Shown: one piece after another, positions 1-64,000 of the stretch
Position numbering within the stretch: the stretch's first letter is position 1
Layout of the letters: every line of letters begins with the position of its first letter
Assembly (NCBI GenBank): GCA_964567825.1
Contig: CAZMNX010000001.1
Span: forward strand, 34,775 to 98,774
Direction of reading: 5' to 3'
Length of the DNA stretch: 64,000 nt
Origin: an uncultured Candidatus Saccharibacteria bacterium
Lineage (GTDB): Bacteria > Patescibacteriota > Minisyncoccia > Phycocordibacterales > GWA1-40-21
The notes under the pieces: model-generated
What the model saw: the letters and a program-made list of their open reading frames with translations, nothing else
Database searches by the model: none
What the model was told of the DNA's origin: nothing
Position numbers and translations under genes: made by a program

Positions 1-595
1 CAGTCTTGATTGCCAAATTACCACTAACAACCAAACCCGAGCTGGCCACCTTGTCACCCGCCGCTTTATTTACCGGTATCGATTCTCCAGTTAAAGATGA
101 TTCGTCGACTGAGGCCTGACCAGATAAAACCACTCCATCAATCGGAATTCTTTCCCCCAAATCGACTAGGACTGTATCGCCCACCACCACCTCAGCATAA
201 TTAATTTCCAAAATTTCGCCGCTGCGCTCTACTTTAATTTTTACCGGTTTAAGTTTGAGCAGACTTTCTAAACTTTTTTTAGCCTTTGCTTCGTTATAGG
301 CTAAAAGTAATCGAGCAAAAGTCAGCATTAAGTTGATGAAAATGGCCGACAACCATTCTTTTTCAACCAAAGAAAAAACCAAAGCAATGGCCGCCAGAAG
401 ATCGATTGTCACTTTTCGGCTAATCACAACTTTTATCGCGCTCCACACAACAGGTAAAGTACCGATAACCGCCACTAATAGAATAAGCGGATTGTAGATA
501 TCAATATTTAAAACCCTAAGTCCTTCTAAAACCAGAACAATCAGCAAAAAAGCCATCAGGGCAATATCAAAATAGACGGCACGAAGGTATTTCAT
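1..595 (-). CDS. P-type cation/heavy-metal ATPase, N-terminal part (gene runs off the window start)
   Basis: The reverse-strand translation starts at ATG 593-595 with [18 protein letters not shown]. It shows TM helices followed by an actuator-domain-like region ([27 protein letters not shown]). Confidence 0.7.
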
Positions 596-618
596 CAATC
601 TATTTTAGCACACAAAGA

Positions 619-1182
619 TTATTTGTTCAGCTTCACCGCACCCTCACGCAGTACCTCGATTTTATTGTCCTTAATTCTAACCAGAGTTGAGGGTAAAGAA
701 TCTAAATCTCCACCGTCCACGTAAAAATCCACCTTATCACCGAAATATTTCTTGGCCTCCTCTAGGTTTTTCGCCGGCGACTGTCCCTCCAAATTTGCAC
801 TTGGCGCCACCAAGGGTCCAGTTTGTTTGAGGACTTCAATCAAATCCCTCTTATCCGGCAAACGGAAAGCATTACATCCTTCTGGTCGACGGATATGTTC
901 AAACTTAGGACTATTATAAAACATTTCAACACTAACCTTACCTGGCCAATATTTGTTTAAAAACTCACTCACCTCGGTTGAAAGTTTTATACCAAAAAGA
1001 TCTAGGTCAGCAATTGAACTTATCAAGACAATAAAACCTTTGCCATCGGATCGATTTTTAAGCTGGGAAATTCTAGTGACTGTATTAGGCAAATCCGCCC
1101 GACCAACAAGCCCATATATAGTGTCGGTTGGAATAACTCCTATCCCGCCATTTTTAAGAATTTCGGTATTTTCTGGAGACAT
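619..1182 (-). CDS. tsaC: L-threonylcarbamoyladenylate synthase (YrdC/Sua5 family)
   Basis: GGIGVIPTDTIYGL and APSAN motifs typical of YrdC/TsaC; 187 aa. Confidence 0.85.
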   Translation of the reverse strand: MSPENTEILKNGGIGVIPTDTIYGLVGRADLPNTVTRISQLKNRSDGKGFIVLISSIADLDLFGIKLSTEVSEFLNKYWPGKVSVEMFYNSPKFEHIRRPEGCNAFRLPDKRDLIEVLKQTGPLVAPSANLEGQSPAKNLEEAKKYFGDKVDFYVDGGDLDSLPSTLVRIKDNKIEVLREGAVKLNK

Positions 1183-1188
1183 TTTTTC

Positions 1189-1608
1189 TTATTCTAAACC
1201 GGTTCCCCCCTTATTTTCTTTTCCTTCAGTGTAATTTCTGATCACCTGGAAAGCCCGCTCGAACACTTCGCGATAAATTCCATGATGCACACTCTCTAAA
1301 TCAGATAAAATGGCGTCGTGATTTACTCCCTCATCTTTGAATTCTGGATTCAGTAATCTTTTAAGAATCGCGAATTTGTAAATACTGTCGGCCAAGCTCA
1401 GTTGATAGGCCTCATCAGCCTCTTTATTCTCAGATTCCGGTGTTTCGCTTTTTCCAGCTTCTTCAAGCCTTCTGGCCTCATCCATGCGAGCCTCGTATTC
1501 TGCACATTTTCGGGTTAGTTTAGCCACAAGTTCTGGATCGTCTGGTAATCTAATCGCCGCCGGTGCCGATTCTGCGCCCTCTTTTCCTCCTTTAAACATT
1601 CCAAACAT
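1189..1608 (-). CDS. hypothetical protein (139 aa, acidic/coiled-coil)
   Basis: ORF only; no recognizable motif. Confidence 0.35.
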   Translation of the reverse strand: MFGMFKGGKEGAESAPAAIRLPDDPELVAKLTRKCAEYEARMDEARRLEEAGKSETPESENKEADEAYQLSLADSIYKFAILKRLLNPEFKDEGVNHDAILSDLESVHHGIYREVFERAFQVIRNYTEGKENKGGTGLE

Positions 1609-1674
1609 AATTTTTTAAGTTAACTGATAAAAAATAATTATATCAAAAAACATGCTATAATGGTATTAATAAAC

Positions 1675-2733
1675 TCACTTCATCGAATCATAAACACTCC
1701 ACCTTTCCAAACCAAGCGCCCAGGCTGAAAAGCCGCGCAGTTTATTTTGTTTAATTAAAGCAATTTTTTTAGCTACACTTTTAGCATTTTCATACCAAAT
1801 CGTGTAGCCCTTACCGTCCCGACTCCAATAATGAAAATAGGGGGCCTGCTCAGTTGTATCATAACCAAAAGTAACTTTGTATTTTTTAAAAACATTTTCG
1901 ATTCCCTCGTTGCCACCAATTCCCGTTCGCTTACCATCTAGGTCACGCCATTGCCAATAATATAAACCTAGGCCCAAAGAAATTTTCTCGGGCGGAATTT
2001 TAGTTAAACTAAAAGCAACAACCTTAGTTAGCCAAACATAGCCGGTCACCGGACCTTTAGAATAGGGATCATCATAGGACATCAAACTAATAAAATCGGT
2101 GCTGGAAGCCAGACGGGCATAATCATAAACACCAATAATTCTTTCCCATAAATTTTTGGGGTAATCTGGTGGATTTTCTGAAATCTGAGCAATCACCGCC
2201 ACGCTTAATTTCAAATCATTTTCACTAAAGACCACGTAGGCTCGTTCAATGAATTCAGAGAAACGGTCACGGTAAGCCAGTTCCATCTGTTCAAAGTCAA
2301 TTTGCCAACCCCAATAACCAAAGTCCTTGGCCTCCTGAACCAAATCTGCAATCAAAACATCCTGCCGAGTAACATCATCAAGGAAATCACGACTAGTCGT
2401 GGCGTGAAAGTTACCGTTAGTTAATAGCGGCATCACCTTTATTTTATTAAACTTAGCAAAATCTAAAAGATCCGCCTTTACCGAGCCAAAAAGTTTTCCC
2501 TCCTTATCAATTGCATAATTCTGAGGAGCAAAAACGTCAATCGGCCCCGGATGAGCAAAGAATGATTTTCGGGCGTTCGGCCCTTCGCGAAAATAAAATA
2601 ATCTTTCGTATGTTGCCGCCTCCACAACCCCTCCTAAATAAAAAAAGAAGACAACAATTAATAACAATTTAAGTGAAAAACCCCTCATTTCAATAGCATA
2701 ACATAACACCACGTCGTGGAGAAAATATTTCAT
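1675..2733 (-). CDS. glycoside hydrolase family 18-like protein, N-terminal TM anchor
   Basis: GWQIDFEQ matches the GH18 DxxDxDxE catalytic motif, and GFSAWALGLE is chitinase-like; the N-terminus is hydrophobic. Confidence 0.55.
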   Translation of the reverse strand: MKYFLHDVVLCYAIEMRGFSLKLLLIVVFFFYLGGVVEAATYERLFYFREGPNARKSFFAHPGPIDVFAPQNYAIDKEGKLFGSVKADLLDFAKFNKIKVMPLLTNGNFHATTSRDFLDDVTRQDVLIADLVQEAKDFGYWGWQIDFEQMELAYRDRFSEFIERAYVVFSENDLKLSVAVIAQISENPPDYPKNLWERIIGVYDYARLASSTDFISLMSYDDPYSKGPVTGYVWLTKVVAFSLTKIPPEKISLGLGLYYWQWRDLDGKRTGIGGNEGIENVFKKYKVTFGYDTTEQAPYFHYWSRDGKGYTIWYENAKSVAKKIALIKQNKLRGFSAWALGLERWSVYDSMK

Positions 2734-2739
2734 AATAGA

Positions 2740-3276
2740 TTAGGCCGCCTTCTCTTCTAACAAAGCATCCATCTGACTCTCAATCCTATCCATAGACGCC
2801 TTATAGTCAGCGTCACTTATTAAATTTAGGTCGTGTCTAGCTCTTAATATATCCCTCTCATCTCGAGCAAGTGACATCCTTTTTTCTAAATCTTCTTTCT
2901 GCAACCGTTTCTTCTCTTTATCTTGCTCACCTTGTTTTTTTGATTCTAATTCATCACGCTTAGAATCGCCCTGATTCAACCAGGCTTCAACTTCTAAAGC
3001 CTTATTACCTACCCTAGCGGTCATTTCATGAAATTCAACTTGGGCCACTTCATCATTCATTACTTCCATTGTCTGCCCCTCTTCTTCTAACGTATCATAA
3101 GCCTGATTAAGAAAATCAAGTTCTTTCCTTAACTGAGCTGGATCCATCCTAGATAAAACATCGTCAGTCAATTCATCTATTTTGACGTCTGCACCTTTAA
3201 AAAGTGCGTCGAGCATCTCTTCTTTTTCTCCAGGTTTTTTTATATTATCAATTGAGCTCATATAATAAAATATCAT
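2740..3276 (-). CDS. hypothetical coiled-coil protein
   Basis: Charged, low-complexity coiled-coil-like 178 aa. Confidence 0.3.
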   Translation of the reverse strand: MIFYYMSSIDNIKKPGEKEEMLDALFKGADVKIDELTDDVLSRMDPAQLRKELDFLNQAYDTLEEEGQTMEVMNDEVAQVEFHEMTARVGNKALEVEAWLNQGDSKRDELESKKQGEQDKEKKRLQKEDLEKRMSLARDERDILRARHDLNLISDADYKASMDRIESQMDALLEEKAA

Positions 3277-3284
3277 ATCACAAA

Positions 3285-3359
3285 TGGGGTGACTACTGGG
3301 AGTTGAACCCAGACAGAGAGCTCCACAAGCTCGCGTGCTACCGCTACACCATAGCCACC
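3285..3359 (-). tRNA. tRNA-His (GTG), with extra 5' G(-1) and encoded CCA
   Basis: The hand-folded cloverleaf has acceptor GTGGCTA/TAGTCAC, anticodon loop TTGTGGA, T-arm CTGGG-TTCAACT-CCCAG, and a G-1 opposite discriminator C. Confidence 0.8.
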
Positions 3360-3377
3360 ATATTACCGCCAGATTAA

Positions 3378-3911
3378 CTATTTATACTCTGGGGCAGACT
3401 CTTTTATACCACTTTTATGGTTAGCCTGTCTAGCCAAAGCGTATAAAAGACTAGACAGACGATTTAGATAAGATAAGGTGTGCTCCCCGACTTTTACCTT
3501 CCCCTCTTCCGAAACGCCAACAACGCGGCGCTCAGCGCGGCGGGCTAATGTTCTAGCAAAATCAAAATGAGCCGCCAATTCGGTACCACCCGAAACAAAA
3601 AAGGTTTTAATTGGTGGTAATTCTTTTTCAATACTATCTACAATCTTTTCAATATCCTTAACTTTTTCTTCGACGATTTTTTTATCAGCCCCAGCCAATT
3701 CGGCCTGAATCATAAATAAATTTTGTTGAGCATTATTTATTATTTCTGATAATACCAAATCCCGCTGGGCCAGAACCTTACAAATTCCCAAAAAAGAATT
3801 TGTTTCATCTAAAGTTCCAAGCGCCTCAGCGATCGCTGAGCTCTTAGAAATTCTTTGGTCACAACCAAAAGTCTTAGTCGTGCCTTTATCGCCTTTTCTG
3901 GTATATAACAT
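3378..3911 (-). CDS. ATP:cob(I)alamin adenosyltransferase, PduO type
   Basis: N-terminal MLYTRKGDKGTT motif characteristic of PduO-type adenosyltransferase. Confidence 0.8.
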   Translation of the reverse strand: MLYTRKGDKGTTKTFGCDQRISKSSAIAEALGTLDETNSFLGICKVLAQRDLVLSEIINNAQQNLFMIQAELAGADKKIVEEKVKDIEKIVDSIEKELPPIKTFFVSGGTELAAHFDFARTLARRAERRVVGVSEEGKVKVGEHTLSYLNRLSSLLYALARQANHKSGIKESAPEYK

Positions 3912-3934
3912 AGGATAATTATACTCCTTTACTG

Positions 3935-4018
3935 TGCACGGGAGAAGATTTGAACTTCCAAGCCCTTGCGGGCGCTACCACCTCAAGGTAGTGCGTCTAC
4001 CAGTTTCGCCACCCGTGC
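3935..4018 (-). tRNA. tRNA-Leu (GAG), type II with long variable arm
   Basis: Acceptor GCACGGG/CCCGTGC, anticodon stem CTACC/GGTAG with loop TTGAGGT, long variable arm, T-loop TTCAAAT. Confidence 0.75.
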
Positions 4019-4079
4019 AATGCTGGTAATATAGCTTAAAATTAAACAAAAATACAGTGTCGCCACTGTATTTTTGTAA

Positions 4080-4481
4080 TTATTTAGTTTCAGTTGGAGC
4101 TTCAGTTGTTTCGCTTTTAGGTTCTACTGGCTCCTTAGCATTAATGATATTTTTCATCTTACGACGAATTTCCTTGGCCGCTTTTTCACGAACATTATAT
4201 AGTTTTGAACGGCGGGCTTTAGAATTTCTAACAATTTCAATTTTTTCGATATTGGGAGAAAATAAAGGGAAAATTCTTTCGACTCCAACGCCGTCTATTA
4301 CTTTTCTGACGGTCAAAGTACCACCCGCTTCATCACCGTGTTTACGAGCAATGATCATTCCTTCAAAAATCTGAACACGAGACTTATCGCCTTCCACAAT
4401 TTTCTGGTGAACGCGAACAGTATCGCTCGCTTTGAGGTTTAATTTCTTTCTTTCTTCGATGTTTACTGATGAAATTTTCAT
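4080..4481 (-). CDS. rplS: 50S ribosomal protein L19
   Basis: [15 protein letters not shown] and overall L19 pattern. Confidence 0.9.
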
Positions 4482-4519
4482 TAGGCTAATCTAACACAAT
4501 TAAGCTTTTTTCGCAAATT

Positions 4520-5257
4520 TTACTGAACCCTAAAAAACTCCACCGCTTTTTGAAAGTCCGACGGATAAGGAGCGACGATTTTCATTACTTTTCCCTTACC
4601 GTCATCGGTTGGTACTTCAAATTCAATCGCATAAGCGTGTAGGGCCAAACGATTAATGAAAGAATCAATTGGTGACTTGCGATATACCGCGTATTGTTTA
4701 TCTCCAATGATGCCGTGCCCAGTATCGGCAAAATGAACGCGTAACTGGTGCGTTCGCCCGGTTTGCGGATTGGCTTCAATTAACGAAATCTTCTCCTTTC
4801 GAGCTAAGGTTTTATAGTGAGTAATTGCTTCTTTGGTTTCGCCACGAACCGCCTTGCCGGTGGCGCGTTTACGAAAATCGCTTTTATTACGACCAATTGG
4901 CAGATTAATAATTCCCTCATCGTAGCGCACGTCACCATAAACTACGGCATGGTAAAACTTTTCGATCTCCCTTCTAACAAATTGCTTCTTTAAAAAATCA
5001 TAGGTTGCCTGGTTTTTCGCCACCAGAACAATACCCGATGTCTCGCGATCAATCCGATGGACAATTCCCCATCTTTTTATTACTTCACCAATACCGAGCT
5101 TAAGTGGCTCACCCACATTTTCAAGCTTAGGATATTTTTCTTTGATCCAATCAGTTAAAGCTAGCTCTTTAGTTCGACCATCAGTGTGCACAACCAAACC
5201 CGACGGTTTATTAACCGCCAGCAAATTTTTATCTTCATATAGAATTGGAACCTCCAT
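4520..5257 (-). CDS. RluA-family 23S rRNA/tRNA pseudouridine synthase
   Basis: HRIDRETSGIVLVAK catalytic Asp motif; 245 aa. Confidence 0.85.
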   Translation of the reverse strand: MEVPILYEDKNLLAVNKPSGLVVHTDGRTKELALTDWIKEKYPKLENVGEPLKLGIGEVIKRWGIVHRIDRETSGIVLVAKNQATYDFLKKQFVRREIEKFYHAVVYGDVRYDEGIINLPIGRNKSDFRKRATGKAVRGETKEAITHYKTLARKEKISLIEANPQTGRTHQLRVHFADTGHGIIGDKQYAVYRKSPIDSFINRLALHAYAIEFEVPTDDGKGKVMKIVAPYPSDFQKAVEFFRVQ

Positions 5258-5258
5258 G

Positions 5259-5331
5259 TGGGCGATACAGGACTCGAACCTGTGACATCTTCAGTGTAAA
5301 TGAAGCGCTCTACCAACTGAGCTAATCGCCC
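5259..5331 (-). tRNA. tRNA-Val (TAC)
   Basis: GGGCGATTAGCTCAGTTGGTAGAGCGC..., anticodon loop TTTACAC, T-arm CAGGTTCGAGTCCTG. Confidence 0.8.
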
Positions 5332-5346
5332 GTTTCTCCCAGACTG

Positions 5347-5418
5347 TGCCCCCGGTAGGAATCGAACCTACATCAATGCCTTAGAAGAGCACTGCTCGAT
5401 CCATTGAGCTACGAGGGC
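5347..5418 (-). tRNA. tRNA-Arg (TCT)
   Basis: Acceptor GCCCTCG/CGGGGGC, D-arm GCTC-AATGGATC-GAGC, anticodon loop CTTCTAA, T-arm GTAGG-TTCGATT-CCTAC. Confidence 0.75.
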
Positions 5419-5449
5419 AAAACCAAGGGACCACCAGAATATAACAGCT

Positions 5450-5788
5450 TTAGAGAGATGGGTCAACTATTCTGGGGCCGTCCTTTATTTTTTGAAAGTC
5501 GGCCTGCCTAGCCTCGAACAATAACAAGGCTGATTGTAATTTTTTAAGATCTATCGTTTTCGCTGCCGTCGGTTCCGTGATCGGCTCAGATGCTAAATAG
5601 CCGCCACCGATTTCATTACTTAAATAAATTTTCCAAGCATAAAAAGAAATGAGAAACATTATTACCGTAAAAACACAGACGATTATTTTCCAATCTCTGA
5701 CGTAAGATCGATTCGAATACACCGCCGCTTCAGTTTTTACTGATTTGGGGTGTCGCCTGAAAAACTTTTTAAAAGTAATCTTTTTCAT
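5450..5788 (-). CDS. small membrane protein, last gene of the pilus operon
   Basis: One TM helix; position downstream of the pilM/N/O-like genes. Confidence 0.3.
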   Translation of the reverse strand: MKKITFKKFFRRHPKSVKTEAAVYSNRSYVRDWKIIVCVFTVIMFLISFYAWKIYLSNEIGGGYLASEPITEPTAAKTIDLKKLQSALLLFEARQADFQKIKDGPRIVDPSL

Positions 5789-5794
5789 TATTAT

Positions 5795-6355
5795 TTAATT
5801 TTTAAGTTTACCGACAGAAAAATCTAAATCCGCCGACCAGATTCGTTCTCCTTTTGTTGAGCCCAAATCAAAACTATCGTTAAGCGAAACGCTATTTACA
5901 ACCACTACTCTTGGTAAATTTTCAACTGTTTGCAAAAAACGATAAACATTCTCCCAACGCCCAGAGAAATTGACCCTTAACCGAAGAAGATTAGCGGTAT
6001 CTGAAGCGCCCAGCTCGCCAGAATTCTCATAACCAACGAAACCAATTGTTTGAATAACGCCACTGGTTTTGGCCAGTGCTTCAAAATAGCTAATAAAGTC
6101 AGCTGTTTCCCCATTACCACTACCGACAAAGTACTGATCTAGTTTTTGTCGCTCGGCGACCGAACTCGCAATCGAATCTCTTAGGTTCAAATCTCGTTCC
6201 CTCTCGGCTGATGAAATCATCAGTTGTTTAACTTTATCGTTAATACCAACAATCTTGCCGACCAAAAGATTAGAGAAAATTATCGTCAGTGTAATTGTTA
6301 AAACAAAAAAGATTATAACCAGAATAAATATTTTTTTTGAATAATTTAACTTCAT
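5795..6355 (-). CDS. type IV pilus assembly PilO-like protein
   Basis: N-terminal TM, 186 aa, directly downstream of the PilM and PilN-like genes with a 4-nt overlap. Confidence 0.4.
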   Translation of the reverse strand: MKLNYSKKIFILVIIFFVLTITLTIIFSNLLVGKIVGINDKVKQLMISSAERERDLNLRDSIASSVAERQKLDQYFVGSGNGETADFISYFEALAKTSGVIQTIGFVGYENSGELGASDTANLLRLRVNFSGRWENVYRFLQTVENLPRVVVVNSVSLNDSFDLGSTKGERIWSADLDFSVGKLKN

Positions 6356-6897
6356 ATCTCGGTTTTAATATTTATCGTAAAAGGAATATTCGAATCTCTA
6401 ACTAAATCAGAAATTGGCGAGTCAACGACTGAATAGCCAGCTCTGGTTTTTAAATCATTAATAAATGTAACCAAGCCTTGGCGATTTTTCGATATGCCAC
6501 TAACCAAAAACTGGATCTGGTTCTTTTTTACTAAACTAAACGATAGTCGATTGATCTGAACATTAGCATTCCGACTAGTAATAATCTTGGCGAAGTTGGT
6601 TGAGGCGATGGTGTTGTTCCGGCCATAAGCCTCAACCATTTTAATCTCGTCCAATGTTTGGGTTACGATCCTCAACGCACTTTCACCAATATTCTCTTTA
6701 TTTTCAACGTTAATAACCGTCTTAAATTGATCGCCAACCAGCTTGTCTTTTTGACTGACAGAAGCGTAGTAAGGAATAACGTAAGCCAAAAAATAGACTG
6801 AAAGTAAGGCGGCCATTAAAATAACCGCGGTTCCAAGTCGGAGAAAATACTCTGTTCTAATTGTCTTTTTTTGTTTTTCGGTTATTAGATTGGCCAT
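6352..6897 (-). CDS. type IV pilus assembly PilN-like protein
   Basis: Single N-terminal TM, 181 aa, immediately after pilM. Confidence 0.45.
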   Translation of the reverse strand: MANLITEKQKKTIRTEYFLRLGTAVILMAALLSVYFLAYVIPYYASVSQKDKLVGDQFKTVINVENKENIGESALRIVTQTLDEIKMVEAYGRNNTIASTNFAKIITSRNANVQINRLSFSLVKKNQIQFLVSGISKNRQGLVTFINDLKTRAGYSVVDSPISDLVRDSNIPFTINIKTEI

Positions 6898-6900
6898 AAA

Positions 6901-7965
6901 TTAAGATAAACTAAGACCATTCACCGCTGCATAATTTAATGAATCCAGATAACTTAGCTCCGGTGTGTATTGCTCTAATTTAAAGTTATTTATCCAAACA
7001 TTAGCTAAGTCAACCTTTAAATTCAAATTTAGAGACAGGTATTCTGGTAAACCAACAATCGTAGCTTCTTGACCACATAAAATGATCCTATCTACTTCAC
7101 CGACAACATCTTCACGTTCGTTACAGTAAAGGATAAACTTATACAACTCATCTTTGATGGCAGAAATAGTATTAATTAAATAAGAAAAAACTTCCATATT
7201 TTCCTCGTGGCTGTTATAAAGTTTCTCTTTCTTTAGCTTCGAGGCTTCAGCCGGGGAAATCTTAAAATATTTACACAAAGAATCGGTAAACGCCGAACTA
7301 CCAAAATTAATCGAGGAGGTTTGATAGACGACACCGTTTACAACTAAAGATAAGATGATATTAGACTCTTTAATGTTTACCAAAACGATAACCTGCCGAT
7401 TTCCCTCTTTAATTACCGCCCGGGCAACATTGTTGGCTTCACCACCAAAAAAAATAGGGGTTAGGCCCGCCGATTCAAAAACTGCCTGCCAGTCCTCAAT
7501 AAATTTAAGCGGCGAGGCTGTAACAACAACATCTAGTCCGCTTTGTGATTGATTTTTAGGAACAATATCGAAATCAAAAACTGCCTCCTTAGAAGAAAGG
7601 GGAATATTTTCCTCAAGCTTAAAATCTAAAATATCGTGTATCTCCTTAACTTCGAGCTCCGGTAAATGGGTTTTAAAAATATAAGTTTTTTCTTCTGGAA
7701 TAGAAAATCGGACGCAATTAACATTGGTTCTCTGTCTAATTTCCTTTAGCGCCTTAATTACTGAGTCTCTCTTAATAATTTCACTATGAATAATTGACCC
7801 TGCCTCAAAATCAACTTGGCCATACTTTTCTGGCAATAGGCCCTCAGCTCTATTTTTAGTTGAAAGAAAGCAAAAAGCATTATCGACCAATTCCAAAGAG
7901 ACCGCGGGCATGGCTAAAAATTTCGGGGGGGTAAAAAACTTTGAATAATTTGCTTTATGGGCCAT
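6901..7965 (-). CDS. pilM: type IV pilus assembly ATPase-like protein PilM
   Basis: Actin-like ATPase fold motifs (VIVLVNIKESNIILSLVVNGVVYQTSSINFGSSAFTD). The start was moved to the ATG at 7963-7965 (MAHKANYSKFF) because the 8046 ORF start overlaps the upstream DedA gene, and a TATAAT lies about 20 nt upstream. Confidence 0.7.
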   Translation of the reverse strand: MAHKANYSKFFTPPKFLAMPAVSLELVDNAFCFLSTKNRAEGLLPEKYGQVDFEAGSIIHSEIIKRDSVIKALKEIRQRTNVNCVRFSIPEEKTYIFKTHLPELEVKEIHDILDFKLEENIPLSSKEAVFDFDIVPKNQSQSGLDVVVTASPLKFIEDWQAVFESAGLTPIFFGGEANNVARAVIKEGNRQVIVLVNIKESNIILSLVVNGVVYQTSSINFGSSAFTDSLCKYFKISPAEASKLKKEKLYNSHEENMEVFSYLINTISAIKDELYKFILYCNEREDVVGEVDRIILCGQEATIVGLPEYLSLNLNLKVDLANVWINNFKLEQYTPELSYLDSLNYAAVNGLSLS

Positions 7966-7990
7966 AGTATTTCTGGCCTTATTATAGCAT

Positions 7991-8584
7991 TTATTTTTTA
8001 TTTTTAAACCATTCAAAAACACCAGGTAAAATCGAGACAAAAACAATCAGCAAAACGATCGGTAAAAAGTATTTTTCCACTCCGGGAACAAGTTGACCGA
8101 GAAAATAACCAGATGTAATGATAATACTGGGCCATAATACACCCCCGATTATATTCCAGAAAGAGAAACGCTTAAAAGTCATCTCACCAATACCGGCAAA
8201 GATTGGGGCAAAGGTTCTGATCACGGGGATAAAACGGGAGATAACCACGGTCTTGTTACCATACTTCTCAAAGAATCTTTTGGTGTCCTCTAAGTGTTTA
8301 CGATGAAAAAATAGAGAGTCGGCTTTCTCAAACCAACGATGACCAATCGTTTTCCCAAAACCATAACCGACATAGCCGGCTGAAATGGCACAAATAATTG
8401 ATCCGAGAAGCAAAATCGGAAAGTTGAATAAGCCCTGAGATGCTACAAAACCAGCTGTAAATAGAAGCGAATCCCCCGGTAAGAAAAAACCAAAAAATAG
8501 GCCTGATTCAACAAAAACTATAGTCAACACGCCGAATAAACCGACCACCTGAATCAAATACATTATATCGAAAATGTGCGGCAT
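7991..8584 (-). CDS. DedA/SNARE-associated family membrane protein
   Basis: GDSLLFTAGF motif and multiple TM helices; the start was trimmed to MPHIFDIMYL to remove the overlap with the upstream gene. Confidence 0.7.
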   Translation of the reverse strand: MPHIFDIMYLIQVVGLFGVLTIVFVESGLFFGFFLPGDSLLFTAGFVASQGLFNFPILLLGSIICAISAGYVGYGFGKTIGHRWFEKADSLFFHRKHLEDTKRFFEKYGNKTVVISRFIPVIRTFAPIFAGIGEMTFKRFSFWNIIGGVLWPSIIITSGYFLGQLVPGVEKYFLPIVLLIVFVSILPGVFEWFKNKK

Positions 8585-8585
8585 C

Positions 8586-8930
8586 TTATTTAGCTTTAGC
8601 GCCCGGCTTAACATCGACTCCAACTTCAAAAAGTGAAAAGGCCTCCTCCCCGCCCCCAACCGCCAAAACCATGCCATTACTTTCCAAGCCCATTAGTGAT
8701 CTTGGTTCTAAGTTAGTAACAAAAGCACACTTTTTTCCAACTAGGATACTTAAATCAGGAAAATATTTAGAGATCCCCGAGACAATTTGACGGGGCGCAC
8801 CTTCAGCAAAATCAACAGACAACTTCAGAAGCTTCTCCGAATTTTCAATTTTTTCAACAGCTAGGATCTGGCCAATCTTGATTTCTACTTTTTTAAAATC
8901 GTCGTAATTTATTTTTATTTCATCAGTCAT
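8586..8930 (-). CDS. tRNA-binding domain protein (CsaA / MetRS C-terminal EMAP-like)
   Basis: VEIKIGQILAVEKIENSEKLLKLSVDFAEG and SNGMVLA are typical of the OB-fold tRNA-binding domain. Confidence 0.7.
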   Translation of the reverse strand: MTDEIKINYDDFKKVEIKIGQILAVEKIENSEKLLKLSVDFAEGAPRQIVSGISKYFPDLSILVGKKCAFVTNLEPRSLMGLESNGMVLAVGGGEEAFSLFEVGVDVKPGAKAK

Positions 8931-8932
8931 AA

Positions 8933-9310
8933 TTATTTATTTTTATCAATATAACTTTGTAAAATTATCGCCGCTGCTGAAGCATCGATCATATCATTTT
9001 CCCCAGTAATCTGGCTTGCCTGAATTGAAGTCATAAATTCTGGCTCGAAAATAACTTTTAGGCCGATTAATTCCAGCTGTTTTCTAAAACCATCGATCTT
9101 CCACATGATCTCATTAATTTTCCCATGAAAATCACGCGATTCGCCCATCACCACTACTTCCACATTATTTTTAATACACAAATTAGCTATATTTTTCAAT
9201 AAATCACTATCGTTGGTTAAAACAATTTGAGGAAAGGCAATCCTTCCTTCATCATCAGACATAGCAATCCCCACTCTTTTTTCGCCAAAATCAATTCCTA
9301 GATATCGCAT
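8933..9310 (-). CDS. ruvX: Holliday junction resolvase-like protein RuvX/YqgF
   Basis: MRYLGIDFGEKRVGIAMSD N-terminus. Confidence 0.85.
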   Translation of the reverse strand: MRYLGIDFGEKRVGIAMSDDEGRIAFPQIVLTNDSDLLKNIANLCIKNNVEVVVMGESRDFHGKINEIMWKIDGFRKQLELIGLKVIFEPEFMTSIQASQITGENDMIDASAAAIILQSYIDKNK

Positions 9311-9354
9311 CTCCCCATCTTACACTAAAACAAACAATCAATAAATATGTCAAA

Positions 9355-9395
9355 GGGGTGGGGCGAATATTTCGCGCCCCACCCCCCTTTTTTTC
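9355..9395. terminator. GC-rich hairpin GGGGTGGGGCG-AATATTT-CGCGCCCCACCCC followed by T8; boundary of the GC-rich cassette
   Basis: Perfect 11-bp inverted repeat and T-run read directly, 30 nt downstream of the stop of the 9425..10333 gene. Confidence 0.45.
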
Positions 9396-9424
9396 TTCCT
9401 GCTTTCTTTGTACAGACAGACGGC

Positions 9425-10333
9425 TCAACCCTGCCGGTCGAGGATCTGCCGGAGCCGCTCGAGCATCTGCTTGGCTGCTTCCTCCATGGCAATCTCGGAG
9501 TCCTCGGCCGGAATGTGAACAACCTTCCACCCCTTGCGCAGCCCGAGGTTGTTGTGCCCATCAGCCTTCGGAACCGTGTCCCGCACGCCACGCCAGAAGA
9601 TCTGACGTGCCATCGAAACTTGTTCCGTGACGTAACGGTTGCGCGTAACAGCCGCCTCAATCAGACACCTCGCTTCGGCTTCAGATGAAGCCCTGACCTG
9701 ATGGACCGGCTTGAGCTCCGGCACCCGACTGAGGCGCTCGAGGACCACGCCGACACCCAACACGACCGGAGAAACGATTTCCCCGATGATGGTCTCCTCA
9801 CGTTCAAGGCTAACCAGAGGAAACCTTTCCCCCTCGACCTGCGCCGCACTCACCTCCGGCCCGGACATCGCTCGGCGCAAATCGCCGAAGAAGGTCAGCG
9901 CCAAGTGATCAGGCGTCTCAAACAAAGGTGTCGACGAAGCTCGACCACTCGGAGAAACCACCAACCAGCCGTCGCGCAGGGCGATGTCGTTCCAATTCCC
10001 GGGGAAGGTATGCAATACCCCCTGCCAGAAAAGATCGTTCATCATCACGCGAATAGCGTCGATTTCTGTCTGCCGCTCCTGGTGGCTGACCAAGGCCTCA
10101 AAACACGGGCGTTCCCGCCGATAGGTCTGCGTGAAGCTTTCCTCCTCGTCGAGCATGAGCAAGCGAAGCCGCTCGCCTTCACAGTAGAAGTTGCGGATCA
10201 TGGGATCCATCATCGTCCCCACCGAAAGCTCGCCGGGCTGATACTCCCGGTCTGAACCGCCGGTATCGACCACAACCGCAGTGTTGTTAAAGATCCGACG
10301 CGCAGACTCGAACACAGACAACTTGGTAGTCAT
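9425..10333 (-). CDS. GC-rich cassette gene A: unknown 302-aa protein with internal repeat, paralog of the 31093..31947 product
   Basis: About 60% GC ORF in a <40% GC background, with an SD (GAGGGAAA) and a low-GC TTGACA-containing upstream region. Its N-terminus aligns with the 31.9-kb gene (TMMDPMIRNFYCEG vs VLTDPMGRAFYHYG), and the motif LFW.GV..(n)LGLR.GW occurs twice. Confidence 0.5.
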   Translation of the reverse strand: MTTKLSVFESARRIFNNTAVVVDTGGSDREYQPGELSVGTMMDPMIRNFYCEGERLRLLMLDEEESFTQTYRRERPCFEALVSHQERQTEIDAIRVMMNDLFWQGVLHTFPGNWNDIALRDGWLVVSPSGRASSTPLFETPDHLALTFFGDLRRAMSGPEVSAAQVEGERFPLVSLEREETIIGEIVSPVVLGVGVVLERLSRVPELKPVHQVRASSEAEARCLIEAAVTRNRYVTEQVSMARQIFWRGVRDTVPKADGHNNLGLRKGWKVVHIPAEDSEIAMEEAAKQMLERLRQILDRQG

Positions 10334-10431
10334 CGTATTTCCCTCGTTAGACGTTACAGTTCGGTCACACTTCTAATTAATAGACTAATATACAACTAAA
10401 ACTATGTCAACATATCTAAAATAAAGAAATG

Positions 10432-11202
10432 CTAGCCAAAAATCTCCTTAAAATGCTCTGTCAAAATCTCGCTTTTTTCCTCTTTATCTGCCTCACTTAT
10501 TAAATCCTGCCACTCCTTGGCGGTAGAATATCTTTCTTTAACGTGAACCTCAGCCTTGTCTTTCAGATTATTTATATTTAAAGCTGGATGACCAGCTATG
10601 GCCGATACCACTCCAGCTGTTCGGGAAATTTTTTCATCGGCTACCGGGCGGAGGTCTTCTGGTTCAATATAAAATGTATAAACCATACTTGTTGGAGCTA
10701 AACATTTTCGTAAAATTACCGATATACCATCTTTAAATTTAAATCTGGGATTTTTTTTACCAATTCTATCAGTACCGCCAGTTGGATACAGTAAAACAAT
10801 TCCCCCGCTTTCAATGTGCTCCTTTATTGTTCTGATAAAAGATAGGGCCTCGGTCGGATCATCAGTCGCTTTAATTAAGAGCTCTTCACCCACAATTGGT
10901 GCAAAAAAATTATAGTTCGATTCATTGATAACAATTTTTAAATCTTTTCTTTTTAAGGCATTTAGAATGGTAAAAGTATCATAATAACCAGGATGATTAG
11001 CAATAATAATTCCAGCTTCAGTATTCAATTTTTCTCTAGCCTCAGTAAAAGCCGCTTCATCAGACTGCTCGAGAGCGTAAACCGGTTTCAGTTTTGCCTC
11101 TTCTAAAACTTTAGCGCCTGTCGCTTGAAAACCACCCTCAGCCAAATTGAGCTGCAAATTATCCGCCGCTATCTTATACAAATCACCTTTTAATCCCTCC
11201 AT
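10432..11202 (-). CDS. lysophospholipid acyltransferase (PlsC-like)
   Basis: ANHPGYYD matches the H(X)4D acyltransferase motif; 256 aa. Confidence 0.55.
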   Translation of the reverse strand: MEGLKGDLYKIAADNLQLNLAEGGFQATGAKVLEEAKLKPVYALEQSDEAAFTEAREKLNTEAGIIIANHPGYYDTFTILNALKRKDLKIVINESNYNFFAPIVGEELLIKATDDPTEALSFIRTIKEHIESGGIVLLYPTGGTDRIGKKNPRFKFKDGISVILRKCLAPTSMVYTFYIEPEDLRPVADEKISRTAGVVSAIAGHPALNINNLKDKAEVHVKERYSTAKEWQDLISEADKEEKSEILTEHFKEIFG

Positions 11203-11323
11203 GTGTTTTTATTTTTCGCTTAAACATAAAAATATCATACCATTCTATCAAGTTAAAAGTCATCAACGAAAAATACTTACCCGCAGGTCTTTGGATAGAA
11301 TGGAGATTTTAGACAAATGAAAA

Positions 11324-11359
11324 GGCCTCGCACACAAGTGGCGTGAAGTGTGCGAGGCA
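11324..11359 (-). terminator. rho-independent terminator of GC-rich cassette B
   Basis: GGCCTCGCACAC-(12-nt loop)-GTGTGCGAGGC perfect inverted repeat, followed on the minus strand by CTTTTCATTT. Confidence 0.5.
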
Positions 11360-11415
11360 CCCTTCATCCCCCGTACGAGGCCGTAGCGAGAAGATTCTTG
11401 GTTCTCTCAGACCAT

Positions 11416-11892
11416 TTACCAGCCACCGCCCTGCAACCGCCTGGCCACAGTTCTCGGCTTTTCGATGAAGTCGCTCATATCGCTGCCCTGGTAAAAGGGG
11501 CGATACTGATGTTCCTTCATCCAGTCAGCCAAGGCAACGCACCGATTCGCCATACCCATGACGATGGCGTGCGAAGACGGAACGGCTGGTGCGCTCCATC
11601 CTCGACGCTCTTGCCACCACCGCACAATGCGTGAGCGAGCCTCGTGCGTCCAAACCGCGACGTTGCGTTCCCACTGGAGGCGATCGTGAATCTGATCGGC
11701 CGCTTGCCGAAAAAGATTCACAAGCTCTTCTGAGCTGAGTGTCTTCCACTCTTGTCCGCCGTGTATGGGTACCCCCTGAAAGAGGGCCTCGTAACGCCTG
11801 ACGATGGGGCCGGCAAACGAAATGTTATTCGTGTCCGCGCTGCTCACCAACTCAATCCCCCCACCCGTCTTCTTGTAACGAATTATCTTCAC
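11416..11892 (-). CDS. GC-rich cassette gene B: unknown 158-aa protein (GTG start, SD AGGAGA)
   Basis: GC-rich ORF; the GTG start is preceded by ACAGGAGATTCACC; no recognizable motif. Confidence 0.4.
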   Translation of the reverse strand: MKIIRYKKTGGGIELVSSADTNNISFAGPIVRRYEALFQGVPIHGGQEWKTLSSEELVNLFRQAADQIHDRLQWERNVAVWTHEARSRIVRWWQERRGWSAPAVPSSHAIVMGMANRCVALADWMKEHQYRPFYQGSDMSDFIEKPRTVARRLQGGGW

Positions 11893-11977
11893 GGTGAATC
11901 TCCTGTTCTATCCGTTATTTCAACACCTGACTAGAACCCTATATATAACTCTAGCATATTTATTATAAAAAGTCAAA

Positions 11978-12007
11978 TGCGGAGGATATGGGACGACGTT
12001 GGAGCAG
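11978..12007. repeat. 30-bp direct repeat copy 1 (TGCGGAGGATATGGGACGACGTTGGAGCAG)
   Basis: 29/30 identical to the copy at 12730..12759; lies about 85 nt upstream of the cassette-B gene start, in that gene's orientation. Confidence 0.8.
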
Positions 12008-12035
12008 TATTGATAGAAAGTGAAGACGAACCGTG

Positions 12036-12692
12036 TTATTTCTGATATACAATCTTTAGACTTTTAATAGTCACTCCTGAATGCGGAGATGAAAAAGAAA
12101 TTTTTGATAAATAGATTTTTGATAAGCCAGCAAATAGCGCATTAAAATCATCCTGTTCGTAGTGTCGAATAACCCTTTCAATTTTGTTATTCTTGTCGTA
12201 AGAAAAACCGACACTATCTTCCCCTAGGATTTTTTTAGCAATTTGATATCTACTTTTATAGTCGGGTGAATAGGTCGCATCACAAAGCCACAGATATCCT
12301 CCACTTTTTAGAACGCGTATTATTTCTTTAGCGGCAGCTATTTGCTTTTTCTTAGAAATAATACTAGCAAAGACATACGGAACAACGACCGCATCGAATG
12401 TCTCATTGGCAAAAGGGAGTTCGTTAGTTATGTCTGCTCTCTTATAACTAATATTGCCATTTATCTTTTTACCCTCTTTTAAGGCTTTCACATTTAGGTC
12501 AACCCCAGTAACCGTATATCCTTTTCTAAATAAAAAATCAGAGACTTTCCCTATTCCACAACCGACATCGAGAATATTACTTCTCACCTTCAGGTGGTTG
12601 GTCAATTCTGGGCCGGGAAATACTGTCCCTGATAGAATTTTTTCGGGTTGAATATTTTTCCAATATTCTTTATTAAATTTATCACTATCCAT
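12036..12692 (-). CDS. class I SAM-dependent methyltransferase
   Basis: VLDVGCGIGKVSDFL glycine-rich SAM motif I; 218 aa. Confidence 0.75.
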   Translation of the reverse strand: MDSDKFNKEYWKNIQPEKILSGTVFPGPELTNHLKVRSNILDVGCGIGKVSDFLFRKGYTVTGVDLNVKALKEGKKINGNISYKRADITNELPFANETFDAVVVPYVFASIISKKKQIAAAKEIIRVLKSGGYLWLCDATYSPDYKSRYQIAKKILGEDSVGFSYDKNNKIERVIRHYEQDDFNALFAGLSKIYLSKISFSSPHSGVTIKSLKIVYQK

Positions 12693-12729
12693 CGAACGGC
12701 TATTGTAGCAAAATTTATTTGCGGAGGAT

Positions 12730-12759
12730 ATGGGACGACGTTGGAACAGCTTTAAACAA
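12730..12759. repeat. 30-bp direct repeat copy 2 (TGCGGAGGATATGGGACGACGTTGGAACAG)
   Basis: Overlaps the last codons of the ABC-F gene and lies about 38 nt upstream of the methyltransferase start. Confidence 0.8.
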
Positions 12760-14203
12760 TCGTTCCCCCACGGATAGTCAGGGTACGAGTAATTGATATC
12801 TTTTCGATAAAATAGCGATCGTGAGAAACTACAATGATAGAGCCCTTATAATCGACCAACGCGCTTTCAATTATTTCTCGAGAAATAATGTCGAGATGAT
12901 TTGTCGGCTCGTCCAAAACGAGTAGCTCGTTTTCTTGATTTGTTAATTTAGCGAAAATAAGCCTCACCCTTTCACCCAGACTTAAATCGGAAACTTTTTT
13001 AAAAATATCCTGTCCACGAAAAATAAAGGCGCCCAAGATGGCCCTAGGATCCCTTGTCGTGCCAATTAATCTATCAGTGTTTAAGAATTCTTCAATTACA
13101 GTCTTATTCGGGTCTAAGTTTTCATGCTCTTGGGCAAAGTAACCGATATGAACTTTTTCACCAATTCTTACGTTTCCCTCATCTAGCGCGAGGTCGCCGG
13201 CTATTATTTTAAGTAAAGTTGTTTTTCCCGAACCATTATCCCCGGAAAGTAAAATCCTTTCTCCTCCTCTTACCTCAAGATTGATTCTCCAAAGAATATT
13301 TTTTTCGGCAAATCTTTTGGTCACCTCTTTAACTCTAATTATAAGTTTGGAGGCAGCTGTTTCTCCTTTTAGGTCGAGCCCCCGAATCTTATTGTATTCT
13401 CTTGGCTTGATGATTTCTTGACTGTAAATTTCTCTTTCTAATCTTTTTTCCATCGCCCTGATCTGCTTGCCCTTGGCAGGATCTGGATGCACATGTGCCT
13501 CTTGTTTTTTTAGAGCTAACCAAAGTTCCATCCGCTTCTTTTCTTTTTGCTGTCGCCAATAATTATCCTCCTGCCTCAAAAGCTGATTGTTCCTCTCCGT
13601 CACGTAGTCACTATAACCTCCAACGTATTGAGTAAATTTATGATTTACAGGATTAATTTCTAATATCTTACTTACACAGTTATCAAGTAATTTTCTATCG
13701 TGAGAGATTAGTAAGATTGCCCCCTTAAAATCCTTAATGAGGCTTTCGAGCCACTCTACACCCTTCTTATCCAAATGGTTTGTCGGTTCATCAAGTAGTA
13801 AAATGCCGGCCCCTTCAAGTAATATTTTTGCTAGGGCTAGTCTGGTTTTTTGCCCTCCGCTTAATTTATTTACTAATGTGTCAGTTGCTACCTTGCTAAG
13901 CCCAACTTTTTCAAGAATTGATTTCGCCCTACCGACGCTTTCGTCGATTGATAGGAAACTCTTTATTGTGTCAGTACCCTGATGGGACGGTTGTTGTGGC
14001 AAATAGCCAACTCTTTCGTGATCTATCTGAACATTACCCCCATCTGCTTCTATTTCACCAACGATTATCTTCATAAGGGTTGATTTACCAGAACCATTTG
14101 GTCCAACTAAGCCGATTTTATCTTTTTTGTCCAAGGTAAAAGACACCTTTTCAAAGAGGGGCTCACCTAGTATCGATTTTGTTATATTTTTTACGGTAAT
14201 CAT
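12752..14203 (-). CDS. ABC-F family ATPase (EttA-like translation factor), two ABC domains, no TM
   Basis: Two Walker A motifs (GPNGSGKST, GDNGSGKTT), two LSGG signatures and a charged linker; 483 aa. Confidence 0.85.
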   Translation of the reverse strand: MITVKNITKSILGEPLFEKVSFTLDKKDKIGLVGPNGSGKSTLMKIIVGEIEADGGNVQIDHERVGYLPQQPSHQGTDTIKSFLSIDESVGRAKSILEKVGLSKVATDTLVNKLSGGQKTRLALAKILLEGAGILLLDEPTNHLDKKGVEWLESLIKDFKGAILLISHDRKLLDNCVSKILEINPVNHKFTQYVGGYSDYVTERNNQLLRQEDNYWRQQKEKKRMELWLALKKQEAHVHPDPAKGKQIRAMEKRLEREIYSQEIIKPREYNKIRGLDLKGETAASKLIIRVKEVTKRFAEKNILWRINLEVRGGERILLSGDNGSGKTTLLKIIAGDLALDEGNVRIGEKVHIGYFAQEHENLDPNKTVIEEFLNTDRLIGTTRDPRAILGAFIFRGQDIFKKVSDLSLGERVRLIFAKLTNQENELLVLDEPTNHLDIISREIIESALVDYKGSIIVVSHDRYFIEKISITRTLTIRGGTIV

Positions 14204-14424
14204 TTTTTTGTTAAGAATTAAAAAAAACCAGCTAGTGCCGGTTTTTCAAAAAAGATGGTTAAACGCTAGAATTAAGTTAGTTTTTTTGAAATTTTACCCA
14301 GCACAAAACAGCCTGAGTAGTTGCTCCCTTAAAGTTCTTGAACAGAATGTAAAATTTGTCTTTCATGACGTTTATTATAGTACTACAAAAACGCACTAAT
14401 TGCAATATGACACCTAAATATTAT

Positions 14425-14514
14425 TGGCGGAGGAGGTGAGATTCGAACTCACGGCACCCTTGCGAGCGCGACAGTTTTCAAGACTGTTCCTTTAAACCAC
14501 TCAGGCACTCCTCC
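14425..14514 (-). tRNA. tRNA-Ser (TGA), type II, encoded CCA
   Basis: Acceptor GGAGGAG/CTCCTCC, anticodon stem ACAGT/ACTGT with loop CTTGAAA, long variable arm, T-loop TTCGAAT, 3' GCCA. Confidence 0.8.
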
Positions 14515-14561
14515 GTGCTTGAAATATTGCCATATTTTAAGAGTATTTTCAAGCTTAAATC

Positions 14562-15470
14562 TTATTCCGCCTTATTCACTTTATGCCCACCGAATTTATT
14601 ACGCATAGCGGAAATTAATTTACCAGCGTAAGTTGGTGTAGTGCGTGACTGCTCACGGACCTCAAGCGCATTCTCCAAGCTAGGCATCTTACCATCAGCC
14701 TCAGCTAAAAGTTTTTTCATCTCCTCTTCCGTCTCCCCTTTTGGCACATTACCAGAAATAGCATCCAGGTAACCGGTCTCATTAAAAGATTCAGCCAGCC
14801 AGGTCATTAATTTACTGTCCACAATACTACCGTGAGAATAAACTTTAGCAACTTCTTTTAAATCCACATTCAGGCTGGAATTCTTTATTACTTCAAAACC
14901 TTCGCCAAGGGCCGACATCATGCCATATTCGATCCCGTTGTGCACCATCTTTACAAAGTGGCCGGCACCGGAATTTCCCAAATAAGCAAAACCTTCTGGC
15001 CCAGCTAAATCTTTAAAAACATTTTTAGTGTATTCAAAACTTTCTTTATCACCACCAATCATGAGGCACGCTCCATTTCGGGCCCCGCCCATTCCACCAG
15101 AAGTACCACAATCCATAAAACTCACGCCCACCTTCTTTAATTTGGCGTAACGAGCTTGGGAATCTTTATAATAAGAATTACCGCCGTCGATCACGATATC
15201 GCCCTCATTTAAAAGTGGGGTGAGCTCGCCAAGCACTTGATCCAAGGCTTCACCAGCGTTCACCATGAGCCAGATTACTTTCTTTTCTGGCAATAATTTT
15301 ACCAACTCAGAAACTGAAGACGATGGCGCCGCTCCAACCTTAACCACTTCTTGCATTTTTTCCTGAGTACGATTAAAAACTACCACTTCATATTTATGAT
15401 CAAGTAAATTCAAAACCATATTTGAGCCCATGCGGCCGAGACCGATAAAACCAATTTTTAACTTTTCCAT
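14562..15470 (-). CDS. gnd: 6-phosphogluconate dehydrogenase (decarboxylating), short form
   Basis: N-terminal Rossmann motif GFIGLGRMGSNMVLNL; about 300 aa; adjacent to zwf. Confidence 0.8.
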   Translation of the reverse strand: MEKLKIGFIGLGRMGSNMVLNLLDHKYEVVVFNRTQEKMQEVVKVGAAPSSSVSELVKLLPEKKVIWLMVNAGEALDQVLGELTPLLNEGDIVIDGGNSYYKDSQARYAKLKKVGVSFMDCGTSGGMGGARNGACLMIGGDKESFEYTKNVFKDLAGPEGFAYLGNSGAGHFVKMVHNGIEYGMMSALGEGFEVIKNSSLNVDLKEVAKVYSHGSIVDSKLMTWLAESFNETGYLDAISGNVPKGETEEEMKKLLAEADGKMPSLENALEVREQSRTTPTYAGKLISAMRNKFGGHKVNKAE

Positions 15471-16846
15471 ATAATATTATTTTTCTTATTCCAATCGGCT
15501 AGTTCTTTTGGTCCAGAACTACCAATTGGATATTTATAAACTTCCAAATTTCGACGGTCAATTTTGTCTACCACCTTCCAGGCTAATTCGACTTCATCAT
15601 TTCGCACAAAAACCGACTGTTCGCCAGACAAGGCCTGCTCTAATAAAACTTCATAAGCCTCCGGGGTATTCTCGCCATGTGTGCAATGATGGCAATATTC
15701 CATATCAACAGTTTCAACCTCAAAACCTCTTCGTAAGGATTTGGAATTAAGTTCAAAAGAAAAACCCTCTTCTGGTTCAATTCTGATAGTTAGATAGTTA
15801 CTGTCGGAAGGGCAGGTTTTTGAAAGCAAGCAGTCTACTGGTTTAAATCGAATATGAATTACTGCTTCTTTCTTGTTCATATTTTTACCAGAACGAACAA
15901 AGAACGGCACTCCCCGCCATCTCTTATTATTTATTTCCAGTTTGGCTGCAAAAAAAGTTTCTGTTCTAGAATCGGTGCTGACTCCTTTTTCTTGAGCATA
16001 ACCCTCGTACTGCCCCAAAATTAGATCTTTAATTTTTGTCTTCTTTAAAACTTTTACTTTCTGATCACGCAAATATTCGCCGGAAAGAAACTTTGGTGAC
16101 TCCATGGCCACAAGTGAAACCATTTGCAAAATATGATTTTGTAACATGTCTTTTACGGCACCGTATTTATCAAAATAATTACCACGATTTTTGATGCCGA
16201 AATCCTCATCACGAATAATTTGTACGGAGTCAATGTGCTTATTATTCCATAAAGGCTCAAGAATCCGATTGGTAAAACGCAGCAAAGCAATATTCCCCAC
16301 TAATTCCTTACCGAGATAATGGTCCACACGAAAAACATTTTTTTCAGCAAAAACTTTATCAATGCTTTTATTAATTTTTTGAGCCGAAGACAAACCATCG
16401 CCAAACGGCTTTTCGTAAAGTACTCTCTCCCATTTATTATCTTTACTATTTACTAAGCCAACCTTCGCTAAATTCTCACTGGCAACCGTAAAATGTTCAG
16501 GTAGGGTGGCGAGATAAAATAAACGATTTCCAGACAAGCCCTCTCTTTGTTCAATTTCTAAAATTTTATTTTTTAAACTTTCGAAATCAGCCGTCTGATC
16601 AAAATCTAGTCTCTGATAATAGGCCGAGTTACAGAGTTTGGTCCAAACCGCCTCGTCAATATTTTTAATATTTTGTTTGGCCTCAGCTAGAATCGATTGA
16701 ATCGAAACGTCTGAACGGGCCACGCCAATCAGAGCCACTTTAGAAATCGTATTGAGCTTAAGAAGAGTATATAGAGCCGGAATGAGTTTTAACTTAGCCA
16801 GATCCCCTGTCGCTCCCATGATTATAAAAGTAAAATTCCTGTCCAT
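15458..16846 (-). CDS. zwf: glucose-6-phosphate 1-dehydrogenase
   Basis: RVDHYLGKE active-site motif and the N-terminal NADP-binding GATGDLA. Confidence 0.85.
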   Translation of the reverse strand: MDRNFTFIIMGATGDLAKLKLIPALYTLLKLNTISKVALIGVARSDVSIQSILAEAKQNIKNIDEAVWTKLCNSAYYQRLDFDQTADFESLKNKILEIEQREGLSGNRLFYLATLPEHFTVASENLAKVGLVNSKDNKWERVLYEKPFGDGLSSAQKINKSIDKVFAEKNVFRVDHYLGKELVGNIALLRFTNRILEPLWNNKHIDSVQIIRDEDFGIKNRGNYFDKYGAVKDMLQNHILQMVSLVAMESPKFLSGEYLRDQKVKVLKKTKIKDLILGQYEGYAQEKGVSTDSRTETFFAAKLEINNKRWRGVPFFVRSGKNMNKKEAVIHIRFKPVDCLLSKTCPSDSNYLTIRIEPEEGFSFELNSKSLRRGFEVETVDMEYCHHCTHGENTPEAYEVLLEQALSGEQSVFVRNDEVELAWKVVDKIDRRNLEVYKYPIGSSGPKELADWNKKNNIIWKS

Positions 16847-16851
16847 ATTAT

Positions 16852-18282
16852 CTATATCTTACCATAAATCTTATAATGGTAGCCGTAACAGTCCCCTTTG
16901 GCGATTCCTTTTAAATTATCAGTCCTAATAAAAGTTTCACCCCACTCCGACGGGCTAACGTTCATGATATATTTATGATCTCTTAATAAATAACTTATAT
17001 CAGTATGGTAGTCATTAATTAATATAGTCTTTACTAAAAAAATATCTTCAAAATGTTGGTGAGCGGCGATAATTGGCCGGTGTTTCTCCACCCATTCGTT
17101 GAGCCAGCGACTGGTCACAAAGGCAGTATTTAATTTTTCATATTTTGCTATCTGATTTTTAATCACCTGAACACACAAACTCTGCTGGATTTGATCCCCA
17201 TTTTTTTTATTGATATCAACAATATCCGACAAGCCTAACAAAATAAAAACAGCAAAAACTAAAATAAAGTAAGCAGCCTTGTTTTGAAAAAAAATCTTTT
17301 CTAGAACCAAGCAAATACACAGAATAAAAATGGGGTACATTATGAAAAAATAACGCCAGGCGAATAGGGGTGTAATCAAAGTAATAATAGAAGGAAAAGC
17401 GAAGCAGACACCGAGACCAATAATTAAAATTCTTTCGGTCAGGTAAGAGTTACTATTTTTATGATCTTCATTTTTTCGAATAAAATGGCTCGCAATAAAA
17501 TAGGCGAATAAAATCAAAAATGGAATTACTAAAATATCGTTTGACGACATTGCACTAAAAGTGGCATAAATATCACTAAATTTTGTCGGTGGCATCCAAT
17601 TGCCATATGACGTTCCATTAATTTTCCGAATAATTTGAACCAAAATAAAGAACCAGACCGGCAAAGCCGCCACAAAAATTATCAAATGTGACCAGATTAA
17701 TTTTTTAGAATCAACGATTTTCTGCCTAAATTTATATAAGATAACTACATTAAACAATAATACGAATACTCCAAAAATATGAGTATATAGGAGGGCTAAA
17801 TTGGCAAAAATATAGCCCGGTCTAGAATATTTTTTTGGTTTAAATAATAAACTAAATAAAAAGTATAGGGAGATTACGGCCAAAAGAAATAACAACGAAT
17901 ACATTCTCGCTATTTGGGAGTAGGACATATGAAAAATAGAGAGAGAAACGACACCGGTAGCCAAAAGTGCGGCTCTTTTACCAAAAAAGTCCAGGGCAAA
18001 CTTAGCAAAGACAATAATACCGATCACTCCAAAAATTACTGATAATATTCGCAAGTTAATTTCAGACATACCAAAAATAATACTGAAAAGTTTAGCTATA
18101 TAAAAATATAAAGGAACATGAACATCATTGTACATTTGCACATTCATGTCTACAAAACCTCTACCGATAATATCGTAGGTATACCATTCATCATGCGAGA
18201 ATGGAAAATTTAGAGGATAGATTCGTAAAAATACACCGAAAGCGACGATGACACCAATTGCAAAATAATAAGCTTTTTTCAT
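16852..18282 (-). CDS. GT-C fold membrane glycosyltransferase (GT39/ArnT/PMT-like)
   Basis: Polytopic membrane protein (>10 TM) with an HDE motif in the first loop, directly downstream of a polyprenyl-phosphate sugar synthase-like gene. Confidence 0.45.
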   Translation of the reverse strand: MKKAYYFAIGVIVAFGVFLRIYPLNFPFSHDEWYTYDIIGRGFVDMNVQMYNDVHVPLYFYIAKLFSIIFGMSEINLRILSVIFGVIGIIVFAKFALDFFGKRAALLATGVVSLSIFHMSYSQIARMYSLLFLLAVISLYFLFSLLFKPKKYSRPGYIFANLALLYTHIFGVFVLLFNVVILYKFRQKIVDSKKLIWSHLIIFVAALPVWFFILVQIIRKINGTSYGNWMPPTKFSDIYATFSAMSSNDILVIPFLILFAYFIASHFIRKNEDHKNSNSYLTERILIIGLGVCFAFPSIITLITPLFAWRYFFIMYPIFILCICLVLEKIFFQNKAAYFILVFAVFILLGLSDIVDINKKNGDQIQQSLCVQVIKNQIAKYEKLNTAFVTSRWLNEWVEKHRPIIAAHQHFEDIFLVKTILINDYHTDISYLLRDHKYIMNVSPSEWGETFIRTDNLKGIAKGDCYGYHYKIYGKI

Positions 18283-19448
18283 TAGTATTTATTGCGTAAA
18301 AAATTATACTGGATGAACAAAAAATCTCTTAAAGTCAGCAACGTGTCCCGCACTGGTCGCAAACTCGAAGCCCGGTCATCTTTCCATCGAATCGGTACCT
18401 CCAGTATTTTATAATCATAAAATTGCGACACAGCCAAAAACTCCAAATCAAAACCAAATCTTTTAATTTGTTGTTTACCAAAAATTTCTTTGGCAACCTG
18501 GCTTTTCATCAATTTAAAACCACATTGTGTATCCTTAATATCCTTAATAAGGGTAGAACTTAAAATTGAACCCGCGCGGCTGATTATTTTCCGATAAAGG
18601 GGCTGTTTCAGTTCGATTACGCTCTCCTTTAGCTTTCGTGAACCAATTACAACGTCAAATTCACCAATATATTTTTGTAGGTTTAGAAGTTCTTCGATCG
18701 GAGTAGAACTATCGGCATCCGTAAACAAAATATATCTTCCCCTACTATTTTCTATCCCAAGCTTGACCGCATTACCTTTTCCTTGATTCGGAATTACATC
18801 AATTTTTTTCAACACCGCTGTGTTGAATTTAAAATCCGACACTTTTTTCGAAGTATCATCCCTAGATCCATCATTCACTACTATGACCTCGCACTTGTGG
18901 CCAAAAGATTTAAAAAAATTATCAATAGATGCCAAAGTTCGGAGAATTCTATCGCCTTCATTATAGGCCGGAATCACAATCGAATAATCAAAATCATATT
19001 TCACTTCTAAAAATTCTTTTTTTTCAAAAATTTTAAAGGTCCAACGCTTATTGCCCCAATAATTCCAGTATAAGACCAGCAAAGAAGTGATTATTTTAGC
19101 CAAGATGTACCACAGACCAGCGACAATGTGTAAAAAATACATAAGCAAGAGGGTGATACCCAAACCAACCAACGAAATTATCAAAAATTTCAGATATTGG
19201 TGGTGATAAGCCTTGCTTTTATTACCAAAAGTCCAGAGCTTATTCCAAATGAAGTTATTGGTGGCCGCCAAGATAAAGGAGATGGTGGCACCCCAAATGA
19301 CGCCAAAACCCAAATATTCAACCAAAACAAACAAAAAAACTAGGTCAATAATCGTACCGGTAGTCCCCACCACACAATAACGAATCATTCGCTTAATTTC
19401 TTTCATGTTTGTGTGAAAATAATAGCATATTTCAACAAATTTACCCAA
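18282..19448 (-). CDS. GtrA-like TM domain fused to a GT2 polyprenyl-phosphate glycosyltransferase (DPM1-like)
   Basis: N-terminal four-TM GtrA-like region, then VIPAYNE, DGSRDDT and DADSSTP (DXD) motifs. Confidence 0.65.
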   Translation of the reverse strand: MGKFVEICYYFHTNMKEIKRMIRYCVVGTTGTIIDLVFLFVLVEYLGFGVIWGATISFILAATNNFIWNKLWTFGNKSKAYHHQYLKFLIISLVGLGITLLLMYFLHIVAGLWYILAKIITSLLVLYWNYWGNKRWTFKIFEKKEFLEVKYDFDYSIVIPAYNEGDRILRTLASIDNFFKSFGHKCEVIVVNDGSRDDTSKKVSDFKFNTAVLKKIDVIPNQGKGNAVKLGIENSRGRYILFTDADSSTPIEELLNLQKYIGEFDVVIGSRKLKESVIELKQPLYRKIISRAGSILSSTLIKDIKDTQCGFKLMKSQVAKEIFGKQQIKRFGFDLEFLAVSQFYDYKILEVPIRWKDDRASSLRPVRDTLLTLRDFLFIQYNFLRNKY

Positions 19449-19539
19449 AGAACAGGCTTCTTAAGCATCTTATTGCAAGGTAAATACCGATTATGATACA
19501 ATTGTTAGATATTAATTATTTATTACTAATCTTAATCTA

Positions 19540-20112
19540 ATGACTAAAGTCCAAAAGTATCTTCTGCCCATCACTCTAGTTTTAGCAATCATTTTTGGTG
19601 TTTCTACTTCTCTTTTAAAAAGTAAAAATCCTGGCGATGCCATAAGTAATCTCGGCGCCGCCGTCGTCTCAACTATGGGTTCGGGTAGCAGTAGTTCAAG
19701 GTGGACATGTGATCCAGGTCCCGATCCAAGTGGGTGTGTTCCAGGAACGCATATAATGAAAACTTTCGTATTAAGGGGCTGTGGTTGGACCCAAACATAT
19801 GAAGGCTGCTCAGTTAGTTGTGGTGCAGATCCTATGCTTCCCTATCCCAATCCTATGTCGCGCTGTTCTGGAATTAAAACCATAACAAAAGAGTATAAAA
19901 ACTGTAAGTGGGTAGACGGTAGTCCGAAGTGTGAATATAATAGTTGTTCTTTGGCGCGAAAACCTAGAAATGGCTGCGCTAACAATGTTACCTTAACATC
20001 TTGGAATCTGGACCGAGCTTCCTGCTCGTGGAAACCAGTATATTTACCCTGCAGTATGTATGGTCTGACGAGATGTGATCCAAATATTACAGCTGAAAAT
20101 AAGTGCATCTAA
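19540..20112 (+). CDS. Cys-rich secreted/anchored protein 1, with a leader identical to that of the 20997 gene
   Basis: Signal/TM YLLPITLVLAIIFGV plus a Gly/Ser linker; 21 Cys in 136 aa of the mature part; the first 53 codons plus 21 nt upstream are identical to the paralog. Confidence 0.6.
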   Translation: MTKVQKYLLPITLVLAIIFGVSTSLLKSKNPGDAISNLGAAVVSTMGSGSSSSRWTCDPGPDPSGCVPGTHIMKTFVLRGCGWTQTYEGCSVSCGADPMLPYPNPMSRCSGIKTITKEYKNCKWVDGSPKCEYNSCSLARKPRNGCANNVTLTSWNLDRASCSWKPVYLPCSMYGLTRCDPNITAENKCI

Positions 20113-20948
20113 TGGATAAAAAATACCAAAACTTTTTGGAGGTGCTAGGCCCAAAAAATGCTCTTATTATAGGTTTGGTTAGTGGAATATTATTAATCAG
20201 TACTATCGGTTTCATTGTTCTTGGCTCCATGGCCCTAAACGGCGGAGTAAATTGCTCAGCAAACATTGATACTGATCGACTAGCGACCGACAACGCCCAA
20301 CAGCCTTTGACAGAGGCCCCAAAAACCGACAAACCAAAAGTGGAGTTGTTCGTCATGTCTTATTGTCCGTTTGGATTACAAATGGAAAAAGCTTATTTGC
20401 CAGTCATGGAACTATTGGGTAAAAAAGCTGATATTGATATAAAATTCGTCAATTACGCCATGCACGAGAAGAAAGAAGTTGACGAAAATACCAGACAGTA
20501 CTGTATCCAAAAAGAGCAAACCGAAAAATACACCAACTATCTTAAGTGTTTCGCTTCAACGGACAAATTTGATACTTGTTTAGCCGGTGCGCAAATTGAC
20601 GAATACAAACTAACGGCTTGTATTACTAAGGCTGACAAAGAATTCAAAATTAGCAAATCTTACGACGATAAAGCTAACTGGCTAGGTGGACAGTTCCCCG
20701 CGTATCTTATTCATCAAGACTTAAATGTTAAATATGGCGTGCAGGGCTCCCCAACCCTAGTAATTAACGGAGTTCAAGCCGAAGCCGATAGAACCCCAGA
20801 AGCGGTCAAAACAGCCATTTGCAACGCTTTTAACCAGAAACCAGCCGAATGCTCAACAACATTAAGTAACCAAGGTTTCCAGCCAGGATTTGGAACTGAA
20901 GTTGAAGCTGCTGGACCTACGGCTGCGTCAACAGACTCATGTAATTAA
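20103..20948 (+). CDS. membrane-anchored thioredoxin-fold protein (DsbA-like, CPFG variant)
   Basis: N-terminal TM, then VMSYCPFG in a thioredoxin-like context; several further Cys; lies between the two Cys-rich genes. Confidence 0.45.
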   Translation: MHLMDKKYQNFLEVLGPKNALIIGLVSGILLISTIGFIVLGSMALNGGVNCSANIDTDRLATDNAQQPLTEAPKTDKPKVELFVMSYCPFGLQMEKAYLPVMELLGKKADIDIKFVNYAMHEKKEVDENTRQYCIQKEQTEKYTNYLKCFASTDKFDTCLAGAQIDEYKLTACITKADKEFKISKSYDDKANWLGGQFPAYLIHQDLNVKYGVQGSPTLVINGVQAEADRTPEAVKTAICNAFNQKPAECSTTLSNQGFQPGFGTEVEAAGPTAASTDSCN

Positions 20949-20996
20949 AATTAATACTGTGTTAAGATTAGTGGGTTTATTACTAATCTTAATCTA

Positions 20997-21632
20997 ATGA
21001 CTAAAGTCCAAAAGTATCTTCTGCCCATCACTCTAGTTTTAGCAATCATTTTTGGTGTTTCTACTTCTCTTTTAAAAAGTAAAAATCCTGGCGATGCCAT
21101 AAGTAATCTCGGCGCCGCCGTCGTCTCAACTATGGGTTCGGGTAGCAGTTCGAGTAACGGGCCTTGTTCGAATGGCAGGCCATGTTGTGGCGGTAGGCCG
21201 TACTCTGGTTTCGAACGTTGTTGCAATGGCGTAATATACGATAGTGAATCTTGGCAGGGCATTAATCCAGATGGCAGTATCAGTGACCATGACCGAGTTT
21301 GTTGTGGTGGTAGGGTTGTGGTAGTTGGGAATGATAGTCGCTGGGTAGGTACTATATGTTGTCAAAATATCAATACTGTTAAGACTTATAATCGTCGCCA
21401 TTGGGATTGTAGCTCCACGGGAATATGTCTACTAAATGAGACCAGAGTTTGTGGTGGTTGCGCAAATCAGCCTAATCCACTAGAGGCACCTTATTGTGTT
21501 CAATATGATACGGGGGCACATATGATTCACCGCACATGGAATAGTCAAAGATGTGCTTATGGTGATTTCCAATGGACCGATTGTGGTCCTGGTTCTCGAT
21601 GTAATAGCACAGGGACAGCTTGTCAAAGATAG
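20997..21632 (+). CDS. Cys-rich secreted/anchored protein 2, with the identical leader module
   Basis: Same 53-aa N-terminus, then a different Cys-rich domain (CCGG repeats; 26 Cys). Confidence 0.6.
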   Translation: MTKVQKYLLPITLVLAIIFGVSTSLLKSKNPGDAISNLGAAVVSTMGSGSSSSNGPCSNGRPCCGGRPYSGFERCCNGVIYDSESWQGINPDGSISDHDRVCCGGRVVVVGNDSRWVGTICCQNINTVKTYNRRHWDCSSTGICLLNETRVCGGCANQPNPLEAPYCVQYDTGAHMIHRTWNSQRCAYGDFQWTDCGPGSRCNSTGTACQR

Positions 21633-21668
21633 TTTTGTTTTGGTGTCTGATTTTTATGCTATAATAGT

Positions 21669-22136
21669 GTGAGTATGGAAAAAGTATCACTTACTTGGCA
21701 AGCACCTGAATATAGTCATTACAAAAGGAGTACTGACTGGTTTTGGGCGGTGGGAATTATTACTATCTGCATTGCGATATTAGCCTTCGTTTTTCACAAT
21801 GCCCTTTTTGGAATTTTAATTTTATTATCTGCCGGTATCTTAGTTTTTTATACTATTCGTGAGCCCGGCACGGTTGAGTATGAAATAAATCAACGCGGTA
21901 TTGTAATTGGTAAGGAATTACACCCCTATCTGACGATCGAAGCTTTTTGGATTGAAACTCGTACCGGTGAACCAAAAATAATTTTGCGTTCGAAAAAAAA
22001 TGTCTTGCCTTACATTATAATTCCCCTCCATGAGGAAAGTGTAGACGATGTCGCCTCGGTTTTATCTGAATTTCTGGAAGAAAAAGAATTGCAAGAACCG
22101 GCCTCTCATAAAATCATGGAGTATTTGGGTTTTTAG
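21669..22136 (+). CDS. hypothetical membrane protein (two TM, PH-like C-terminus?)
   Basis: ORF with two hydrophobic helices (WFWAVGIITICIAILAFVF, LFGILILLSAGILVF). Confidence 0.35.
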   Translation: MSMEKVSLTWQAPEYSHYKRSTDWFWAVGIITICIAILAFVFHNALFGILILLSAGILVFYTIREPGTVEYEINQRGIVIGKELHPYLTIEAFWIETRTGEPKIILRSKKNVLPYIIIPLHEESVDDVASVLSEFLEEKELQEPASHKIMEYLGF

Positions 22137-22179
22137 TCTTCTTATGTTAAAGTCTCTTTTAAGCTCCTAGCGGAGTAAT

Positions 22180-22254
22180 GCTCTCGTCGTTCAATGGATA
22201 GGACACTTCCCTGCGAAGGAAGAAATCCAGGTTCGATTCCTGGTGGGGGCACCA
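22180..22254 (+). tRNA. tRNA-Arg (anticodon GCG by hand folding), encoded CCA
   Basis: Acceptor GCTCTCG/TGGGGGC (three G-U pairs), D-arm GTTC-AATGGATA-GGAC, anticodon stem CTTCC/GGAAG with loop CTGCGAA, T-arm CCAGG-TTCGATT-CCTGG, then ACCA. Confidence 0.6.
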
Positions 22255-22287
22255 TAATAAAAAACCACCCATTCATTGGGTGATTTT

Positions 22288-22554
22288 TTATTTACTATTT
22301 TTTGCTATAAGTTTGGCTAATCTAGATTTCTTTCTTGAAGCCGTATTCTTGTGAATTAAGTGGGTCTTGCAAGCTTTATCTATCGCCTGATAAGCGGTAG
22401 CCAATAAAGCCTCAGCTTCTTTAACTTTCTTTTCTGATACTAGTTTTTTAATTTTCTTAACTGTCTCAGAAATCGCATCTTTTCGGCGAGCATTAAAAAG
22501 TGCCTTATTTTTTGAGGCGCGTAGGGCTTTTTTGGCTGATGAAGTAATCGGCAT
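22288..22554 (-). CDS. rpsT: 30S ribosomal protein S20
   Basis: MPITSSAKKALRASKNKALFNARRK... typical S20. Confidence 0.85.
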   Translation of the reverse strand: MPITSSAKKALRASKNKALFNARRKDAISETVKKIKKLVSEKKVKEAEALLATAYQAIDKACKTHLIHKNTASRKKSRLAKLIAKNSK

Positions 22555-22621
22555 TGATTTATTTATAACTTAACTGTCTGCCTAACTTAACATAAAGTTA
22601 ACTAGAATGCAAGAAGTGTCC

Positions 22622-23338
22622 TTAGCGAATAATCTTGTAATCCGACTTCTTTTGTAAAAAATGAGGTAGATTAGCAACGACAATCCACTGAAAAAATAAC
22701 CTCCACCAACCAACCCGCTCGAATCGTCTGGTTGAGGTTAGGACCGTTTTGGTTTGGAAGAAAACAAATTTACCAAATTTAAGCGCTTGTTTAAGAAACT
22801 TCAGGTCTTCCCCGGCCGATAATTGTTCATCAAATTTAATATTTCCAAGAATAGAAGACTTTACAATTTGAATTGAATAAGAAACCTTAAATAAGCGATG
22901 GCACAAATCATAAAAGGCAAACCACAACTTCGCCCTATTAGAAAAAGGATCGGGTTCAAGTGAGGTCGTGCCCGCAACATAGTTCTTCGAATTATTATTC
23001 TGCAAAAAAATATTTAAATCATTTAAGAAATCTGACTTCAGGACGGTGTCGGCATCAAGAAAAACCGTCCAATCGCTACCAGCCTTTATCATGCTGATGC
23101 CAAGATTTCGCGCCGCCGAAACTCCTTTTTTCGGAGAGGAAATAACTTCAATATTGTTGCCAGCAAAAGCCCTGGCCTTTTCAAAAGTTTTATCGGTTGA
23201 GCCGTTTTCTATAGTTAAAACAGTGTACTTGTCCTTAGGATAATTGAGCTCGGTCAGATGTCTTAACGTGGCCTCAATATACTTCTCCTCGTTATGGGCC
23301 GGGATAATTATCGAAAAAAATAAGTGCTGATTTTCCAT
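22622..23338 (-). CDS. GT2 family glycosyltransferase
   Basis: IIIPAHNEEKYI N-terminus and DADTV (DXD). Confidence 0.7.
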   Translation of the reverse strand: MENQHLFFSIIIPAHNEEKYIEATLRHLTELNYPKDKYTVLTIENGSTDKTFEKARAFAGNNIEVISSPKKGVSAARNLGISMIKAGSDWTVFLDADTVLKSDFLNDLNIFLQNNNSKNYVAGTTSLEPDPFSNRAKLWFAFYDLCHRLFKVSYSIQIVKSSILGNIKFDEQLSAGEDLKFLKQALKFGKFVFFQTKTVLTSTRRFERVGWWRLFFQWIVVANLPHFLQKKSDYKIIR

Positions 23339-23346
23339 ATAACAGT

Positions 23347-23940
23347 TTAGTTATTTTCTAATTTCTTGCCTAAATATTTAATATATCTAAAAATTAAGAC
23401 AATAATTACTAGGCCGGCGGCCACTAAAAATATCTTACCGGCCACACTTGTAATCTGCACATAAAGATTTCCGAAATAAAAGCCGATAGCGAGAAGCACG
23501 CCGGACCAAATCAATTGACCGAGGACATTAATAAACACATAGCGCCAAAAAGGAATTTTTGACAGGCCGGCCGTAAATAAAACAACGATGGCAAAGCCTA
23601 GGCCGTTACTAATCTTAGACAAAAATAAAACCGGATTTTTGTACTGGTGAAATAAATCCGAAGCCTTGGTAATGTGATCCTCAGTAATGTTAAAACGTTT
23701 ACCAAAACGGGTGGCGAAGCCGTGGCCATAACGAAATCCCAAATAATACCAGACCACATCTCCGATCAAATCTCCCAACATTAATGAAACATAGAGTGGA
23801 ATTAGGCTAAAATAGCCAGCAAACAATAGACCGCCTAAAAATAGAGACAAAAATGGCCCCTCCAACATGGCAATAATTACTACAACAGCGTAAATCAAGA
23901 TCGAGTGACTTAGACTAAACGCCAGGAGGTATTCGTGCAT
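23347..23940 (-). CDS. DedA/VTT-domain membrane protein
   Basis: Multi-TM protein with a VTT/DedA-like core (GYFSLIPLYVSLMLGDLIGDVVWYYLG). Confidence 0.6.
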   Translation of the reverse strand: MHEYLLAFSLSHSILIYAVVVIIAMLEGPFLSLFLGGLLFAGYFSLIPLYVSLMLGDLIGDVVWYYLGFRYGHGFATRFGKRFNITEDHITKASDLFHQYKNPVLFLSKISNGLGFAIVVLFTAGLSKIPFWRYVFINVLGQLIWSGVLLAIGFYFGNLYVQITSVAGKIFLVAAGLVIIVLIFRYIKYLGKKLENN

Positions 23941-23943
23941 AGA

Positions 23944-24969
23944 TTATTTATCACTATCAAACTTATCCTCAATCGTTTTGATTTTCTCGTGGAGTTTGGT
24001 AATAGATGTGTGAATCTTTTGAGTCAGAGTTGGCGACTCGATCGAAACAACGGCCGCCGAAGCAGTAATTGGTACGACATTTTCAACCGTTCGATCATAA
24101 AGATAAGCACCACCGCCCATCAAACCAAAAACCAAAAGGGAGAGGCTCACCTTGGTATAAAGCATGGCTCGTTTAAAATCCTGAACACTAGTTTTAAATG
24201 GGGATTGGTCCTTAGCCGGCTTGCGAATATCGATATGAGAAGTTAAAAATGGTTTGTTAAAAAAGATTGTCCAAAAGAAGTTCATTGAGTACTTATAGCA
24301 CATGGTCAAAATCCCCTCCTCTTTAAGACGACGGCCGGAAGAATAAATTGGTAGCTTGAAAGTAAAAACTACGGGACCAAGCGGATTTAATTTTTTTGCA
24401 ATATGAGTATCCTCACCCCAAAAGGAAAAATCCGGATTAAAGCCGCCGATCTTTTCTAAGGCCGAACGACGAATCACAAAGTTTCCACCTTGTAACAAGG
24501 AACTGATTCTCAAAACAAAACGATTAACAAAGTAGAAATAATAATCGATCAAATATTGTAATCGAACAATTAGATTCGAATAGATCGGTAGATCATGAAA
24601 GATGAACGGGCCACTTAAGGCGACAAGCTTGGGATTTTTTGAGAATCGATCCATAACCGTATCGATCCAACCGGGAGTGAGGACCGAATCAGAATCGATA
24701 TTAGCAATCAAATCGCCAGAAGAAGCAAGAAAACCAGCCTGCCTAGCGGCCGATAGACCCTTCTTGGGCTCATCAACTACTTTTACCCCAGGAAATGAAG
24801 AAGCAACCTCTTTGGTTCGATCAGTACTGGCATTATTAACCACAATTATCTCCATATCATATAGCCCTTTTTGCTTTTCCTTAAGCACGGCTTCAAGGCA
24901 CATTGGTAGATATGCCTCCTCATTATAGGCCGGTATAATGAAACTTAATTTCATATCTATAGTATACAT
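23944..24969 (-). CDS. GT2 family glycosyltransferase with C-terminal TM
   Basis: IIPAYNEEAYL and DSDS motifs; a TM helix near the C-terminus. Confidence 0.7.
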   Translation of the reverse strand: MYTIDMKLSFIIPAYNEEAYLPMCLEAVLKEKQKGLYDMEIIVVNNASTDRTKEVASSFPGVKVVDEPKKGLSAARQAGFLASSGDLIANIDSDSVLTPGWIDTVMDRFSKNPKLVALSGPFIFHDLPIYSNLIVRLQYLIDYYFYFVNRFVLRISSLLQGGNFVIRRSALEKIGGFNPDFSFWGEDTHIAKKLNPLGPVVFTFKLPIYSSGRRLKEEGILTMCYKYSMNFFWTIFFNKPFLTSHIDIRKPAKDQSPFKTSVQDFKRAMLYTKVSLSLLVFGLMGGGAYLYDRTVENVVPITASAAVVSIESPTLTQKIHTSITKLHEKIKTIEDKFDSDK

Positions 24970-25039
24970 TAAAAATGGTTTTTTTCAATTGTCTAGACCA
25001 GAAGCTTTTACCATAAAAATATGTATAATTAGGCTTATG

Positions 25040-25606
25040 ATCTCGCAGATTACTGGCAAAATAATCCTAAAAACCGAAAAATATCTCGTTATTGATACCA
25101 ATAATATCGGTTATAAAGTTTTTAGTACCAGCACCCTTCTAAATCAAAGCAAGTTGGAAGCTGAAGTAAGGGTTTGGACCTATCTTGCTGTCCGGGAAAA
25201 TGCCCTAGATTTATACGGTTTCGCTGGTAAAGATGAATTAGATTTTTTTGAATTACTCATCACCATTTCGGGCGTCGGGCCCAAAACAGCTTTGGGAATA
25301 TTGAACGTAGCAACCGTTAATTCTCTACGTAAAGCGATTTCCAGCGGCGAAACAGCCCATCTCACTAAAGTTTCGGGCCTAGGTAAAAAAATGGCTGATA
25401 AAATTGTTTTAGAACTAAAAGGAAAATTGGGAAGCTACGAAGAAGTGAGTATGGGACTTAAAGAAGAAATCGATGCCCTCGAAGCTCTAAAATCTTTGGG
25501 TTACTCCCACAAGGAAGGTCGCGAAGCGCTTCAAGAGATTGATAAAAGCATTACCACCACCAGCGGACGGGTCAAAGCCGCCCTAAAACATTTGGGTAAA
25601 AATTAG
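25040..25606 (+). CDS. ruvA: Holliday junction branch migration protein RuvA
   Basis: MISQITGKII..EKYLVIDTNNIGYKV and the helix-hairpin-helix motif ISGVGPKTALGIL; the start was moved to the ATG at 25040. Confidence 0.85.
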   Translation: MSQITGKIILKTEKYLVIDTNNIGYKVFSTSTLLNQSKLEAEVRVWTYLAVRENALDLYGFAGKDELDFFELLITISGVGPKTALGILNVATVNSLRKAISSGETAHLTKVSGLGKKMADKIVLELKGKLGSYEEVSMGLKEEIDALEALKSLGYSHKEGREALQEIDKSITTTSGRVKAALKHLGKN

Positions 25607-25618
25607 TAAAATAAAACT

Positions 25619-26878
25619 ATGATAGAAAAAGTTTTGCGTCGTATCAAAAAAATAATTCCGAAAAAAGTCTTTACCTTTTTTCAGCCAGCTTACCACTATA
25701 GTCTAGCGCTGGCTGGAGCTTTAATTTATCGCCTTCCCTCTCGAAAAATTAAAGTGGTAGCGGTGACCGGTACCAAAGGAAAAACTTCAACCGTCGAACT
25801 CATTAATGCCATTTTGGAAGAAGCAGGTTTTGTTACAGCTCTAGCTAGTACTTTGCGCTTTAAAATCCGAGATGATTCAAAACCAAATATGCTTAAAATG
25901 ACCATGCCTGGTCGGTTTTTCATTCAAAGATTCTTGCGCCAAGCAGTCGACAAACATTGTGACTACATTGTACTTGAGATTTCTTCCGGTGCGGTTTTAC
26001 AGTATCGTCATCTGTTCATAGATTTAGATGCTTTAATTTTTACCAACATTGCACCGGAACATATCGAACAGCATGGTTCATTTGAAAAATATTTGGAAGC
26101 AAAATTAAAAATTGCTAAAGCACTAGAAAAATCACCCAAGAAAAATAAAATCATTGTCGCAAATATTGATGATAAAGAAGGACACAAATTTTTGGCCATT
26201 AATGTTGAAAAAAAGGCCCCCTACTCTCTTAAAGATGGTGAGCCAATAGTGTGCCACGAAAATGGTAGCAAATTTGTCTGCGAAGAAATTGAAATCGAGT
26301 CTAAATTGCCTGGTAAATTTAATGTCTATAATATGTTGGCCGCTATTTCTTATACTCGAGCCCTCGGCATCACCATGGAGACAATCAAAACTGGTCTAGA
26401 AAAAGTAACCGAAATAAAAGGCCGAGCCCAAAAAATCCCAAATAATTTAGGAATAGACGTGGTTGTTGATTATGCCCATACCCCAGACTCACTTAAGGCA
26501 ATTTACGAAGCCTTTCCTCAAAAAAAGATTTGTGTTTTAGGAAACTGTGGCGGTGGTCGTGATAAATGGAAAAGAAAAGAAATGTCGGCAATTGCTGATA
26601 AATATTGTTCAGAAATAATCGTGACCGACGAGGATCCCTATGACGACGATCCGTTGGAAATCGCCCAGCAAATGGCCGCCGAAATTAAAAATAAAAAACC
26701 AAAATTAATTATTGATCGCCGTGAAGCCATCGCTTCGGCCATAAAACTTGCCCAGAAAGGCGATGCTGTATTAATAACTGGCAAAGGTACCGATCCCTAT
26801 ATCATGCGGGCTAACGGTAAAAAAGAGCCCTGGAGCGACGCGAAAGTGGCCGAGGAAGAGATTAAGAAGTTAAGCTAA
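25619..26878 (+). CDS. Mur ligase family protein (MurE-like; lacks a recognizable N-terminal domain)
   Basis: VTGTKGKTST P-loop, EISSGAVLQYRHLF, TNIAPEHIEQHGSFEKY, DYAHTPDSL; 419 aa. Confidence 0.55.
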   Translation: MIEKVLRRIKKIIPKKVFTFFQPAYHYSLALAGALIYRLPSRKIKVVAVTGTKGKTSTVELINAILEEAGFVTALASTLRFKIRDDSKPNMLKMTMPGRFFIQRFLRQAVDKHCDYIVLEISSGAVLQYRHLFIDLDALIFTNIAPEHIEQHGSFEKYLEAKLKIAKALEKSPKKNKIIVANIDDKEGHKFLAINVEKKAPYSLKDGEPIVCHENGSKFVCEEIEIESKLPGKFNVYNMLAAISYTRALGITMETIKTGLEKVTEIKGRAQKIPNNLGIDVVVDYAHTPDSLKAIYEAFPQKKICVLGNCGGGRDKWKRKEMSAIADKYCSEIIVTDEDPYDDDPLEIAQQMAAEIKNKKPKLIIDRREAIASAIKLAQKGDAVLITGKGTDPYIMRANGKKEPWSDAKVAEEEIKKLS

Positions 26879-27797
26879 AAACGGTCGCCTTCTTTTCAAA
26901 AAAATTAGTCAGGGCCTTAGCTGTCGCCTCGGCCATTTTGTCCATAAATACCCGACGCATTTCTTTAGTTCTTAATTTGCCTTCATAAATGTAGGCGTAT
27001 TCGATCAAAGCACTTAAAGTGTCCGAGGTATTAAATCGCCCAATTGCAATTAAATCCTGATCCTGAACAACGCCCGCTGATTCTTGGGGCATGGTACTTA
27101 CACCACTAACCGTCGATAGACCAGACAGTAAATCATTGGCCAGTTCAATACTAGAAGTGGAATTTGAATATTGTTTTTCTGGTACATAAATAGCGAAGCC
27201 ACTGAAATTTGGTCGACCGTTTATTTTAGGATTATCATTAAAGTGAATGTGCAGGGTAATATCAATTTTATTCTCATTGGCCCACTTATTTATTCCATAA
27301 AGGTGTGTTGCAACCAAAGTCGGCGCGCTATTATGTTGAACGGAGTCAATTAGATTTATTCTCCCCTCGTTCACCAGGGTCGTCATCTCCTTTTTCTGTT
27401 CGTTTCTCCAATCCTGAATGGCCGCTAGATTATTGGTAAAATAATTATCTAAATCAGTGTTCCATTTATTAAAATCACGAGAAACAACGACTTCAAACTT
27501 ATCATTAGTAGACAAATAAGCTTCTAGTCTTTGCGCCAGGGCCACATTCAAATCTCTTTCAATAATCGATCCGTACTCTGCCCCACCATAATCTGGCTCA
27601 TGGCCCGGTACTAATAAGATCTGAATCTTACCTTGGCTCGGCGCATTATCATATTTCAAAACTACCTCTTTCACGGTTTTACCTTGAGAAAAGAAAACAG
27701 CGGCATATTGTGGAAAGGCTGCGGTGAGTAAATTAACGAGAAGAACGATCATCGCCAAAAGACAAAGTAAGCCGGCAATGATCTGTTTTTTGGTCAT
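26862..27797 (-). CDS. N-acetylmuramoyl-L-alanine amidase (Amidase_3-like), N-terminal TM
   Basis: ILLVPGHEPDYGGAEYGSIIERDLNVALAQRLEAYL and HIHFND resemble Amidase_3 metal-binding regions. Confidence 0.5.
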   Translation of the reverse strand: MTKKQIIAGLLCLLAMIVLLVNLLTAAFPQYAAVFFSQGKTVKEVVLKYDNAPSQGKIQILLVPGHEPDYGGAEYGSIIERDLNVALAQRLEAYLSTNDKFEVVVSRDFNKWNTDLDNYFTNNLAAIQDWRNEQKKEMTTLVNEGRINLIDSVQHNSAPTLVATHLYGINKWANENKIDITLHIHFNDNPKINGRPNFSGFAIYVPEKQYSNSTSSIELANDLLSGLSTVSGVSTMPQESAGVVQDQDLIAIGRFNTSDTLSALIEYAYIYEGKLRTKEMRRVFMDKMAEATAKALTNFFEKKATVFSLTS

Positions 27798-27872
27798 TGA
27801 AATATTATAGCAAAATTATATTTACCTGTAACGCTATTTTACTTTTTACAGCATTGGGCTTAAACTAAAAAT

Positions 27873-28733
27873 ATGCCTGAATTACCCGAAGTCGAAACCC
27901 TAAAAAGAGAGCTGGAAAAATCCTTGATTGGAAAGAAAATAAAAAAAGTAGAGATACTCTGGCCCAAGGCGGTCTCTCCTCTTTTACCAGCGACATTTCA
28001 AAAACACTTAGTTGATCAAAAGATAACCGGCCTAAATCGCCGAGCTAAGATGCTGATCCTAAATATCGGCAAAGAAAAACATCTAGCCTTTCATTTAAAA
28101 ATGACCGGCCAACTCATTTTTGTTCCCCAAAATGATGAAATCGTGGGTGGCGGCCATCCAACGAACGATGTTCAAACACCAGGTAAGCACACTCGCCTAA
28201 TCTTTTCGTTCAGTAACGGCGATCATTTGTATTTTAATGATTTACGTAAATTTGGTTGGTCACGACTTTTAAATAGGGAGGAACTAAAAAACTCAACTAA
28301 ACATTACGGCCCAGAACCACTCGGCCCCGATTTTACACTCGAACATTTCGAAAACATTTTTAAAAGATATCCTGGACGCACAGTGAAACAACTACTTCTT
28401 GATCAAACCCTAATCGCCGGTATTGGTAATATTTATGCCGACGAAGCCGCCTTCCTTTCCGGAGTTTTACCGATGCGAAAAGCCGCTAAAGTCAGCCCGA
28501 AAGAACTGAAGGATTTGCATAAAAACATTATTGCCGTCCTGAATTTGTCCATCAAGCACAAAGGAACGTCTTCCAGAAACTACCGTCGCTCCGATGGCAC
28601 TAAAGGTAACTTCGTCAATAAACTTTTTGTCTATGGTCGCAAAGGTTTACCTTGTAAAAAATGTGGTTCTTCTATTCAAAAAATTAAACACGTCGGTAGG
28701 GGTACGCATTATTGTTCGAGGTGTCAGAAGTAG
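27873..28733 (+). CDS. mutM: formamidopyrimidine-DNA glycosylase
   Basis: MPELPEVET N-terminus and a C-terminal CxxC-x-CxxC zinc finger (CKKCGSSIQKIKHVGRGTHYCSRCQK). Confidence 0.9.
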   Translation: MPELPEVETLKRELEKSLIGKKIKKVEILWPKAVSPLLPATFQKHLVDQKITGLNRRAKMLILNIGKEKHLAFHLKMTGQLIFVPQNDEIVGGGHPTNDVQTPGKHTRLIFSFSNGDHLYFNDLRKFGWSRLLNREELKNSTKHYGPEPLGPDFTLEHFENIFKRYPGRTVKQLLLDQTLIAGIGNIYADEAAFLSGVLPMRKAAKVSPKELKDLHKNIIAVLNLSIKHKGTSSRNYRRSDGTKGNFVNKLFVYGRKGLPCKKCGSSIQKIKHVGRGTHYCSRCQK

Positions 28734-28734
28734 T

Positions 28735-29235
28735 TTAGATTTCTAGCATCCGAAACATCGCCACTCCAAAAGCCACCGAGACGTTAAGGGACTCCTTACT
28801 TCCCAGCATGGGAATCTCGGCAACCTTGTCGGCTAGTTTTAGAATTGACCTGGAGACGCCGTCAACTTCATTGCCAATCACAAAGGCCACTTTTGAACCC
28901 TTAGTGAATTTTATTTTCTTATAATCCACTGATTTATCAGACTGTTCAATACAAACAATTTTAAAGCCCTCTTTTTTTAATTGTTTAATCACCCATAAAG
29001 ATTTCGGGAAATATTCCCAATCAACGTTTATTTCAGCACCCAAAGAAACTTTGGAAATGTCTTCTCGTAACCGCCCAAAACGATCCCGTGGAGTGGGAGT
29101 GGTACCGCAAAGTATAAGCTTGCTAATATCCAAGGCATCGGAAGTTCGAAAAATTGAGCCCACATTGAAAGTGCTGCGGATATTATCTAAAACCACGATG
29201 GTCTCAACCTTGTTTTTTGGTGAATACTTCGACAT
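28735..29235 (-). CDS. SpoU/TrmH-family (SPOUT) RNA 2'-O-methyltransferase
   Basis: VAFVIGNEVDGVS and IPMLGSKESLNVSVAFGVAMF motifs. Confidence 0.7.
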   Translation of the reverse strand: MSKYSPKNKVETIVVLDNIRSTFNVGSIFRTSDALDISKLILCGTTPTPRDRFGRLREDISKVSLGAEINVDWEYFPKSLWVIKQLKKEGFKIVCIEQSDKSVDYKKIKFTKGSKVAFVIGNEVDGVSRSILKLADKVAEIPMLGSKESLNVSVAFGVAMFRMLEI

Positions 29236-29305
29236 CTTTTCATTCTAAGCTTTCACTAAATATTCGCAAGTAGTTAAAAGTTGATAACTTTGCTATAATA
29301 TTTTC

Positions 29306-29722
29306 ATGCCTCACACCTTCAATATTTTCCCCGAATTATTTTCTTTTTCTCTAATTGCACCAAGTATTTTAAGGGTTATTTTGGGTTTGCTCTTTCTCAA
29401 CCTAGGCTCACTTAAGCTCGGAAAAGAGCGATCGGGATGGGTATCCTCGTTTAAGCTTTTAAATATTCACCCAGCCGGATTCTTCACTGGTCTACTGGGA
29501 ATTGTTGAAACAGTTGGTGGCTTTTTACTGATAATCGGTGCTTATACCCAGCTTACCGCTTTAATTTTGTTAATCATTTCAATCTGCGAACTAATGATCG
29601 AGTACCGAGAAGAATCAGTTCTCAAAAGAGATTTTGTTTTCTACTTACTACTAGCAACCATTTGTGTCTCACTTCTACTCACCGGTGCCGGTTTGTTTGC
29701 GGTGGATATTCCAATCCTATAA
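29306..29722 (+). CDS. DoxX family membrane protein
   Basis: Four TM; ILGLLFLNLGSLKL and ETVGGFLLIIG DoxX-like motifs. Confidence 0.55.
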   Translation: MPHTFNIFPELFSFSLIAPSILRVILGLLFLNLGSLKLGKERSGWVSSFKLLNIHPAGFFTGLLGIVETVGGFLLIIGAYTQLTALILLIISICELMIEYREESVLKRDFVFYLLLATICVSLLLTGAGLFAVDIPIL

Positions 29723-29761
29723 AAACGTAAAAGGTCCGGCGCGATGTGCTCGCGCCGGACC
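29721..29761 (-). terminator. rho-independent terminator of GC-rich cassette C
   Basis: GGTCCGGCGCG-ATGTGCT-CGCGCCGGACC perfect 11-bp stem, followed on the minus strand by TTTTACGTTTTT. Confidence 0.55.
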
Positions 29762-29785
29762 CCTCCCTAACCTCCACCCAGACTC

Positions 29786-30220
29786 TTACTCTGTCTGGTA
29801 TTCCTCGATGATTGTAATGAACGAATACCGCTTGACCCCATAGGCGTAACCACGCATGATGTCCCTCATCCCCCGATACTCTTCGCGATAGCCGAAGTTG
29901 AACGAGAAACGATTGTACCACCAATAGTAGTACCAGCCTTCAGTCTGCACGAACTCGCGCCAAGCCTGCGGGTTGAACTGGACGAGTTTTGCACTGTAGC
30001 CCCGCCCCGCTGAAGTTATTGCCACTCGCATAGGCCGAGTGTCAATTCGTGTCACCCACACCCAAGGGGCCGACACGTGCCATCCGCCTCGTTCTTGTAA
30101 CCACATCTTGCCATTGAACCAATTCCTGGCAAGGCCAACCTGAGTGAGGTCGGTGTAGTTCAGAAAAGACAGATAGAAAAGCAGGACAAAGGCCAGAACG
30201 GCCACAATCTTCCTTTTCAT
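29786..30220 (-). CDS. GC-rich cassette C gene 2: SPFH/band-7-like small membrane protein
   Basis: Start MKRKIVAVLAF is a TM helix; GWHVSAPWVWVTRIDTRPMRVAI and AKLVQFNPQ resemble the N-terminal half of an SPFH domain; the ATG overlaps the upstream stop (ATGA). Confidence 0.4.
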   Translation of the reverse strand: MKRKIVAVLAFVLLFYLSFLNYTDLTQVGLARNWFNGKMWLQERGGWHVSAPWVWVTRIDTRPMRVAITSAGRGYSAKLVQFNPQAWREFVQTEGWYYYWWYNRFSFNFGYREEYRGMRDIMRGYAYGVKRYSFITIIEEYQTE

Positions 30221-30768
30221 TTTCCACTTCCGACCGAGGCGGTAGGCACACCAGCCTGACTCGGCGCAAGCTCTTTGCCGACGATGAGAAACGGGCAATC
30301 CCGCCCAGCTTCACTGTCAAACGCGTAGCACCGAAGAATTTCCGCCAGGTCGTTACGGCTGTCTCCAGCCTTCCGACCATGCCAGCGCAGAAAAACGTCG
30401 AGGCCCTTCGGATCAAACTGCACAAGCTTGGCATTCAGTACCCGGCTGCTTATGCTGCCGACACCCCCACCACCCGACGACGTTCCGTTGAGCCCGCCAG
30501 TGATCTGCACCTGAATTGGGCGTAGATCGATCGCGTGCACGCTGTAATGGAACGGATTGCGGATGAAGTAGCCGGTGCGATCAAGATGCTCGATCTCTCC
30601 GGTGTACTTGTTGAAGGTGAACGGAAATTCGTAGTTGTCCACGAACGTCACGAACACGACCCGGAAGAACAGCAAAGCGATGAGCGCAACGCCCAACGAA
30701 ATGCCGCCCCAGACCAGGACGCCCGACAGGCTGATGCGAAAACGAAACTTGCTCGATGTATCATTCAT
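30217..30768 (-). CDS. GC-rich cassette C gene 1: SPFH/band-7-like small membrane protein
   Basis: Start MNDTSS preceded by SD AGAGG; TM helix; GYFIRNPFHYSVHAIDLRPIQVQI and NAKLVQFDPKG are stomatin/HflK-like. Confidence 0.4.
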   Translation of the reverse strand: MNDTSSKFRFRISLSGVLVWGGISLGVALIALLFFRVVFVTFVDNYEFPFTFNKYTGEIEHLDRTGYFIRNPFHYSVHAIDLRPIQVQITGGLNGTSSGGGGVGSISSRVLNAKLVQFDPKGLDVFLRWHGRKAGDSRNDLAEILRCYAFDSEAGRDCPFLIVGKELAPSQAGVPTASVGSGK

Positions 30769-30868
30769 CTCGAACCTCTTAGTTTTGACGAACACACAGA
30801 TCTCTTGGCGAAATACCAAGTTTAATCTCCGTCGCAAGGTTATCACACAATAGACTATTTGTCAACTG

Positions 30869-30941
30869 TCCGCCCAGTTGGAATCGAACCAACGACCTTC
30901 TCCTTAAAAGGGAGCTGCTCTACCAGCTGAGCTATGGGCGG
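30869..30941 (-). tRNA. tRNA-Lys (TTT)
   Basis: Acceptor CCGCCCA/TGGGCGG, D-arm GCTC-AGCTGGTA-GAGC, anticodon loop CTTTTAA, T-arm GTTGG-TTCGATT-CCAAC; the 3' end faces cassette C. Confidence 0.75.
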
Positions 30942-31008
30942 ATTGAAAAGAATATAACAAGAAAAAACCCAAATGTCCAATAATATTCCGACTATACAAT
31001 ATCAAAAA

Positions 31009-31052
31009 AGAGGCCGGTGGTGGGAATCGAACCCACACACCGCCTCCCATAT
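31009..31052 (-). terminator. tRNA T-arm-like hairpin plus T6: terminator of cassette D, or a tRNA 3' remnant
   Basis: On the minus strand GGCGGTGTGTGGG-TTCGATT-CCCACCACCGGCC is followed by TCTTTTTTGA. It has a T-loop-like TTCGATTCC, but no complementary 5' acceptor strand could be found. Confidence 0.4.
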
Positions 31053-31092
31053 TTGTTCTCCACCTCCAAACTAGATGTCTGTCGAGCCCCGT

Positions 31093-31947
31093 TCAGCCAA
31101 CGCCGACCATAACCTCCTGTGGCGGGAACGACGTCAGCATCCAACCCGCCCGGAGGCCAAGTGAGGACGTCTGCTCGCCATCGAGCATCTTCTCGACCAC
31201 CCCCGCCCAGAACAGATCGGCGGCCAAGTCACTGCGAGTTCGCGCGCGTTCCATGGCGACCAGAACCTTCCTGACGTAACCGATGGAGTGCGAAGCCACG
31301 AAGGCATTCATACCCGTCTTGTCGTTCATGAAGGGAATCTCGGCTTTGGCATCGTCCCGAATCTGAGACGAAACGTTCCAGAGTGCCCGCAGAGCTGGAT
31401 CATCGATCGTCGCCATTTCGGCTTCGCCCTCTTCGAGTGGCGAATCCACGTCAAACGAAGCTTCGGCCGCCGTTCCGCTGTCGCCCTTCAGAGCTGCAGT
31501 CACCTCATCCAGAAAGTTCGGATGGGGATTCTTCACGTCACCACCGAACTGACCGAATAGCCCGTCCTTCTTGGCGAACACCCGGAACCCAGAGCAGATC
31601 ACTCCCTGGTCGAAGATGCCGCGCATGGCCGGCAACTCGCGCAAAATGCATTCCCAAGCGAAACGCATCAGCAGGTTGCCGTCCTCCCTCGCCCGCTGCG
31701 CGCTCTGAATCCGCCTGCCGAACTCGCCGAGATTGGGCAGACTGATCAGGCCGCCGGACAGCGACTCCATCACTTTCTCGCGACCGTAATGGTAGAACGC
31801 CCGCCCCATGGGATCGGTCAGGACACCGATCTCCTCGTAACCCCCTGGGGCCTCTGTTCTATTGACAGTGCAGATCTCCGACGGGACGTGCCCGTTCAAA
31901 ATCTCACCCACCAAAACGAACGCCGACTTACTCTTGCTTGTGCTCAT
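31093..31947 (-). CDS. GC-rich cassette gene D: unknown protein, paralog of the 9425..10333 product
   Basis: About 60% GC; ATG at 31945-31947 preceded by GAAAGG; shares DPMGRAFYHYG and ADLFWAGVV..(n)..LGLRAGW motifs with cassette A. Confidence 0.5.
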   Translation of the reverse strand: MSTSKSKSAFVLVGEILNGHVPSEICTVNRTEAPGGYEEIGVLTDPMGRAFYHYGREKVMESLSGGLISLPNLGEFGRRIQSAQRAREDGNLLMRFAWECILRELPAMRGIFDQGVICSGFRVFAKKDGLFGQFGGDVKNPHPNFLDEVTAALKGDSGTAAEASFDVDSPLEEGEAEMATIDDPALRALWNVSSQIRDDAKAEIPFMNDKTGMNAFVASHSIGYVRKVLVAMERARTRSDLAADLFWAGVVEKMLDGEQTSSLGLRAGWMLTSFPPQEVMVGVG

Positions 31948-32050
31948 GGCACTGCCTTTCTGGTCCAATAATGTGGACCGATTGACTAACCAACAACCGA
32001 ACAGACATCAAAAAACTACTAAACCTAAAAAGGAGATTAGCACGAATAAT

Positions 32051-32692
32051 CTATTGTGTCAAAGCGGCATCAATCTGGGCTTTAAGAGTTTGCAGATCCG
32101 TAACCTCTACCCCATTTAAAAGCAAAAAGGGTGTGTAGTCCAAAGCCAAAGCCTTGGCATCATTCAAATCAGCCTGAATAAAATCAGCAAATTTCTTTTG
32201 ATCAATATCGGCTTTAAATTTTACAATGTCTAAACCAACAGTTTTAGCGTAACTCACAAAAAGAGCCGTCGGATCTTTTATCTCGGCCCAATCATTTTGA
32301 TTTTTGTAAAGTAATTCACTCATTTCCCAATATTTACCCTGAGCATTTGCCGCCTCAGCAGCTTCGGCTGAAGGAAAAGCATTAATGTGTTGAGATAATG
32401 GAAAATTACGATACACAAAATTAAAATTGGGGTTGGTTTTATAAGAATCGGCAATTTGTTTTACAAAAGGTGAAACCGTAGCACAGGCTGGACATTGAAA
32501 ATCACCAAACTCTACTAAGGTAACTTTCGCTGTTGTTGTACCAGTCATGTGGCTATTTGGTCTAACCAACAAACTAAGGTCGCGGGCCTTACCATCATTA
32601 GGCTTCGGAGCAAACCAAATAAAAGCTCCGAGTAAAACTACGCAGATAACGACAATGCCAACAATCATTTTTACTTCACTATTTATTTTCAT
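32051..32692 (-). CDS. DsbA-family thiol:disulfide oxidoreductase, N-terminal TM
   Basis: FGDFQCPAC CxxC active site in a thioredoxin-fold context. Confidence 0.7.
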   Translation of the reverse strand: MKINSEVKMIVGIVVICVVLLGAFIWFAPKPNDGKARDLSLLVRPNSHMTGTTTAKVTLVEFGDFQCPACATVSPFVKQIADSYKTNPNFNFVYRNFPLSQHINAFPSAEAAEAANAQGKYWEMSELLYKNQNDWAEIKDPTALFVSYAKTVGLDIVKFKADIDQKKFADFIQADLNDAKALALDYTPFLLLNGVEVTDLQTLKAQIDAALTQ

Positions 32693-33098
32693 ATTTTCGA
32701 TAAATTAAAGTTAAACCGACAATAATAAGTGAAGCAATTAAAGATAAAAATGGAATGGTAATAATGCCGAACAGTTGTAAATCAACATCTGTACAAGAGA
32801 TGCCGTCTCGGCAGGGAACAAAATTTTCAGGAATCACTCCCCAATACAATAAATTATGAAAAAGGGCGACCAGAGTGGCCAAGATAGACAAGGGTAAAAT
32901 GTAGCGATAAGCTTTGGCATCCTTATAAATAATCGCCACGGCACTGATTACAACTAATGGGTAAACTAAAATTCTTTGATACCAACACAAAATACACGGT
33001 GCCCAGCCCAAAACATCGCTAAAATACAAGCTGCCCAGGGTGGCTAATAAAGAAAGGGCAAAAATCGAATATAAGCTATATTTTTTAATAAAAATCAT
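32679..33098 (-). CDS. disulfide bond formation protein B-like (DsbB/BdbC)
   Basis: Four TM with Cys pairs (CILCWYQR and CRDGISC) in the loops; overlaps the dsbA-like gene start. Confidence 0.6.
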   Translation of the reverse strand: MIFIKKYSLYSIFALSLLATLGSLYFSDVLGWAPCILCWYQRILVYPLVVISAVAIIYKDAKAYRYILPLSILATLVALFHNLLYWGVIPENFVPCRDGISCTDVDLQLFGIITIPFLSLIASLIIVGLTLIYRKYENK

Positions 33099-33132
33099 AA
33101 CCTTTTGATTATAACAGGTTTGAAAGATATGG

Positions 33133-33858
33133 CTAGATTCTGGCCAAAAAGACTTTTTCCAAAATTTTATCTCTCAAAATTTCCTCGCCAACACCGGTAT
33201 GTACCAAAACACCCTTATCCAAAATATATGCCCGATCAGTAATTGCTAAAATAGACTTTATATTGTGCTCTACAATCACAATCGCCATTTTCCTCTTCTC
33301 GTTTATCTCCCTTATTTTTTCAAAAACTTCCTTAACGACTTTGGGCGCCAAACCGAGCGACGGTTCGTCTAATAAAAGTAATTTTGGATCAGTAATCAAA
33401 CCTCGAGCGATAGCCACCATCTGCTGTTGCCCGCCAGATAAATTTCCGGTTTTTTCATTTAACTTCGCTTTTAAATCTGGAAATAAAGCTAAAACCTCAG
33501 CCAATCTTTCTTTTAAAATATCACGGTCGTTTATCGTAATGCCCCCGAGTTCTAAATTTTCCTTCACGGTCAAATATCTAAACACTCTTCGGCCTTGAGG
33601 CACAAAAGAAATACCCATTTTTACCACCTCGTGTGAAATTGGTTTAATCACTTGCTCGTGCCAAGAAACCTTTCCCTGAGCGGTTTCCACCAAACCAAAG
33701 ATTACTTTCAAAACGGTAGACTTCCCCGCCCCATTTGGCCCCATCAAGGCCACAATTTCCCCCTCATCAAAAGACAGCGAAACATCTTTCAGAGCATGCA
33801 CCCCGCCAAAATTTACACTGATGTTTTCGAGCCGCAGTAGTTGTTCGTTATTCCGCAT
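33133..33858 (-). CDS. livF: branched-chain amino acid-type ABC transporter ATP-binding protein (LivF-like)
   Basis: GPNGAGKST Walker A, LSGGQQQM signature, LLLDEP Walker B; 241 aa. Confidence 0.75.
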   Translation of the reverse strand: MRNNEQLLRLENISVNFGGVHALKDVSLSFDEGEIVALMGPNGAGKSTVLKVIFGLVETAQGKVSWHEQVIKPISHEVVKMGISFVPQGRRVFRYLTVKENLELGGITINDRDILKERLAEVLALFPDLKAKLNEKTGNLSGGQQQMVAIARGLITDPKLLLLDEPSLGLAPKVVKEVFEKIREINEKRKMAIVIVEHNIKSILAITDRAYILDKGVLVHTGVGEEILRDKILEKVFLARI

Positions 33859-33863
33859 AATAC

Positions 33864-34634
33864 CTATATCTTAACTTGCTTTTCTTCTTCAACCAAGTCC
33901 CAGATCAAATCAAACTTTTGCTTTTCACTAAAAGCGATCTCTTTGCTTTCTATCATTAATACCACGAGCTCTTTGCCTCCACCAAAAATAATCACTCGAT
34001 CATCGTATATTAAAGTTGAGGTATTATGATTATATTTTGTCGGCAAATATTTTACCTCTCGCAATTCCTTCTCGTTATTCTCCTGGCCTACCCACTTTTT
34101 TGTTTTATCAAATAGATCATCAAAAAAAATCCCCCTCATAGAAATATTCATCTTAACCCGCCTAGGTAGATAATGATTTAAGTCGTACTCCTCACTTACG
34201 ACCTGATGTAATTCTTTTAATGACCCAATATAACGTAAAACTGCGCCGGGCGTCTTTAGGCTGTCCTCAGCTACCACCTTAAAGGCCTCCTTACCTTCAT
34301 ACAAAACTATCTTTGGTTGATAAGGTTTACTGCTAGCTAAGGCTTTAAACTGAGGCAATAAACTAGAAAGCTCTTTGAGTCTTCGCTCTTCTCTGGTGAA
34401 AAACATCTCGGGTTTGGTAGCAATAAAGTGCAGGCCGTCTCTCATTTTTAAACTACCCATCAAACCCCTTGCCTCCAATCCTTTAAATGTTAAATAGGCC
34501 GTAGAACGCTTGATTTTAGCCCTTTTGGCGATAGCGGACATGCCGGATTCACCCAGCTCAAGACTGGCCAAATACAAAGAGGCCTCTCTTTCTTCTAGGC
34601 CGTAATCCACTAATTTTTTAAATAATTCTTCCAT
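33864..34634 (-). CDS. TrmB-family transcriptional regulator (module 1)
   Basis: N-terminal winged HTH (GLEEREASLYLASLELGESGMSAIAKRAKIKRSTAYLTFKGLEARGLMGS) plus a C-terminal TrmB-type domain; divergent to the SBP gene. Confidence 0.65.
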   Translation of the reverse strand: MEELFKKLVDYGLEEREASLYLASLELGESGMSAIAKRAKIKRSTAYLTFKGLEARGLMGSLKMRDGLHFIATKPEMFFTREERRLKELSSLLPQFKALASSKPYQPKIVLYEGKEAFKVVAEDSLKTPGAVLRYIGSLKELHQVVSEEYDLNHYLPRRVKMNISMRGIFFDDLFDKTKKWVGQENNEKELREVKYLPTKYNHNTSTLIYDDRVIIFGGGKELVVLMIESKEIAFSEKQKFDLIWDLVEEEKQVKI

Positions 34635-34805
34635 TGTCGTTATTTATGACAACAGTATATCACAGCCAATTATGTTGTAAAGCCCTTTATCCACAGCCTA
34701 TTTTAGAAAGTTAAAAAGTTTACTTTTATCGTATAGTCATATTTCGTGACTTATTGACAATTTCTATTATAATTACAGAGTTATTTAATAGGATAATTTA
34801 AAGAC

Positions 34806-35861
34806 ATGAAAAACAAAATAATTATAAGTATAGTCGCCATTGCACTAATAGTCTTTGGTTTTACAATACAGAGCACAAGAACAGAGACAGCTCCGATAAA
34901 AATCGGTGTTATTCTCCCTCTAAGCGGAGATCTGTCTTTTATTGGCGAGCCGGCTAAGTATGGCGCGGAAATGGCTTTGGAAAATTTCAAAGACACTAAA
35001 CATAAATACGAGTTGGTCTTTGAGGACGATCAGTTTGATGGAAAAAAAGCCGTCACAGCTGCCCAAAAACTAATTTCGGTTGATAAAGTAAATGTCTTGG
35101 TGACCTTTGGTTCATCCGGTGGTAATTCGGTGAAACCACTAGCAGAAACAAATAAAATTCTGCACTTTACTGTCGCCTCGGATCAAAAGATCGCTGATGG
35201 TAAATATAATTTTAACCATTGGACTTCCCCAAAAGAAGAAGTCACCACCATGGTGGCTGAACTTATCAAAAACAATATTAAAACTGTAAGTATTTTGACA
35301 ATGAACCAAGACGGTATGATTTCCACAACCAATGAACTAAAGGAGCAATTAAAAAATACTAATATTCGAATAATTGATGACGAAAAATTTAATGTCGGGA
35401 CAAGAGACTTCAGAACTTTAGCTGCTAAAGTTAAGCTAAATCAACCTGAACAGATCATCATGGTAAACTACTCTCCTGAGCTTGAGATACTTGGTAGACA
35501 AATACGAGAAACTGGCATAAAGGTTCCCATGACGTCCTTCGAGGGCTTAGACGCCACCACCGATCCAAAATTATTTGCTGGCTCCTGGTATTCTACCGCC
35601 AGTGATGTGACAGAAGCCTTTAAAAATACATTCAAAGCTAAGTATAGTGTCGCCCCAATAGTAGGAACGGGTAATGTTCACGACGTTATATCTATGCTTA
35701 TTACAGCGACTGAAAATGTTCGAGGTTCGGTCACAACAGAAAAAATCGCTTCGGAACTATTAAAAATAAAAGACTTTGACGGTTCTATCGGTCGTATCTC
35801 CATGGATCAGAACGGTTCAGTTGTATCTAAGGCAGTCATAAAAACTGTGGTAGCCAAATAA
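34806..35861 (+). CDS. Liv-type (Peripla_BP_6) ABC substrate-binding protein (module 1)
   Basis: N-terminal TM/signal, then IKIGVILPLSGDLSFIGEPAKYGAEMALE, typical of LivJ/K-like SBPs. Confidence 0.7.
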   Translation: MKNKIIISIVAIALIVFGFTIQSTRTETAPIKIGVILPLSGDLSFIGEPAKYGAEMALENFKDTKHKYELVFEDDQFDGKKAVTAAQKLISVDKVNVLVTFGSSGGNSVKPLAETNKILHFTVASDQKIADGKYNFNHWTSPKEEVTTMVAELIKNNIKTVSILTMNQDGMISTTNELKEQLKNTNIRIIDDEKFNVGTRDFRTLAAKVKLNQPEQIIMVNYSPELEILGRQIRETGIKVPMTSFEGLDATTDPKLFAGSWYSTASDVTEAFKNTFKAKYSVAPIVGTGNVHDVISMLITATENVRGSVTTEKIASELLKIKDFDGSIGRISMDQNGSVVSKAVIKTVVAK

Positions 35862-35868
35862 GACACAG

Positions 35869-36672
35869 CTACTCCCGAAGCTCCCCATTCCCCCAGGCGA
35901 TCTCGAAGACCATTTTCATCATATCGTGAATGATTTGGTCTTCGATGATTACCCCGATAATATTTAGACCGCCAAGTTTTACAATTGAAACTTTATTTTT
36001 GCCATAAATAGTAATCTCGGCTTCATAAGGAAACTTTTCGGCTGGTATATAGCGTGCCTTGGGCCACAATTCTTTTTTTATATTCTCAAATACCTCTGGG
36101 CTGTAAGACCGATTCTCTGGTGTGTCAGGAAGAATCCCTCTGGTAGTAATATTCAAACGCTCCTTTGCTTTAATAAAAGCTTTCAACTGTATTGGGGTCA
36201 TAACATTTTTAAATTTATCAGCATTGGAAAAGGCCATCATCTCATAATTACCCTCTCGAGAAACTGCATCATTACAAATATTTAAAATAGTGTCTGGACC
36301 CTCGAAGAATAAAACTTTGGGACGATCGGCCATCAAAGAAAAGATTTCTTCAATATCCGGCAAGATTTTTTCGATTCTCTCTAAACTCGACTTAGCCATT
36401 TCAATTCGACTATTGGAATACTGGGCAAGTTTATGTGGTTTATCGATTTGATAAAATATTTTATTTCTTTTTTCTACTTCATTAACCAAACCTCGAACCG
36501 ATAGTGTGGCCAAAACATTATAAGTCGTGGCCCGCTTTAGGCCACAGTATTCAGCGATTCTGGAAGGATAGGCCCCACCGAGCTCAAGCAAGGACACATA
36601 AACCAAAGCTTCTTTGTCTGTAAAACCTGTACTTTCGAGTTTTTTAACTAGAGATTGATTCTTTATTTGCAT
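35869..36672 (-). CDS. TrmB-family transcriptional regulator (module 2)
   Basis: GFTDKEALVYVSLLELGGAYPSRIAEYCGLKRATTYNVLATLSVRGLV wHTH. Confidence 0.65.
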   Translation of the reverse strand: MQIKNQSLVKKLESTGFTDKEALVYVSLLELGGAYPSRIAEYCGLKRATTYNVLATLSVRGLVNEVEKRNKIFYQIDKPHKLAQYSNSRIEMAKSSLERIEKILPDIEEIFSLMADRPKVLFFEGPDTILNICNDAVSREGNYEMMAFSNADKFKNVMTPIQLKAFIKAKERLNITTRGILPDTPENRSYSPEVFENIKKELWPKARYIPAEKFPYEAEITIYGKNKVSIVKLGGLNIIGVIIEDQIIHDMMKMVFEIAWGNGELRE

Positions 36673-36888
36673 ATAAACAGTATATCAGGTGCCAAATTTA
36701 TTGTCAAACTAAACCGACAAAATAACCCACCTAGGCCTAAATCCTATTAAAATAAAGCTATTTTAGCCTTATTTGTCATTTGCTTCACCTAAAGTATTGA
36801 CAACCGTGTATACTTGTATCAGAACAAGCACGTTGAAATTTCGGTCAAAACAGGCTTATTAATTTAAAAATTAACATTTAAAACATTT

Positions 36889-37977
36889 ATGAAAAAATAT
36901 CTTGGAATTATATTAGCAATTATTGTCGTCATCGTCGGTATCCTAATCTTTAGTCAAAAAGAAACTAAATCACAAACGAGCGAGAAGCAAACGGTAAAAA
37001 TCGGTTTGAGTCTTCCCCTCTCTGGTGGTGTCGCCTTTCTCGGTGAACCAGCTAAGAAAGCAGCCGAGCTGGCCTTGAAGGATGCCGGCAAGACGAAATA
37101 CAATTATGAATTAGTTTTCGAAGACGATCAGTTCAGTCCAAAAATTGCCGCGAGCACAGCAAGTAAACTCATCAACGTGGACAAAGTTTTGGCGATAATC
37201 GAATTCGGTTCTGGTACCGGTAATGCTATCAATAGCATTGCAGAAAAGGGACAGACAGTTGAATTCGCTCTTGCCTCTGATCCAACGGTCGCTAAAGGAG
37301 TGTACAACTACGTTCACTGGACTCCGCCATTCAAGGAGGGACAATTACTGGCACAGGAGTTGATCCAGAGAGGATACAAAAAAGTATCAATTATTGATAC
37401 CAATCATCCCGGTCCTTTAGCGGTTACTGATGCAGTAAAAGAATTTGTAAAAGGTTCTGGTGTAGAGATTGTTTCTTATGATCTAACAAATATTGGAGAG
37501 AAAGATTTTAAAACAATTATTACTAAAATAAAGAAAGCTAACCCAGACATTGTTATTTTAGAGATGTTCTCACCAGAAATTGAAATCGCCGCTCGTCAAA
37601 TGAAAGAGTTGGGTGTAAATATACCCGTTACGTCAGTCGAGACATTTGAATGGAGCAGCAATCCGGAATTGTTTGAAGGTTCCTGGTTCGTCTCAGATTC
37701 AATCGTGCCGAACTTTACCGCTAAGTTTAAGTCAGCTTACGGCACCGATCCACAAGCCGGCTCATCTTACGTCTACGACTTGGTCAGCCTACTCATCAAG
37801 CTTCAAGAGAAATCGGACACCGTGATCGCGCCTAAAGATCTACCGGCGGCCATCACCCAAATGGGTGACTGGAATTCTCCGGTCTTTGGACAGGTAAAGA
37901 TCGACAGTGAAGGTTTCTTCATCACCGAACCATCGGTCAAAATGATCAAGGATGGCAAGGTTATCTCGGCCCAATAA
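36889..37977 (+). CDS. Liv-type ABC substrate-binding protein (module 2)
   Basis: VKIGLSLPLSGGVAFLGEPAKKAAELALKD. Confidence 0.7.
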   Translation: MKKYLGIILAIIVVIVGILIFSQKETKSQTSEKQTVKIGLSLPLSGGVAFLGEPAKKAAELALKDAGKTKYNYELVFEDDQFSPKIAASTASKLINVDKVLAIIEFGSGTGNAINSIAEKGQTVEFALASDPTVAKGVYNYVHWTPPFKEGQLLAQELIQRGYKKVSIIDTNHPGPLAVTDAVKEFVKGSGVEIVSYDLTNIGEKDFKTIITKIKKANPDIVILEMFSPEIEIAARQMKELGVNIPVTSVETFEWSSNPELFEGSWFVSDSIVPNFTAKFKSAYGTDPQAGSSYVYDLVSLLIKLQEKSDTVIAPKDLPAAITQMGDWNSPVFGQVKIDSEGFFITEPSVKMIKDGKVISAQ

Positions 37978-37983
37978 GCCAAC

Positions 37984-38014
37984 AAAAAACCACCCGCATC
38001 ATGGGTGGTTTTTT
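37984..38014. terminator. bidirectional rho-independent terminator (AAAAAACCACCC-GCATCAT-GGGTGGTTTTTTG)
   Basis: Perfect 8-bp stem flanked by A6 and T6, between the convergent SBP2 and livG genes. Confidence 0.7.
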
Positions 38015-38015
38015 G

Positions 38016-38768
38016 TTACTTCCCCAAATACGCCTCGATGACTTCGGGCTTAGACAGGACACTCACGGGCTCACCCTCGGCCAATAGTTTGCCGCTATCT
38101 AAAACGATCACATGGTCGGACAGGTCGCGAATGAGGTCCATATTATGCTCGATCAGCACCACAGTTTTGCCCTGAGTCCGCAATTCCTTTAAAAGACCAG
38201 AAACGATTTGAATCATCTCGGGAAACAGCCCAGCAAAAGGCTCGTCAAAAAAGATCGTATGCAAACCATCATCTTCTCCCAAATCCATCGCCAACACTCG
38301 CCCGATTTCTAATAATTTCCTCTGCCCGTAAGATAGATTGTGAGCGAGTTCATTTCTTTTTTCCCACAAATTCACTTTTTTCAAAACTTGCTCGGCAATA
38401 TCCAGATGAAATTTTTTATGCTTTTCAAAAAGAGATCCGAAGACGCCCCTCGAAGTAATCACAATCAAAATATTGTCCAAAACCGGCATTTGTTCGAACA
38501 AACGCACGTCTTGAAAGGTCCTGGTAATGCCAAAACTGGGTATATCAAAGGCTTTGATTTTTTTCAAAACGGTATGCTCGCCCACTTTCACCAAACCACT
38601 ATCATACGGAGTAAAACCGGTCAGCAAATTCACCAAGGTTGATTTCCCCGACCCATTTGGCCCAATCACGCCGGTGATTTTTCCTTCGGGAAAAGAAATA
38701 GATAGACCGTCCACTGCCTTCACTCCCCCAAAGTGCTTCTTGATATTTTCTGTTTTCACAATCGGCAT
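38016..38768 (-). CDS. livG: branched-chain amino acid-type ABC transporter ATP-binding protein (LivG-like)
   Basis: GPNGSGKST, LSYGQRKLLEIGRVL, IFFDEPFAG; 250 aa. Confidence 0.75.
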   Translation of the reverse strand: MPIVKTENIKKHFGGVKAVDGLSISFPEGKITGVIGPNGSGKSTLVNLLTGFTPYDSGLVKVGEHTVLKKIKAFDIPSFGITRTFQDVRLFEQMPVLDNILIVITSRGVFGSLFEKHKKFHLDIAEQVLKKVNLWEKRNELAHNLSYGQRKLLEIGRVLAMDLGEDDGLHTIFFDEPFAGLFPEMIQIVSGLLKELRTQGKTVVLIEHNMDLIRDLSDHVIVLDSGKLLAEGEPVSVLSKPEVIEAYLGK

Positions 38769-38823
38769 TCATACAGTATAACAAAAAACCATTGACAGCA
38801 AAATCACGTTTGTTATACTTTAA

Positions 38824-39282
38824 CTACTTACGGCCTTCGGGCTCGGAACCACCTTTACAAGAGGTGGTTTCATATTTACGTTCTTTATCATCAATGACGT
38901 CTTTCATCCTGTTTTTTATTTCTAAAAAATTTTCCTCATTAATATAACCGATTTTATCAATCAATCTCTTGCTATCGATTAACTTTATTTGAGAAAGGTT
39001 GACTGTATTCTTGGTCTCAACACTAAAAACATCAAAACTGAAATAGTACTTCCCCAATTTGTGTTGTGAAGTCAAAGAAAGTCCCCAGAAAGTTTCGGCA
39101 TTAAACTTTTTGAATATTAAAACCGGTCTTCTAAATTCATCGCCCTTCCCATCTTGTTCATATCCGACATTCAGACCTAAGTGACACCACCAGACTTCTC
39201 TAGTGCGAAAAAACACATTATCTATGTCTTTCAGATTGATAATCTTTTTCTTCTCATTCCACCGATCAAAATCTTTCCCCAT
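38824..39282 (-). CDS. MazF/PemK-family endoribonuclease toxin-like protein, no adjacent antitoxin ORF
   Basis: VWWCHLGLNVGYEQDGKGDEFRRPVLIF...LSLTSQHK and C-terminal SQIKLIDSKRLIDKIGYI fit the PemK/MazF fold pattern; only 83 nt of non-coding DNA lie upstream. Confidence 0.6.
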   Translation of the reverse strand: MGKDFDRWNEKKKIINLKDIDNVFFRTREVWWCHLGLNVGYEQDGKGDEFRRPVLIFKKFNAETFWGLSLTSQHKLGKYYFSFDVFSVETKNTVNLSQIKLIDSKRLIDKIGYINEENFLEIKNRMKDVIDDKERKYETTSCKGGSEPEGRK

Positions 39283-39365
39283 ATCGCCCGACAGTCTAAC
39301 ACAAGAAAAAAGACAGATTTTAAACTAAAATGTGGATAAATCGAGGGAGTATTTTTTGTGAGGTA

Positions 39366-40517
39366 CTAGTACTTCACCCAGCCATCCTTGGTGTAAGTTT
39401 GAAGATAAGTTTTTCTGTTTGAATTACCCAAATTATCAAATGAAAGCTCCCCAGCCGCACCGTTCATCTTGATCTGACGTAAGTTGTCCGCCACCTCCTT
39501 GGTATTATTTATATCTTTGCTTTTTTCTAGGGCCCATTTTAAAGCATAAACGTCATCATAGGCATAAGTAGCATCGGCAATTAGTAAGTCCACACCATAG
39601 GCTATTTTGTAATTCTTTTGAAACTCAATCGCTTTTATATTATTTGAATCTAAATCATAGTTATTATCTACCACCCTCATCTTTACTAAAGTTTCTTTAA
39701 ATTGCTCATACATAAATGGTAAAACATATACAGTGGAACCCGAATACAATCTCTTGTTATCCAGACCAAAGACTTTCAGTTGTTTGGTTATATTTATAGT
39801 CTCAGACCCTGGAAAACCATAAACCACAATGGCGTCAGGATTAAAAGATTTGATTTTCGCCATTTGAGTCTTAAAATCTAAATCTCCAAAGCTAAACATT
39901 TGATCTAAAAACTGAGAACTAACAGCTTCGGATTTAAGCCCGGCCAGAAAGACCTCGGTATCACCAAAATTTACAGCCATAATCCCCACTTTTTTCATGC
40001 CATCATTATTCAAGGCCTGACCAATAGAACGACCCACTTCCTCCATATCCCAATAATCCCTGAACACGTAGTTACCTGTCCCAACTCGAGAAACGGTGGC
40101 TGTAATATAAAGAACTTTATTCTGTTCCGCCACCGGCGCCGAGGCGAGTGACTGGCTAGAAAAAGCGGTAAAAAGATACCTTACCTCATCTATATTAATT
40201 AACTTTTGTACAGCACTAACAGATTTTGTAACATCGCCCCAATCATCCTCAAAAAGAACTTCCAGTCTCTTTCCATCAACCCCACCATTACCGTTAATTT
40301 CTTTTACGGCTAATTCAATTCCCCTTTTGTATTCAATACCATAAGTAGAAAACTGCCCCGTTAAAGGATAGACAGCTCCGATTTTAATAAAATTATTGTC
40401 GTTTGATTTTGTAACACCAGTCAGGACAGCTAAAATTACTATAACCGTTATCGCCGACCATAAGATGTACCTTGTTTTATTTTTCATCACATGAGTATTG
40501 TGCCACAACATCGCCAT
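39366..40517 (-). CDS. Liv-type ABC substrate-binding protein (module 3)
   Basis: IKIGAVYPLTGQFSTYGIEYKRGIELAVKEINGNGGVDGK. Confidence 0.7.
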   Translation of the reverse strand: MAMLWHNTHVMKNKTRYILWSAITVIVILAVLTGVTKSNDNNFIKIGAVYPLTGQFSTYGIEYKRGIELAVKEINGNGGVDGKRLEVLFEDDWGDVTKSVSAVQKLINIDEVRYLFTAFSSQSLASAPVAEQNKVLYITATVSRVGTGNYVFRDYWDMEEVGRSIGQALNNDGMKKVGIMAVNFGDTEVFLAGLKSEAVSSQFLDQMFSFGDLDFKTQMAKIKSFNPDAIVVYGFPGSETINITKQLKVFGLDNKRLYSGSTVYVLPFMYEQFKETLVKMRVVDNNYDLDSNNIKAIEFQKNYKIAYGVDLLIADATYAYDDVYALKWALEKSKDINNTKEVADNLRQIKMNGAAGELSFDNLGNSNRKTYLQTYTKDGWVKY

Positions 40518-40617
40518 CTAGTCCTTATTTTAGAATAAGCAAACAATACATTTTAATTATAGCTTGTATATAAAGCATATTATGCTATACTAAAGTCGTC
40601 CAAAGTTTGGACTTATT

Positions 40618-41358
40618 ATGAATACGCTAAACAAATTGATCCGGTACGGCCTCAGCAAATTCGAAGCCACCGTATATCTAGACGTCCTTTCCCACCTGGA
40701 TTCATCTGCTTTTGCTATCTATAAAAGAGTTGGGCTACCAAAAACTAGCGTCTATCATATTTTGGAATCGTTAAGAAAACGAGGCCTGGTAGAATCTTGG
40801 AAAAAAAATAACATCCAGCACTTTTCAGCTGGTAGTCCAAAAAGACTTCTATTTGAGCTAAAGGAAAAAGAAGATCTTCTACAATCCCTCGTTCCAGACC
40901 TCACTACTCTTTCCAATCAAGAAAACCAGACCAACTCTGTAAAAATGTACGAGGGAGCGAATAATTTAAAAAAGGTTATGCGGGAGGCATTAGAATATTG
41001 CGCAAAGCATAAAACCAACAGCATGCTAACGGCCGCCACAGATTCCATATCGTCCGATATGCCAAAATTTATGGATGACTGGCTCAAAGAAAGAGAAAAA
41101 ATGAATATCTTTGTAAAAATGCTTATACCTAAAGGCAAAATACCATTAGGCTTTCAGTCAAATAGCCTTCGAGAAACAAAGTTTCTACCAGAAAATTTCT
41201 TCCTACCAGGCATAATAAACATTTATGGCAACCGAGTAGATCTGTTCTCATTCAAGAACAATAAAATAAACTCTGTGGTCATTGATTCCGAAGCCTACAC
41301 CGACCTGTTGCGTAACTTCTTCTTGCTTACTTGGAATAACGCCGAGAAAACAAACTAA
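40618..41358 (+). CDS. TrmB-family transcriptional regulator (module 3)
   Basis: GLSKFEATVYLDVLSHLDSSAFAIYKRVGLPKTSVYHILESLRKRGLV. Confidence 0.65.
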   Translation: MNTLNKLIRYGLSKFEATVYLDVLSHLDSSAFAIYKRVGLPKTSVYHILESLRKRGLVESWKKNNIQHFSAGSPKRLLFELKEKEDLLQSLVPDLTTLSNQENQTNSVKMYEGANNLKKVMREALEYCAKHKTNSMLTAATDSISSDMPKFMDDWLKEREKMNIFVKMLIPKGKIPLGFQSNSLRETKFLPENFFLPGIINIYGNRVDLFSFKNNKINSVVIDSEAYTDLLRNFFLLTWNNAEKTN

Positions 41359-41360
41359 CC

Positions 41361-42392
41361 CTACCTCACACATTTCCCGCCTTCAATCTTAGTCAACACC
41401 AAATCTCGCTCGACGACATTGTTTTTGTTAAAAGTAATGTCGCCATAGACCCCTTCAATTTTGTTTGTTTTGAGATATGACAGAGCCTTTTCGGGATTAT
41501 TATTGGTTGCCTTCATGGCGTAAAGCGCCGTCAAAGTATTTTCGTAGGCTAAACCGTAAAAAGTCGAGTAGCTGGCGCCGAGTTTTGATATAGGATATTC
41601 ATAACTGTAATTACCGTCCAAACTAAATCTCTTATCAGTCAAAACACCAGGAAAAGTACAAGACAGGTAGGTCAGATACGGAACCTTAACTCCCAAGGTC
41701 GACAAATCAGCAAAAACTTGATTAAGAGACGGACCATACCCCACGACAACCAAGACATCTGGTTGAAACTTCTTTATCTTCAAAGCCTCGGTCTTGAAAT
41801 CGGTGGTTGTCTTTTCAAAAGAAAAAGTTGCCACCGCTCGATCCGAGGCAATCGTCTTCTGCCATTCGTTTTTCCAAATGTTTCCAAACTCATCATTGAT
41901 GTTCACGATGGCTACCCTTTTCCAATTCGAATTAGCATTTACCTGCTTACTCACATCATTTAATGACGGCACTAAACCTTGAAACAAATAGGTTTTGTCT
42001 TTAGTCAAACCATAACCAGCCGCATCGGTAATCAAAACGACCTTGGCTTTTTCTGCGAGTGGCGCCACCGCATTGGTCACCCCACTTAAACCAGTCACAG
42101 CAAATTTTACTTGATCTATCTCGAATAGTTTATTAGCTGCCGACACCGCCACCTTAGGATCATTAGCTGAATCCTCTAAAATTAAATCAACTTTTATGCC
42201 AGTTTGCTCTTCAAAATGTCTCACCGCATCTTTTACCCCCTGAGCCGAAAGCTCACCAAAGATCGCTGAAGGGCCAGACAAAGCATACAAAGCACCAATC
42301 TTTAAGGTTCCAGTTTTTGTTCTATTAAAACCGAAATAAACGCCGATTACTAGTAAAGCTACAACGACTAAAGCAATAATTATCTTTTTCAT
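41361..42392 (-). CDS. Liv-type ABC substrate-binding protein (module 4)
   Basis: LKIGALYALSGPSAIFGELSAQGVKDAVRHFEEQTG. Confidence 0.7.
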   Translation of the reverse strand: MKKIIIALVVVALLVIGVYFGFNRTKTGTLKIGALYALSGPSAIFGELSAQGVKDAVRHFEEQTGIKVDLILEDSANDPKVAVSAANKLFEIDQVKFAVTGLSGVTNAVAPLAEKAKVVLITDAAGYGLTKDKTYLFQGLVPSLNDVSKQVNANSNWKRVAIVNINDEFGNIWKNEWQKTIASDRAVATFSFEKTTTDFKTEALKIKKFQPDVLVVVGYGPSLNQVFADLSTLGVKVPYLTYLSCTFPGVLTDKRFSLDGNYSYEYPISKLGASYSTFYGLAYENTLTALYAMKATNNNPEKALSYLKTNKIEGVYGDITFNKNNVVERDLVLTKIEGGKCVR

Positions 42393-42477
42393 ACTTGCAT
42401 ATTATCAAACAAATGGTAACATATATCAATAAGCAGTTTTGTCGGAAAATATCGACATAATTGTGATAATAATCACA

Positions 42478-43221
42478 ATGAATATTCAGGAACTAGAAAA
42501 AATCGGCTTAACAGGCAAGAAAGCGAGAGTTTATTTAGCAGTCCTAGAGGTTGGCCAAGCTACAATTATTCAAATCGCTAGAAAGACCCTGATTAAAAGA
42601 ACGACTCTATATGATCTGGTAGCCGACCTAACAGCCCAAGGCTACTTATCAGAAATTAAAAAAGGTAATAAAAATATTATCATCGCCGAGGATCCTGCGG
42701 TTTTGATTAAAACTTTCGAGAATCGATTGGACGAGGTGAGAGACTTAGCGCCAACTCTATTTAAAATCTTCAACTCCGTCACTTCCCGCCCCCAGATTCG
42801 TTTCTATGAAGGAGTCGAGGGCATAAGGCATATGATGGAAGAGGCTTTGGTAATGAAACAAAAAGAAGTTCACTATTGGGGCCCGGCGGATAATATTATT
42901 GAGATTTTGGGAAATGTTTATATTGATAAATGGTTGAAAAGAAGAGTCCGAGCGGGTATCCAGACTCACGGCCTCCTCACCCAAAATGCCCCACGAGGCT
43001 CAAAACCGTTCCTGAAAACCGATAAAAACGCCTTGCGTGAGGTGCGTTGGCTATCCACCAAAACTATTTTTGATGGCATCCTCTGGCTTTATGATAATAA
43101 AGTGATGTACATCGCTTCGGCTAAGGATTCCTTTGGCTTCATCATCGAAAGTGACAACTTCACCCAATTTATGAAGGTTATTTTCCAAAGTATGTGGGAG
43201 ACAGCGAGGGAGGATAGGTAG
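42478..43221 (+). CDS. TrmB-family transcriptional regulator (module 4)
   Basis: MNIQELEKIGLTGKKARVYLAVLEVGQATIIQIARKTLIKRTTLYDLVADLTAQGYL; the start was moved from 42439 to 42478 by alignment with the paralogs. Confidence 0.65.
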   Translation: MNIQELEKIGLTGKKARVYLAVLEVGQATIIQIARKTLIKRTTLYDLVADLTAQGYLSEIKKGNKNIIIAEDPAVLIKTFENRLDEVRDLAPTLFKIFNSVTSRPQIRFYEGVEGIRHMMEEALVMKQKEVHYWGPADNIIEILGNVYIDKWLKRRVRAGIQTHGLLTQNAPRGSKPFLKTDKNALREVRWLSTKTIFDGILWLYDNKVMYIASAKDSFGFIIESDNFTQFMKVIFQSMWETAREDR

Positions 43222-43223
43222 AA

Positions 43224-43254
43224 CAAAAAACACCCAGGAAGGGGTGTTTTTTGT
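43224..43254. terminator. bidirectional rho-independent terminator (AAAAAACACCC-AGGAA-GGGGTGTTTTTTG)
   Basis: Hairpin flanked by A and T runs, between the convergent regulator-4 and SBP5 genes. Confidence 0.7.
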
Positions 43255-43277
43255 TTACCATAATCAATGTCCCGAGT

Positions 43278-44405
43278 TTAGATTTTTGTAGGGACACCTT
43301 TAACTAGCTTGAAGGCTGATTCAACGATTGGTGCCGCACCGTTATTATCAATAGTCACTAAACCAGTTGAACCTTGATAATTTGAGATTTTAAGGAGACT
43401 AGATTTTACAGCACTCGCAGTAATCTCGCCCTTAATACCCGGCAATACCTTGGTCAACAAAATATTTGTTGCATCGTAGGCTGGGTGTGTGGTCAGAGGA
43501 AGAATTGGACCTCGACCAACTAAAGCCTTAAACTTGGCGTCAAAAGCTGCAGCTTGACCGTTGGTTGCATCAGCATCCCAATAAGCGAAGGTCGTTCCTT
43601 CAGCCTTACCATCTGCCAATTGCTGTGCTATTGGGCTAGTAATAGTACCAGTGGTGTAGAAAGATTGTTTCATTCCTAAATCTCGAGTTTGTTTCATAAT
43701 CAAGCCAGTTTCATCATGACCCAGCAAAACCAAACCCTCAACATTCCCCGTCTTAAGTTTTAATAATTGAGTTCTAAAATCTTTATCTTCATAGTTGAAT
43801 GATTCGATTTGTACTTTACCACCCTTACTTTCAAACTCTTTCTTGAATGAGTTCGCCACAATCGCCATGAAAGTATCTTTGGTTGAATACATAATACCGG
43901 CGCTCTTTTTACCCTCGGCCGCCATCTGATCGGCTAGTGAAATACCAATTGATTCGGTTTCTGTCGCTAAACAAAACACATTTTTGGAAGCATTAGCCAC
44001 CTCCTTATTACAATCCAGCGGATTAATTATTACGACCCCATCCTGAGCCGCCTTATCCATCACCGCGAACAAACCGCCATAACTAGCGACTAAAATAACT
44101 TTTACTTTATCGACGTTCACAAGCTTCTCGTAAGCTGAAACCGTATTCTTGGTTAAGTACTGATCGTCTTCAGAAATTAGCTCGACTTGTCTACCATTTA
44201 CCCCGCCAGCCTTGTTAACATCGGCAACCGCAATTTCCACCGCTTTCACCGCGTCCATACCCAGCACCGCTGATGGACCAGTAAGCGGACCAATGTAACC
44301 AATCTTGATTGGCTCAGTTGTGCCGACAGGTGAAACTCTGCTAAAATACATACTAAGGCCGATAATCACGATTATTAGAACGATAATGCTTAATGTCTTT
44401 TTCAT
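43278..44405 (-). CDS. Liv-type ABC substrate-binding protein (module 5)
   Basis: IKIGYIGPLTGPSAVLGMDAVKAVEIAVADVNKAGGVNG. Confidence 0.7.
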   Translation of the reverse strand: MKKTLSIIVLIIVIIGLSMYFSRVSPVGTTEPIKIGYIGPLTGPSAVLGMDAVKAVEIAVADVNKAGGVNGRQVELISEDDQYLTKNTVSAYEKLVNVDKVKVILVASYGGLFAVMDKAAQDGVVIINPLDCNKEVANASKNVFCLATETESIGISLADQMAAEGKKSAGIMYSTKDTFMAIVANSFKKEFESKGGKVQIESFNYEDKDFRTQLLKLKTGNVEGLVLLGHDETGLIMKQTRDLGMKQSFYTTGTITSPIAQQLADGKAEGTTFAYWDADATNGQAAAFDAKFKALVGRGPILPLTTHPAYDATNILLTKVLPGIKGEITASAVKSSLLKISNYQGSTGLVTIDNNGAAPIVESAFKLVKGVPTKI

Positions 44406-44527
44406 ATAAATTATTTGTTATTAAGATTGATAAACTTGACCGTATATCCATCTTAGCATATAATATATTAATTGTCAACCAAAAAGGGTGACAATAATGA
44501 GTAAAAAGACAAAAAAGGGCTAAAAAT

Positions 44528-45289
44528 ATGAATATTTCCAAAGAAATTCAAAAACTGCTAGACCTCGATTTCACTCCAAATGAGGCTTCCGTCTACTCAA
44601 TCCTGATCCAGAGCGGTTCGACCAAGGCAGGCGTGATAATCAGCAAAACCGGGCTCCATCGTAACCTAGTTTATACCGCTTTGGATCATTTAATTGCCCG
44701 AAAAATCGTCTCGGTTCAGGATTCCAAGAGCGGGCGAGTCTATACCGCTATTTCACCAAACATTTTAATTGAGGAGTATGACCATAAAAAAGAATTGGCC
44801 GAGGAGCTAACAAAAAGTTTTAAACAAAAAAGTTTTATCGGCGATCAAGAAATTTCTGTGCATGAGGGCAATGAAGACTATTTAAAACTTTTGACTAGTG
44901 TGATCAATTCCCTACCCCAAGGCTCAACCAAGCTCGTTTTGGGTACTGGCGGGGCGGATTTTATGCGCCATACCATGTTGTCGATTTGGGACAAATACCA
45001 TGAGGTAGCGAAAAAACAACAGATAAAGATAAAGATGCTCGCTTACGGCGAACAAAGAGGTGCCCTAGAGAAAGTAACGGCCGCCGAAGGAATTTACAAC
45101 ATTAAATACCTGCCAGCTGATACAGAAAACCCCGCTGGTATTCATATTTATCCCGAAATAAATACTGTCTTAAACATTATTTACTCCACTGAATTCCAAC
45201 CAGTTACGGCCATAAAAATCAAAAATAAATCCTTAACCCAGGGTTATCTAAATTTATTCAATAATCTGTGGAAGGAGGGAGAGAAGTAA
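44528..45289 (+). CDS. TrmB-family transcriptional regulator (module 5)
   Basis: LDFTPNEASVYSILIQSGSTKAGVIISKTGLHRNLVYTALDHLIARKIV. Confidence 0.6.
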   Translation: MNISKEIQKLLDLDFTPNEASVYSILIQSGSTKAGVIISKTGLHRNLVYTALDHLIARKIVSVQDSKSGRVYTAISPNILIEEYDHKKELAEELTKSFKQKSFIGDQEISVHEGNEDYLKLLTSVINSLPQGSTKLVLGTGGADFMRHTMLSIWDKYHEVAKKQQIKIKMLAYGEQRGALEKVTAAEGIYNIKYLPADTENPAGIHIYPEINTVLNIIYSTEFQPVTAIKIKNKSLTQGYLNLFNNLWKEGEK

Positions 45290-45335
45290 AATTTGACAGT
45301 AAAATCACACCCGCTATAATGATTGTAATAGACGT

Positions 45336-45369
45336 GAACGGCATCCTAAATGGGTGCCGTTCGTTTTTT
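45336..45369 (+). terminator. rho-independent terminator (GAACGGCA-(11-nt loop)-TGCCGTTC-GTTTTTT)
   Basis: 8-bp stem plus T-run after the regulator-5 stop. Confidence 0.6.
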
Positions 45370-46000
45370 ATAAATCTGTACGTTTTAGGTGCTCTCGGAG
45401 GTAAGTGAAATCCATAAATTTATCCCCGGCAAATCTCCTAATTTCTTTCGCTGTTCTTAGCCCACTAGCTAACACCATAACTTTTTTCTCGTCAACATTA
45501 CGTAAATATTTCAAAACGGGCAAAAAGTCTCCGTCACCAGAAAGTACAAGAACCTGCCCAAACAAACCCCTATCACGCATTAAGTAAAAAGCCATTTCCA
45601 CATCACAATTTGCTTTACGTTTTTTACTACCAGCCTCATCTTCATAAATCTTTACCGGCTTCAAGACAAGTTTGTACTTAAACTCTTCCAGTTTTTTATA
45701 AAAACGGACTTGTTTTAGATGACGTTCGAGAATAGTAAGTTCAACATTAGTAAAACTTTTGCTATTTTTCTCAACATAATCTATAAGGTATTTTTCTAGA
45801 TCCGCCAAAGAAACGGTGTCGTTTGTCAGGTAATCAAAGGAAAACTTGTGAATTTCTACACCTCCAAAATAATAGATTTTGGATACTCCGAACTTACCTC
45901 GGAGATATTTATGAAGTTTTTCAAAATCAATTTTCCAACCCAAACTTTTCTCCCCTCCATAGAATAAATTGGATGCATCAATATAAGCGAATGTTTCCAT
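45368..46000 (-). CDS. NYN-domain (LabA-like, PIN-fold) putative RNase
   Basis: AYIDASNLFYGG ... VLSGDGDFLPVLKYL, characteristic of NYN/LabA domains. Confidence 0.6.
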   Translation of the reverse strand: METFAYIDASNLFYGGEKSLGWKIDFEKLHKYLRGKFGVSKIYYFGGVEIHKFSFDYLTNDTVSLADLEKYLIDYVEKNSKSFTNVELTILERHLKQVRFYKKLEEFKYKLVLKPVKIYEDEAGSKKRKANCDVEMAFYLMRDRGLFGQVLVLSGDGDFLPVLKYLRNVDEKKVMVLASGLRTAKEIRRFAGDKFMDFTYLREHLKRTDL

Positions 46001-46097
46001 ATCGCCAGGCAGTCTAGCACGAGAAAAAAGAGGTCCTGGCGAAGAACTGTGGATAAAAACAACCCTATTTTACAAGGAAGGAGACCTACTACTCGTT

Positions 46098-46964
46098 TTA
46101 CAATTTATACTCCCCAACCAGCCCCTGTGGCCTATATAGCATAAGTAAGACTAAGAGAAGACCGTACACCACTTGGCGCATTTGGGCAGCGACATCGGTG
46201 GGAAAACCAACGAAACGGAGAATTTCGGGGAGAAGAATGAGGAAAATAGCGCCGACGACTGAGCCTTTCAGGCTGGCCATACCGCCGAGGATAATGATAG
46301 CGAGAATAAAGATACTTTCGTTCAAACCAAAAGTGGAGGGGTCAATAAAAGTAATATACGTCGCAAAAAGTCCACCAGCCAAACCGGCCATCCCAGCGGT
46401 AATAATAAAAATAGTTAGTTTAAATAATTTGGTGTTGTAACCAAACACCGATAAGGCTTTCTCGTCTTCTCTAATACCTTTCAAGACTCGGCCAAAAGAG
46501 GATTTGGTGATTCCTAAACTAATTAAATAAACCAGACCCGCACCAACGATCGTTAGAATCAGAAAAGATAAATTACTACTTAATTCAAAGCCAAACAATG
46601 ACGGCCGATTGATACCGGGAATGCCGAGTGGGCCGCGAGTTAAACTTTCCCAATTTAGAAAGATGCTGTAGATAATAATGTTGAAACCAAAAGACACTAA
46701 AGCATAGTAATCATCTTTAAAACGGCTCAAGATCAGGCCAAGGAGGCCCGCAATGAGCCCCGCCAGGATAATCCCCACGAGCAAGGCTAGAAAAAAGTTC
46801 CAGCCATATACCGTCATCAGAATCGCCACAGCATAGGCGCCAATGCCATAAAAAGCGGCGTGAGTGACGGAAAGTAACCCCGTATACCCCACCACCAAAT
46901 TTAGTGAGAGTGCTAGTGGCACATATATTCCGATTAGAATGGCGAGATGAATAAAGTATTCCAT
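46098..46964 (-). CDS. livM: branched-chain amino acid-type ABC transporter permease (LivM-like)
   Basis: VGYTGLLSVTHAAFYGIGAYAVAIL and about 8 TM. Confidence 0.7.
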   Translation of the reverse strand: MEYFIHLAILIGIYVPLALSLNLVVGYTGLLSVTHAAFYGIGAYAVAILMTVYGWNFFLALLVGIILAGLIAGLLGLILSRFKDDYYALVSFGFNIIIYSIFLNWESLTRGPLGIPGINRPSLFGFELSSNLSFLILTIVGAGLVYLISLGITKSSFGRVLKGIREDEKALSVFGYNTKLFKLTIFIITAGMAGLAGGLFATYITFIDPSTFGLNESIFILAIIILGGMASLKGSVVGAIFLILLPEILRFVGFPTDVAAQMRQVVYGLLLVLLMLYRPQGLVGEYKL

Positions 46965-46981
46965 TAGTTTTAGATTATATC

Positions 46982-47728
46982 TTATTTTCTAACTTCAGAC
47001 ACCAGCCACAAGGCACTAAATAAGCCACGCATGGTATTTGAGAACTCTTTACTCTCAACAATAAAACCAAAATTTTCTTGTGGAGTAGAAATAATCGCCA
47101 CTTTATTATCATAAATAAAGATCGTCTCTGTGATGTGTATGCCTTCAGGGGCAATTCTCAATTCTCGCATTATATTAGTTTGGTAGATATCCTCCATTAC
47201 TTCAGTATTTTTCATTCGAATACTCTTGGCAGTAATGTTCTTTTCAACCCTCAGTTTCAACCATTGATCAATATAATCTTTTCCCACAGTGTCGATAACA
47301 TCTTTCCCCGATCCAATATATAAATATTCTCGGCTTTTAACTTTCAAAACATCGTCAAAAATACCCTGAACAGCTTTTTGACCCGAAAAATACCTCATAG
47401 TTGGGCCGTCTGTTTTCTGCCTGAATACTTTCAACAAATCCCCCGACAGTCTTTGGGCAATTACCATCTGAGTCTCAGCTTGTTTTTTCAAAATCTCGGG
47501 AGATTCCGCCTTATATTTAACTTTCTTCGAGCCAGGCACGACCGAAACTAACCCTTTTTCTAATAATTCATCCAGAACGAGATAGCAAGTTGGCCTTTTG
47601 ATTCCTGCTCTACCCGCTAATTCAGAGACAGAGAAAGTGTCCAGTTCTAAGGAGCGGACATAGACGATCGCCTGTCTTTCTGTCAGCCCTAATGATATAA
47701 GTTTATTTTTAGATTCAATAAAATCCAT
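46982..47728 (-). CDS. TrmB-family transcriptional regulator (module 6)
   Basis: GLTERQAIVYVRSLELDTFSVSELAGRAGIKRPTCYLVLDELLEKGLV. Confidence 0.65.
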   Translation of the reverse strand: MDFIESKNKLISLGLTERQAIVYVRSLELDTFSVSELAGRAGIKRPTCYLVLDELLEKGLVSVVPGSKKVKYKAESPEILKKQAETQMVIAQRLSGDLLKVFRQKTDGPTMRYFSGQKAVQGIFDDVLKVKSREYLYIGSGKDVIDTVGKDYIDQWLKLRVEKNITAKSIRMKNTEVMEDIYQTNIMRELRIAPEGIHITETIFIYDNKVAIISTPQENFGFIVESKEFSNTMRGLFSALWLVSEVRK

Positions 47729-47905
47729 ATACCGACCATATTAGCAAAAGCCGAATAATTTGTCAACATCTGTGACAACTTATTGTAAATTAGACAGTAG
47801 CGTTGTTTCTAGCCACATTTTAGTGTTATGTGTCCCAGTTTTTGACACAAACCAAAGAACCTGCTATACTTTAAATAGAAAATTATAAATTATTACATAA
47901 TATAA

Positions 47906-48988
47906 ATGAATAAAACATATAAAATAGCGTTGGCGATTGTAGTCTTGATACTTATTGGATCTGCTTTATTTTGGAACGCGGGCCATAAAAGCAATAATGT
48001 GGCGGTTGGTGCCATATTATCTCTAACTGGTCCGGCTCAATATTTTGGTGAGGAAACCAAAAAGGGCATGGATTTGGCTAACCAGGACGGCGCGGTGAAT
48101 TTTGTTTACGAGGATAGCCGATCGGATGCAACTACGGCGGTCTCGGCTTATAACAAACTTAAATCACAGAATATTAAGGCCGTAGTCCTATCGCTGAGCA
48201 ATGTGGCCGAAGTGGTTGTTCCCCTAACCGAAAAAGATCAGATATTTTCTGTACAAAATCTTGTCTCGGCTAGAAAGGTTCAGGGTGATATGTCGGTACG
48301 GTTTTTCACCTCGGCTGAACAAGAAGCGCCAATCATGGCAAATTTTGCGGCGAGTAACCTGAAATTAAATAGGGTTGCGATATTAGCCAGCACCGATGCC
48401 TACGGTAAGACTTACGCTGAAGTCTTCAAAACTACTTTTGAAAATTTTGGTGGTCAGGTCGTCATAAATGAAAGTTATGACAAGAAAGACCAAGATTTCA
48501 AAACCCAGCTGGCAAAAATAAAGATTTCTGATGCCGAAGGTGTCTATATCATTGGTCTTGATACTCATTTGGTCAGTATATTCAAGCAAATGAATGAGCT
48601 TGGATTAAAACAAATTAAAATGACTAATTGGATAATGGCCTCTCCAGGCGTTCAGGCCAAAGTCGGGGCTAATAGTGAAGGTGTGTATATGACGACCCCA
48701 GATTACTATATTGCCGGCAATAAAAAAGTGGCTGATTTTACCGAAGCTTATCAGAAGAAATATGGAACGCTCCCAAGTGCTTACTCGGCTATCGGTTACG
48801 ATACAACTAGTTTGTTTAGGGAAGCAGTAAAGGGCGCAAAAAGCTCTCAGGATATTCAGAATAATTTCAAAAATATCAAGAACTTTGACGGCTTGATGGG
48901 TAAATTAAATGTAAATGAAAAGGGAGAAATAACCATTCCGCTTATTCCAGCCAAGATGGAAGGTGGAAAGATGGTTGTGATAAAATAA
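47906..48988 (+). CDS. Liv-type ABC substrate-binding protein (module 6)
   Basis: VAVGAILSLTGPAQYFGEETKKGMDLANQ. Confidence 0.7.
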   Translation: MNKTYKIALAIVVLILIGSALFWNAGHKSNNVAVGAILSLTGPAQYFGEETKKGMDLANQDGAVNFVYEDSRSDATTAVSAYNKLKSQNIKAVVLSLSNVAEVVVPLTEKDQIFSVQNLVSARKVQGDMSVRFFTSAEQEAPIMANFAASNLKLNRVAILASTDAYGKTYAEVFKTTFENFGGQVVINESYDKKDQDFKTQLAKIKISDAEGVYIIGLDTHLVSIFKQMNELGLKQIKMTNWIMASPGVQAKVGANSEGVYMTTPDYYIAGNKKVADFTEAYQKKYGTLPSAYSAIGYDTTSLFREAVKGAKSSQDIQNNFKNIKNFDGLMGKLNVNEKGEITIPLIPAKMEGGKMVVIK

Positions 48989-49008
48989 GTATCTTCACAA
49001 ATAAAATA

Positions 49009-49043
49009 ACAAAAAACTAGCCTGTAATGTGGGCTAGTTTTTT
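49009..49043. terminator. bidirectional rho-independent terminator (AAAAAACTAGCC-TGTAATGTG-GGCTAGTTTTTTG)
   Basis: Perfect stem with A6/T6 flanks, between the convergent SBP6 and SBP7 genes. Confidence 0.7.
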
Positions 49044-49069
49044 GTTATCTTAGATCCTATTAAACGCTA

Positions 49070-50200
49070 TTACTCCCCCAACTTCACAAACTGACCGTCT
49101 TTTACCGTCTTCATAAAGATGTTTCTGGTCACGTCTCCGTTTTGATCAAAACTAAATTTACCAGAAGCACCGTCGAAATCTTTTATTCCGAGGAGAGCTT
49201 GTTTAATTTTGTCAGTATCAGTTGCTCCAGCCTCATCTATTGCCAAAGCTATAACTTTAAGAATGTCGTGTCCAGAAGCGACGAAAAAGTCCGCTGTTTT
49301 ACCCGCACCACGTACTCGATCTGCAAAACCTTTTGAAATTACGGAATCAGACTCGTTATACATGAATGGGTAAATTATTCCCTCGATCTCTTTTGGATAT
49401 TGTTTGAGCAAGGCACCGTTTTCTGTCGCCCAAGTAGAAACATATTGAGCCTTAATACCTAGCTGATTAGCCTGAGAAATCAAAAGTCCGATAGAAGGCC
49501 CAGAGTTATGAATATCAAAAATAACATCTGGGTTTTTTGGTTTAATTCTTGTCAGCTCGGTGCGCACATCCAAACCAGGCGAGGCAAATTGCTCATCCGC
49601 CACCACCTGGCCACCAAGCTTCTCAAACTCCGCTTTAAAATCGGTATAATGTTCTTGAGTAAAAGCCGCGGTTACCCTAGCAAAAGCCACGGTCTCTACC
49701 CCACTCTCCTTTAGATAGGAAGCTAAAGGTTTAACAAGTTCTGCCGTTGTGGGTATTAACCTAAACATATAGTCGTCCTTAGTAAAGACATCTAGAGATG
49801 AGTTTGGCGAAATTACAATAATTTTCTTTTCGGTAGTATAAGGCAATATTGTCAAAGTGGTTCCATTCCAGGAATCACCGATAATCACCTTCACACCATC
49901 AACGTCTATCAGTTTTTTAGCAACGGTCAGCGCAGTGGTATTATCGGTTTTACTATCCTCAATAATCAAACTAACTTTTTGACCATCAATACCGCCATTA
50001 GCGTTTATACCAGCCAAGGCTAATTGCAAACCATTCACCAATTGCTCGCCAAAATAAGCTCCTGGGCCAGTCAGAGAGGCAATAACACCAATCTTTAACT
50101 CACCCTTATTACTTGGCTTATTAAATAAGCCAAGACCAATGATAGCAATGACCACCAGCACTATTCCTAATATTAACCATTTCTTATTCTTATTTTCCAT
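49070..50200 (-). CDS. Liv-type ABC substrate-binding protein (module 7)
   Basis: LKIGVIASLTGPGAYFGEQLVNGLQLALAGINANGGIDG. Confidence 0.7.
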   Translation of the reverse strand: MENKNKKWLILGIVLVVIAIIGLGLFNKPSNKGELKIGVIASLTGPGAYFGEQLVNGLQLALAGINANGGIDGQKVSLIIEDSKTDNTTALTVAKKLIDVDGVKVIIGDSWNGTTLTILPYTTEKKIIVISPNSSLDVFTKDDYMFRLIPTTAELVKPLASYLKESGVETVAFARVTAAFTQEHYTDFKAEFEKLGGQVVADEQFASPGLDVRTELTRIKPKNPDVIFDIHNSGPSIGLLISQANQLGIKAQYVSTWATENGALLKQYPKEIEGIIYPFMYNESDSVISKGFADRVRGAGKTADFFVASGHDILKVIALAIDEAGATDTDKIKQALLGIKDFDGASGKFSFDQNGDVTRNIFMKTVKDGQFVKLGE

Positions 50201-50372
50201 GTAATTTATAAATCTTAATTAATAACAACCCTCGACATAGATAAGGATACCATGTTATAATATATTAGTCACATTTGTCTTTACACAAATTGAAGCTTGC
50301 AAAAAAGCCTTTTGTAATATAGACTTATTTAGTCGATATTTTGTCTTTTATTTCCGACATATCCAAGAAAAA

Positions 50373-51119
50373 ATGCAAATAAACAAATATAAAAATGCCC
50401 TGATTGGCTTTGGTCTTAAAGAAAACGAGGCAGATGTTTATGTTACAGCCCTCAAATTAGGCCCCACCCCCATCCTCCCCATCGCCCGAGAGACCGGCAT
50501 AAGACGAACTACCGTGTATGAAATAATAAAGTCTTTGATTGCTAAAGGACTGATCACCGCCGAACTTAAGGGGTTCAAGAAACTTTTCTGTGCTACTCAC
50601 CCCAAAAATTTGATCTCTATTTTTGAAAATAAAAGAGAAACACTAGAAACAGTGATCCCAAGCCTAACTACCCTTTACAAGACTCAAGGCAATACTGATT
50701 CAATTAAAACTTATGAAAGCCTCGAGTCTATAAAGTCACTCTATTCGGAAATACTGGACAATTTTCGTTCTGGTGATTTTTGTTATGTAATTGGTGATAC
50801 TGACAAATTTATCCAGAACGACCCTAAATTTTTCATGAAATATGTCGAGGAGAGGGCGAAGAAAAATATTGATATCAAACTTATCCTATCAGACAGTGAA
50901 ATGTCTATCGAAAGAAAGAAGTATGCGAAAAATTTTAATTCGCAAATAAGGCTTTTACCCAAAAATACTGTTCTGTCAGCAAATTTTACGGTGACAAAAA
51001 ACCTTCTTTTGACCCAAGCTGTTGGTGGGGGTCAGTTGGCAGTGACTATTAATAATCAAGAAATTATAAATCTCCAAAAGAACCTTTTTGAGGTCCTTTG
51101 GAATTCCTTGCCAGAATAA
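50373..51119 (+). CDS. TrmB-family transcriptional regulator (module 7)
   Basis: GLKENEADVYVTALKLGPTPILPIARETGIRRTTVYEIIKSLIAKGLI. Confidence 0.65.
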   Translation: MQINKYKNALIGFGLKENEADVYVTALKLGPTPILPIARETGIRRTTVYEIIKSLIAKGLITAELKGFKKLFCATHPKNLISIFENKRETLETVIPSLTTLYKTQGNTDSIKTYESLESIKSLYSEILDNFRSGDFCYVIGDTDKFIQNDPKFFMKYVEERAKKNIDIKLILSDSEMSIERKKYAKNFNSQIRLLPKNTVLSANFTVTKNLLLTQAVGGGQLAVTINNQEIINLQKNLFEVLWNSLPE

Positions 51120-51120
51120 A

Positions 51121-52197
51121 CTATTTTACCTCTACGAAACCACTACCATTCCAAGTCTTAACCACCTGTTCCAAATCAAATGATCCGTCGCCCAGATATC
51201 TATATCCTCCAGATACGCCAGTAAAGTCTTGCCTCAATAGCTTCATAACCCCTGTATTTAGGCCGTCTTCTTTGATGAGGGTATTGGCAAGTTGGGTCAC
51301 AGCATCGTACAGATTATCCCCAGCTGTGGCCGGATACATATTATATTTGGCAAAATATTTATTTAGAAAATCAGCATTTTGATCTCCCACAAACAGTTGA
51401 TTATCTAGTGCACCCTCGGCAATCTTTATCTGGCCTGAAGACTCAAAATTTAAAATGCCAACTAATGGCACTTCCCAGCCAAGGTCTTGAATTTGTTTAG
51501 CAAACGAGCCGACTTGGGGCGATAAATAAACAATCACTACATCAGGTTTTGCGGATTTCAATTTGGCGATTGCTGTTCTGAAATCATTTTCGCCCTTAGC
51601 CACTGATTCATTGGCGACTATCTCATAACCAAGAGTTGGTAGCCTCTTCGCTGTTTCATCAGCGTTAGCTTTTGGTCCGTCAGCCTGATTCCAAATTATC
51701 GCTATTTTTTTGTATTTATCTTTTAGAATAAGGTTCTCTAGGGCGGTTATAAGTAACGGTGAACTTGGCACATACCTAACTACCCACTTCTTATTTAGAT
51801 TAATATCTGAGGAATTACCCAAGCCAATCATAGGAATTTCTGCCTTCTCGGCCACATACGAAGCAGCAACTGAAGCGGCTGAACTATATGTAACTAATGC
51901 TCTCACTCGATCCACCTGAATTAATTTTTGGGCGGCCGAAACGGTCAGCTTTGGATCTAGTTGATCATCCTCAAAAATAATTTCAATTTTTTCTCTCACA
52001 GCAGGAGAAAGATCAGCTAAGGCCATCTCCACCACCTTTTTACTTGCCTCTCCGGCCGCCTGAGCTGGACCGGTCAAGGGAAGAATAACGCCAATCTTTA
52101 TGGCCTCATTATTTCTGGGGTTTGAAATAGTGCCTAAATAAAACACCCCGGCAACGACCACCACCAAAATAACGACAATACTTAATGTTTTTCTCAT
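51121..52197 (-). CDS. Liv-type ABC substrate-binding protein (module 8)
   Basis: IKIGVILPLTGPAQAAGEASKKVVEMALADL. Confidence 0.7.
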   Translation of the reverse strand: MRKTLSIVVILVVVVAGVFYLGTISNPRNNEAIKIGVILPLTGPAQAAGEASKKVVEMALADLSPAVREKIEIIFEDDQLDPKLTVSAAQKLIQVDRVRALVTYSSAASVAASYVAEKAEIPMIGLGNSSDINLNKKWVVRYVPSSPLLITALENLILKDKYKKIAIIWNQADGPKANADETAKRLPTLGYEIVANESVAKGENDFRTAIAKLKSAKPDVVIVYLSPQVGSFAKQIQDLGWEVPLVGILNFESSGQIKIAEGALDNQLFVGDQNADFLNKYFAKYNMYPATAGDNLYDAVTQLANTLIKEDGLNTGVMKLLRQDFTGVSGGYRYLGDGSFDLEQVVKTWNGSGFVEVK

Positions 52198-52353
52198 ATT
52201 ATATTTTTATTATTAATAGAACGACACGTAAAGCATATCAAGTAAATAGTATTTAATCTATAATAATTAGACGATTATCTTACTTTTACCAAAAAACTCT
52301 TGCTTTACATAGTTTAAAATGCTAGAATAAGTAGTCATAAATGATGACTTTTT

Positions 52354-53127
52354 ATGCAAAATACAAAAACAATTAGTTCATTGGTAGAGCTTGGCCTAGA
52401 TAAAGAAGAGGCAGAAATATATCTATATCTCACAAAAGTGGGGTCTAATAAGAAAGAAAATACGGCTTTTGCTATCGGGAAGAACCTAGGCATACCCAGA
52501 AGCTCCGCCTATTTATATATAGAGAGGCTCATGAATAAGGACCTGGTTTCATCCTACAAAATTAACAACAAAAAACATTTCTTAGCCGAAAATCCAAACA
52601 GGATCGAAAAATCTTTAGATAAAAAGAAGGAAATTCTTGGTTCAATAGTTGCTGACATAAAAAATATGGCCGAGAGTCAGGAAAAGGATTTTTCCACAAG
52701 GGTATATCGCGGTTCCGGCAGTTTAGAGCGCGTTTATGATGAAATTTTTGACAAAAGAGAGATGGCGAAATTCAAAAATATTTATGTCTTGACCAATACC
52801 CTACTCAGCAAGCTGCTACCCAAAAACTTACCGATAGAATTAGATAAAGTAAAAAAAATAAACAACATTTACACCAAAATGATCCTTATCCCTGATAAAT
52901 CAGATCTGGGCTCCTATTTCCAAAGCGACAGTCACCGAGAAGTACGGACCTTACCAGAAGGTTCTGTCTTCAACGGTTCTATTTATATTTATGGAGACAA
53001 AATGGCCCTATTTTCTCTAGACGAAAAGGACCCACTTTCTATGATCATAGAATCCCCCACAATCGTACAGATGGTCAAATCTTTCTTTTTGTGTACTTGG
53101 GAGCTACTAGACAAAAAAGTTTCCTGA
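52354..53127 (+). CDS. TrmB-family transcriptional regulator (module 8)
   Basis: GLDKEEAEIYLYLTKVGSNKKENTAFAIGKNLGIPRSSAYLYIERLMNKDLV. Confidence 0.6.
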   Translation: MQNTKTISSLVELGLDKEEAEIYLYLTKVGSNKKENTAFAIGKNLGIPRSSAYLYIERLMNKDLVSSYKINNKKHFLAENPNRIEKSLDKKKEILGSIVADIKNMAESQEKDFSTRVYRGSGSLERVYDEIFDKREMAKFKNIYVLTNTLLSKLLPKNLPIELDKVKKINNIYTKMILIPDKSDLGSYFQSDSHREVRTLPEGSVFNGSIYIYGDKMALFSLDEKDPLSMIIESPTIVQMVKSFFLCTWELLDKKVS

Positions 53128-53179
53128 TAAGACTATGGCTACAATATCCCATCAATATAAACACTGAGTTTAAAAACTT

Positions 53180-54049
53180 CTACTTCCTCCCGAAAATTCC
53201 TCGCGCACGGAAGAGGAGAAAGATAATGAGTAAACCAAAGGCGATGGCGTCTTTCCACTCGCCGGAGATTTTCCAGATACCGAAATTTTCGACAAAACCC
53301 AGGAGAAAAGCACCGAGGATACCGCCAGACAAACTGCCGACTCCACCGATAATTGAGGCGATGACTCCTTTCAGAAGCAGGCTCATACCCATGGTTGGCT
53401 CGAGTCCGGTGTCAAAACCAGCCAAAATTCCGGCATAGCCAGCAATCGCCGAACCGACAAAGAAAATAATGCCGATTACTTTATTAGTATTGATGCCGAC
53501 GATACGAGAAACTTCTTCGTCGTCGCTGACAGCCTTGATCGATTTGCCAAACAAAGTAAATTTCAAAATAATTCCCAAGCCGATGGCGATAACAAAAACG
53601 GAAATAAACATGTAAAGCTGAATGTCGGTAATAATTCCTCCACCGATATCAAATATTTTAGAGACGCTGTTCTGGCGGCTTAAGGTTTGAAACTGGCTAG
53701 TGAATAAAATAGCGATAATAGCTTGGATAGCCGTGAGCAGGCCGAGAGAAGCGACCAGCAAAACCATATGTGAGCTTTTGCGGTTCCGTAGTTTGCGATA
53801 AACCAAAACTTCGGACAAATAACCAAGCAAACCAGCCACCAAAACTCCTAAAATAATACTGATTATAATCGGCCAACCTAAAATTTTCGTTAAAAAGAAA
53901 ACGGTATAACCGCCGGCCACCGCCAAGGCACCGTGCGCTAGATTAAAAAACTTAGTCGCACCGTAAATTAAGTTGAAACCAATCGCCACCAAAGCATATA
54001 GCGATCCGGCAATTAAGCTGTTGGCAATAAGTTGGGGTAAAATATCCAT
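53180..54049 (-). CDS. livH: branched-chain amino acid-type ABC transporter permease (LivH-like)
   Basis: ANSLIAGSLYALVAIGFNLIYGATKFFNLAHGAL N-terminus typical of LivH. Confidence 0.7.
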   Translation of the reverse strand: MDILPQLIANSLIAGSLYALVAIGFNLIYGATKFFNLAHGALAVAGGYTVFFLTKILGWPIIISIILGVLVAGLLGYLSEVLVYRKLRNRKSSHMVLLVASLGLLTAIQAIIAILFTSQFQTLSRQNSVSKIFDIGGGIITDIQLYMFISVFVIAIGLGIILKFTLFGKSIKAVSDDEEVSRIVGINTNKVIGIIFFVGSAIAGYAGILAGFDTGLEPTMGMSLLLKGVIASIIGGVGSLSGGILGAFLLGFVENFGIWKISGEWKDAIAFGLLIIFLLFRARGIFGRK

Positions 54050-54055
54050 AGAATA

Positions 54056-54529
54056 TTACATAATTGCAAGGAAACCGCCGTAGCCAATGATGACCAGTAG
54101 ATAAATCAATTTAAAGACTTTTTGAGCCCAGGAATGAGGATTACCCTTTATATTAATGGCGGTGTAGACGATCATCAAAATAGTAAACAAGGAAAAATAA
54201 CCATAGGCCAAGTTGGAATTAAATTTAGCCGCCACTAAACCAATAGCGTTTAGAACAAAAAGATTTCCGGTGGTGTTTGTAAACCAACCAAAGACATCCC
54301 AAACATAGGTGTCCTTCCAATAACCAATTTTAGAATAGGCTAAGCTGGCGACATACAATAAAGGTATAGCTAAAACCAATTGGAAAATTACTAACTCGGA
54401 AAAACGATTGGGGTCTAGAGTTATTATTAAGGTTAGGACAAAAAATAACGAACCCATCATGAAACTGTTGATGGTCACCTTATTAGCGGACTTTTGGGGA
54501 TTGGTACTAAATAATTTTATAGAAGGCAT
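54056..54529 (-). CDS. hypothetical membrane protein (4 TM)
   Basis: ORF with hydrophobic helices. Confidence 0.35.
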   Translation of the reverse strand: MPSIKLFSTNPQKSANKVTINSFMMGSLFFVLTLIITLDPNRFSELVIFQLVLAIPLLYVASLAYSKIGYWKDTYVWDVFGWFTNTTGNLFVLNAIGLVAAKFNSNLAYGYFSLFTILMIVYTAINIKGNPHSWAQKVFKLIYLLVIIGYGGFLAIM

Positions 54530-54555
54530 AATTTTCTTTATTAATAATACTTAAT

Positions 54556-55056
54556 CTAATACACGCCGAGAATTGGTAAAACTCCGAGAAAAACGATCAG
54601 AGAAATATGAACAATTTCTCTAAAAATTCTTCGTTTCAAGTTTTGGGGCTTATAGGAAACGACGATACTGGCTCTAACCAGGGTAAGTGCCGTATTGACC
54701 CCAAGAAAAACTAGGGAAATATAGACGGCCGAAATGAAAGAAAGCAAGAGGCCAATCGAGTTTATAAAAAAACCATAAGCGATAGTAAAGCTAATAAAAC
54801 CCAACTTTGTCCAACGATGAGAATCGGAATAAACCGCTTCTTTTATTCTGGCTAGCAAGCCACACATAAAAAATGGGACAGCCAAAACTAACTGTAAAGT
54901 AAAAAATGGATTGCTAGAAATTATTTCTGGTTTAATTGTAGCGACTAAACCAAAAAGGGTGATGCAGATACCGAGCAAGGTGACATCGATCAGGTTTCGA
55001 GTGTCGGTTTTAAATCTACTTCTCTCCTTCTTTTTTAAAGCATCGTCTTCTGGCAT
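54556..55056 (-). CDS. hypothetical membrane protein (4 TM)
   Basis: ORF with hydrophobic helices. Confidence 0.35.
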   Translation of the reverse strand: MPEDDALKKKERSRFKTDTRNLIDVTLLGICITLFGLVATIKPEIISSNPFFTLQLVLAVPFFMCGLLARIKEAVYSDSHRWTKLGFISFTIAYGFFINSIGLLLSFISAVYISLVFLGVNTALTLVRASIVVSYKPQNLKRRIFREIVHISLIVFLGVLPILGVY

Positions 55057-55059
55057 GGT

Positions 55060-55413
55060 TTAGCTTTGTAAATCTAAATCCTCGAATGGAGTAGCAAGAC
55101 CTTTTGGTTTAAAATCTGGCGCCACCTCTAGGGCCGCCACCATCGTCCTCCCATTTTCGATTTGTCTTTGCATTAATAAAATAGACTCGTTTAGCTCATG
55201 AATTGCCTTCTCCTGTTCTATTATAAGCTGATTGACGGTCTCGATCGCCTCAAGTCTAGATATCTCATGAATATCGTCAATACCGTCATCACAAGTATCG
55301 ATGGTTACCGTATCACCAGAATAAAGAACCTTAACGCTACCTCTCTCACTATTAGTCCTAAAAATGGCCATTTTATTTACAAATTTTTCTCCTGTTGGTG
55401 CGGCTTCGTTCAT
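55060..55413 (-). CDS. hypothetical protein (117 aa, acidic)
   Basis: ORF only. Confidence 0.3.
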   Translation of the reverse strand: MNEAAPTGEKFVNKMAIFRTNSERGSVKVLYSGDTVTIDTCDDGIDDIHEISRLEAIETVNQLIIEQEKAIHELNESILLMQRQIENGRTMVAALEVAPDFKPKGLATPFEDLDLQS

Positions 55414-55490
55414 TTTTATTTAAAATTATTCTAATAAATCAATTTTTATAACTCCATTCTACTCTCCCTGCTTTATTATGCAAATTTTAA

Positions 55491-55510
55491 AGAGCTCGAC
55501 CGAAGTCGAG
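55491..55510 (-). terminator. hairpin GCTCGAC-CGAAGT-CGAGC downstream of cassette E
   Basis: Inverted repeat followed on the minus strand by CTTTAAAATTT. Confidence 0.35.
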
Positions 55511-55583
55511 CCCTGTTGATAGTGGTTCCGGACATATCAGGTCCGTTGCAGAGTAATCTGCGTAGAAGTTAGGAAAAGGACCG

Positions 55584-56405
55584 CTAGTCCTTCATGAGGA
55601 TCTCGAGCGCCGCCGCCCAATCCTTGGTGCCGTCCGCGTTCATCGGCGCGTGCATCATGACCGTCTTCGCCCCATCGATCTTCACCGAGAAGGACGAGTA
55701 GTAGTCAAATGCCGCCGAGAACGGATCCGCGTGATGGTTCAAGTCGGTGACCACCGCAACAAACTTGGCTCCACGATGCGCCGCCTCGACCATGAGGAGA
55801 ACACCGTAGGGAACGAGCTCGCCGAGCTTGAAGTTGCTGCCCATTGTCTTGGAAGACATCGGGAGATGCAAGTCCGTGAGAACGACGTCGAACTTCTCGC
55901 TGCCGAGAGTCTTCATCGCTTCCTCGTAGCCCGTCGCCGTCGTGAGCTTCTGTCCGGCCAGGCCAGACTTCGCGCTCACGATGTGTGTGGCCGTATCGTC
56001 GATGACGAGGATGCGGAGAGCATCAGGGCGGAGAGGAACTGCTTCCTCAACCACTTTGGCCACCGGAACTTCCAGCGGTTGGAGTCTCGCACGAATCCCG
56101 TTGATGACATCAACGAGACCAACCAGGATATTCACCGTGGGGATGATCAAGCAGTTCTCGGGCAACCGCAAGCGCTCCTCACGATTCGACAGCCTGAGGC
56201 AGGCGTACGACTTCTCCTGGCTGTACCCACGCTCAATCTCACGCACGTCTGTGAAGATGACGAGATCCGCCTCGTCCACCGTTTCCACGAACACATGCGA
56301 AGTTTCGTTGCCGACGATCGGCAAGACCTGCTTGATCGAGCGTGGGAGGGGTCCGTCCTCCATCGCGAGACGAATTCGAACCGGTCGGTTTGTTGTTGTG
56401 CTCAT
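55584..56405 (-). CDS. GC-rich cassette E gene 2: unknown N-terminal domain plus C-terminal receiver (REC)-like domain
   Basis: ILVIDDTATHIVSAKSG...KFDVVLTDLHLPM...VAVVTD resembles CheY-like DD / D-phosphoacceptor / T spacing; start ATG at 56403-56405 with SD AAAGGAAAAG. Confidence 0.45.
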   Translation of the reverse strand: MSTTTNRPVRIRLAMEDGPLPRSIKQVLPIVGNETSHVFVETVDEADLVIFTDVREIERGYSQEKSYACLRLSNREERLRLPENCLIIPTVNILVGLVDVINGIRARLQPLEVPVAKVVEEAVPLRPDALRILVIDDTATHIVSAKSGLAGQKLTTATGYEEAMKTLGSEKFDVVLTDLHLPMSSKTMGSNFKLGELVPYGVLLMVEAAHRGAKFVAVVTDLNHHADPFSAAFDYYSSFSVKIDGAKTVMMHAPMNADGTKDWAAALEILMKD

Positions 56406-56557
56406 TGGCACTTTTCCTTTCTGTTGTTGTAAAGATCTTTTCCGTTTCGTCCTTTTGGACTCATCAGGTAAAGTACTCACTTTACTACGGAGGGGCATTT
56501 ACTATGGCGCCCCAGATGCCATGAAAGTTTCTTAGCACTTACAACAGATGAAGGTCC

Positions 56558-56994
56558 CTAGTCCCGCTTCGGATCGGCCCAGAAGATCGCGTAGGCGATC
56601 ATTTCCGGGGTGACGTTTGTCACCTGGCCGATCTCATCGAAGTACCACGGAGTGGCCCGATTCAGGTCCATACCATCGGTACAGACGATGAGACCGAGCT
56701 TCTGCCGACTCTCCTGGCTCATGTCCAGGGCATTCCCCGCGATCATGAGCTTCCAGCCGGTGGCCTGCAGGAAATTCTGCAGATCGCCAGCCTTGATCGG
56801 AACGACCAGCCGGCCGTCCACGTACCGAACGCACCGCTCCTGAGGAACGATGACGTCGGCGGCCGCCTGCGCCTCGCCGCATCCCGGACAGGGCTTAGCT
56901 CCGCCCACCGAGACGCGGACCAGAGCCGCCGCCAGAAACAAGCCGACCCCGACCACCGCAATCACCCACAGGGTATCGCAAATGCGCTTCATCA
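56558..56994 (-). CDS. GC-rich cassette E gene 1: membrane-anchored hypothetical protein
   Basis: MMKRICDTLWVIAVVGVGLFLAAALV TM; SD AAGGGAGAG before the ATG; GC-rich. Confidence 0.4.
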
Positions 56995-57131
56995 TGACTT
57001 TCTCTCCCTTTATTTCAATCACCTATTGATCGCGTTGTGCGACCCGGGGTAGGTGAAACCCCACTGTCTAGTATGATAGCATACTTTAGGCTAAAAGTCA
57101 AGCACTTTTTAAGGCCCTAGGGAGGGAGTGT

Positions 57132-57824
57132 TTATAGGGCTAAGATAAAGCGTTCTAGAGCCACCGCGAAGTCTATTTCGCCACGATGAGCCTCGTGATA
57201 CATATTAAAAAGCTGTGAGGACATCTTTTTGAGCTTTTTTGAATCATAGTTTCGAAATTGCTGATCAGAAAGCATCTTTTTAACTTTCCAAAAGAAAATG
57301 CCGTGCACCTCTTCCGATGGCACTTTTTCCGCTAAAGCATCTTGATACAAAGTCCACAATTCCTTTTTATTTTTATCGCCTAAAGCATTAGCAAATTCAA
57401 AAAAATCAATCTTCTCCCCTTTTAAGGCTAGGGCCTCTTTTTTATTTAATTTTTTTTCTGGTTTTACAAATTCCTCAATCTTATTATTTTCACTCTCATA
57501 TTTCTTAAATTTCTCCAGTTCTTTTTTATTTAGCTTACCCTCTAAAAACACAAAAAAGTTTGGCGAGGTGCTGATATCCTTTATTTTTCCCAACAAAACT
57601 TCCCCGGTCTCTTCTTCATCACAAAGGTGATCAGCAAAAACTAAAGTTTTAGCAAAAAACAAACCCTGACTGGCGATCAATTCATCCAGCTTACTTTCTG
57701 AAAAATTCTCGACGTTTAATTTAAAAAAACCAGCATCCGCATGCTTCTTTTTAGCGGCCACAATATTCTTTTGGGCCACATTTCGGGCCTTGGCCGTGTC
57801 GGTACCGTGGAATAAGAAAAACAT
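57132..57824 (-). CDS. holA: DNA polymerase III delta subunit-like (HolA)
   Basis: N-terminal FFLFHGTD (y-l-y-G-D type motif), C-terminal GEIDFAVALERFIL, directly downstream of polA. Confidence 0.5.
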   Translation of the reverse strand: MFFLFHGTDTAKARNVAQKNIVAAKKKHADAGFFKLNVENFSESKLDELIASQGLFFAKTLVFADHLCDEEETGEVLLGKIKDISTSPNFFVFLEGKLNKKELEKFKKYESENNKIEEFVKPEKKLNKKEALALKGEKIDFFEFANALGDKNKKELWTLYQDALAEKVPSEEVHGIFFWKVKKMLSDQQFRNYDSKKLKKMSSQLFNMYHEAHRGEIDFAVALERFILAL

Positions 57825-57841
57825 GATTTAACTATAACCTA

Positions 57842-60229
57842 TTATTTAACTTTTTCCATCTCGCCCCAATTGTCCCCAATGGCAATTTCCGCCACACAAA
57901 CCACCCCCTTAGTATCCTTTGGGTCAATTACACTTTCCATTATTTTCTTAATTTTGGGAGCTAAATCTTTAATTAATTCTTCTTTTATTTCATACACCAG
58001 TTCATCGTGTACTTGTAATAGTAAATGAGCGTTAGTGGCACCGAGAAACTCATCCACCTTCACCATCGCCAATTTTACAATGTCCGCCTCGGTTCCCTGC
58101 ACCGGCGCATTGATCGCCATACGCTCGGCCATCGCCCGCATGAATGGTAATTTCGATTTTAAACCCTCAAAATAGCGACGACGACCAAAAAAAGTTTCGG
58201 TGTAGCCGGTACGTAAAGCGTCGGCTTTCACTGAATCTAAATATTTGGCCAAACCAGAAAATTTAGCAAAGTAATCATCGTAGAACTTTTGCGCTTCAGC
58301 GCGATCGGTACCAAGATTTACCTTCAAAGCCGAAACGCCCATCCCATACATGATGCCGAAGTTAATTATTTTCGCTCGACGACGCATTTCTTTATCTACC
58401 TTCTCAAGTGGCACGCCAAACACCTCGGAAGCGACCGCCGTGTGCACGTCCTCTCCTGTTTTAAAAATCTCAATTAATTTTTTATCGCTCGATAAAAAAG
58501 CAGCGATTCGTAATTCGATTTGTGAATAATCAAAAGCGACTAATTTATAACCAGGCGTGGCACAAAAAGCTTGGCGAATTTCTCGTCCCAAATCCGTTCT
58601 ATTCGGAATGTTTTGAAGATTTGGATCAGCCGAAGACATCCTCCCTGTTGTGGTCCCGGTTTGTAAAAATTTTGCGTGCAACCTACCATCTTCCGCCACC
58701 ATATTGGGAATATTATCAATATAAGTGGAGAGCATTTTTTGCAATTCGCGATATTCCAAAATAAGTGGAATTATGGGGCTCAAATCCTTCATTTTTTCAA
58801 GCTCACTTTCTTTAGTTGAAACCTTACCACCAGCCGTTTTTTTCTGATTCTTCACTTTCAAACCCATCTTCACAAACAAAACTTCCCCCATTTGTTTTGG
58901 TGAATTGATATTAAATTCCCCACCAGCTAAATCCCAAATTTTCTTTTCTAAAATTGCTAGTTCTTTATGATGAGTGACTGAAAGTTTATTCAAAAGTTCT
59001 TTATCTACCACAATTCCACGATTTTGCATTTTCTCAATCACTGGAATTAATGGTTTTTCAATCTTGTCAAAAACTTTGTCTAATTTTTTATCCTTTATTT
59101 CTTGCATCAAAGATTGATGCGCTTCTTTCAAAGTTTTCTTGGCCGAAAAACTTAAAATATCATTCAAATCTGGACTCGTTAGAGTTGAATTAATAATCCA
59201 CAGAGCAATAGCTGATTCCTTAAGCAGCGCCTCGTCAATAATTTCTATTACTGAATCCTTAACCTCGTCCACTAAACTCGACTGGGTTGGCACGGCGCCC
59301 ATCACCTCTTTAAATCTCGCACTCAATGTTCTGAACTCCAAATCAATCCACACCTTCGCAATTTTTTCAAAATCCAAATTTTCCTGCCAATTTTTAGCTG
59401 GAATTTCAAACTCAATTGGCGCATCTTTGCGAATGGTACCGAGCATTTTAGAAAACAAAGCCTCTTCCTCACCCTCTTCGAGTAATTTAAAAATTCGTTC
59501 GGTAATTCCGACTTTTTTGAAGGTCTCTAGTGCCCCCTTAGCCTTTAATTTTTTATAAATATCTTCGATGGTGCCAAAATTTTGAATTAGAATACTGGCC
59601 GTTTTTTCACCAATGCCTTTAATACCAATAATGTTATCTGATGGGTCACCACGCAGACCTTTATAATCTGGCAAAAGTTTCGGTTCAAAGCCAAACCTTT
59701 CCAGCACCGCCTTCTCGTTGTAAATGATAGTATCTTTAATACCCTTTTTTAAAGTGTAAACTCGCACTTTGTCGTCTACCACCAATTGCAAAGTATCCAT
59801 ATCGCCCGAAGCGATTACTACTTCATTTTGTTTAGCATTTTCTAAATCTTCAGAAATTATTTTAGACAAGGTGCCGATCATATCGTCGGCTTCAAAACCC
59901 TCTTTGGCAAAAATAGGAATATTTAGGGCTTCAAAAATTTCTCGCGATCTTTTTAATTGCGCCACGAGAGCATCATCGGTTTTGGCGCGGCCGGCCTTAT
60001 ATTCTTTATACGCTTCATGACGGTAAGTCGGTTTCGGTAAATCGTAGCAAGCCAAAATATAATCCGGTTTTAAATCGTCAATAATCTTGATCAGCATAGT
60101 CGACAAACCATACAAAGCCCCCGTCGGCTCGCCTTTACTGGTCGCAAAATCTGGCAAGGCATGATAAGCACGATGAATAATCGCGTGAACGTCGAGCAAG
60201 ACAAATTTTTGAACTTCTTTCTTAATCAC
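57842..60229 (-). CDS. polA: DNA polymerase I (5'-3' exonuclease plus polymerase domains)
   Basis: N-terminal 5'-nuclease region and C-terminal family A polymerase motifs (DYSQIELR, LLLQVHDELVYE); 795 aa. Confidence 0.9.
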   Translation of the reverse strand: MIKKEVQKFVLLDVHAIIHRAYHALPDFATSKGEPTGALYGLSTMLIKIIDDLKPDYILACYDLPKPTYRHEAYKEYKAGRAKTDDALVAQLKRSREIFEALNIPIFAKEGFEADDMIGTLSKIISEDLENAKQNEVVIASGDMDTLQLVVDDKVRVYTLKKGIKDTIIYNEKAVLERFGFEPKLLPDYKGLRGDPSDNIIGIKGIGEKTASILIQNFGTIEDIYKKLKAKGALETFKKVGITERIFKLLEEGEEEALFSKMLGTIRKDAPIEFEIPAKNWQENLDFEKIAKVWIDLEFRTLSARFKEVMGAVPTQSSLVDEVKDSVIEIIDEALLKESAIALWIINSTLTSPDLNDILSFSAKKTLKEAHQSLMQEIKDKKLDKVFDKIEKPLIPVIEKMQNRGIVVDKELLNKLSVTHHKELAILEKKIWDLAGGEFNINSPKQMGEVLFVKMGLKVKNQKKTAGGKVSTKESELEKMKDLSPIIPLILEYRELQKMLSTYIDNIPNMVAEDGRLHAKFLQTGTTTGRMSSADPNLQNIPNRTDLGREIRQAFCATPGYKLVAFDYSQIELRIAAFLSSDKKLIEIFKTGEDVHTAVASEVFGVPLEKVDKEMRRRAKIINFGIMYGMGVSALKVNLGTDRAEAQKFYDDYFAKFSGLAKYLDSVKADALRTGYTETFFGRRRYFEGLKSKLPFMRAMAERMAINAPVQGTEADIVKLAMVKVDEFLGATNAHLLLQVHDELVYEIKEELIKDLAPKIKKIMESVIDPKDTKGVVCVAEIAIGDNWGEMEKVK

Positions 60230-60266
60230 GATTAAGGTATTATAGCATTTTCAAAACTTAATCTTG

Positions 60267-61661
60267 TCACTGTAAATATGGATAGCTACTTCCTTCATCA
60301 ATGATCCAAACGGAATCGAAATCCCAATCGGTGAAAGTCTCCTGTTGATACATGGCTGAGGTTGTGGTGCCTGTACCCAGAGCACTTTCCAACATTCCTG
60401 AAGTTTCGATATCCCAAAAAGAATAATTCACAGTACAACCAAAGGAAGAAAGACCAATTAGACCTCCGCGACCATCTCCGTCTCCACCAACAATCAAACC
60501 AGTAGAGTAAGAATTACTAATACTAGCCATGGAACACTGCCCAGCTAACCCGCCAACAGCACTAGACCCTTCTACACTCGCCAAAGAATATGAATTCGTA
60601 ATTCCACTATGACTCCCGATCGATCCGACCAAACCACCAACAGCATTCAACCCATTAACACTACCGGTCACATATGAATTTAAAGTGTCAGAATCCGCCA
60701 GTGCTCCAACCAAACCACCTACCGCGTTACCCCCAAAAATATTTACATCAACTAAGCCTAGATTAGAGATACTGCCCATTGAAAATCCAAAAAGACCGAC
60801 GTATCCAGTTTCTGGTAAATTGATAGTTAAATCGGATATTGTATAATTTTGTCCGTTTAAAGTACCGGCGAACTTATTTGATGGATTGCCGATCGGCTGC
60901 CAATCTGCTCCAAACTCATCATAACCGAAGGTATCAACATCGAGATTATTATTCAAAACAAAATAAGAATTTATAAGATAATATCTAATATTATTCAGTT
61001 GAGCCCAATTACAAATCTGATATGGGTTACCTTCAGATCCATCCCCTCCACAGAACTCTGGGGAGTATTCTCCGGCCACCCCTAAATAAGTTACCCCCTC
61101 TGCGACAAAAGGGGCTTTATCAACACCAAGCTGAGACAACAACTCGTAAATTTGAACCAAATTACACATGGAATTATTTGGAGGACCAGAAGGAGAACTG
61201 GCGTGGGCGGCGGCAGTCGTGGTGGTGTTGTTGTTAATCAAATTACAAATATCTTCTAAAGAATAACCAGTGGGATCACCGGGTGAACCGTGGGGAGTGA
61301 GAGAAGAAGCGATGACACTAGTGGTGGCATAAACAGGATCAGGATTTCCATAATCACCAGTGACTCCGAGGTAAACAGTACCGGTAGCCACATTTTCTCT
61401 TTTAATTAAATTTGCCAGGTCAGCATAAAGTTGCGATATGGAGTATGAAGAAGTGGCTGTGGGTGAAGTAGTTGGAGAAAAAGAATGATCACCCTCTACC
61501 GCTGTATCAATACTATGAATCAAATTATAAATATCAGTTGTTGTGTAATACATGGGCCTGACTTCTCCGGTGTTATATGCAAACTCAGCAACAACAAGAA
61601 CAGTAGACAAGATCAAAATCAAACAAACAAAAAATATTACTGAGCTAAAATTAGCTTTCAT
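60267..61661 (-). CDS. secreted GLUG-motif repeat protein
   Basis: Signal peptide, then repeated G-GLVG..N.Y..G.V.G...VGGLVG units (GLUG-like), Thr/Ser-rich linker. Confidence 0.55.
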   Translation of the reverse strand: MKANFSSVIFFVCLILILSTVLVVAEFAYNTGEVRPMYYTTTDIYNLIHSIDTAVEGDHSFSPTTSPTATSSYSISQLYADLANLIKRENVATGTVYLGVTGDYGNPDPVYATTSVIASSLTPHGSPGDPTGYSLEDICNLINNNTTTTAAAHASSPSGPPNNSMCNLVQIYELLSQLGVDKAPFVAEGVTYLGVAGEYSPEFCGGDGSEGNPYQICNWAQLNNIRYYLINSYFVLNNNLDVDTFGYDEFGADWQPIGNPSNKFAGTLNGQNYTISDLTINLPETGYVGLFGFSMGSISNLGLVDVNIFGGNAVGGLVGALADSDTLNSYVTGSVNGLNAVGGLVGSIGSHSGITNSYSLASVEGSSAVGGLAGQCSMASISNSYSTGLIVGGDGDGRGGLIGLSSFGCTVNYSFWDIETSGMLESALGTGTTTSAMYQQETFTDWDFDSVWIIDEGSSYPYLQ

Positions 61662-61718
61662 GAGAAAATTATATCACTCTGTGGTGAATTTTACATCTAT
61701 ATATAGACCATATGAGTG

Positions 61719-62162
61719 TCACCACACTATTTCCCGCTCGTTCTCCGAGATAAATTTAAAATTAAGTCTGATTAAATCTTTTGGCAAGACATCAATCACC
61801 CGCTCTGGCCATTCTAATAAAATTAAATTGCTTTTATCTTGGAGTATTTTTTCAAAACCCAAAACCTGTAACTCTCTTCCGGAGTCAAGACGATAAGCAT
61901 CAATGTGAATTAAGTTTTTAAAATTATTTTTACCGTCGAGCTGATATATTTTTTCAATTACAAAAGTTGGACTGGTCATAAACTCATTAATTCCCAAATG
62001 GCGACCGAGAGCTTGCGAAAAAGTGGTTTTACCAGAACCGAGGTCGCCAAACAAGCCGATGAGGGTGGCCGTTTCCTTTCCCTTTTCTAATTTAATAATC
62101 TTACTTAAAAAATCACCCGCAATCTTATTCGTCTCTTCTAAACTTTTACTTAAAAATTTCAT
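61719..62162 (-). CDS. tsaE: tRNA threonylcarbamoyladenosine biosynthesis protein TsaE
   Basis: LFGDLGSGKTTFSQALGRHLGI P-loop and HIDAYRL; 147 aa. Confidence 0.85.
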   Translation of the reverse strand: MKFLSKSLEETNKIAGDFLSKIIKLEKGKETATLIGLFGDLGSGKTTFSQALGRHLGINEFMTSPTFVIEKIYQLDGKNNFKNLIHIDAYRLDSGRELQVLGFEKILQDKSNLILLEWPERVIDVLPKDLIRLNFKFISENEREIVW

Positions 62163-62185
62163 CGCTATATTTTAGCATAAAAAAA

Positions 62186-62230
62186 GGAGCGCGCTGGGAG
62201 ATTTTCCTCTCCCAAACGCGCCAGGCCCTT
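62186..62230 (-). terminator. rho-independent terminator of GC-rich cassette F
   Basis: Compound hairpin GCGCG-CT-GGGAGA-TTTTCC-TCTCCC-AAA-CGCGC, followed on the minus strand by TCCTTTTTTT. Confidence 0.6.
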
Positions 62231-62236
62231 AGGCCT

Positions 62237-62575
62237 TCACCGTTGCCGTGGTGGTAATTGGGGCAACAGCCCCTGGAACTCCTGGCCCGATGGGGACTGA
62301 CTGACACCAGCCTGAGACCCGCCACCACTCGTTCCCCAACTCCAGTTCCCGCTGGTGTGCCAGGTACCACCATTGTATGGCACAACCGCCGCGCCATTGC
62401 CCGTGCTGCGGGCTTTGTTGTGATAGGTTGTCGTTTCCTTGATCGTACCATCGGGCAGGGTCACCCGCTCGTAGGTGGTTTCCCCGCTGTTTTCGGATTC
62501 TGACACCTGTGGTGCCGTCATGCACCCGCCCGCCAGCACGAGCCCAATCATCGCAAAGAACACTGTCGTTTTCAT
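62237..62575 (-). CDS. GC-rich cassette F: small lipoprotein (lipobox LAGGC), Gly/Ser/Thr/Trp-rich
   Basis: MKTTVFFAMIGLVLAGGC signal/lipobox; SD AGGGGA; GC-rich. Confidence 0.5.
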   Translation of the reverse strand: MKTTVFFAMIGLVLAGGCMTAPQVSESENSGETTYERVTLPDGTIKETTTYHNKARSTGNGAAVVPYNGGTWHTSGNWSWGTSGGGSQAGVSQSPSGQEFQGLLPQLPPRQR

Positions 62576-62634
62576 ATCGCATCCCCTGGTTAACCCACAC
62601 TATCACTCGGAATTTCGAAAACTACTATTCCACT

Positions 62635-62663
62635 ATTATACACCCAAACGTCTTTCCTGTCAA
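62635..62663 (-). promoter_or_regulatory. consensus sigma70-like promoter (TTGACA-17-TATAAT) for the cassette F lipoprotein gene
   Basis: Minus strand reads TTGACAGGAAAGACGTTTGGGTGTATAAT about 60 nt upstream of the ATG at 62575. Confidence 0.5.
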
Positions 62664-62722
62664 GCACAATTATTCCCCCTAAACCCTTACAGCTCAAGCC
62701 TATTTTGTGGTATTATATTGGC

Positions 62723-64000
62723 ATGACCACCTTTGACAATGAAGACAAGCAAGAAAAAAGGCTTGAGGAATTACGTAAAAAAGAAGAGGAGGATGTAGTT
62801 CAAATTTTGGCCACCAAATATGGCTTGGATTTTATTGATCTTAGACCAATTCCAATTAATACCGACGCCCTTCGTTTGATTCCTGAGGATCTAGCTCGCG
62901 AAGCTAAAATAGCGGCCTATGATCGCGTGGCTAAAAAAATTCAAATCGTGGTTTTCTCTCCAAAAAATGAAAAGGCGGCAATTATTTTAAAGAAACTAGA
63001 AGCCGACGGTTACAAATTACAGATCAGTATGGCCACCACGGCCAGCCTAGAAAAAGCCTGGGAGCGCTATAAAGATTTATCTTATGCCGTAAATAGCACG
63101 GCCGGAACTTTTGATATTTCTACCGCCCAAGTGACCGACTTCATGGCTAAGATAAAAAAAATTGAAGATGTTTCTTTAATCATAAAAGATATTTTGGCCC
63201 TAAAGAAAGCTTATAAGATTTCCAAGATGATGGAGGCGATGATCGCCGGGGCTCTCGCTCTCTCGGCTTCCGATGTTCACGTCGAGCCGGAAGAAAAATA
63301 TGTTCGAATTCGTTTCCGACTTGATGGTGTGCTCTTAAATGTTTTTGATTTCGACGTGGAAACCTACGAGCTTCTACTTTCTCGTATTAAATTATTGTCG
63401 GGAATGAAATTAAACGTCAAAAATACCTCCCAAGACGGCCGTTTCAGTGTGAAAATTTTGGATAATGATATTGAAATCCGTTCCTCGATCTTGCCAGGAG
63501 CTTACAATGAATCCATTGTTATGCGCTTACTTAATCCTAAATCCATCGCCGTACCACTTGAAGAATTAGGTATCGAGGAAAGAACTTTAAACTCACTCAT
63601 GGAGCAAATTAACAAGCCAAACGGTATGCTTTTAATTACTGGTCCGACTGGTTCTGGTAAAACCACGACCCTCTATGCCTTCATGAAAAAGATTTCCACT
63701 CCGGATATTAAAATAATCACGATTGAAGATCCAATCGAGTATCACTTACCGGGAATTGTTCAAACTCAGGTGGAAGAAGAAAAAGATTACACTTTCCTAT
63801 CGGGTTTGCGCTCAGCCTTAAGACAAGACCCCGACGTAATCATGGTTGGAGAAATTCGAGACAGTGAAACGGCCACCATTGCCATTAACTCGGCCCTAAC
63901 TGGCCACTTGGTTTTTTCAACCCTACACACCAACACGGCCGCCGGAGCCTTCCCCCGCTTAATTGATCTCGGAGTTAATCCAAAAATTATTTCTTCCGCA
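62723..64000 (+). CDS. pilB: type IV pilus / type II secretion assembly ATPase (PilB/GspE family), C-terminus beyond the window
   Basis: LLITGPTGSGKTTTLYA Walker A, DPDVIMVGEIRD Walker B/Asp box, FSTLHTN His box; the frame stays open to the window end. Confidence 0.85.
   Translation, partial: MTTFDNEDKQEKRLEELRKKEEEDVVQILATKYGLDFIDLRPIPINTDALRLIPEDLAREAKIAAYDRVAKKIQIVVFSPKNEKAAIILKKLEADGYKLQISMATTASLEKAWERYKDLSYAVNSTAGTFDISTAQVTDFMAKIKKIEDVSLIIKDILALKKAYKISKMMEAMIAGALALSASDVHVEPEEKYVRIRFRLDGVLLNVFDFDVETYELLLSRIKLLSGMKLNVKNTSQDGRFSVKILDNDIEIRSSILPGAYNESIVMRLLNPKSIAVPLEELGIEERTLNSLMEQINKPNGMLLITGPTGSGKTTTLYAFMKKISTPDIKIITIEDPIEYHLPGIVQTQVEEEKDYTFLSGLRSALRQDPDVIMVGEIRDSETATIAINSALTGHLVFSTLHTNTAAGAFPRLIDLGVNPKIISSA

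Follow-up and report, generated by a model that had tools for sequence, protein, structure and literature searches.

Gene content and layout of the array

The region between positions 33133 and 54049 of the stretch of DNA analysed here (64,000 nucleotides; hereafter the window) encodes exactly eight regulators with a TrmB-type helix-turn-helix domain (R1 to R8, 246–267 aa) and eight Peripla_BP_6 binding proteins (S1 to S8, 343–383 aa), as found when every ORF of the window was searched with profiles. According to the ORF listing and Pfam matches, all eight R/S pairs (8/8) are divergent, in the order R1<>S1, R2<>S2, S3<>R3, S4<>R4, S5<>R5, R6<>S6, S7<>R7, and S8<>R8, which bears out the head-to-head pairs described in an earlier note on this DNA. 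The old divergence proposed there was likewise supported by the low full-length identities among paralogs (20–34% for R and 24–37% for S).

The array begins with a LivF/UrtE-type ABC ATPase gene (33133–33858, minus strand; Pfam ABC_tran E 2e-35; best NCBIfam matches UrtE and LivF, both under the equivalog cut-offs), which starts 5 bp past the stop codon of R1 on the same strand (33864–34634, minus; 256 aa; PF01978 38 bits), a full-length paralog of R2–R8. R1 faces S1 (34806–35861, plus; 351 aa; PF13458 E 7e-40), and R2 (35869–36672, minus; 267 aa; 49 bits) faces S2 (36889–37977, plus; 362 aa; E 2e-39). Beyond a LivG/UrtD-type ATPase gene (38016–38768, minus; Pfam, NCBIfam) lie S3 (39366–40517, minus; 383 aa; E 2e-43), which may in fact begin at the MKNK codon (40487), and R3 (40618–41358, plus; 246 aa; 51 bits). 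They are followed by S4 (41361–42392, minus; 343 aa; E 6e-34) and R4 (42478–43221, plus; 247 aa; 34 bits), for which the alignment indicated that the start is most likely the ATG at 42478 rather than the TTG at 42439 of the longest ORF, and by S5 (43278–44405, minus; 375 aa; E 3e-48) and R5 (44528–45289, plus; 253 aa; 38 bits), the most diverged R paralog. The LivM/UrtC-type permease gene (46098–46964, minus; BPD_transp_2 E 4e-46) starts 17 bp past the stop codon of R6, again on the same strand (46982–47728, minus; 248 aa; 46 bits; 81% orthologues at loci L002 and L004 of relatives); R6 faces S6 (47906–48988, plus; 360 aa; E 4e-46; 77–81% orthologues). The last two pairs are S7 (49070–50200, minus; 376 aa; E 1e-63) with R7 (50373–51119, plus; 248 aa; 54 bits), the paralog used for modelling, and S8 (51121–52197, minus; 358 aa; E 5e-39) with R8 (52354–53127, plus; 257 aa; 38 bits), whose closest paralog is R3 (34% identity), and a LivH/UrtB-type permease gene (53180–54049, minus; BPD_transp_2 E 4e-41) closes the array. 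A PemK/MazF toxin gene (38824–39282) and an NYN-domain gene (45368–46000) are also inserted in it.

The importer parts of the HAAT or LIV-I type (TC 3.A.1.4) are complete and comprise a LivH-type and a LivM-type permease (both BPD_transp_2), a LivG-type ATPase with a BCA_ABC_TP_C tail, and a LivF-type ATPase, each in one copy in the window as previously noted; the Liv/Urt equivalog cut-offs of NCBIfam were all missed. This core had been called dispersed, which holds in that R/S modules lie between its genes, but the gene order on the minus strand is that of an ordinary H-M-G-F operon.

Given the metagenomic origin and the many tandem paralogs, we considered whether the array could be an assembly artefact, i.e., a chimera or a repeat expanded from several strains. 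Against this, protein identity between paralogs is only 20–37%, self-blastn found no DNA repeat >51 bp in the window, and an independently assembled Logan contig (run SRR12261225) matches window positions 45675–54654 (8,980 bp) at 100% identity, so the array is not a collapsed or expanded repeat, a concern that the earlier note had raised. Long contigs of relatives also carry similar arrays, and overall we regard an artefact as extremely improbable.

Binding proteins

All eight S matched PF13458 (E 6e-34 to 1e-63), in agreement with their original assignment to Peripla_BP_6. Each has a basic N-terminus followed by a hydrophobic stretch of ~19 residues, which fits a signal-anchor or a signal peptide; a lipobox was ruled out, as no Cys occurs within the first 50 residues in any of them (0/8). 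S7 was nearest to characterised amino-acid binders (PDB 3td9, E 5e-29; also 4gnr, and LivJ at E 4e-20), and its PDB relatives include binders of branched-chain amino acids, other amino acids, urea, and aromatic acids. The five S scanned against the NCBIfam LivJ/LivK and UrtA equivalogs (S1, S2, S3, S5, and S7) scored 32–100 bits versus cut-offs of 477–495.

In LivJ, the ligand is contacted by Tyr18, Leu77, Cys78, Ser79, Ala100–Thr102, Tyr150, Tyr202, and Phe276 (PMC6983066). When the S proteins were aligned to 1Z15, at ~20% identity and thus with uncertain placement of single residues, this pocket was kept only in part, unlike in E. coli LIV-I: Ser79 was found in 6/8, Ser at position 102 in 4/8 (Thr in 0/8), and Tyr or Phe at 202 in 4/8. 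Glu226, which we take to be a further ligand contact of LivJ, was aligned only in S1 and S2 (2/8), at the same level of uncertainty. By this alignment, the set of residues at the LivJ pocket positions differs in every one of the eight S, which fits the suggestion that their ligands have diversified.

The earlier note had also suggested that the S proteins might be extracytoplasmic sensors that report ligand occupancy to their partner R, making the array a sensing battery. The strict 1:1 pairing of R and S in the window would suit such a role, and Peripla_BP_6/ANF_receptor folds do act as sensor domains in other proteins. However, no membrane segment was predicted in R, the S proteins have only 3–17 residues before the anchor and no cytoplasmic domain, and neither a kinase nor a chemoreceptor or anti-sigma partner is encoded in the array. 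The translocator is complete, and in relatives many S genes occur without any R inside an H-M-S-G-F operon, as transport receptors do. We therefore find no support for a sensing battery and consider it very unlikely.

Regulators resemble TrmBL2 rather than sugar-sensing TrmB

The TrmB helix-turn-helix family PF01978 was matched by 8/8 R at 34–54 bits (cut-off 25.6), and no Pfam family beyond HTH-type domains was found in these proteins at E<=0.01. A profile built from the eight R matched TrmB (3qph) with E 5e-13 over residues 6–156, the match to 3qph ending at residue 153, and TrmBL2 over its full length (E 2e-6, residues 12–250). The similarity to TrmB is limited to the winged helix, the helix after it, and the first effector subdomain. 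The AF2 model of R7 (pLDDT 79.7) has a helix at residues 78–103 followed by an alpha/beta domain; its best Foldseek match was TrmBL2 at E 3e-13 (E 3e-10 for TrmB), and the PLD-fold proteins PLD3 and Zucchini were matched by the C-terminal part of the model. As modelled, the R architecture is thus TrmBL2-like (a winged helix-turn-helix, a long helix, and a single PLD-like domain) and lacks the sugar-binding subdomain of TrmB. An invariant Tyr of R (Y49 in R7) was aligned with Y50 of TrmB 3qph, a DNA-contact residue (PMC4158304).

The assignment of the regulators to the TrmB family therefore stands at the level of PF01978, but not in the sense of sugar-sensing TrmB proper (TrmB/TrmBL1/Tgr, about 340 aa), which we rejected because the R proteins are only 246–267 aa long and have no C-terminal sugar-binding subdomain. 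Against the NCBIfam TrmB/TrmBL1 equivalogs they scored 27–39 bits versus cut-offs of 500–650.

Palindromic sites in the spacers

The eight R/S spacers (IG1 to IG8, 1,229 bp in total) contain nine strict sites of the form GTC-N9/10-GAC versus 0.10 expected, a number reached in 0/5,000 shuffles, and GTC/GAC spacings of 4–8, 11, 14, and 15 did not occur in them. The spacers, for which the earlier note had recommended motif discovery, thus contain (T)GTC-N9/10-GAC palindromes, with a strict site in 7/8 spacers and the same half-sites at N13 in the eighth (IG5). Another 14 strict sites in the window all (14/14) lie within coding ORFs. The known TrmB operators (TACT-N3-AGTA, TACT-N7-8-GAGTA, and the TGM TATCAC-N5-GTGATA) are not the motif enriched here. 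IG4 alone also has a TGM-like TGTGAT-N4-ATCACA.

In IG1, site 1a (34636–34650; GTC-N9-GAC; aTTGTCgttatttatGACAAc) lies 2 nt ahead of the start codon of R1, and site 1b (34736–34750; GTC-N9-GAC, AGTCA type) provides with its right half the -35-like hexamer of a predicted S1 promoter (34746–34773). The IG2 site (36703–36718; GTC-N10-GAC; TTGTCaaactaaaccGACAA) forms with its left half the -35 of a predicted R2 promoter (36707–36679, 11/12, TG-extended), and a related site was found in L004 upstream of an R2 homologue (48% identical). The IG3 site (40598–40612; GTCCAAAgTTTGGAC) has 7-bp perfect arms (GTCCAAA/TTTGGAC) and precedes the R3 start by 6 nt, while the IG4 site (42441–42456; GTC-N10-GAC; TGTCGgaaaatatCGACA) is 22 nt from the R4 ATG and 49 nt from the S4 start, upstream of both. 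The IG5 palindrome (44472–44494; TTGTCA-N11-TGACAA, i.e., GTC-N13-GAC) covers the -35 of a predicted S5 promoter (44478–44450) just downstream of a predicted R5 promoter (44436–44464). In IG6, the left half of site 6a (47762–47776; TTGTCAacatctgTGACAA) is the -35 of a predicted R6 promoter (47766–47738), and the right half of site 6b (47832–47846; GTGTCccagtttttGACAC) is that of a predicted S6 promoter (47842–47870, 11/12, TG-extended). The IG7 site (50343–50358; TGTCttttatttccGACA) is found 15 nt ahead of the R7 start, and the IG8 site (52334–52348; AGTCATaaatgATGACT), with 6-bp perfect arms (AGTCAT/ATGACT), is 6 nt ahead of that of R8. Sites 6a, 6b, and IG7 fall in conserved blocks of orthologous spacers, with 6a inside an extended stretch of invariant alignment columns common to two of them, 6b kept in orthologues, and the IG7 site kept in L002, L004, and L006. 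The promoter scan made 58 predictions versus 50.1 +/- 6.8 in shuffles, i.e., no enrichment, and single promoter calls are therefore weak.

Beyond this genome, the upstream regions of R homologues (n=52) contained 30 sites in 25 regions versus 5.1 expected, an enrichment that spans other Patescibacteria and DPANN archaea. Among independent metagenomic R/S spacers (n=28), 11 sites were found versus about 1.4 expected, though the presence of a strict site in only 11/28 spacers of relatives counts against the reading that we prefer below.

Since TGTCAA...TTGACA amounts to two -35-like boxes on opposite strands, the palindromes could instead be back-to-back -35 hexamers (TTGACA) of divergent sigma-70 promoters, with the R proteins acting elsewhere or non-specifically like TrmBL2. 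In line with this, the predicted -35 hexamers of R2, R6, S1, S5, and S6 each coincide with a half-site (five in all), and TrmBL2, the best structural match, has little DNA sequence specificity (PMC4158304). Several features, however, are difficult to reconcile with promoter boxes. A plausible -10 at 16–18 nt is present on only one side of each palindrome, the spacing is confined to N9–10, the IG1a, IG3, and IG8 sites are too near the R start codon (2–6 nt) to serve as an R -35, and the IG3 and IG8 arms are not TTGACA-like. Moreover, near-identical palindromes occur upstream of R homologues at two loci of DPANN archaea, i.e., in organisms without sigma-70 promoters. Diverged paralogs with conserved orthologues are also more readily explained by specific regulators than by a bulk chromatin protein, and at the sequence level the gene-specific conserved palindromes argue for specific DNA binding by R over TrmBL2-type chromatin coating. 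We thus regard the promoter-box explanation as quite unlikely.

Recurrence of the modules in relatives

An H-M-(S)-G-F backbone is retained in relatives, in which S genes and R/S modules vary in number. Similar arrays on their long contigs answer the question, posed earlier, of whether this architecture exists in other CPR (Patescibacteria) genomes. At loci fetched with LivM, a divergent S lies directly upstream of 28/34 R. The pairing, which had been called unusual, was not found described in the literature searched, but it is common in this clade. Orthologous R/S pairs are kept across genomes, whereas co-diversification of R and S, an idea from the earlier note, was not detectable in the distances of the eight pairs (Mantel r 0.10–0.15, P 0.23–0.31).

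These comparisons also bear on the possibility that the R proteins mainly control the ABC core and themselves, and that R and S are adjacent as a co-mobilised two-gene cassette without a regulatory link. The short gaps to livF and livM suggest that R1-livF and R6-livM are co-transcribed, which is odd for a shared core and counts against the preferred reading; sites are always closest to the R gene; module content turns over fast between relatives; and R-family members elsewhere are divergent to unrelated genes (YcaO, AAA_28, PFK, and TyrRS). On the other hand, the predicted S1 and S6 promoters each coincide in part with a second site, and the predicted S5 -35 lies within the IG5 palindrome. 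R is divergent from its upstream gene almost everywhere (about 29/34 cases), as is typical of regulators that act locally on that gene, and R6/S6 and R7/S7 remain paired at 67–84% identity at orthologous loci. We consider this alternative unlikely.

Proposed mechanism and comparison with known systems

We favour, with a probability of about 0.6, the reading that the region represents one Liv/Urt-type (HAAT family) importer whose ancestral livH-livM-livG-livF operon was split by eight R/S module insertions, with the R proteins as local autoregulating dimeric regulators and the S proteins feeding different solutes into a shared translocator. Mechanistically, a dimer of R (winged helix, dimerising helix, and one PLD-like domain) would bind the (T/A)GTC-N9-10-GAC(A/T) palindrome in the spacer common to R and its S, no more than about 35 nt from the start codon of R. 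At several of the spacers, the site would overlap the -35 of the R or S promoter or adjoin the R promoter downstream, and from this position at the R/S promoters we infer autorepression of R, rather than activation, and control of the neighbouring S either directly or via a second site. In IG2, IG3, IG7, and IG8, the sole strict site is 81–178 nt upstream of the S start, so direct control of S is uncertain there and could be activation. Similar operators (TTGTCA...TGACAA) are present in IG2, IG5, and IG6, and one-to-one R specificity is therefore not assured. A small molecule at the C-terminal domain of R, likeliest the imported solute or its metabolite, may modulate DNA binding, although the lack of the TrmB sugar-binding subdomain and the ligand independence of TrmBL2 count against ligand sensing by R. 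The eight S, membrane-tethered or secreted and with different pockets, would dock on the single LivHM/LivGF translocator, and the cell would switch imports by switching which receptor is made. Outside the window, the genome may hold a second Liv-type core, a point against the sharing of one translocator.

The closest regulatory parallel is TrmB of Thermococcus litoralis and Pyrococcus furiosus, likewise a winged helix-turn-helix regulator encoded beside binding-protein-dependent ABC genes, which is encoded in the trehalose/maltose ABC operon and represses malE from a palindrome until released by the transported sugars (PMC4158304). The candidate palindromes here appear similarly placed to that at the TrmB-controlled binding-protein promoter, and R shares with TrmB the Tyr50 equivalent, the dimerising helix after the winged helix, and a PLD-like first effector subdomain. 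In contrast to the archaeal system, the host here is bacterial, R has no sugar-binding C-terminal subdomain, the site is (T)GTC-N9-10-GAC(A) instead of TACT-N3-AGTA or the TGM TATCAC-N5-GTGATA, a LivJ/UrtA-like type I binding protein takes the place of MalE as the partner, and eight paralogous R are each divergent from one S, whereas the TrmB genes lie in one operon. TrmBL2 (TK0471/PF0496; PDB 5bpd, 5box) is the best full-length match in sequence and structure, at about 250–264 aa with a single C-terminal domain, but it is an abundant chromatin protein on coding and intergenic DNA with no known ligand (PMC4158304). The eight diverged R, at about 15% identity to it, differ from TrmBL2 in having gene-specific palindromes beside their own genes.

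On the transport side, E. coli LIV-I (LivJ and LivK with LivHMGF) has the same component families and H-M-G-F order, and also more than one binding protein per translocator, as proposed here. LivJ and LivK are a pair of closely related paralogs controlled by the global regulator Lrp, whereas the eight S are 24–37% identical and each adjoins an R that we propose as its dedicated local regulator. In Borrelia burgdorferi, an import-dependent organism with a reduced genome, the paralogous binding proteins OppA1–5 have their own promoters and share one OppBCDF; that system belongs to the peptide/Opp ABC family and is not known to have a dedicated paralogous regulator per receptor.

The new elements here are the TrmBL2-like architecture of R, the GTC-N9/10-GAC palindromes in the R/S spacers, and the variable-module backbone in relatives. 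The multi-ligand uptake battery envisaged in the earlier note fits the evidence, with pocket positions that differ in 8/8 S, a palindromic site per pair, and orthologous pairs that are kept. Overall, in a small-genome bacterium that is probably related to Saccharibacteria, the array looks like a nutrient-uptake battery of known parts.

Eight regulator/receptor pairs around a single Liv-type translocator

The array (33133-54049) holds 22 genes in the ORF listing, including eight putative regulators (R1-R8, 246-267 aa) and eight binding proteins (S1-S8, 343-383 aa). The regulators matched the Pfam TrmB HTH model at 34-54 bits (cut-off 25.6), with the match limited to their N-terminal 50-70 residues, and the binding proteins matched Peripla_BP_6 (Pfam; E 6e-34 to 1e-63). 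Profiles built from both sets recovered exactly eight R and eight S among all ORFs of the window. These are arranged head to head (R1/S1, R2/S2, S3/R3, S4/R4, S5/R5, R6/S6, S7/R7, and S8/R8) across spacers of 85-216 bp (IG1-IG8). The translocator genes are each the only one of their type in the window, and all lie on the minus strand in the canonical H-M-G-F order: a LivH/UrtB-type permease (53180-54049), a LivM/UrtC-type permease (46098-46964), a LivG/UrtD-type ATPase (38016-38768), and a LivF/UrtE-type ATPase (33133-33858). Three R/S modules occupy the gap between livH and livM, three that between livM and livG, and two that between livG and livF. The Pfam assignments and the profile search of window ORFs thus confirm the claim of an earlier note that eight diverged, divergently transcribed pairs share one core.

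Paralog identity over the full length was low (20-34% for R and 24-37% for S), self-blastn of the array found no repeat longer than 51 bp, and an independently assembled Logan contig (run SRR12261225) was 100% identical to window positions 45675-54654 (8,980 bp). On these three grounds, an assembly artefact is very unlikely and was rejected.

Two passenger genes, identified with Pfam, are inserted in the array and encode a PemK/MazF toxin (38824-39282, minus strand) and an NYN-domain protein (45368-46000). The toxin gene is solitary: the gaps of 83 and 55 bp that separate it from S3 and livG are too short to fit an antitoxin gene. At 38792-38819, the other strand carries an 11/12 TG-extended promoter that would run antisense into the toxin gene. 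On the plus strand at 45293-45364, a perfect 12/12 sigma-70 consensus (TTGACA-16-TATAAT) lies 4 nt past the R5 stop codon and is followed about 14 nt further on by a hairpin with a 13-bp stem and a T-run (45334-45364). This arrangement could either yield a transcript of very small size or be a promoter that arose by chance beside a bidirectional R5/NYN terminator. The Rfam scan of the window returned only tRNAs and detected no riboswitch within the array. A 6-bp gap separates livH from two genes immediately upstream on its own strand (54056-55056, minus strand), whose products, of 157 and 166 aa, are small multi-pass membrane proteins without a Pfam family and are paralogs of each other (25% identical, E 4e-12). 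They may belong to the system, since the edge of the related array in L004 has a copy of the 157-aa protein at 72% identity. A DsbA-like/DsbB pair (32051-33098) lies immediately before the array, after an island at 30001-32000 (GC 0.556 vs ~0.39 around it) with an ORF at 31093-31968. Because this island is GC-rich and adjoins a tRNA gene (30869-30941), it may be foreign DNA.

Family and structure of the regulators

The profile of the eight R matched TrmB (PDB 3qph, E 5e-13) over residues 6-156 and TrmBL2 (5bpd, 5box, and 5bqt, E about 2e-6) over essentially the full length. In the AlphaFold2 model of R7 (mean pLDDT 79.7), the winged helix is followed by a long helix (78-103) and then by a single alpha/beta domain. 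A Foldseek search of this model against the PDB returned TrmBL2 first (E 3e-13), then TrmB (E 3e-10). A tyrosine invariant in all eight R (Y49 in R7) aligns with Y50 of TrmB, a DNA-contact residue (PMC4158304). R lack the C-terminal subdomain with which TrmB binds sugar: they are too short and hold no further Pfam family, and all scores against the NCBIfam TrmB equivalogs fell more than 450 bits under cut-off. The earlier assignment to TrmB therefore holds at the level of the family (PF01978-type HTH and fold): judging from sequence and the predicted structure, the regulators are TrmB-family members with a TrmBL2-like architecture, but not sugar-sensing TrmB proper, because the sugar-binding subdomain is absent.

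The C-terminal domain of the R7 model matched PLD-fold proteins in Foldseek (Zucchini, PLD3, and vaccinia F13). The alignment of the eight R has no conserved His or Lys in this domain, which is therefore predicted to be non-catalytic. Identity among the paralogs is 31% in the wHTH, 21% in the helix, and 21% in the C-terminal domain, with R5 being the most diverged. Many of the best matches to the R profile outside the window are long proteins (e.g., the database entries P0030, P0032, P0033, P0039, and P0085), and the lengths of these proteins rise by ~135 aa per matched stretch (~246, 380, 515, 655, 790, 926, and 1,061 aa). In P0030, a single wHTH is followed by tandem copies of the PLD-like domain, each ending in F..LWNQD, which suggests that this domain is a module in its own right, may bind a ligand, and can be repeated in tandem.

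Binding proteins and substrates

All of S1-S8 have a basic N-terminus and a hydrophobic stretch of ~19 residues, with no Cys in the first 50 residues, and thus carry a putative signal-anchor or signal peptide with no lipobox. The solved structures nearest S7 were amino-acid binders, including branched-chain ones (3td9, E 5e-29; 4gnr; 3ipc; LivJ, 1z15), and binders of urea and aromatic acids came next. Neither the scanned S nor the core components reached an NCBIfam equivalog cut-off, so that no substrate is assignable; classified by sequence, the system is a HAAT-family transporter. We aligned S1-S8 to LivJ (sequence identical to 1Z15) and found, in this alignment at about 20% identity, that the ligand-contact positions listed in PMC6983066 differ in every S paralog. 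At the same ~20% identity, six of the eight keep Ser79, four keep Tyr/Phe202, and position 102 is Ser in four and Thr in none. Glu226, a further ligand contact of LivJ, is kept in this alignment in S1 and S2 only. Such differences in the predicted pocket fit a diversification of ligands.

Palindromic candidate operators in the spacers

Reading of the eight spacers revealed inverted repeats built on GTC...GAC. The forms GTC-N9-GAC and GTC-N10-GAC occur nine times in 1,229 bp of spacer (0.10 expected; 0 of 5,000 shuffles reached nine), and none was found in the eight spacers at spacings of 4-8, 11, 14, or 15. A generic palindrome search was swamped by AT-rich matches, and only the search anchored on GTC/GAC was informative. 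The whole window contains 23 such sites, and the 14 outside the spacers are all inside ORFs. Seven spacers have at least one site, with two each in IG1 (1a and 1b) and IG6 (6a and 6b), and IG5, the spacer of R5, has TTGTCA-N11-TGACAA in place of the N9/10 form. The arms extend past the core (e.g., GTCCAAA/TTTGGAC in IG3, AGTCAT/ATGACT in IG8, and TTGTCA/TGACAA in IG6), and each R start codon has one site 2-34 nt upstream of it.

Half-sites of the form (A/C)GTC instead of TGTC occur at three sites (34736-34750, 40598-40612, and 52334-52348), two of which belong to R3 and R8. These sister paralogs have the recognition helix P-(K/R)-(T/S)-S-x-Y, and most other R pair (K/R)-R-x-T-x-Y with TGTC half-sites; this covariation is a small effect and suggestive only. 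Site 1b (34736-34750) lies on the predicted S1 promoter, and its resemblance to the site of R8 is a hint that a different R paralog may cross-regulate S1. Several of the predicted operators are alike, and cross-talk is therefore possible. A perfect palindrome of another type, TGTGAT-N4-ATCACA (42462-42477), abuts the ATG of R4 besides the GTC-N10-GAC site there; swapping the half-sites of the Thermococcales glycolytic motif (TATCAC-N5-GTGATA) would give a similar sequence.

The palindromes recur in relatives. In spacers orthologous to IG6 from L002 and L004 (R6 81% and S6 77-81% identical), both sites of IG6 are kept, 6a inside a long stretch in which all columns are identical, and the IG7 site is conserved in L002, L004, and L006. 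Upstream of R homologues (52 regions from 33 other genomes), we found 30 sites in 25 regions, where the site density of the loci themselves predicts 5.1; almost all are of the TTGTC...GACAA type. A further 28 metagenomic R/S spacers had 11 sites vs about 1.4 expected, with a strict site in only 11 of the 28. Two DPANN loci from Nanoarchaeia and Woesearchaeota MAGs (L013 and L038) share a near-identical 21-nt palindrome, GTTGTCCTAAACGGTCGACAA, ~60 nt upstream of their R homologues (L013:1403-2143 and L038:9992-10738). Another Woesearchaeota locus (L019) has a divergent S/R pair, and these archaeal cases are compatible with an exchange of R/S modules between Patescibacteria and DPANN.

A scan for sigma-70 consensus promoters was not enriched overall (58 vs 50.1 +/- 6.8 in shuffles) and was therefore used for positions only, by comparing half-sites with the best-scoring hexamers. 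The best hits put half-sites on the -35 hexamers of the predicted R2, R6, S1, S5, and S6 promoters, and the IG5 site directly downstream of the best-scoring predicted R5 promoter. Since half-sites double as -35 elements in some predicted promoters, the palindromes might be merely back-to-back -35 boxes, but the occurrence of the same palindromes in archaeal loci and the position of sites hard against R start codons argue against this. For operators, such doubling would offer a simple route to repression.

Spread of the R family and turnover of the modules

Contigs were searched for R homologues with an alignment of R7 orthologues (56-90% identity). The nearest named genomes with R homologues were 'Candidatus Saccharibacteria' (37-39%), followed by other Patescibacteria and DPANN archaea (23-31%). 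Related contigs carry similar arrays, with seven R and ten S in L004, three R plus seven S flanked by livM and livH on the 752-kb contig L002, and dispersed R/S pairs in L007 and L008. Across 80 loci fetched with a LivM query (42-95% identity), the H-M-(S)-G-F backbone is conserved and the content ranges from one S with no R to 14 S with two R; a divergent S stands directly upstream of 28 of the 34 R in these loci. The closest relative fetched (L039, LivM 90% identical) has the same H-M-G-F backbone and differs in module order and number. As the order already differs at this distance, R/S modules are evidently gained, lost, or moved quickly.

Outside the clade, the R homologue is divergent from its upstream gene in about 29 of 34 cases, and these neighbours are diverse (YcaO, AAA_28, PFK, TyrRS, TENA, and unknown or unannotated genes), for which reason we rejected transporter specificity of the family as a whole. 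At E<=1e-3 the family comprises 22,217 cluster representatives, and a threshold of E<=1e-30 leaves 4,088. Because the family is large and its members are divergent from diverse genes, their genomic context marks R as a local regulator in general use among ultra-small prokaryotes. Its coupling to Liv-type receptors is an expansion specific to this lineage, with the window at the upper end for regulator number.

Proposed mechanism and implications

We propose that an R dimer would bind the palindrome in its own spacer and, once bound, would repress its own promoter. The S gene would be controlled directly where the site overlaps the S promoter (IG1, IG4, IG5, and IG6), and less certainly elsewhere. 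A ligand sensed by the R C-terminal domain would modulate DNA binding, and all eight S, presumably with distinct substrates, would deliver to the single LivHMGF translocator. Several observations count against parts of this mechanism: TrmBL2 has no known ligand (PMC4158304), which speaks against the proposed sensing; in four spacers the sole strict site is 81-178 nt from the S start; several predicted operators are alike, as noted above; and livF and livM, only 5 and 17 bp from R1 and R6, respectively, appear to share transcripts with them. Two ideas raised in the earlier note fared less well. Co-diversification of R and S left no signal in an exact-permutation Mantel test on the 8x8 distances (r 0.10-0.15, P 0.23-0.31), probably owing to saturation at 20-37% identity, and a relay from S proteins as sensors to R has no structural basis, because R have no membrane segment and S no cytoplasmic domain.

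Three known systems come closest. The R/S modules follow the same logic as archaeal TrmB and its trehalose/maltose ABC operon, but differ in effector domain, operator, receptor class, and copy number, whereas TrmBL2 has the same architecture as R and a different behaviour. The array belongs to the same transporter family as E. coli LivJ/LivK-LivHMGF, in which two receptors are under a global regulator. Our literature search, whose coverage was incomplete, found no paper in which TrmB-family regulators are connected with Saccharibacteria, Patescibacteria, CPR, DPANN, or Liv-type receptors, and no description of the R/S pairing or of bacterial TrmB-family members, which is absence of evidence only.

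More tentatively, and with a probability of roughly 0.3, R may be members of a major, as yet uncharacterised family of one-component transcription factors in ultra-small Patescibacteria and DPANN archaea, with a common (T)TGTC-N9-10-GACA(A) operator and a PLD-like domain turned small-molecule sensor, that was recruited repeatedly in a Saccharibacteria-related lineage with one R per receptor. An epibiont with one Liv translocator could thereby switch among eight or more host-derived nutrients by exchanging plug-in receptors, and the intracellular level of each receptor's own ligand would gate that receptor. A local repressor beside a transporter gene and several receptors per translocator are conventional as mechanism, and the interest is moderate, lying in Patescibacteria biology and a source of regulator/operator pairs rather than in a new mechanism. 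The eight diverged pairs could serve as orthogonal switches, and the operator class appears to reach across a very large family of regulators found in both Patescibacteria and DPANN archaea. To our knowledge, almost nothing is known on gene control or host-nutrient choice in Patescibacteria, with their tiny genomes and few regulators, and the locus provides a concrete, testable regulon, in which eight regulators would act through predicted operators on eight receptors as targets. If the S ligands are distinct, identifying them would list the metabolites scavenged by these organisms, which bears directly on cultivation.

Follow-up and report, generated by a model that had tools for sequence, protein, structure and literature searches.

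In type II toxin-antitoxin systems, such as MazEF and PemIK, the antitoxin is a protein whose gene is adjacent to and co-transcribed with that of the toxin. In type I systems such as txpA/RatA and bsrG/SR4 of Bacillus subtilis, it is a convergent antisense RNA that overlaps the 3' end of the toxin gene. The toxins of these systems are membrane peptides, hydrophobic and small (usually fewer than 60 amino acids), with SymE and RalR as rare exceptions, and pairing between the two RNAs blocks translation of the toxin's mRNA or causes it to decay. Type III toxins, for instance ToxN, have a Kid/MazF-like fold. Another RNA that is associated with these toxins is the pemK RNA motif of Rfam, a Firmicutes motif found upstream of pemK genes. 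In the type III systems ToxIN, CptIN, and TenpIN, the antitoxins are tandem direct repeats encoded upstream of the toxin on its own strand, with a terminator in between, and the toxin processes them (PMC8860590). MazF-mx from Myxococcus xanthus is solitary and is neutralized by the transcription factor MrpC (PMC4803016). More broadly, genome surveys have long noted an excess of solo toxins, and Makarova et al. (2009) suggested that their missing partners might be small RNAs (PMC2701414).

We studied a mazF-like gene in a 64-kb stretch of DNA, which we will call the window. This locus is best explained as a toxin-antitoxin cassette, compact at about 0.55 kb, whose two genes encode a MazF-type endoribonuclease and a small RNA (sRNA) in place of the missing MazE. 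We put the probability that this sRNA is the antitoxin, by either of the mechanisms considered below, at about 0.65. We infer that it is transcribed in the window's organism, by analogy to a positional equivalent that is abundantly transcribed in Campylobacter jejuni, and that it neutralizes the toxin.

By sequence and fold, the toxin belongs with those of MazEF and PemIK, and the catalytic Arg and Thr align. Unlike those systems, the locus lacks a mazE or pemI gene and is not a two-gene operon; instead, the toxin is accompanied by a predicted non-coding RNA that is convergent with it. The toxin also departs from MazEF/PemIK toxins at its N terminus, where it has an additional conserved helix, and in its β1-β2 loop, which is longer and highly conserved. 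An adjacent, co-transcribed protein antitoxin, as in type II systems, was not found in the gaps beside the gene, in the 64-kb window, or at ~85 related loci. As in txpA/RatA and bsrG/SR4, the candidate antitoxin would be a cis-encoded sRNA with its own predicted promoter, convergent with the toxin gene and complementary to the toxin's transcript at its 3' end, but the toxin would be a soluble MazF-fold RNase of 130–152 amino acids, and the sRNA has a structured 5' domain whose sequence is conserved. Like the pemK RNA motif, the element is a structured RNA tied to pemK/mazF, but it is downstream and antisense and has no match in Rfam. A Kid/MazF-class endoribonuclease with a candidate RNA antitoxin is reminiscent of type III systems (PMC8860590), but the RNA is single-copy, downstream, and on the opposite strand at all loci, and type III toxins, unlike this one, are not members of PF02452. 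Finally, this mazF resembles MazF-mx in lacking an adjacent mazE, but the surrogate antitoxin of MazF-mx is a distal protein (PMC4803016) instead of a conserved, linked RNA gene.

A MazF homolog with a conserved N-terminal helix

38824-39282, minus strand: mazF/pemK-like toxin gene (152 amino acids including a read-through tail; ATG start; from the ORF, Pfam, AlphaFold2/Foldseek, and homologs)
38896-39201, minus strand: PemK/MazF domain, residues 28-129 (Pfam envelope), with the conserved loop GxNxGxEQDG, R52-P53, T71, and S97-Q98
39202-39282, minus strand: family-specific N-terminal segment, residues 1-27, with a predicted helix at residues 5-17 and the motif KDFDxWNxKKK

Sequence and structural comparisons identify the product of this ORF as a true MazF/PemK endoribonuclease homolog, with the catalytic residues. 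Residues 28-129 match PF02452 (PemK_toxin) with 39.4 bits (E = 7.9e-10; the cut-off is 23.1 bits). The sequences of solved MazF/EndoA proteins align weakly, with R52-P53 on R25-P26 of the B. subtilis protein and T71 on T48. In an alignment of 31 sequences, R52-P53 does not vary and the conservation of T71 is 90% or more; in 75 sequences, R52-P53 is again invariant. The AlphaFold2 model (mean pLDDT 80.8) is the SH3-like barrel of MazF/Kid/CcdB. Given this model, Foldseek finds the MazF proteins of Staphylococcus aureus, B. subtilis, and Mycobacterium tuberculosis with probability 1.00; each of the top 50 hits is a MazF, MoxT, or EndoA structure, with probability 1.00 and a target TM-score of 0.62–0.78. 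The first-pass annotation of this DNA had already recognized the MazF/PemK-like core, and we agree.

That annotation also described an N-terminal extension of 35 amino acids. Measured against the Pfam domain, the extension actually has about 27 residues, and against B. subtilis MazF about 22. It is not peculiar to this copy, as its motif is conserved throughout the family (77 homologs, mostly of 127–134 amino acids). All of 75 sequences have W8 and K12, and at least 90% have K3 and F5. Plasmid-encoded homologs from Campylobacter, Helicobacter, and Nitratiruptor share the motif, and their Pfam domain begins at residue 26-28. In the AlphaFold2 model, block means of pLDDT for the predicted helix are 73–85.

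No protein antitoxin nearby

38016-38768, minus strand: ABC ATPase gene, the downstream neighbor
39366-40517, minus strand: gene for a Peripla_BP_6 binding protein, the upstream neighbor

As the first-pass annotation stated, the downstream gene encodes an ABC ATPase, and the 83-nt upstream gap (39283-39365) has no minus-strand ORF of 25 or more amino acids. The 55-nt gap downstream of mazF did not yield an ORF either. The first-pass annotation had proposed a search for distal MazE/PemI-like genes, and we found no antitoxin-like small ORFs (MazE/PemI; AbrB or RHH fold) beside mazF or elsewhere in the 64-kb window. In ~85 relatives, no neighboring ORF within 1.2 kb of mazF is conserved as an antitoxin would be: the largest cluster of neighboring ORFs comprises 7 loci, and the top three clusters are largely second copies of mazF. 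Sequences upstream of mazF are unrelated from locus to locus. A search with PADLOC for defense systems gave no meaningful match (the sole hit, to a type II methyltransferase model, was noise-level with E = 0.035). So for protein antitoxins, the claim that the toxin has none holds across the 64-kb window and within 1.2 kb of mazF in ~85 relatives. It probably does not extend to RNA, since the ORF is overlapped at its 3' end by a conserved, convergent sRNA gene. Nor is the location within a transporter array as unusual as it had seemed, as relatives occur in unrelated contexts (between yebC and ruvC; after gyrB; beside LamG-domain genes).

We also considered that this MazF might truly be solitary. 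It could be inhibited by its own N-terminal helix, which has a conserved Phe and Trp, or by a distal or unrelated protein, or be kept harmless by low expression; the downstream element would then be a terminator, an insulator, or an unrelated regulatory RNA. There are precedents in MazF-mx with MrpC (PMC4803016) and in the many solo toxins (PMC2701414), and our search for antitoxins in the host covered 64 kb of its genome. However, contexts differ at every locus, so no partner is conserved nearby, and the findings about the RNA, which are described in the next sections, make a solitary MazF improbable.

A predicted sRNA gene that converges on mazF

38792-38819, plus strand: sRNA promoter, TTGACA and a TG-extended TATACT separated by 16 nt (from a promoter scan, with the TG and 11 of the 12 consensus positions matching)
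38826-38877, plus strand: predicted sRNA of about 52 nt, with a 5' leader, hairpins H1 and P1, and a U-rich 3' end (ends placed from the promoter and the U-tract)
38832-38843, plus strand: hairpin H1, GGCC-UUCG-GGCU
38845-38871, plus strand: hairpin P1, 12 base pairs

The DNA at the 3' end of mazF has a conserved promoter that faces mazF, followed by two hairpins whose loops and wobble pairs fit only the antisense strand. At least 9 of 12 promoter positions match the consensus in 71 of 81 relatives, the TG is present in 44, and the promoter's columns are conserved in the relatives' alignment. The 5' leader of the sRNA is UACAAAUGG, and the whole predicted sRNA is antisense to the last 17 codons of the window's mazF. 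Its minimum free energy is -21.6 kcal/mol (z = -5.2 versus shuffled sequences). The covariance model's match in the window is modest (38820-38875, plus strand, 16.7 bits, E = 0.014).

Hairpin P1 is present in all 82 loci, with 59 distinct 5' arms. Its loop is GNRA in 52 of these loci (58 if six instances of CCGCAA are counted) and UUCG in 3. Similarly, the UUCG tetraloop of H1 is replaced by GAAA or GCAA in three loci (L012, L055, and L077). With a structure given by hand, we counted 105 cells with double changes, as compared to 34.8 in shuffled alignments (none of 500 shuffles reached the observed count), and pairing is 87%, versus 33–52% if the partners are slid. With the alignment fitted to the covariance model, there are 202 double-change cells versus 60 in shuffles. 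RNAalifold finds P1 independently, with compensatory changes at all 7 of the pairs that it predicts. (MAFFT and RNAalifold on raw 98-nt slices misaligned P1 and gave no structure; trimming the alignment and using a covariance model resolved it.) As to the strand, there are 38 G-U cells but 16 A-C cells (p = 0.004).

Although the proteins of these loci are only ~40% identical, the leader and H1 hardly change between them, while P1 varies freely. Such strong conservation of sequence is unexpected for a purely antisense antitoxin. A predicted terminator hairpin overlaps 25–31 nt of the mazF coding sequence in 48 loci; in 11 loci, P1 itself is the predicted terminator and the sRNA would stop ~3 nt before the coding sequence. 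If mazF were solitary and the element a plain terminator, there would be no need for a conserved outward-facing promoter, a leader, UUCG/GNRA tetraloops, or strand-specific wobble pairs.

The RNA has no meaningful match among the known families of Rfam: even at E up to 10, Rfam (including the pemK motif) gave noise-level matches for 38000-40000 of the window and for 3300-3560 of locus L070, and at the gathering score it gave nothing but tRNAs in 14 loci. Several other accounts of this DNA were rejected. It is not a fragment of a tRNA-like element or an att site at the 3' end of mazF, as no tRNA was called and the relatives' hairpin loops do not resemble anticodon loops. It does not encode a small protein on the sRNA's strand: the ATG alternates with ACG, the lengths of the hairpins shift the frame, and the antisense ORF is common to just three close relatives. 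And pairing of the sRNA core in trans with the 5' region or the coding sequence of mazF is no better for cognate than for non-cognate pairs (p = 0.68 and 0.77).

The lost stop codon

38827-38880, minus strand: C-terminal tail, residues 135-152, RKYETTSCKGGSEPEGRK (translated from the strand opposite the sRNA gene, the family's stop codon having been lost)

The window has CGT exactly where the close relatives L010, L011, and L002 have TAA, and the same DNA (AAATATGAAACC...) follows. Because this stop codon was lost, the mazF ORF of the window reads through the sRNA gene. In the AlphaFold2 model, residues 138-152 are disordered (pLDDT under 50). The first-pass annotation had overlooked this tail of 18 residues. 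We also considered that GGSEPEG, within the tail, might be a conserved peptide motif, but in most relatives this DNA is found beyond the stop codon, regardless of frame, and it folds into hairpins that covary.

The RNA and mazF are linked

The RNA gene and mazF are linked, whichever of the two the search begins with. Starting from mazF, the covariance model matches at the expected position, antisense to mazF, in 80 of 84 related loci, and the other four have what appear by eye to be divergent versions. The model has 92 matches in these loci, every one of them antisense to mazF. Starting from an 18-mer of the RNA, we found a convergent mazF at 68 of 80 metagenome loci; among the 68 evaluable loci that were found from the RNA alone, 63 have a convergent mazF and 5 do not. 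So orphan copies of the RNA exist, while mazF without the RNA is essentially not found among the related loci. The first-pass annotation had presented this toxin as an orphan; instead, mazF is half of a two-gene cassette, and the convergent structured sRNA is the near-constant companion of the family.

These patterns also bear on the idea of a solitary MazF. That idea does not account for a linkage that is reciprocal and nearly absolute, and the occurrence of the RNA without mazF, but not of mazF without the RNA, is as expected for an antitoxin.

The same pair is found in hundreds of genomes, mostly of Patescibacteria (candidate phyla), and we confirmed the cassette at 496 loci among species representatives. 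It occurs in unrelated insertion contexts, is sometimes duplicated within a locus, and is carried by plasmids in Campylobacterota. A phage origin was rejected, as just 2 loci were found in 2.9 million viral contigs.

Alternatively, the pair might not be a toxin-antitoxin system at all. A domesticated, non-toxic MazF-like RNase could act together with the sRNA, as its substrate, cofactor, or regulator, in housekeeping or defense. Specific elements are strongly conserved in both the RNA and the protein, and the cassette is chromosomal, widespread in reduced genomes (the 496 loci), and rare in viral contigs (the 2 loci), which would fit such a role. But the cassette behaves like a mobile selfish module, given its unrelated contexts, duplicates within a locus, orphan RNAs, and Campylobacterota plasmids, and the protein has kept the catalytic residues of toxic MazFs. 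We view a ribonucleoprotein or processing pair of this kind as quite improbable.

A similar pair on a Campylobacter plasmid

A distant homolog from plasmid pVir of C. jejuni 81-176, pVir0047, is 35% identical to the window's protein, shares the N-terminal motif (FDxWNxxKK), and matches PF02452. Immediately after pVir0047 is CJpv3, a convergent 77-nt sRNA that was detected by Northern blot (Dugar et al. 2013, PMC3656092, Tables S12 and S5). Its start site has a step height of 16164, versus 28 for pVir0047's own start, and the pVir0047 mRNA has a leader of 26 nt (PMC3656092). In both cases, a PF02452 protein with an N-terminal extension is followed at once by a convergent sRNA, predicted in the window and highly expressed from pVir, that ends in two adjacent hairpins: in the predicted fold of CJpv3, the last two hairpins are adjacent, like H1 and P1 in the window. 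But CJpv3 has an extra 5' hairpin, the mRNA has its 26-nt leader, and the pair is plasmid-borne. Also, the covariance model built from the window's family does not find any of the Campylobacterota sRNAs, so across phyla the RNAs are alike in position and architecture and are at most candidate homologs.

pVir also encodes pVir0034, a hydrophobic ORF of 41 amino acids that is convergent with CJpv2. A type I system of C. jejuni, cjrA/cjpT, was reportedly described by Shen et al. in 2016. The pair pVir0047/CJpv3 is possibly related to it, with cjpT being either pVir0047 or pVir0034. Should cjpT prove to be pVir0047, and cjrA to be CJpv3, then neutralization of a MazF-like toxin by RNA has already been demonstrated, and the window's locus is from a new and far larger branch of a known system. 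If cjpT is the 41-amino-acid pVir0034, then the MazF-sRNA pair is uncharacterized. Our search of the literature found no description of a MazF-sRNA pairing.

How the RNA might act

The most likely mechanism is antisense control of the type I kind, which we propose tentatively, at odds well below even. The sRNA would be perfectly complementary to the mazF transcript at its 3' end. The complementarity would span the entire 52-nt RNA in the window and its closest relatives; in most other relatives it would involve the shared bidirectional terminator hairpin, which takes in the last 25–31 nt of the coding sequence. Pairing would lead to decay of the toxin's mRNA, and a surplus of the short-lived sRNA would hold the toxin off. 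Where P1 is the terminator, the sRNA ends ~3 nt short, so pairing would require read-through of mazF into its 3' UTR. Furthermore, the overlap may be merely economical, as convergent genes with a shared terminator are common in compact genomes.

Antisense pairing alone leaves the conservation of the leader and the UUCG hairpin unexplained, which is why we consider an additional RNA-binding partner. The near invariance of these elements suggests that the RNA has a second, conserved partner, most plausibly MazF itself. In a type III-like mechanism, the single-stranded leader and the UUCG hairpin would serve as a pseudo-substrate or decoy for the MazF dimer, whose RNA-binding surface would be formed by the N-terminal helix and the unusually conserved β1-β2 loop (GxNxGxEQDG). 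This would explain why the leader and H1 are held constant while P1 is free to vary and the proteins diverge. The most conserved features of the protein are the substrate-binding loop and the N-terminal helix, both of which are specific to the RNA-carrying family. Also, in the common architecture, the 5' domain of the RNA lies beyond the bidirectional terminator and thus outside of the expected mazF mRNA, and elsewhere on that mRNA, cognate pairing of the sRNA core is no better than non-cognate pairing (p = 0.68, 0.77). However, an RNA that solely binds protein would not need to be always convergent with and abutting mazF, and in contrast to known type III systems, the RNA is not tandemly repeated and has no apparent sites for processing by the toxin. 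Overall, we consider a type III-like mechanism to be only slightly less likely than antisense control.

The locus could also be a hybrid of types I and III, in which a single-copy structured sRNA both overlaps the toxin's transcript and binds MazF via its leader and UUCG hairpin, gripped by the N-terminal helix. This would be a distinct class, abundant in Patescibacteria and with plasmid-borne cousins in Campylobacterota; we offer it as speculation that is on balance doubtful.

Implications

If the sRNA does take the place of MazE in a large clade of MazF, the textbook type II toxin, then the boundaries between types I, II, and III would be blurred, and the excess of solo toxins that has long been noted in genome surveys would be partly accounted for. 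Annotation pipelines that call such genes orphan "type II toxins" miss half of the module. The RNA itself is a well-supported structured family that is absent from Rfam and new to the poorly charted non-coding RNA repertoire of the Patescibacteria (CPR). And for CJpv3, an abundant sRNA that is encoded on the virulence plasmid pVir of C. jejuni and was validated by Northern blot, our proposal offers a function that can be tested.

Elements upstream of mazF

39293-39301, minus strand: possible extended -10 element of mazF, TGTTAGACT, ending 10 nt before the ATG (read from the sequence; tentative)
39331-39339, minus strand: perfect DnaA-box 9-mer, TTATCCACA, upstream of mazF (read from the sequence)

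The possible -10 element was missed by the scan for consensus promoters. Across the family, a -10 box near the ATG of mazF is weakly enriched (44% versus 30% for control ORFs, p = 0.027). We make no claim that the mazF mRNA is leaderless, given how weak this enrichment is and given the 26-nt leader in C. jejuni. As for the DnaA box, 16 of 79 relatives have related 9-mers upstream of the sRNA promoter, at a constant distance from it (18 found, versus 2.2 expected).

A MazF protein with a conserved N-terminal segment

The first-pass annotation described a solitary MazF/PemK-like toxin gene, with a 35-residue N-terminal extension and no antitoxin, inside a transporter array. We place the parts as follows:

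38824-39282, minus strand: mazF ORF, ATG start, 152 residues
upstream of mazF, across an 83-nt gap: Peripla_BP_6 binding-protein gene

The ORF is as described, and the protein belongs to the MazF/PemK family. Residues 28-129 match PemK_toxin (Pfam PF02452; E = 7.9e-10, 39.4 bits, curated cut-off 23.1). An AlphaFold2 model from 75 family sequences (mean pLDDT 80.8) has a MazF beta barrel, preceded by a helix (residues 5-17) and followed by a C-terminal one (116-131), and its end is disordered (138-152). Foldseek matched it to MazF, MoxT, and EndoA structures only, with a probability of 1.00. By sequence, the match to solved structures is weak (E about 0.05) and consistent: in this weak alignment, R52-P53 align to R25-P26 of Bacillus subtilis MazF, T71 aligns to T48, and SQIKLIDSKRL aligns to EQIRTIDKQRL. 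An NCBIfam search with the protein gave no match.

The N-terminal extension is present but shorter than stated (about 27 residues, not 35). It is shared across the family, with invariant W8 and K12 and at least 90% conservation at K3 and F5. The loop GxNxGxEQDG, R52-P53, S97-Q98, and R106 are conserved to the same degree. We found 77 relatives, mostly of 127-134 amino acids, among 5.8 billion proteins; the few with source names are Patescibacteria-group or Magasanikiibacteriota MAG proteins. We confirmed 496 mazF loci in a scan that took one genome per species, and the best 80 of these are nearly all from Patescibacteria, including Saccharibacteria, Paceibacterota, Parcubacteria, and Yanofskybacteria (MAG labels as deposited). 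Their genomic settings are unrelated: the yebC/ruvC interval, after gyrB, beside LamG-domain genes, or among aminoacyl-tRNA synthetase genes.

The window's protein also has a C-terminal tail of 18 residues, missed by the annotation and predicted to be disordered. Tails ending with a G(G)(S)EPEG-like motif occur in a few distant relatives. The DNA of those tails is a variable hairpin, with compensatory changes within it, followed by GAGCCCGAAGGC. In most relatives, this element lies outside the ORF, 37-47 nt past the stop codon. The close relatives at loci L010, L011, and L002 have TAA exactly at the window's CGT, with AAATATGAAACC next in all, so the window's tail is, on this comparison, a read-through product that follows loss of the stop codon.

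A conserved, predicted small RNA gene convergent with mazF

In the orientation antisense to mazF, the conserved block starts with TTGAC(A/T), 16-18 nt, TG-n-TATA(C/A)T, about 6 nt, and (U)ACAAA(U/C)GG. It continues with a hairpin, H1 (GGC-UUCG-GCC), a 1-3-nt linker, and a second hairpin, P1, and it ends with a U-run or with a linker and a second terminator hairpin. The conserved element is thus a predicted gene, for a small RNA (sRNA), on the strand opposite mazF. In the window, we predict:

38792-38819, plus strand: sRNA promoter, TTGACA-16-TATACT with TG extension, 11 of 12 consensus positions
38826-38880, plus strand: sRNA, folding into H1 and a 12-bp P1 (z = -5.2)

(Transcript features in the window's lineage are predictions.) The promoter is the strongest promoter-like site among the 900 nt scanned, and 71 of 81 loci have a promoter with a score of at least 9/12. 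P1 is present in all 82 of 82 loci, with 59 distinct 5' arms. Its loops are GNRA in 52 cases (58 if six CCGCAA loops are included) and UUCG in 3; the UUCG of H1 is replaced by GAAA or GCAA in three loci. These tetraloops make sense on the sRNA strand only, as the mazF-sense strand would have CGAA or UUGC. Furthermore, there are 38 G-U pairs versus 16 A-C mismatches across the relatives (p = 0.004). No Rfam family matches the element. AUGG can be ruled out as a start codon, because its U interchanges with C and the hairpin lengths shift the frame.

Covariation supports the structure. In a 45-sequence MAFFT alignment with the structure specified by hand, 87% of cells were paired, versus 67% in column shuffles and 33-52% with slid partners. 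There were 105 double-change cells, versus 34.8 in shuffles, and 0 of 500 shuffles reached the observed value. RNAalifold predicted P1 independently, and 7 of its 7 pairs show compensatory changes. A covariance model built from this alignment (its E-values are rough) had 92 matches in 84 relative loci, all antisense to mazF. The model-fitted alignment, which is biased towards the structure, had 202 double-change cells versus 60 in shuffles. The window's sRNA was matched at 38820-38875 (plus strand; 16.7 bits, rough E = 0.014).

A second, weak match in the window falls at 50268-50321 (minus strand; 20.2 bits), where an AT-rich gap separates a binding-protein gene from a TrmB gene. No mazF is close to this match, nor does it have a convincing promoter; it may be a chance match or a decayed orphan copy.

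The sRNA, not a protein, accompanies mazF

The annotation's claim that there is no antitoxin stands for protein antitoxins. The 83-nt upstream gap has no minus-strand ORF, and the downstream gene is indeed an ABC ATPase (38016-38768). We searched for a distal antitoxin across the 64-kb window of this genome, and none of its 14 small free-standing ORFs is antitoxin-like; nor did we find a second mazF there. Clustering the ORFs of at least 40 amino acids within 1.2 kb of mazF at about 85 loci gave no conserved neighbor: the biggest cluster spans 7 loci, and the top three derive mostly from second mazF copies. The sequences upstream of mazF have nothing in common between loci. What does not stand is the solitary status, given the convergent sRNA gene at the 3' end of mazF.

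Starting from mazF, 80 of 84 relative loci have a covariance-model match where one is expected. By eye, the other four carry divergent versions: L005 (a CCC-UUCG-GGG hairpin), L066, L071, and L078, whose contig ends within the element. This locus set was picked via mazF, which is offset by a reciprocal search: we scanned metagenome contigs for the exact 18-mer TACAAATGGCTTCGGCCY and matched at least 120 stretches. A convergent mazF-family gene was found in 68 of 80 loci fetched from these, with its start at a median of 58 nt downstream (68 loci), and was missing in only 5 of 68 fetched loci with adequate flank.

Most of the extra model matches in the first locus set mark second mazF copies; there are also a few RNA genes without mazF (L039 4311-4359, L041 2062-2102, and L011 2891-2939). 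Other sRNA copies without an adjoining mazF are in L107, L118, L164, L167, and L169. These may be orphan antitoxins or remnants. In the loci examined, RNA without toxin is occasional and toxin without RNA never occurs, an asymmetry that would be expected of a toxin and its antitoxin.

Proposed role of the sRNA

We propose that the sRNA is the antitoxin, to which we give a probability of roughly 65%. It could act as an antisense RNA or by binding a protein. The sRNA core showed no cognate-specific pairing with the 5' region or coding sequence of mazF (p = 0.68 and 0.77), so any RNA-RNA action must rely on the built-in 3' overlap. Two architectures emerged from a simple terminator search, whose rule left 21 loci unassigned. 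In 48 loci, a separate hairpin and U-run lie across the mazF stop codon, giving an sRNA of about 80-92 nt that covers the final 25-31 nt of the mazF coding sequence (median 28). This hairpin also reads as a mazF terminator, which makes it bidirectional. In 11 others, among them the window's closest relatives, the U-run directly follows P1; the sRNA is about 47-61 nt, stops about 3 nt short of the stop codon, and is complementary to the mazF 3' UTR. In the window, the ORF extends through the RNA gene, so the entire RNA is antisense to the last 17 mazF codons.

In Bacillus, the type I systems txpA/RatA and bsrG/SR4 act through a 3' overlap between RNAs. Similarly, the sRNA would pair with the mazF transcript, which would explain the strictly convergent, abutting layout. 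Antisense pairing leaves unexplained why the leader (the 5' stretch before H1) and H1 hardly vary although P1 is free to drift; in the common architecture, this leader/H1 domain lies outside the expected mazF transcript. This points to a conserved partner that reads the domain, which would be type III-like. MazF is the obvious candidate: it offers a family-specific N-terminal helix and a conserved substrate loop. We consider the two modes roughly equally probable, with a slight preference for antisense pairing.

The module lacks the protein antitoxin that defines type II systems, the small hydrophobic toxin that is one feature of type I, and the upstream tandem-repeat layout of type III. Our literature searches turned up no account either of a MazF clade partnered by a conserved convergent sRNA or of MazF in Patescibacteria. 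RNA antitoxins for solo toxins have been a matter of speculation (Makarova et al. 2009, PMC2701414).

Similar arrangements on Campylobacterota plasmids

Searching plasmid records, we found homologs in Campylobacter, Helicobacter, and Nitratiruptor (31-43% identity). They share the family's N-terminal segment, FDxWNxxKK, with the PF02452 match beginning at residue 26-28. In C. jejuni 81-176, the homolog is CJJ81176_pVir0047 (405 nt) on pVir. On the opposite strand is CJpv3 (31119-31043, 77 nt), an sRNA detected by Northern blot, which ends 5 nt from the pVir0047 stop codon (Dugar et al. 2013, PMC3656092 Table S12). Its start site has a step height of 16164, versus 28 for pVir0047's own start (PMC3656092 Table S5). 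CJpv3 folds into three hairpins; the second and third are adjacent, as H1 and P1 are. The Nitratiruptor and H. suis homologs have comparable two-hairpin elements past their stop codons. The covariance model scores none of these Campylobacterota elements, so the demonstrated likeness lies in position and architecture rather than in RNA homology.

A type I system on pVir, cjrA/cjpT, has been reported (Shen et al. 2016, as cited in PMC7826846 and PMC10470494). If that pair is pVir0047/CJpv3, then the mazF-sRNA module would add a large new branch to a known system. It may instead be pVir0034/CJpv2, which looks like a classical type I pair: pVir0034 is a 41-amino-acid hydrophobic ORF convergent with the Northern-validated CJpv2 (L215, about 1185-1310, minus strand; pVir 24300-26600).

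On a Nitratiruptor plasmid, a 62-amino-acid ORF with weak ribbon-helix-helix similarity (L213 1655-1843, plus strand) lies directly downstream of the mazF homolog and hairpin element and adjoins a plasmid replication gene. This ORF may encode a protein for copy control or, in that lineage, a protein antitoxin.

Other features of the loci

In the mazF start regions of about 79 loci (39283-39301 in the window), a -10-like box ends 4-14 nt before the ATG in 44% of mazF genes, versus 30% of control ORFs (p = 0.027), which hints at very short leaders; however, the leader of the C. jejuni homolog is 26 nt.

DnaA-box-like 9-mers (TTATCCACA, at most 1 mismatch, either orientation) are near the sRNA promoter in 16 of 79 loci (18 found, 2.2 expected). 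They lie at a fixed place directly upstream of the promoter's -35 element, at +44 to +54 nt past the sRNA core (for instance, L020, L048, and L014). The window instead has a perfect DnaA box upstream of mazF (39331-39339, minus strand). The cassette may be tied to DnaA or another factor.

Five loci (L004, L013, L014, L020, and L083) have two mazF-sRNA cassettes a few kilobases apart, and small GIY-YIG-type ORFs (84-111 amino acids) adjoin the cassette in L004 (3668-3928), L016 (3451-3786), and L020 (3674-3928). In the window, the cassette has a binding-protein gene on one side and the ATPase gene on the other, within a long array (34806-53127) of Liv-type Peripla_BP_6 genes. Each of these is paired with a TrmB-family regulator gene, divergent or adjacent, and the array also includes a BPD_transp_2 permease (46098-46964) and a single ABC ATPase (38016-38768).

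What the first reader, a model, noticed from the sequence alone, without database searches (positions are those of the whole stretch)
39283..46060. An orphan MazF-like toxin gene and an NYN-RNase gene share a conserved ~50-nt 5' leader that runs into the start codon and contains a DnaA-box 9-mer
In coding orientation both genes are preceded by ...TTTATCCACA...TCTTTTTTCT(T/C)GTG(T/C)TAGACTG(TCG/CCT)GGCGAT|ATG with no obvious SD. The motif TTATCCACA (perfect DnaA-box consensus) lies at 39331-39339 and 46048-46056. Each gene sits directly downstream of a transporter gene (SBP3 / livM), and neither has an antitoxin-sized partner. Two unrelated RNase-type genes carrying the same leader suggests either a shared regulatory RNA/operator element or a common mobile origin. 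A third perfect TTATCCACA lies at 34687-34695 in the module-1 divergent promoter.
Basis: seen in the sequence. Interest (0 to 1): 0.7.

Follow-up and report, generated by a model that had tools for sequence, protein, structure and literature searches.

The report
Shared promoter on two RNase–small-RNA modules
Two unrelated RNase genes in a Parcubacteria-type genome carry near-identical promoters (not an RNA leader) with a DnaA-box-like site, and each pairs with a conserved, apparently undescribed small RNA gene on the opposite strand instead of a protein antitoxin.

Summary
Upstream of the MazF-like gene (38824-39282, -) and the NYN gene (45368-46000, -) lie TTTATCCACA (10/10 identical), then 16-17 unrelated nt, then a 31-nt block (27/31 identical) that ends at the ATG. 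It is a promoter, not a leader RNA. In this genome, TANNNT sits 6 nt before the ATG in 16 of 57 genes and SD-like motifs occur in 4 of 57. The block reads as T-rich spacer, TGyTAGACT extended -10 and GC-rich discriminator, and it has no shared fold. The closest MazF-like ortholog keeps the box at the same spacing. Eighty NYN orthologs lack both box and block, so the NYN promoter here looks like a copy of the MazF-type promoter. TTATCCACA is a recurrent promoter-upstream site in Parcubacteria contigs (21 against about 2.6 expected in 290 kb). The genes are not true orphans. Every MazF-like homolog and every NYN ortholog examined has a convergent small structured RNA at its 3' end, driven by a consensus promoter. 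In this window the two small-RNA promoters also share a 16-mer. DnaA binding, transcription start sites, the function of the small RNAs and genome-wide copy number were not tested.

The parts
38824..39282 (-). MazF/PemK-like endoribonuclease gene (152 aa as an ORF). The conserved domain ends near 38887. The last ~20 codons read through the small-RNA gene on the other strand.
   Evidence: Pfam PF02452, E=7.9e-10. There are 77 homologs, whose source names place them in Patescibacteria. The N-terminus MxKDFDxWN is conserved, and R52, P53 and T71 are invariant in the 15-sequence alignment.
39283..39313 (-). Proximal conserved block of the MazF-like promoter: T-rich spacer TCTTTTTTCTTG (39302-39313), extended -10 TGT-TAGACT (39293-39301), GC-rich discriminator plus start region GTCGGGCGAT (39283-39292).
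   Evidence: The promoter reading comes from the genome-wide -10 position statistics and from MazF-family promoters of the TTGTGnTAnAnT type.
39331..39340 (-). TTTATCCACA (DnaA-box consensus plus a 5' T), at about -45 to -54 from the inferred transcription start.
   Evidence: The same 9-mer lies at the same 29-nt distance from the TG of the -10 in ortholog locus L014.
38792..38819 (+). Consensus-type promoter antisense to the MazF-like gene: TTGACA-16-TATACT. It contains the shared 16-mer TTGACAGCAAAATCAC.
   Evidence: An equivalent promoter is present in MazF-like homolog loci.
38826..38878 (+). Small structured RNA convergent with the MazF-like gene: hairpin GGCC-UUCG-GGCU (38832-38843), then a terminator-like hairpin (38845-38871) and the tail AUAUUU.
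   Evidence: Fold z=-4.2. Conserved in all MazF-like homolog loci examined. Pairs are kept in 100% of cells, 2 pairs are compensatory, and G-U pairs fix the strand. The covariance model hits 38814-38883 at 86 bits, and hits only next to MazF-like genes. No Rfam match.
45368..46000 (-). NYN/LabA-like nuclease gene (210 aa).
   Evidence: Pfam PF01936, E=4.9e-13. There are 2528 homologs; the best are 60-76% identical and named Parcubacteria. D8, D133, D156 and D158 are invariant.
46001..46031 (-). Proximal conserved block of the NYN promoter: TCTTTTTTCTCG (46020-46031), TGC-TAGACT (46011-46019), GCCTGGCGAT (46001-46010).
   Evidence: The block is absent upstream of 80 NYN orthologs, most of which show ordinary -10-like boxes close to the ATG.
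46048..46057 (-). TTTATCCACA, 28 nt upstream of the TG of the -10.
45293..45320 (+). Perfect consensus promoter antisense to the NYN gene: TTGACA-16-TATAAT (12/12). It contains the shared 16-mer TTGACAGTAAAATCAC.
   Evidence: An equivalent promoter is visible in nearly all of the 71 ortholog 3' flanks.
45327..45372 (+). Small hairpin RNA of about 45 nt, convergent with the NYN gene: 5' tail AAUAGACGU, an 11-13-bp stem (45334-45364) and a U-run.
   Evidence: Fold z=-5.7. In 64 sequences 99.9% of cells are paired, 9 of 11 pairs are compensatory, and one U-G pair is kept in 63 of 64, which fixes the strand. The covariance model has one significant hit in the window, at 68 bits. No Rfam match.
34686..34695 (+). 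Third TTTATCCACA. Read on the minus strand it is TGTGGATAA-5 nt-TTTACA-16-TATACT, the promoter of the TrmB-family regulator gene 33864-34634.

Best explanation
The shared sequence is the promoter of each gene, not an RNA leader. The organism is Parcubacteria-like, has almost no Shine-Dalgarno sites, and places a -10 box a few nucleotides before most start codons, so its mRNAs are leaderless or nearly so. In both copies the 31-nt block reads as a T-rich spacer, a TRTG-type extended -10 (TGyTAGACT) and a GC-rich discriminator (GyCkGGCG). Transcription would then start 2-4 nt before the ATG. The TTTATCCACA 10-mer sits at about -45 to -54, the usual place for a factor that contacts RNA polymerase; there is no -35 hexamer. 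DnaA is the simplest candidate, because the site is its exact consensus. This promoter type belongs to the MazF-like gene. The closest ortholog keeps the box at identical spacing although the sequence between box and -10 is randomised, and more distant homologs keep the T-tract plus TGTGTTAGA. NYN orthologs elsewhere have ordinary promoters. In this lineage the NYN gene therefore most likely acquired a copy of the MazF-type promoter by duplication or gene conversion. Selection then kept the box and the core block while the 16-17 nt between them drifted. Both genes are halves of analogous two-part modules: an RNase gene with a weak promoter, facing a tiny structured RNA gene with a consensus promoter. 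The two small-RNA promoters also share a lineage-specific 16-mer. The two modules are therefore wired to the same pair of promoters and are probably co-regulated. Shown: the sequence identity, promoter geometry, absence of a shared fold, ortholog comparisons, small-RNA covariation and box enrichment. Inferred: the start sites, the factor's identity, the direction of copying, co-regulation and any antitoxin-like role of the RNAs.
For: Identity and non-randomness. Leaderless architecture: TANNNT lies 6 nt before the ATG in 16 of 57 genes and 9 nt before it in 8 of 57, against a background of roughly 2-3 per position; SD-like motifs occur in 4 of 57 genes. The element's TAGACT, with TG two bases upstream, lies 10 nt before the ATG in both copies. 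No shared RNA structure: single folds give z=+0.36 and -2.5 with different structures, and the consensus fold is -2.2 kcal/mol. Ortholog P0002 (72% identical, downstream of gyrB) has TTATCCACA-29 nt-TGCTAGTAT-9 nt-ATG, and the intervening sequence matches at 6 of 28 positions by my count. MazF-family promoters share the T-rich spacer plus TGTGnTAnAnT. None of 80 NYN orthologs has a forward TTATCCACA or the block within 110 nt upstream; one, L023, has the box in reverse orientation at -66. Perfect boxes number 21 in 290 kb of Parcubacteria contigs, against a mean of 2.6 for same-composition 9-mers. Nineteen of the 21 lie outside ORFs, and many lie 1-7 nt upstream of a -35 hexamer. Eight of 61 NYN small-RNA promoter regions carry a perfect box, against 0.055 expected. 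Convergent small RNAs. In the whole window only these two loci show a consensus promoter followed by a hairpin and a T-tail.
Against: No transcription start sites are known. TAGACT lies 10 nt from the ATG rather than the modal 6, so a short 2-4-nt leader has to be assumed. The upstream transporter genes have no recognisable terminators, so read-through transcripts that contain the block as intercistronic RNA cannot be excluded. The box is single rather than clustered, and is oriented opposite to the commonest TGTGGATAA-then-(-35) arrangement. DnaA binding is untested, and another factor could recognise the site. Sharing of lineage-specific sequence at both the 5' and the 3' promoters requires either two conversion events or a common regulator; neither was shown. 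Only 64 kb of the genome could be searched for further copies.
Confidence: 0.65

Rival explanations
1. The two promoters, and the two small-RNA promoters, are operators for a dedicated lineage-specific regulator rather than DnaA. A candidate is one of the eight TrmB-family regulators encoded around them. The similarity would then be maintained by that factor's sequence requirements.
For: The conservation is mosaic: two conserved blocks separated by unrelated sequence, as between paralogous promoters under selection. A second shared 16-mer, TTGACAGYAAAATCAC, occurs only at the two small-RNA promoters. Eight TrmB-family genes lie within 20 kb. The block is not seen in any other fetched locus.
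Against: The box is an exact DnaA consensus and recurs across many unrelated Parcubacteria lineages, which argues for a universal factor. The conserved block has no palindrome, as a dimeric HTH regulator would need. No common sub-motif links the 5' and 3' shared sequences.
Confidence: 0.15
2. The shared flanks are remnants of a mobile cassette. A unit of the form [5' promoter - cargo - small RNA - 3' promoter] was duplicated, and its cargo was then exchanged. Alternatively, the blocks are recombination sites.
For: Both flanks of both genes share lineage-specific sequence. The MazF-like module sits in a different genomic context in every lineage: gyrB, MFS, RmuC-L21, FtsW, Fic-HTH, YebC-RuvC. 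Both modules interrupt transporter gene clusters. This genome shows another 5'-module duplication, between genes 19540 and 20997.
Against: There are no terminal inverted or direct repeats, no target-site duplications and no tandem repeats. No recombinase gene lies among the genes annotated between 33.8 and 53 kb. The shared stretches coincide exactly with promoter elements. The motif has no matches beyond chance level in viral contigs or representative genomes. NYN plus its small RNA is present in every Parcubacteria ortholog locus examined, which looks vertical rather than mobile.
Confidence: 0.1
3. The block is a transcribed cis-regulatory RNA (attenuator, thermosensor or RNase recognition site) in read-through transcripts from the upstream transporter genes.
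For: No terminator is detected between the transporter genes and the RNase genes. The NYN copy can form a GCCAGG/CCTGGC hairpin with z=-2.5.
Against: That hairpin is absent from the MazF copy (z=+0.36). The consensus fold is -2.2 kcal/mol with essentially no covariation. There is no Rfam hit. Orthologs of both genes lack the block.
Confidence: 0.05
4. The resemblance is only generic promoter similarity (T-rich spacer, TRTG, -10) plus a chance 9-mer.
For: T-rich spacers and TGTGnTAnnnT are common in this genome and in MazF-family promoters.
Against: No other promoter in the window comes within 3 mismatches of the 22-mer, against 0 expected. The GC-rich discriminator is shared although it is atypical for this AT-rich genome. 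The 10-mer box is identical and sits at 28 or 29 nt.
Confidence: 0.05

Closest known systems
Extended -10 (TRTGn-TATAAT) promoters that drive leaderless mRNAs, as mapped in Mycobacterium tuberculosis, where TA-system transcripts are predominantly leaderless (abstracts of PMC3898074 and PMC8485053).
   Same: The -10 lies directly upstream of the start codon, there is no SD and no -35, a TG motif is present, and the genes served are toxin-type.
   Different: The -10 is 10 nt rather than 6-7 nt from the ATG, which implies a 2-4-nt leader. The discriminator is GC-rich. Start sites are not mapped in this organism.
DnaA-box-controlled promoters (E. coli dnaA and nrdAB, B. subtilis sda and dnaA; from general knowledge).
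   Same: An exact 9-mer consensus TTATCCACA lies in the promoter-upstream region. It is conserved in an ortholog while its flanks are randomised.
   Different: The box is single, not clustered. It sits at about -49 next to a promoter that lacks a -35. DnaA binding is untested. The same motif serves many promoters, including small-RNA promoters, in Parcubacteria.
Type I toxin-antitoxin loci with a convergent antisense RNA (E. faecalis par/fst RNA I-RNA II, B. subtilis txpA/RatA and bsrG/SR4; from general knowledge).
   Same: A toxin gene with a weak promoter faces a small RNA gene with a strong promoter at its 3' end. The two converge on one hairpin. There is no protein antitoxin.
   Different: The 'toxins' here are RNases of 130-210 aa, not small membrane peptides. 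The RNA does not overlap the conserved coding region. I found no conserved pairing between the NYN RNA's 5' tail and its mRNA.
Type III toxin-antitoxin systems (ToxIN, CptIN, TenpIN; PMC3401426, PMC5086642).
   Same: An endoribonuclease toxin is paired with a structured RNA and has no protein antitoxin. From general knowledge, ToxN has a MazF/Kid-like fold.
   Different: There is no tandem array of RNA repeats. The RNA gene is convergent and downstream, not upstream and co-directional. The RNA is a single hairpin unit with its own promoter.
Type II MazEF/PemIK modules.
   Same: The gene has a PemK/MazF domain with a conserved Arg-Pro and a conserved Thr; from memory these match the catalytic Arg25 and Thr48 of B. 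subtilis MazF.
   Different: No mazE-like gene is present here or consistently in the homolog loci. The protein has a conserved N-terminal extension, KDFDxWNxKKK.

Membership tests
Leaderless-type promoter (extended -10 immediately upstream of the start codon) | A -10 hexamer TANNNT, with TG 1 nt upstream, within about 5-11 nt of the ATG | tested here: met
   TGT-TAGACT and TGC-TAGACT lie 10 nt before the ATG. The genome-wide peak is at 6 nt, with a secondary peak at 9 nt.
Leaderless-type promoter (extended -10 immediately upstream of the start codon) | No Shine-Dalgarno motif | tested here: met
   No GGAG, GAGG or AGGA lies within -18 to -4 of either gene. Only 4 of 57 genes in the window have one.
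Leaderless-type promoter (extended -10 immediately upstream of the start codon) | Transcription start at or within a few nt of the start codon | not testable with these tools
   This needs 5'-end mapping of RNA from the source community.
DnaA-regulated promoter | Match to the 9-mer DnaA-box consensus TTATCCACA | tested here: met
   Perfect matches lie at 39331-39339, 46048-46056 and 34687-34695.
DnaA-regulated promoter | Several boxes clustered at the promoter, as is typical of strong DnaA targets | tested here: not met
   Each promoter has a single box. One-mismatch boxes are not enriched and none lies adjacent.
DnaA-regulated promoter | DnaA binding and DnaA-dependent expression | not testable with these tools
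   This needs EMSA or ChIP and reporter assays.
Cis-regulatory leader RNA (riboswitch or attenuator) | A conserved secondary structure supported in all copies | tested here: not met
   the folds differ, the consensus energy is -2.2 kcal/mol, and Rfam has no hit.
Type II MazEF toxin-antitoxin module | A MazF/PemK-family toxin domain | tested here: met
   PF02452, 39.4 bits against a cutoff of 23.1.
Type II MazEF toxin-antitoxin module | An adjacent co-transcribed protein antitoxin gene | tested here: not met
   No such ORF is present in the window. None is conserved across the homolog loci.
Type III toxin-antitoxin system | A tandem array of antitoxin RNA repeats upstream of the toxin gene and co-directional with it | tested here: not met
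   No tandem repeats lie near either gene. The RNA gene is single, downstream and convergent.
Type III toxin-antitoxin system | The RNA binds and inhibits the endoribonuclease | not testable with these tools
   This needs co-expression and rescue experiments plus binding assays.
Type I toxin-antitoxin system (convergent class) | A small antisense RNA gene with its own promoter that converges on the toxin gene's 3' end | tested here: met
   Searches show promoter, hairpin and U-tail on the antisense strand. The strand is fixed by conserved G-U pairs.
Type I toxin-antitoxin system (convergent class) | The toxin is a small hydrophobic peptide | tested here: not met
   The genes encode a MazF-like RNase of 152 aa and an NYN nuclease of 210 aa.
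Mobile element or cassette boundary (MITE, integron attC) | Terminal inverted repeats, target-site duplications or an attC-like palindrome that flank the unit | tested here: not met
   no flanking repeats. The inverted repeats found there are the small-RNA hairpins and two back-to-back -10 regions.

The most novel reading that the evidence does not exclude
MazF-like and NYN nucleases of Parcubacteria each form an undescribed two-part module with a dedicated, convergently transcribed 40-55-nt structured RNA driven by a consensus promoter. The module could be an RNA-antitoxin system of a new architecture (neither type I nor type III) or an obligate RNase-RNA partnership. DnaA-box sites would tie expression of these modules to replication status. 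In this genome the two modules would have been placed under one promoter pair.
Probability: 0.3. Interest if true: 0.8.

Novelty: new variant of a known kind. Interest (0 to 1): 0.55.

Why it matters
Three things follow if this holds. First, the 'strange leader' is explained by the leaderless gene organisation of Parcubacteria, which gene callers and motif scans for these uncultivated bacteria should take into account. Second, an exact DnaA box emerges as a recurrent promoter-upstream site in a phylum with very few transcription factors, which gives a testable handle on global regulation there. Third, MazF-like and NYN genes annotated as solitary turn out to be paired with conserved structured small RNAs that are absent from Rfam. 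This is a candidate new arrangement of RNase control by RNA, and it is open to simple tests: toxicity and rescue in E. coli, and in-vitro binding and cleavage.

Tried and rejected
1. A genome-contig scan with TTTTTTCTNGTGNTAGACTG gave 12 single hits in unrelated taxa. None was followed by GGCGATATG or preceded by the box, so they look like chance hits. The source genome is not in that collection, so no whole-genome count was possible.

2. A viral-contig scan for the motif gave 2 single matches, which I did not inspect. A viral-contig scan for MazF-like relatives found nothing.

3. A fuzzy search for the 34-nt block (up to 8 substitutions) across all fetched loci found only the window copies and the same-organism contig L013.

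4. The RNA-leader hypothesis was rejected on the single and consensus folds and on Rfam.

5. The small-ORF reading of the MazF-associated RNA was rejected. The window copy has ACG instead of ATG. The hairpin length varies between 23 and 24 nt, which would shift the frame. The stem covaries.

6. Trans pairing of the NYN small RNA's 5' tail with its own mRNA was tested with RNAduplex on 64 loci. The best sites are scattered and weak, so there is no support.

7. Similarity to solved structures, NCBIfam and PADLOC gave no PDB or NCBIfam hits and only a generic NYN hit in PADLOC.

8. Literature searches for a TTATCCACA motif in Patescibacteria, for an RNA antitoxin paired with MazF or NYN, and for leaderless mRNAs in CPR bacteria found nothing directly relevant.

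9. The 12-nt exact inverted copy of CTTTTTTCTCGT inside the NYN coding region was judged probably chance and low complexity.

Full report
**Observation**

Both genes lie on the minus strand. In gene orientation, the upstream sequence of the MazF-like gene (38824-39282) is ...GATTTATCCACA-TTTTAGTTTAAAATCTG-TCTTTTTTCTTGTGTTAGACTGTCGGGCGAT-ATG. The upstream sequence of the NYN gene (45368-46000) is ...TTTTTATCCACA-GTTCTTCGCCAGGACC-TCTTTTTTCTCGTGCTAGACTGCCTGGCGAT-ATG.

- The 10-mer TTTATCCACA is identical in both copies.
- The next 17 or 16 nt are unrelated.
- The last 31 nt match at 27 positions.
- The 22-mer core with up to 3 mismatches occurs only at these two places in 64 kb, against 0 expected. 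It is the longest direct repeat in the surrounding 21 kb.
- TTATCCACA occurs three times against 0.55 expected. TTTATCCACA occurs three times against 0.17 expected, and none of 100 shuffles reaches three.
- One-mismatch boxes are not enriched.

Both start codons are right, because the N-termini are conserved in homologs.

**Organism and gene organisation**

Source names of homologs of both proteins place them in Patescibacteria/Parcubacteria. The window is about 39% GC.

I listed the upstream regions of 57 ORFs and counted TANNNT positions.

| Position of TANNNT before the ATG | Genes (of 57) |
|---|---|
| 6 nt | 16 |
| 9 nt | 8 |
| Other positions | roughly 2-3 each |

SD-like motifs occur in only 4 of 57 genes. 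The genome therefore runs largely on leaderless or near-leaderless mRNAs, and the sequence directly before an ATG is normally the promoter. Most NYN orthologs and MazF-like homologs show the same arrangement.

**What the block is**

In both copies TAGACT is preceded by TGT or TGC (a TRTG-type extended -10). It lies 10 nt before the ATG, behind a T-rich spacer and ahead of a GC-rich stretch (GTCGGGCG or GCCTGGCG). No -35 hexamer is present at the expected position. By ordinary start-site rules (general knowledge) the transcript would begin 2-4 nt before the ATG. The box then occupies about -45 to -54.

Folding gives no shared structure. The MazF copy has z=+0.36. The NYN copy has z=-2.5, from a hairpin that the other copy lacks. 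The consensus fold, including the ortholog, is -2.2 kcal/mol. Rfam gives nothing. I therefore read the element as a promoter, not a leader RNA.

**Comparative evidence**

- The closest MazF-like ortholog (P0002, 72% identical, downstream of gyrB) has TTATCCACA-29 nt-TGCTAGTAT-9 nt-ATG. The box-to-TG spacing is the same as in the window, while the intervening 28 nt match at only 6 positions by my count. That is a phylogenetic footprint on the box.
- Other MazF-like homologs lack the box. They keep TTGTGnTAnAnT behind a T-rich spacer, for example ttcTTGTGTTATACT in L103 and TCTTTTCTTG...TGTGTTAGAAA in L117.
- None of 80 NYN orthologs from metagenomes has a forward TTATCCACA or the block within 110 nt upstream. 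One, L023, has the box in reverse orientation at -66.

The promoter type is therefore native to the MazF-like gene. The NYN gene of this lineage most likely received a copy. The mosaic pattern (conserved box and core, randomised middle) suggests that both parts are under selection.

This genome has another 5'-module duplication. Genes 19540-20112 and 20997-21632 share an identical stretch of at least 23 nt directly before the ATG and identical first 43 codons, but otherwise unrelated proteins.

**The box is a general promoter-upstream site**

In 290 kb of Parcubacteria contigs fetched around NYN orthologs, perfect TTATCCACA occurs 21 times. The mean for 9-mers of the same composition is 2.6.

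- Nineteen of the 21 lie outside ORFs of 150 aa or more.
- Many lie 1-7 nt upstream of a TTGAC -35 hexamer, in either orientation.
- Within a single contig, two different promoters can share box plus -35 (L065, L069).
- Eight of 61 promoter regions of the NYN-associated small RNA carry a perfect box, against 0.055 expected.
- The third box in the window fits the common arrangement: TGTGGATAA-5-TTTACA-16-TATACT drives a TrmB-family regulator gene.

The box is therefore functional but not nuclease-specific. DnaA is the simplest candidate binder, because the site is its exact consensus. This was not tested, and I found no literature on it.

**The genes are not orphans**

A promoter scan found consensus promoters on the plus strand at the 3' ends of both genes. 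These are TTGACA-16-TATACT at 38792-38819 and TTGACA-16-TATAAT at 45293-45320. They share the 16-mer TTGACAGYAAAATCAC, which occurs nowhere else in the window without mismatches. Each promoter is followed by a stable hairpin RNA with a U-rich tail (z=-4.2 and -5.7).

*MazF-associated RNA.* Every MazF-like homolog locus examined has the same arrangement and a conserved RNA: GGCC-UUCG-GGCU, then a covarying terminator-like stem, then UCAUAUUU.
- In six sequences all pairs are kept.
- Two pairs are compensatory.
- G-U pairs fix the strand.
- The window's MazF ORF merely reads through this RNA gene, which explains its C-terminal extension.

*NYN-associated RNA.* All 71 NYN ortholog 3' flanks listed carry the conserved hairpin, and nearly all show a clear promoter ahead of it.
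- In 64 sequences 99.9% of cells are paired.
- Nine of 11 pairs show compensatory changes.
- One U-G pair is kept in 63 of 64 sequences.

Covariance models of the two RNAs hit only next to their own partner genes, and once each in the window. Neither RNA is in Rfam. In the whole window, only these two loci have a consensus promoter followed closely by a hairpin and a T-tail.

**Mechanism**

The arrangement of a weak toxin-type promoter facing a strong small-RNA promoter resembles convergent type I TA loci. The pairing of an endoribonuclease with a structured RNA resembles type III. Defining features of both types are missing: there is no peptide toxin, and there is no tandem repeat array.

The catalytic-type residues are conserved: R52, P53 and T71 in the MazF-like protein, and D8, D133, D156 and D158 in the NYN protein. 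I found no conserved pairing between the NYN RNA's 5' tail and its mRNA.

What the RNAs do remains inferred. My preferred reading is that they restrain or partner the RNases. In this genome both modules have been brought under the same promoter pair and the same box-binding factor.

**Mobile origin**

The MazF module sits in a different context in each lineage. However, no terminal repeats, target duplications, tandem repeats or recombinase genes mark the window copies. The shared stretches coincide with promoter elements. I keep this rival at about 0.1.

**Limits**

- The source genome is not in the searchable genome collection.
Genome-wide copy number of the block is therefore unknown.
- No transcription start sites or binding data exist.

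**Verdict**

The element is a duplicated leaderless-type promoter with a DnaA-box-like upstream site. The more interesting result is the pair of conserved, apparently undescribed convergent small RNAs that accompany these RNase genes in every Parcubacteria locus examined.

Noticed in passing
window 38792-38878 (+): A consensus promoter plus a conserved two-hairpin small RNA (GGCC-UUCG-GGCU, then a terminator-like stem) lies convergent with the MazF-like gene. It is present in every MazF-like homolog locus examined and is not in Rfam.
   Followed up: yes
window 45293-45372 (+): A perfect TTGACA-16-TATAAT promoter plus a conserved hairpin RNA of about 45 nt lies convergent with the NYN gene. The hairpin is present in all 71 ortholog 3' flanks listed and covaries very strongly. 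It is not in Rfam.
   Followed up: yes
window 38824-38887 (-): The C-terminal ~20 aa of the MazF-like ORF (...ETTSCKGGSEPEGRK) are the translation of the antisense strand of the small-RNA gene. Most homologs stop before it. A few homologs (P0002, P0055) show the same 'GGSEPEG'-type read-through.
   Followed up: partly
window 19517-19668 and 20974-21125 (+): Two neighbouring genes (19540-20112 and 20997-21632, no Pfam hit) share an identical stretch of at least 23 nt before the ATG and an identical first 43 aa (a signal or TM-like segment). Their Cys-rich remainders are unrelated. This is a recent duplication or conversion of the 5' module.
   Followed up: partly
window 33864-53127: This region is an array of about eight divergently transcribed pairs, each a TrmB-family regulator gene with a Peripla_BP_6 solute-binding protein gene. 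Two of the pairs (51121-52197/52354-53127 and SBP 49070-50200) are inferred from gene size and order only. ABC ATPase and permease genes are scattered among the pairs.
   Followed up: partly
L065 4270-4372 (-) and L069 4085-4180 (-): Other box-bearing promoters (TGTGGATAA, a few nt, then TTGAC) in Parcubacteria contigs are followed by further small hairpin-plus-U-tail RNAs. Within each contig, the box plus -35 segment is nearly identical to the one at the NYN small-RNA promoter.
   Followed up: partly
L117 835-3214: Three MazF-like paralogs lie within 2.4 kb of one another in one Patescibacteria contig. Each has a near-identical promoter and its own convergent small RNA variant.
   Followed up: partly
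window 38772-38785 / 38809-38822: A 14-nt inverted repeat (93% complementary) is formed by two back-to-back -10 regions (TTTGTTATACT). One serves the ABC ATPase gene and the other the MazF-associated small RNA.
   Followed up: no
window 45481-45492 vs 46019-46030: An exact 12-nt inverted copy of the promoter T-tract block (CTTTTTTCTCGT) lies inside the NYN coding sequence. It is probably chance or low complexity.
   Followed up: no
window 30001-32000: This is a locally GC-rich segment (0.556 against about 0.39 elsewhere) next to tRNA-Lys at 30868-30941. Its nature was not examined.
   Followed up: no
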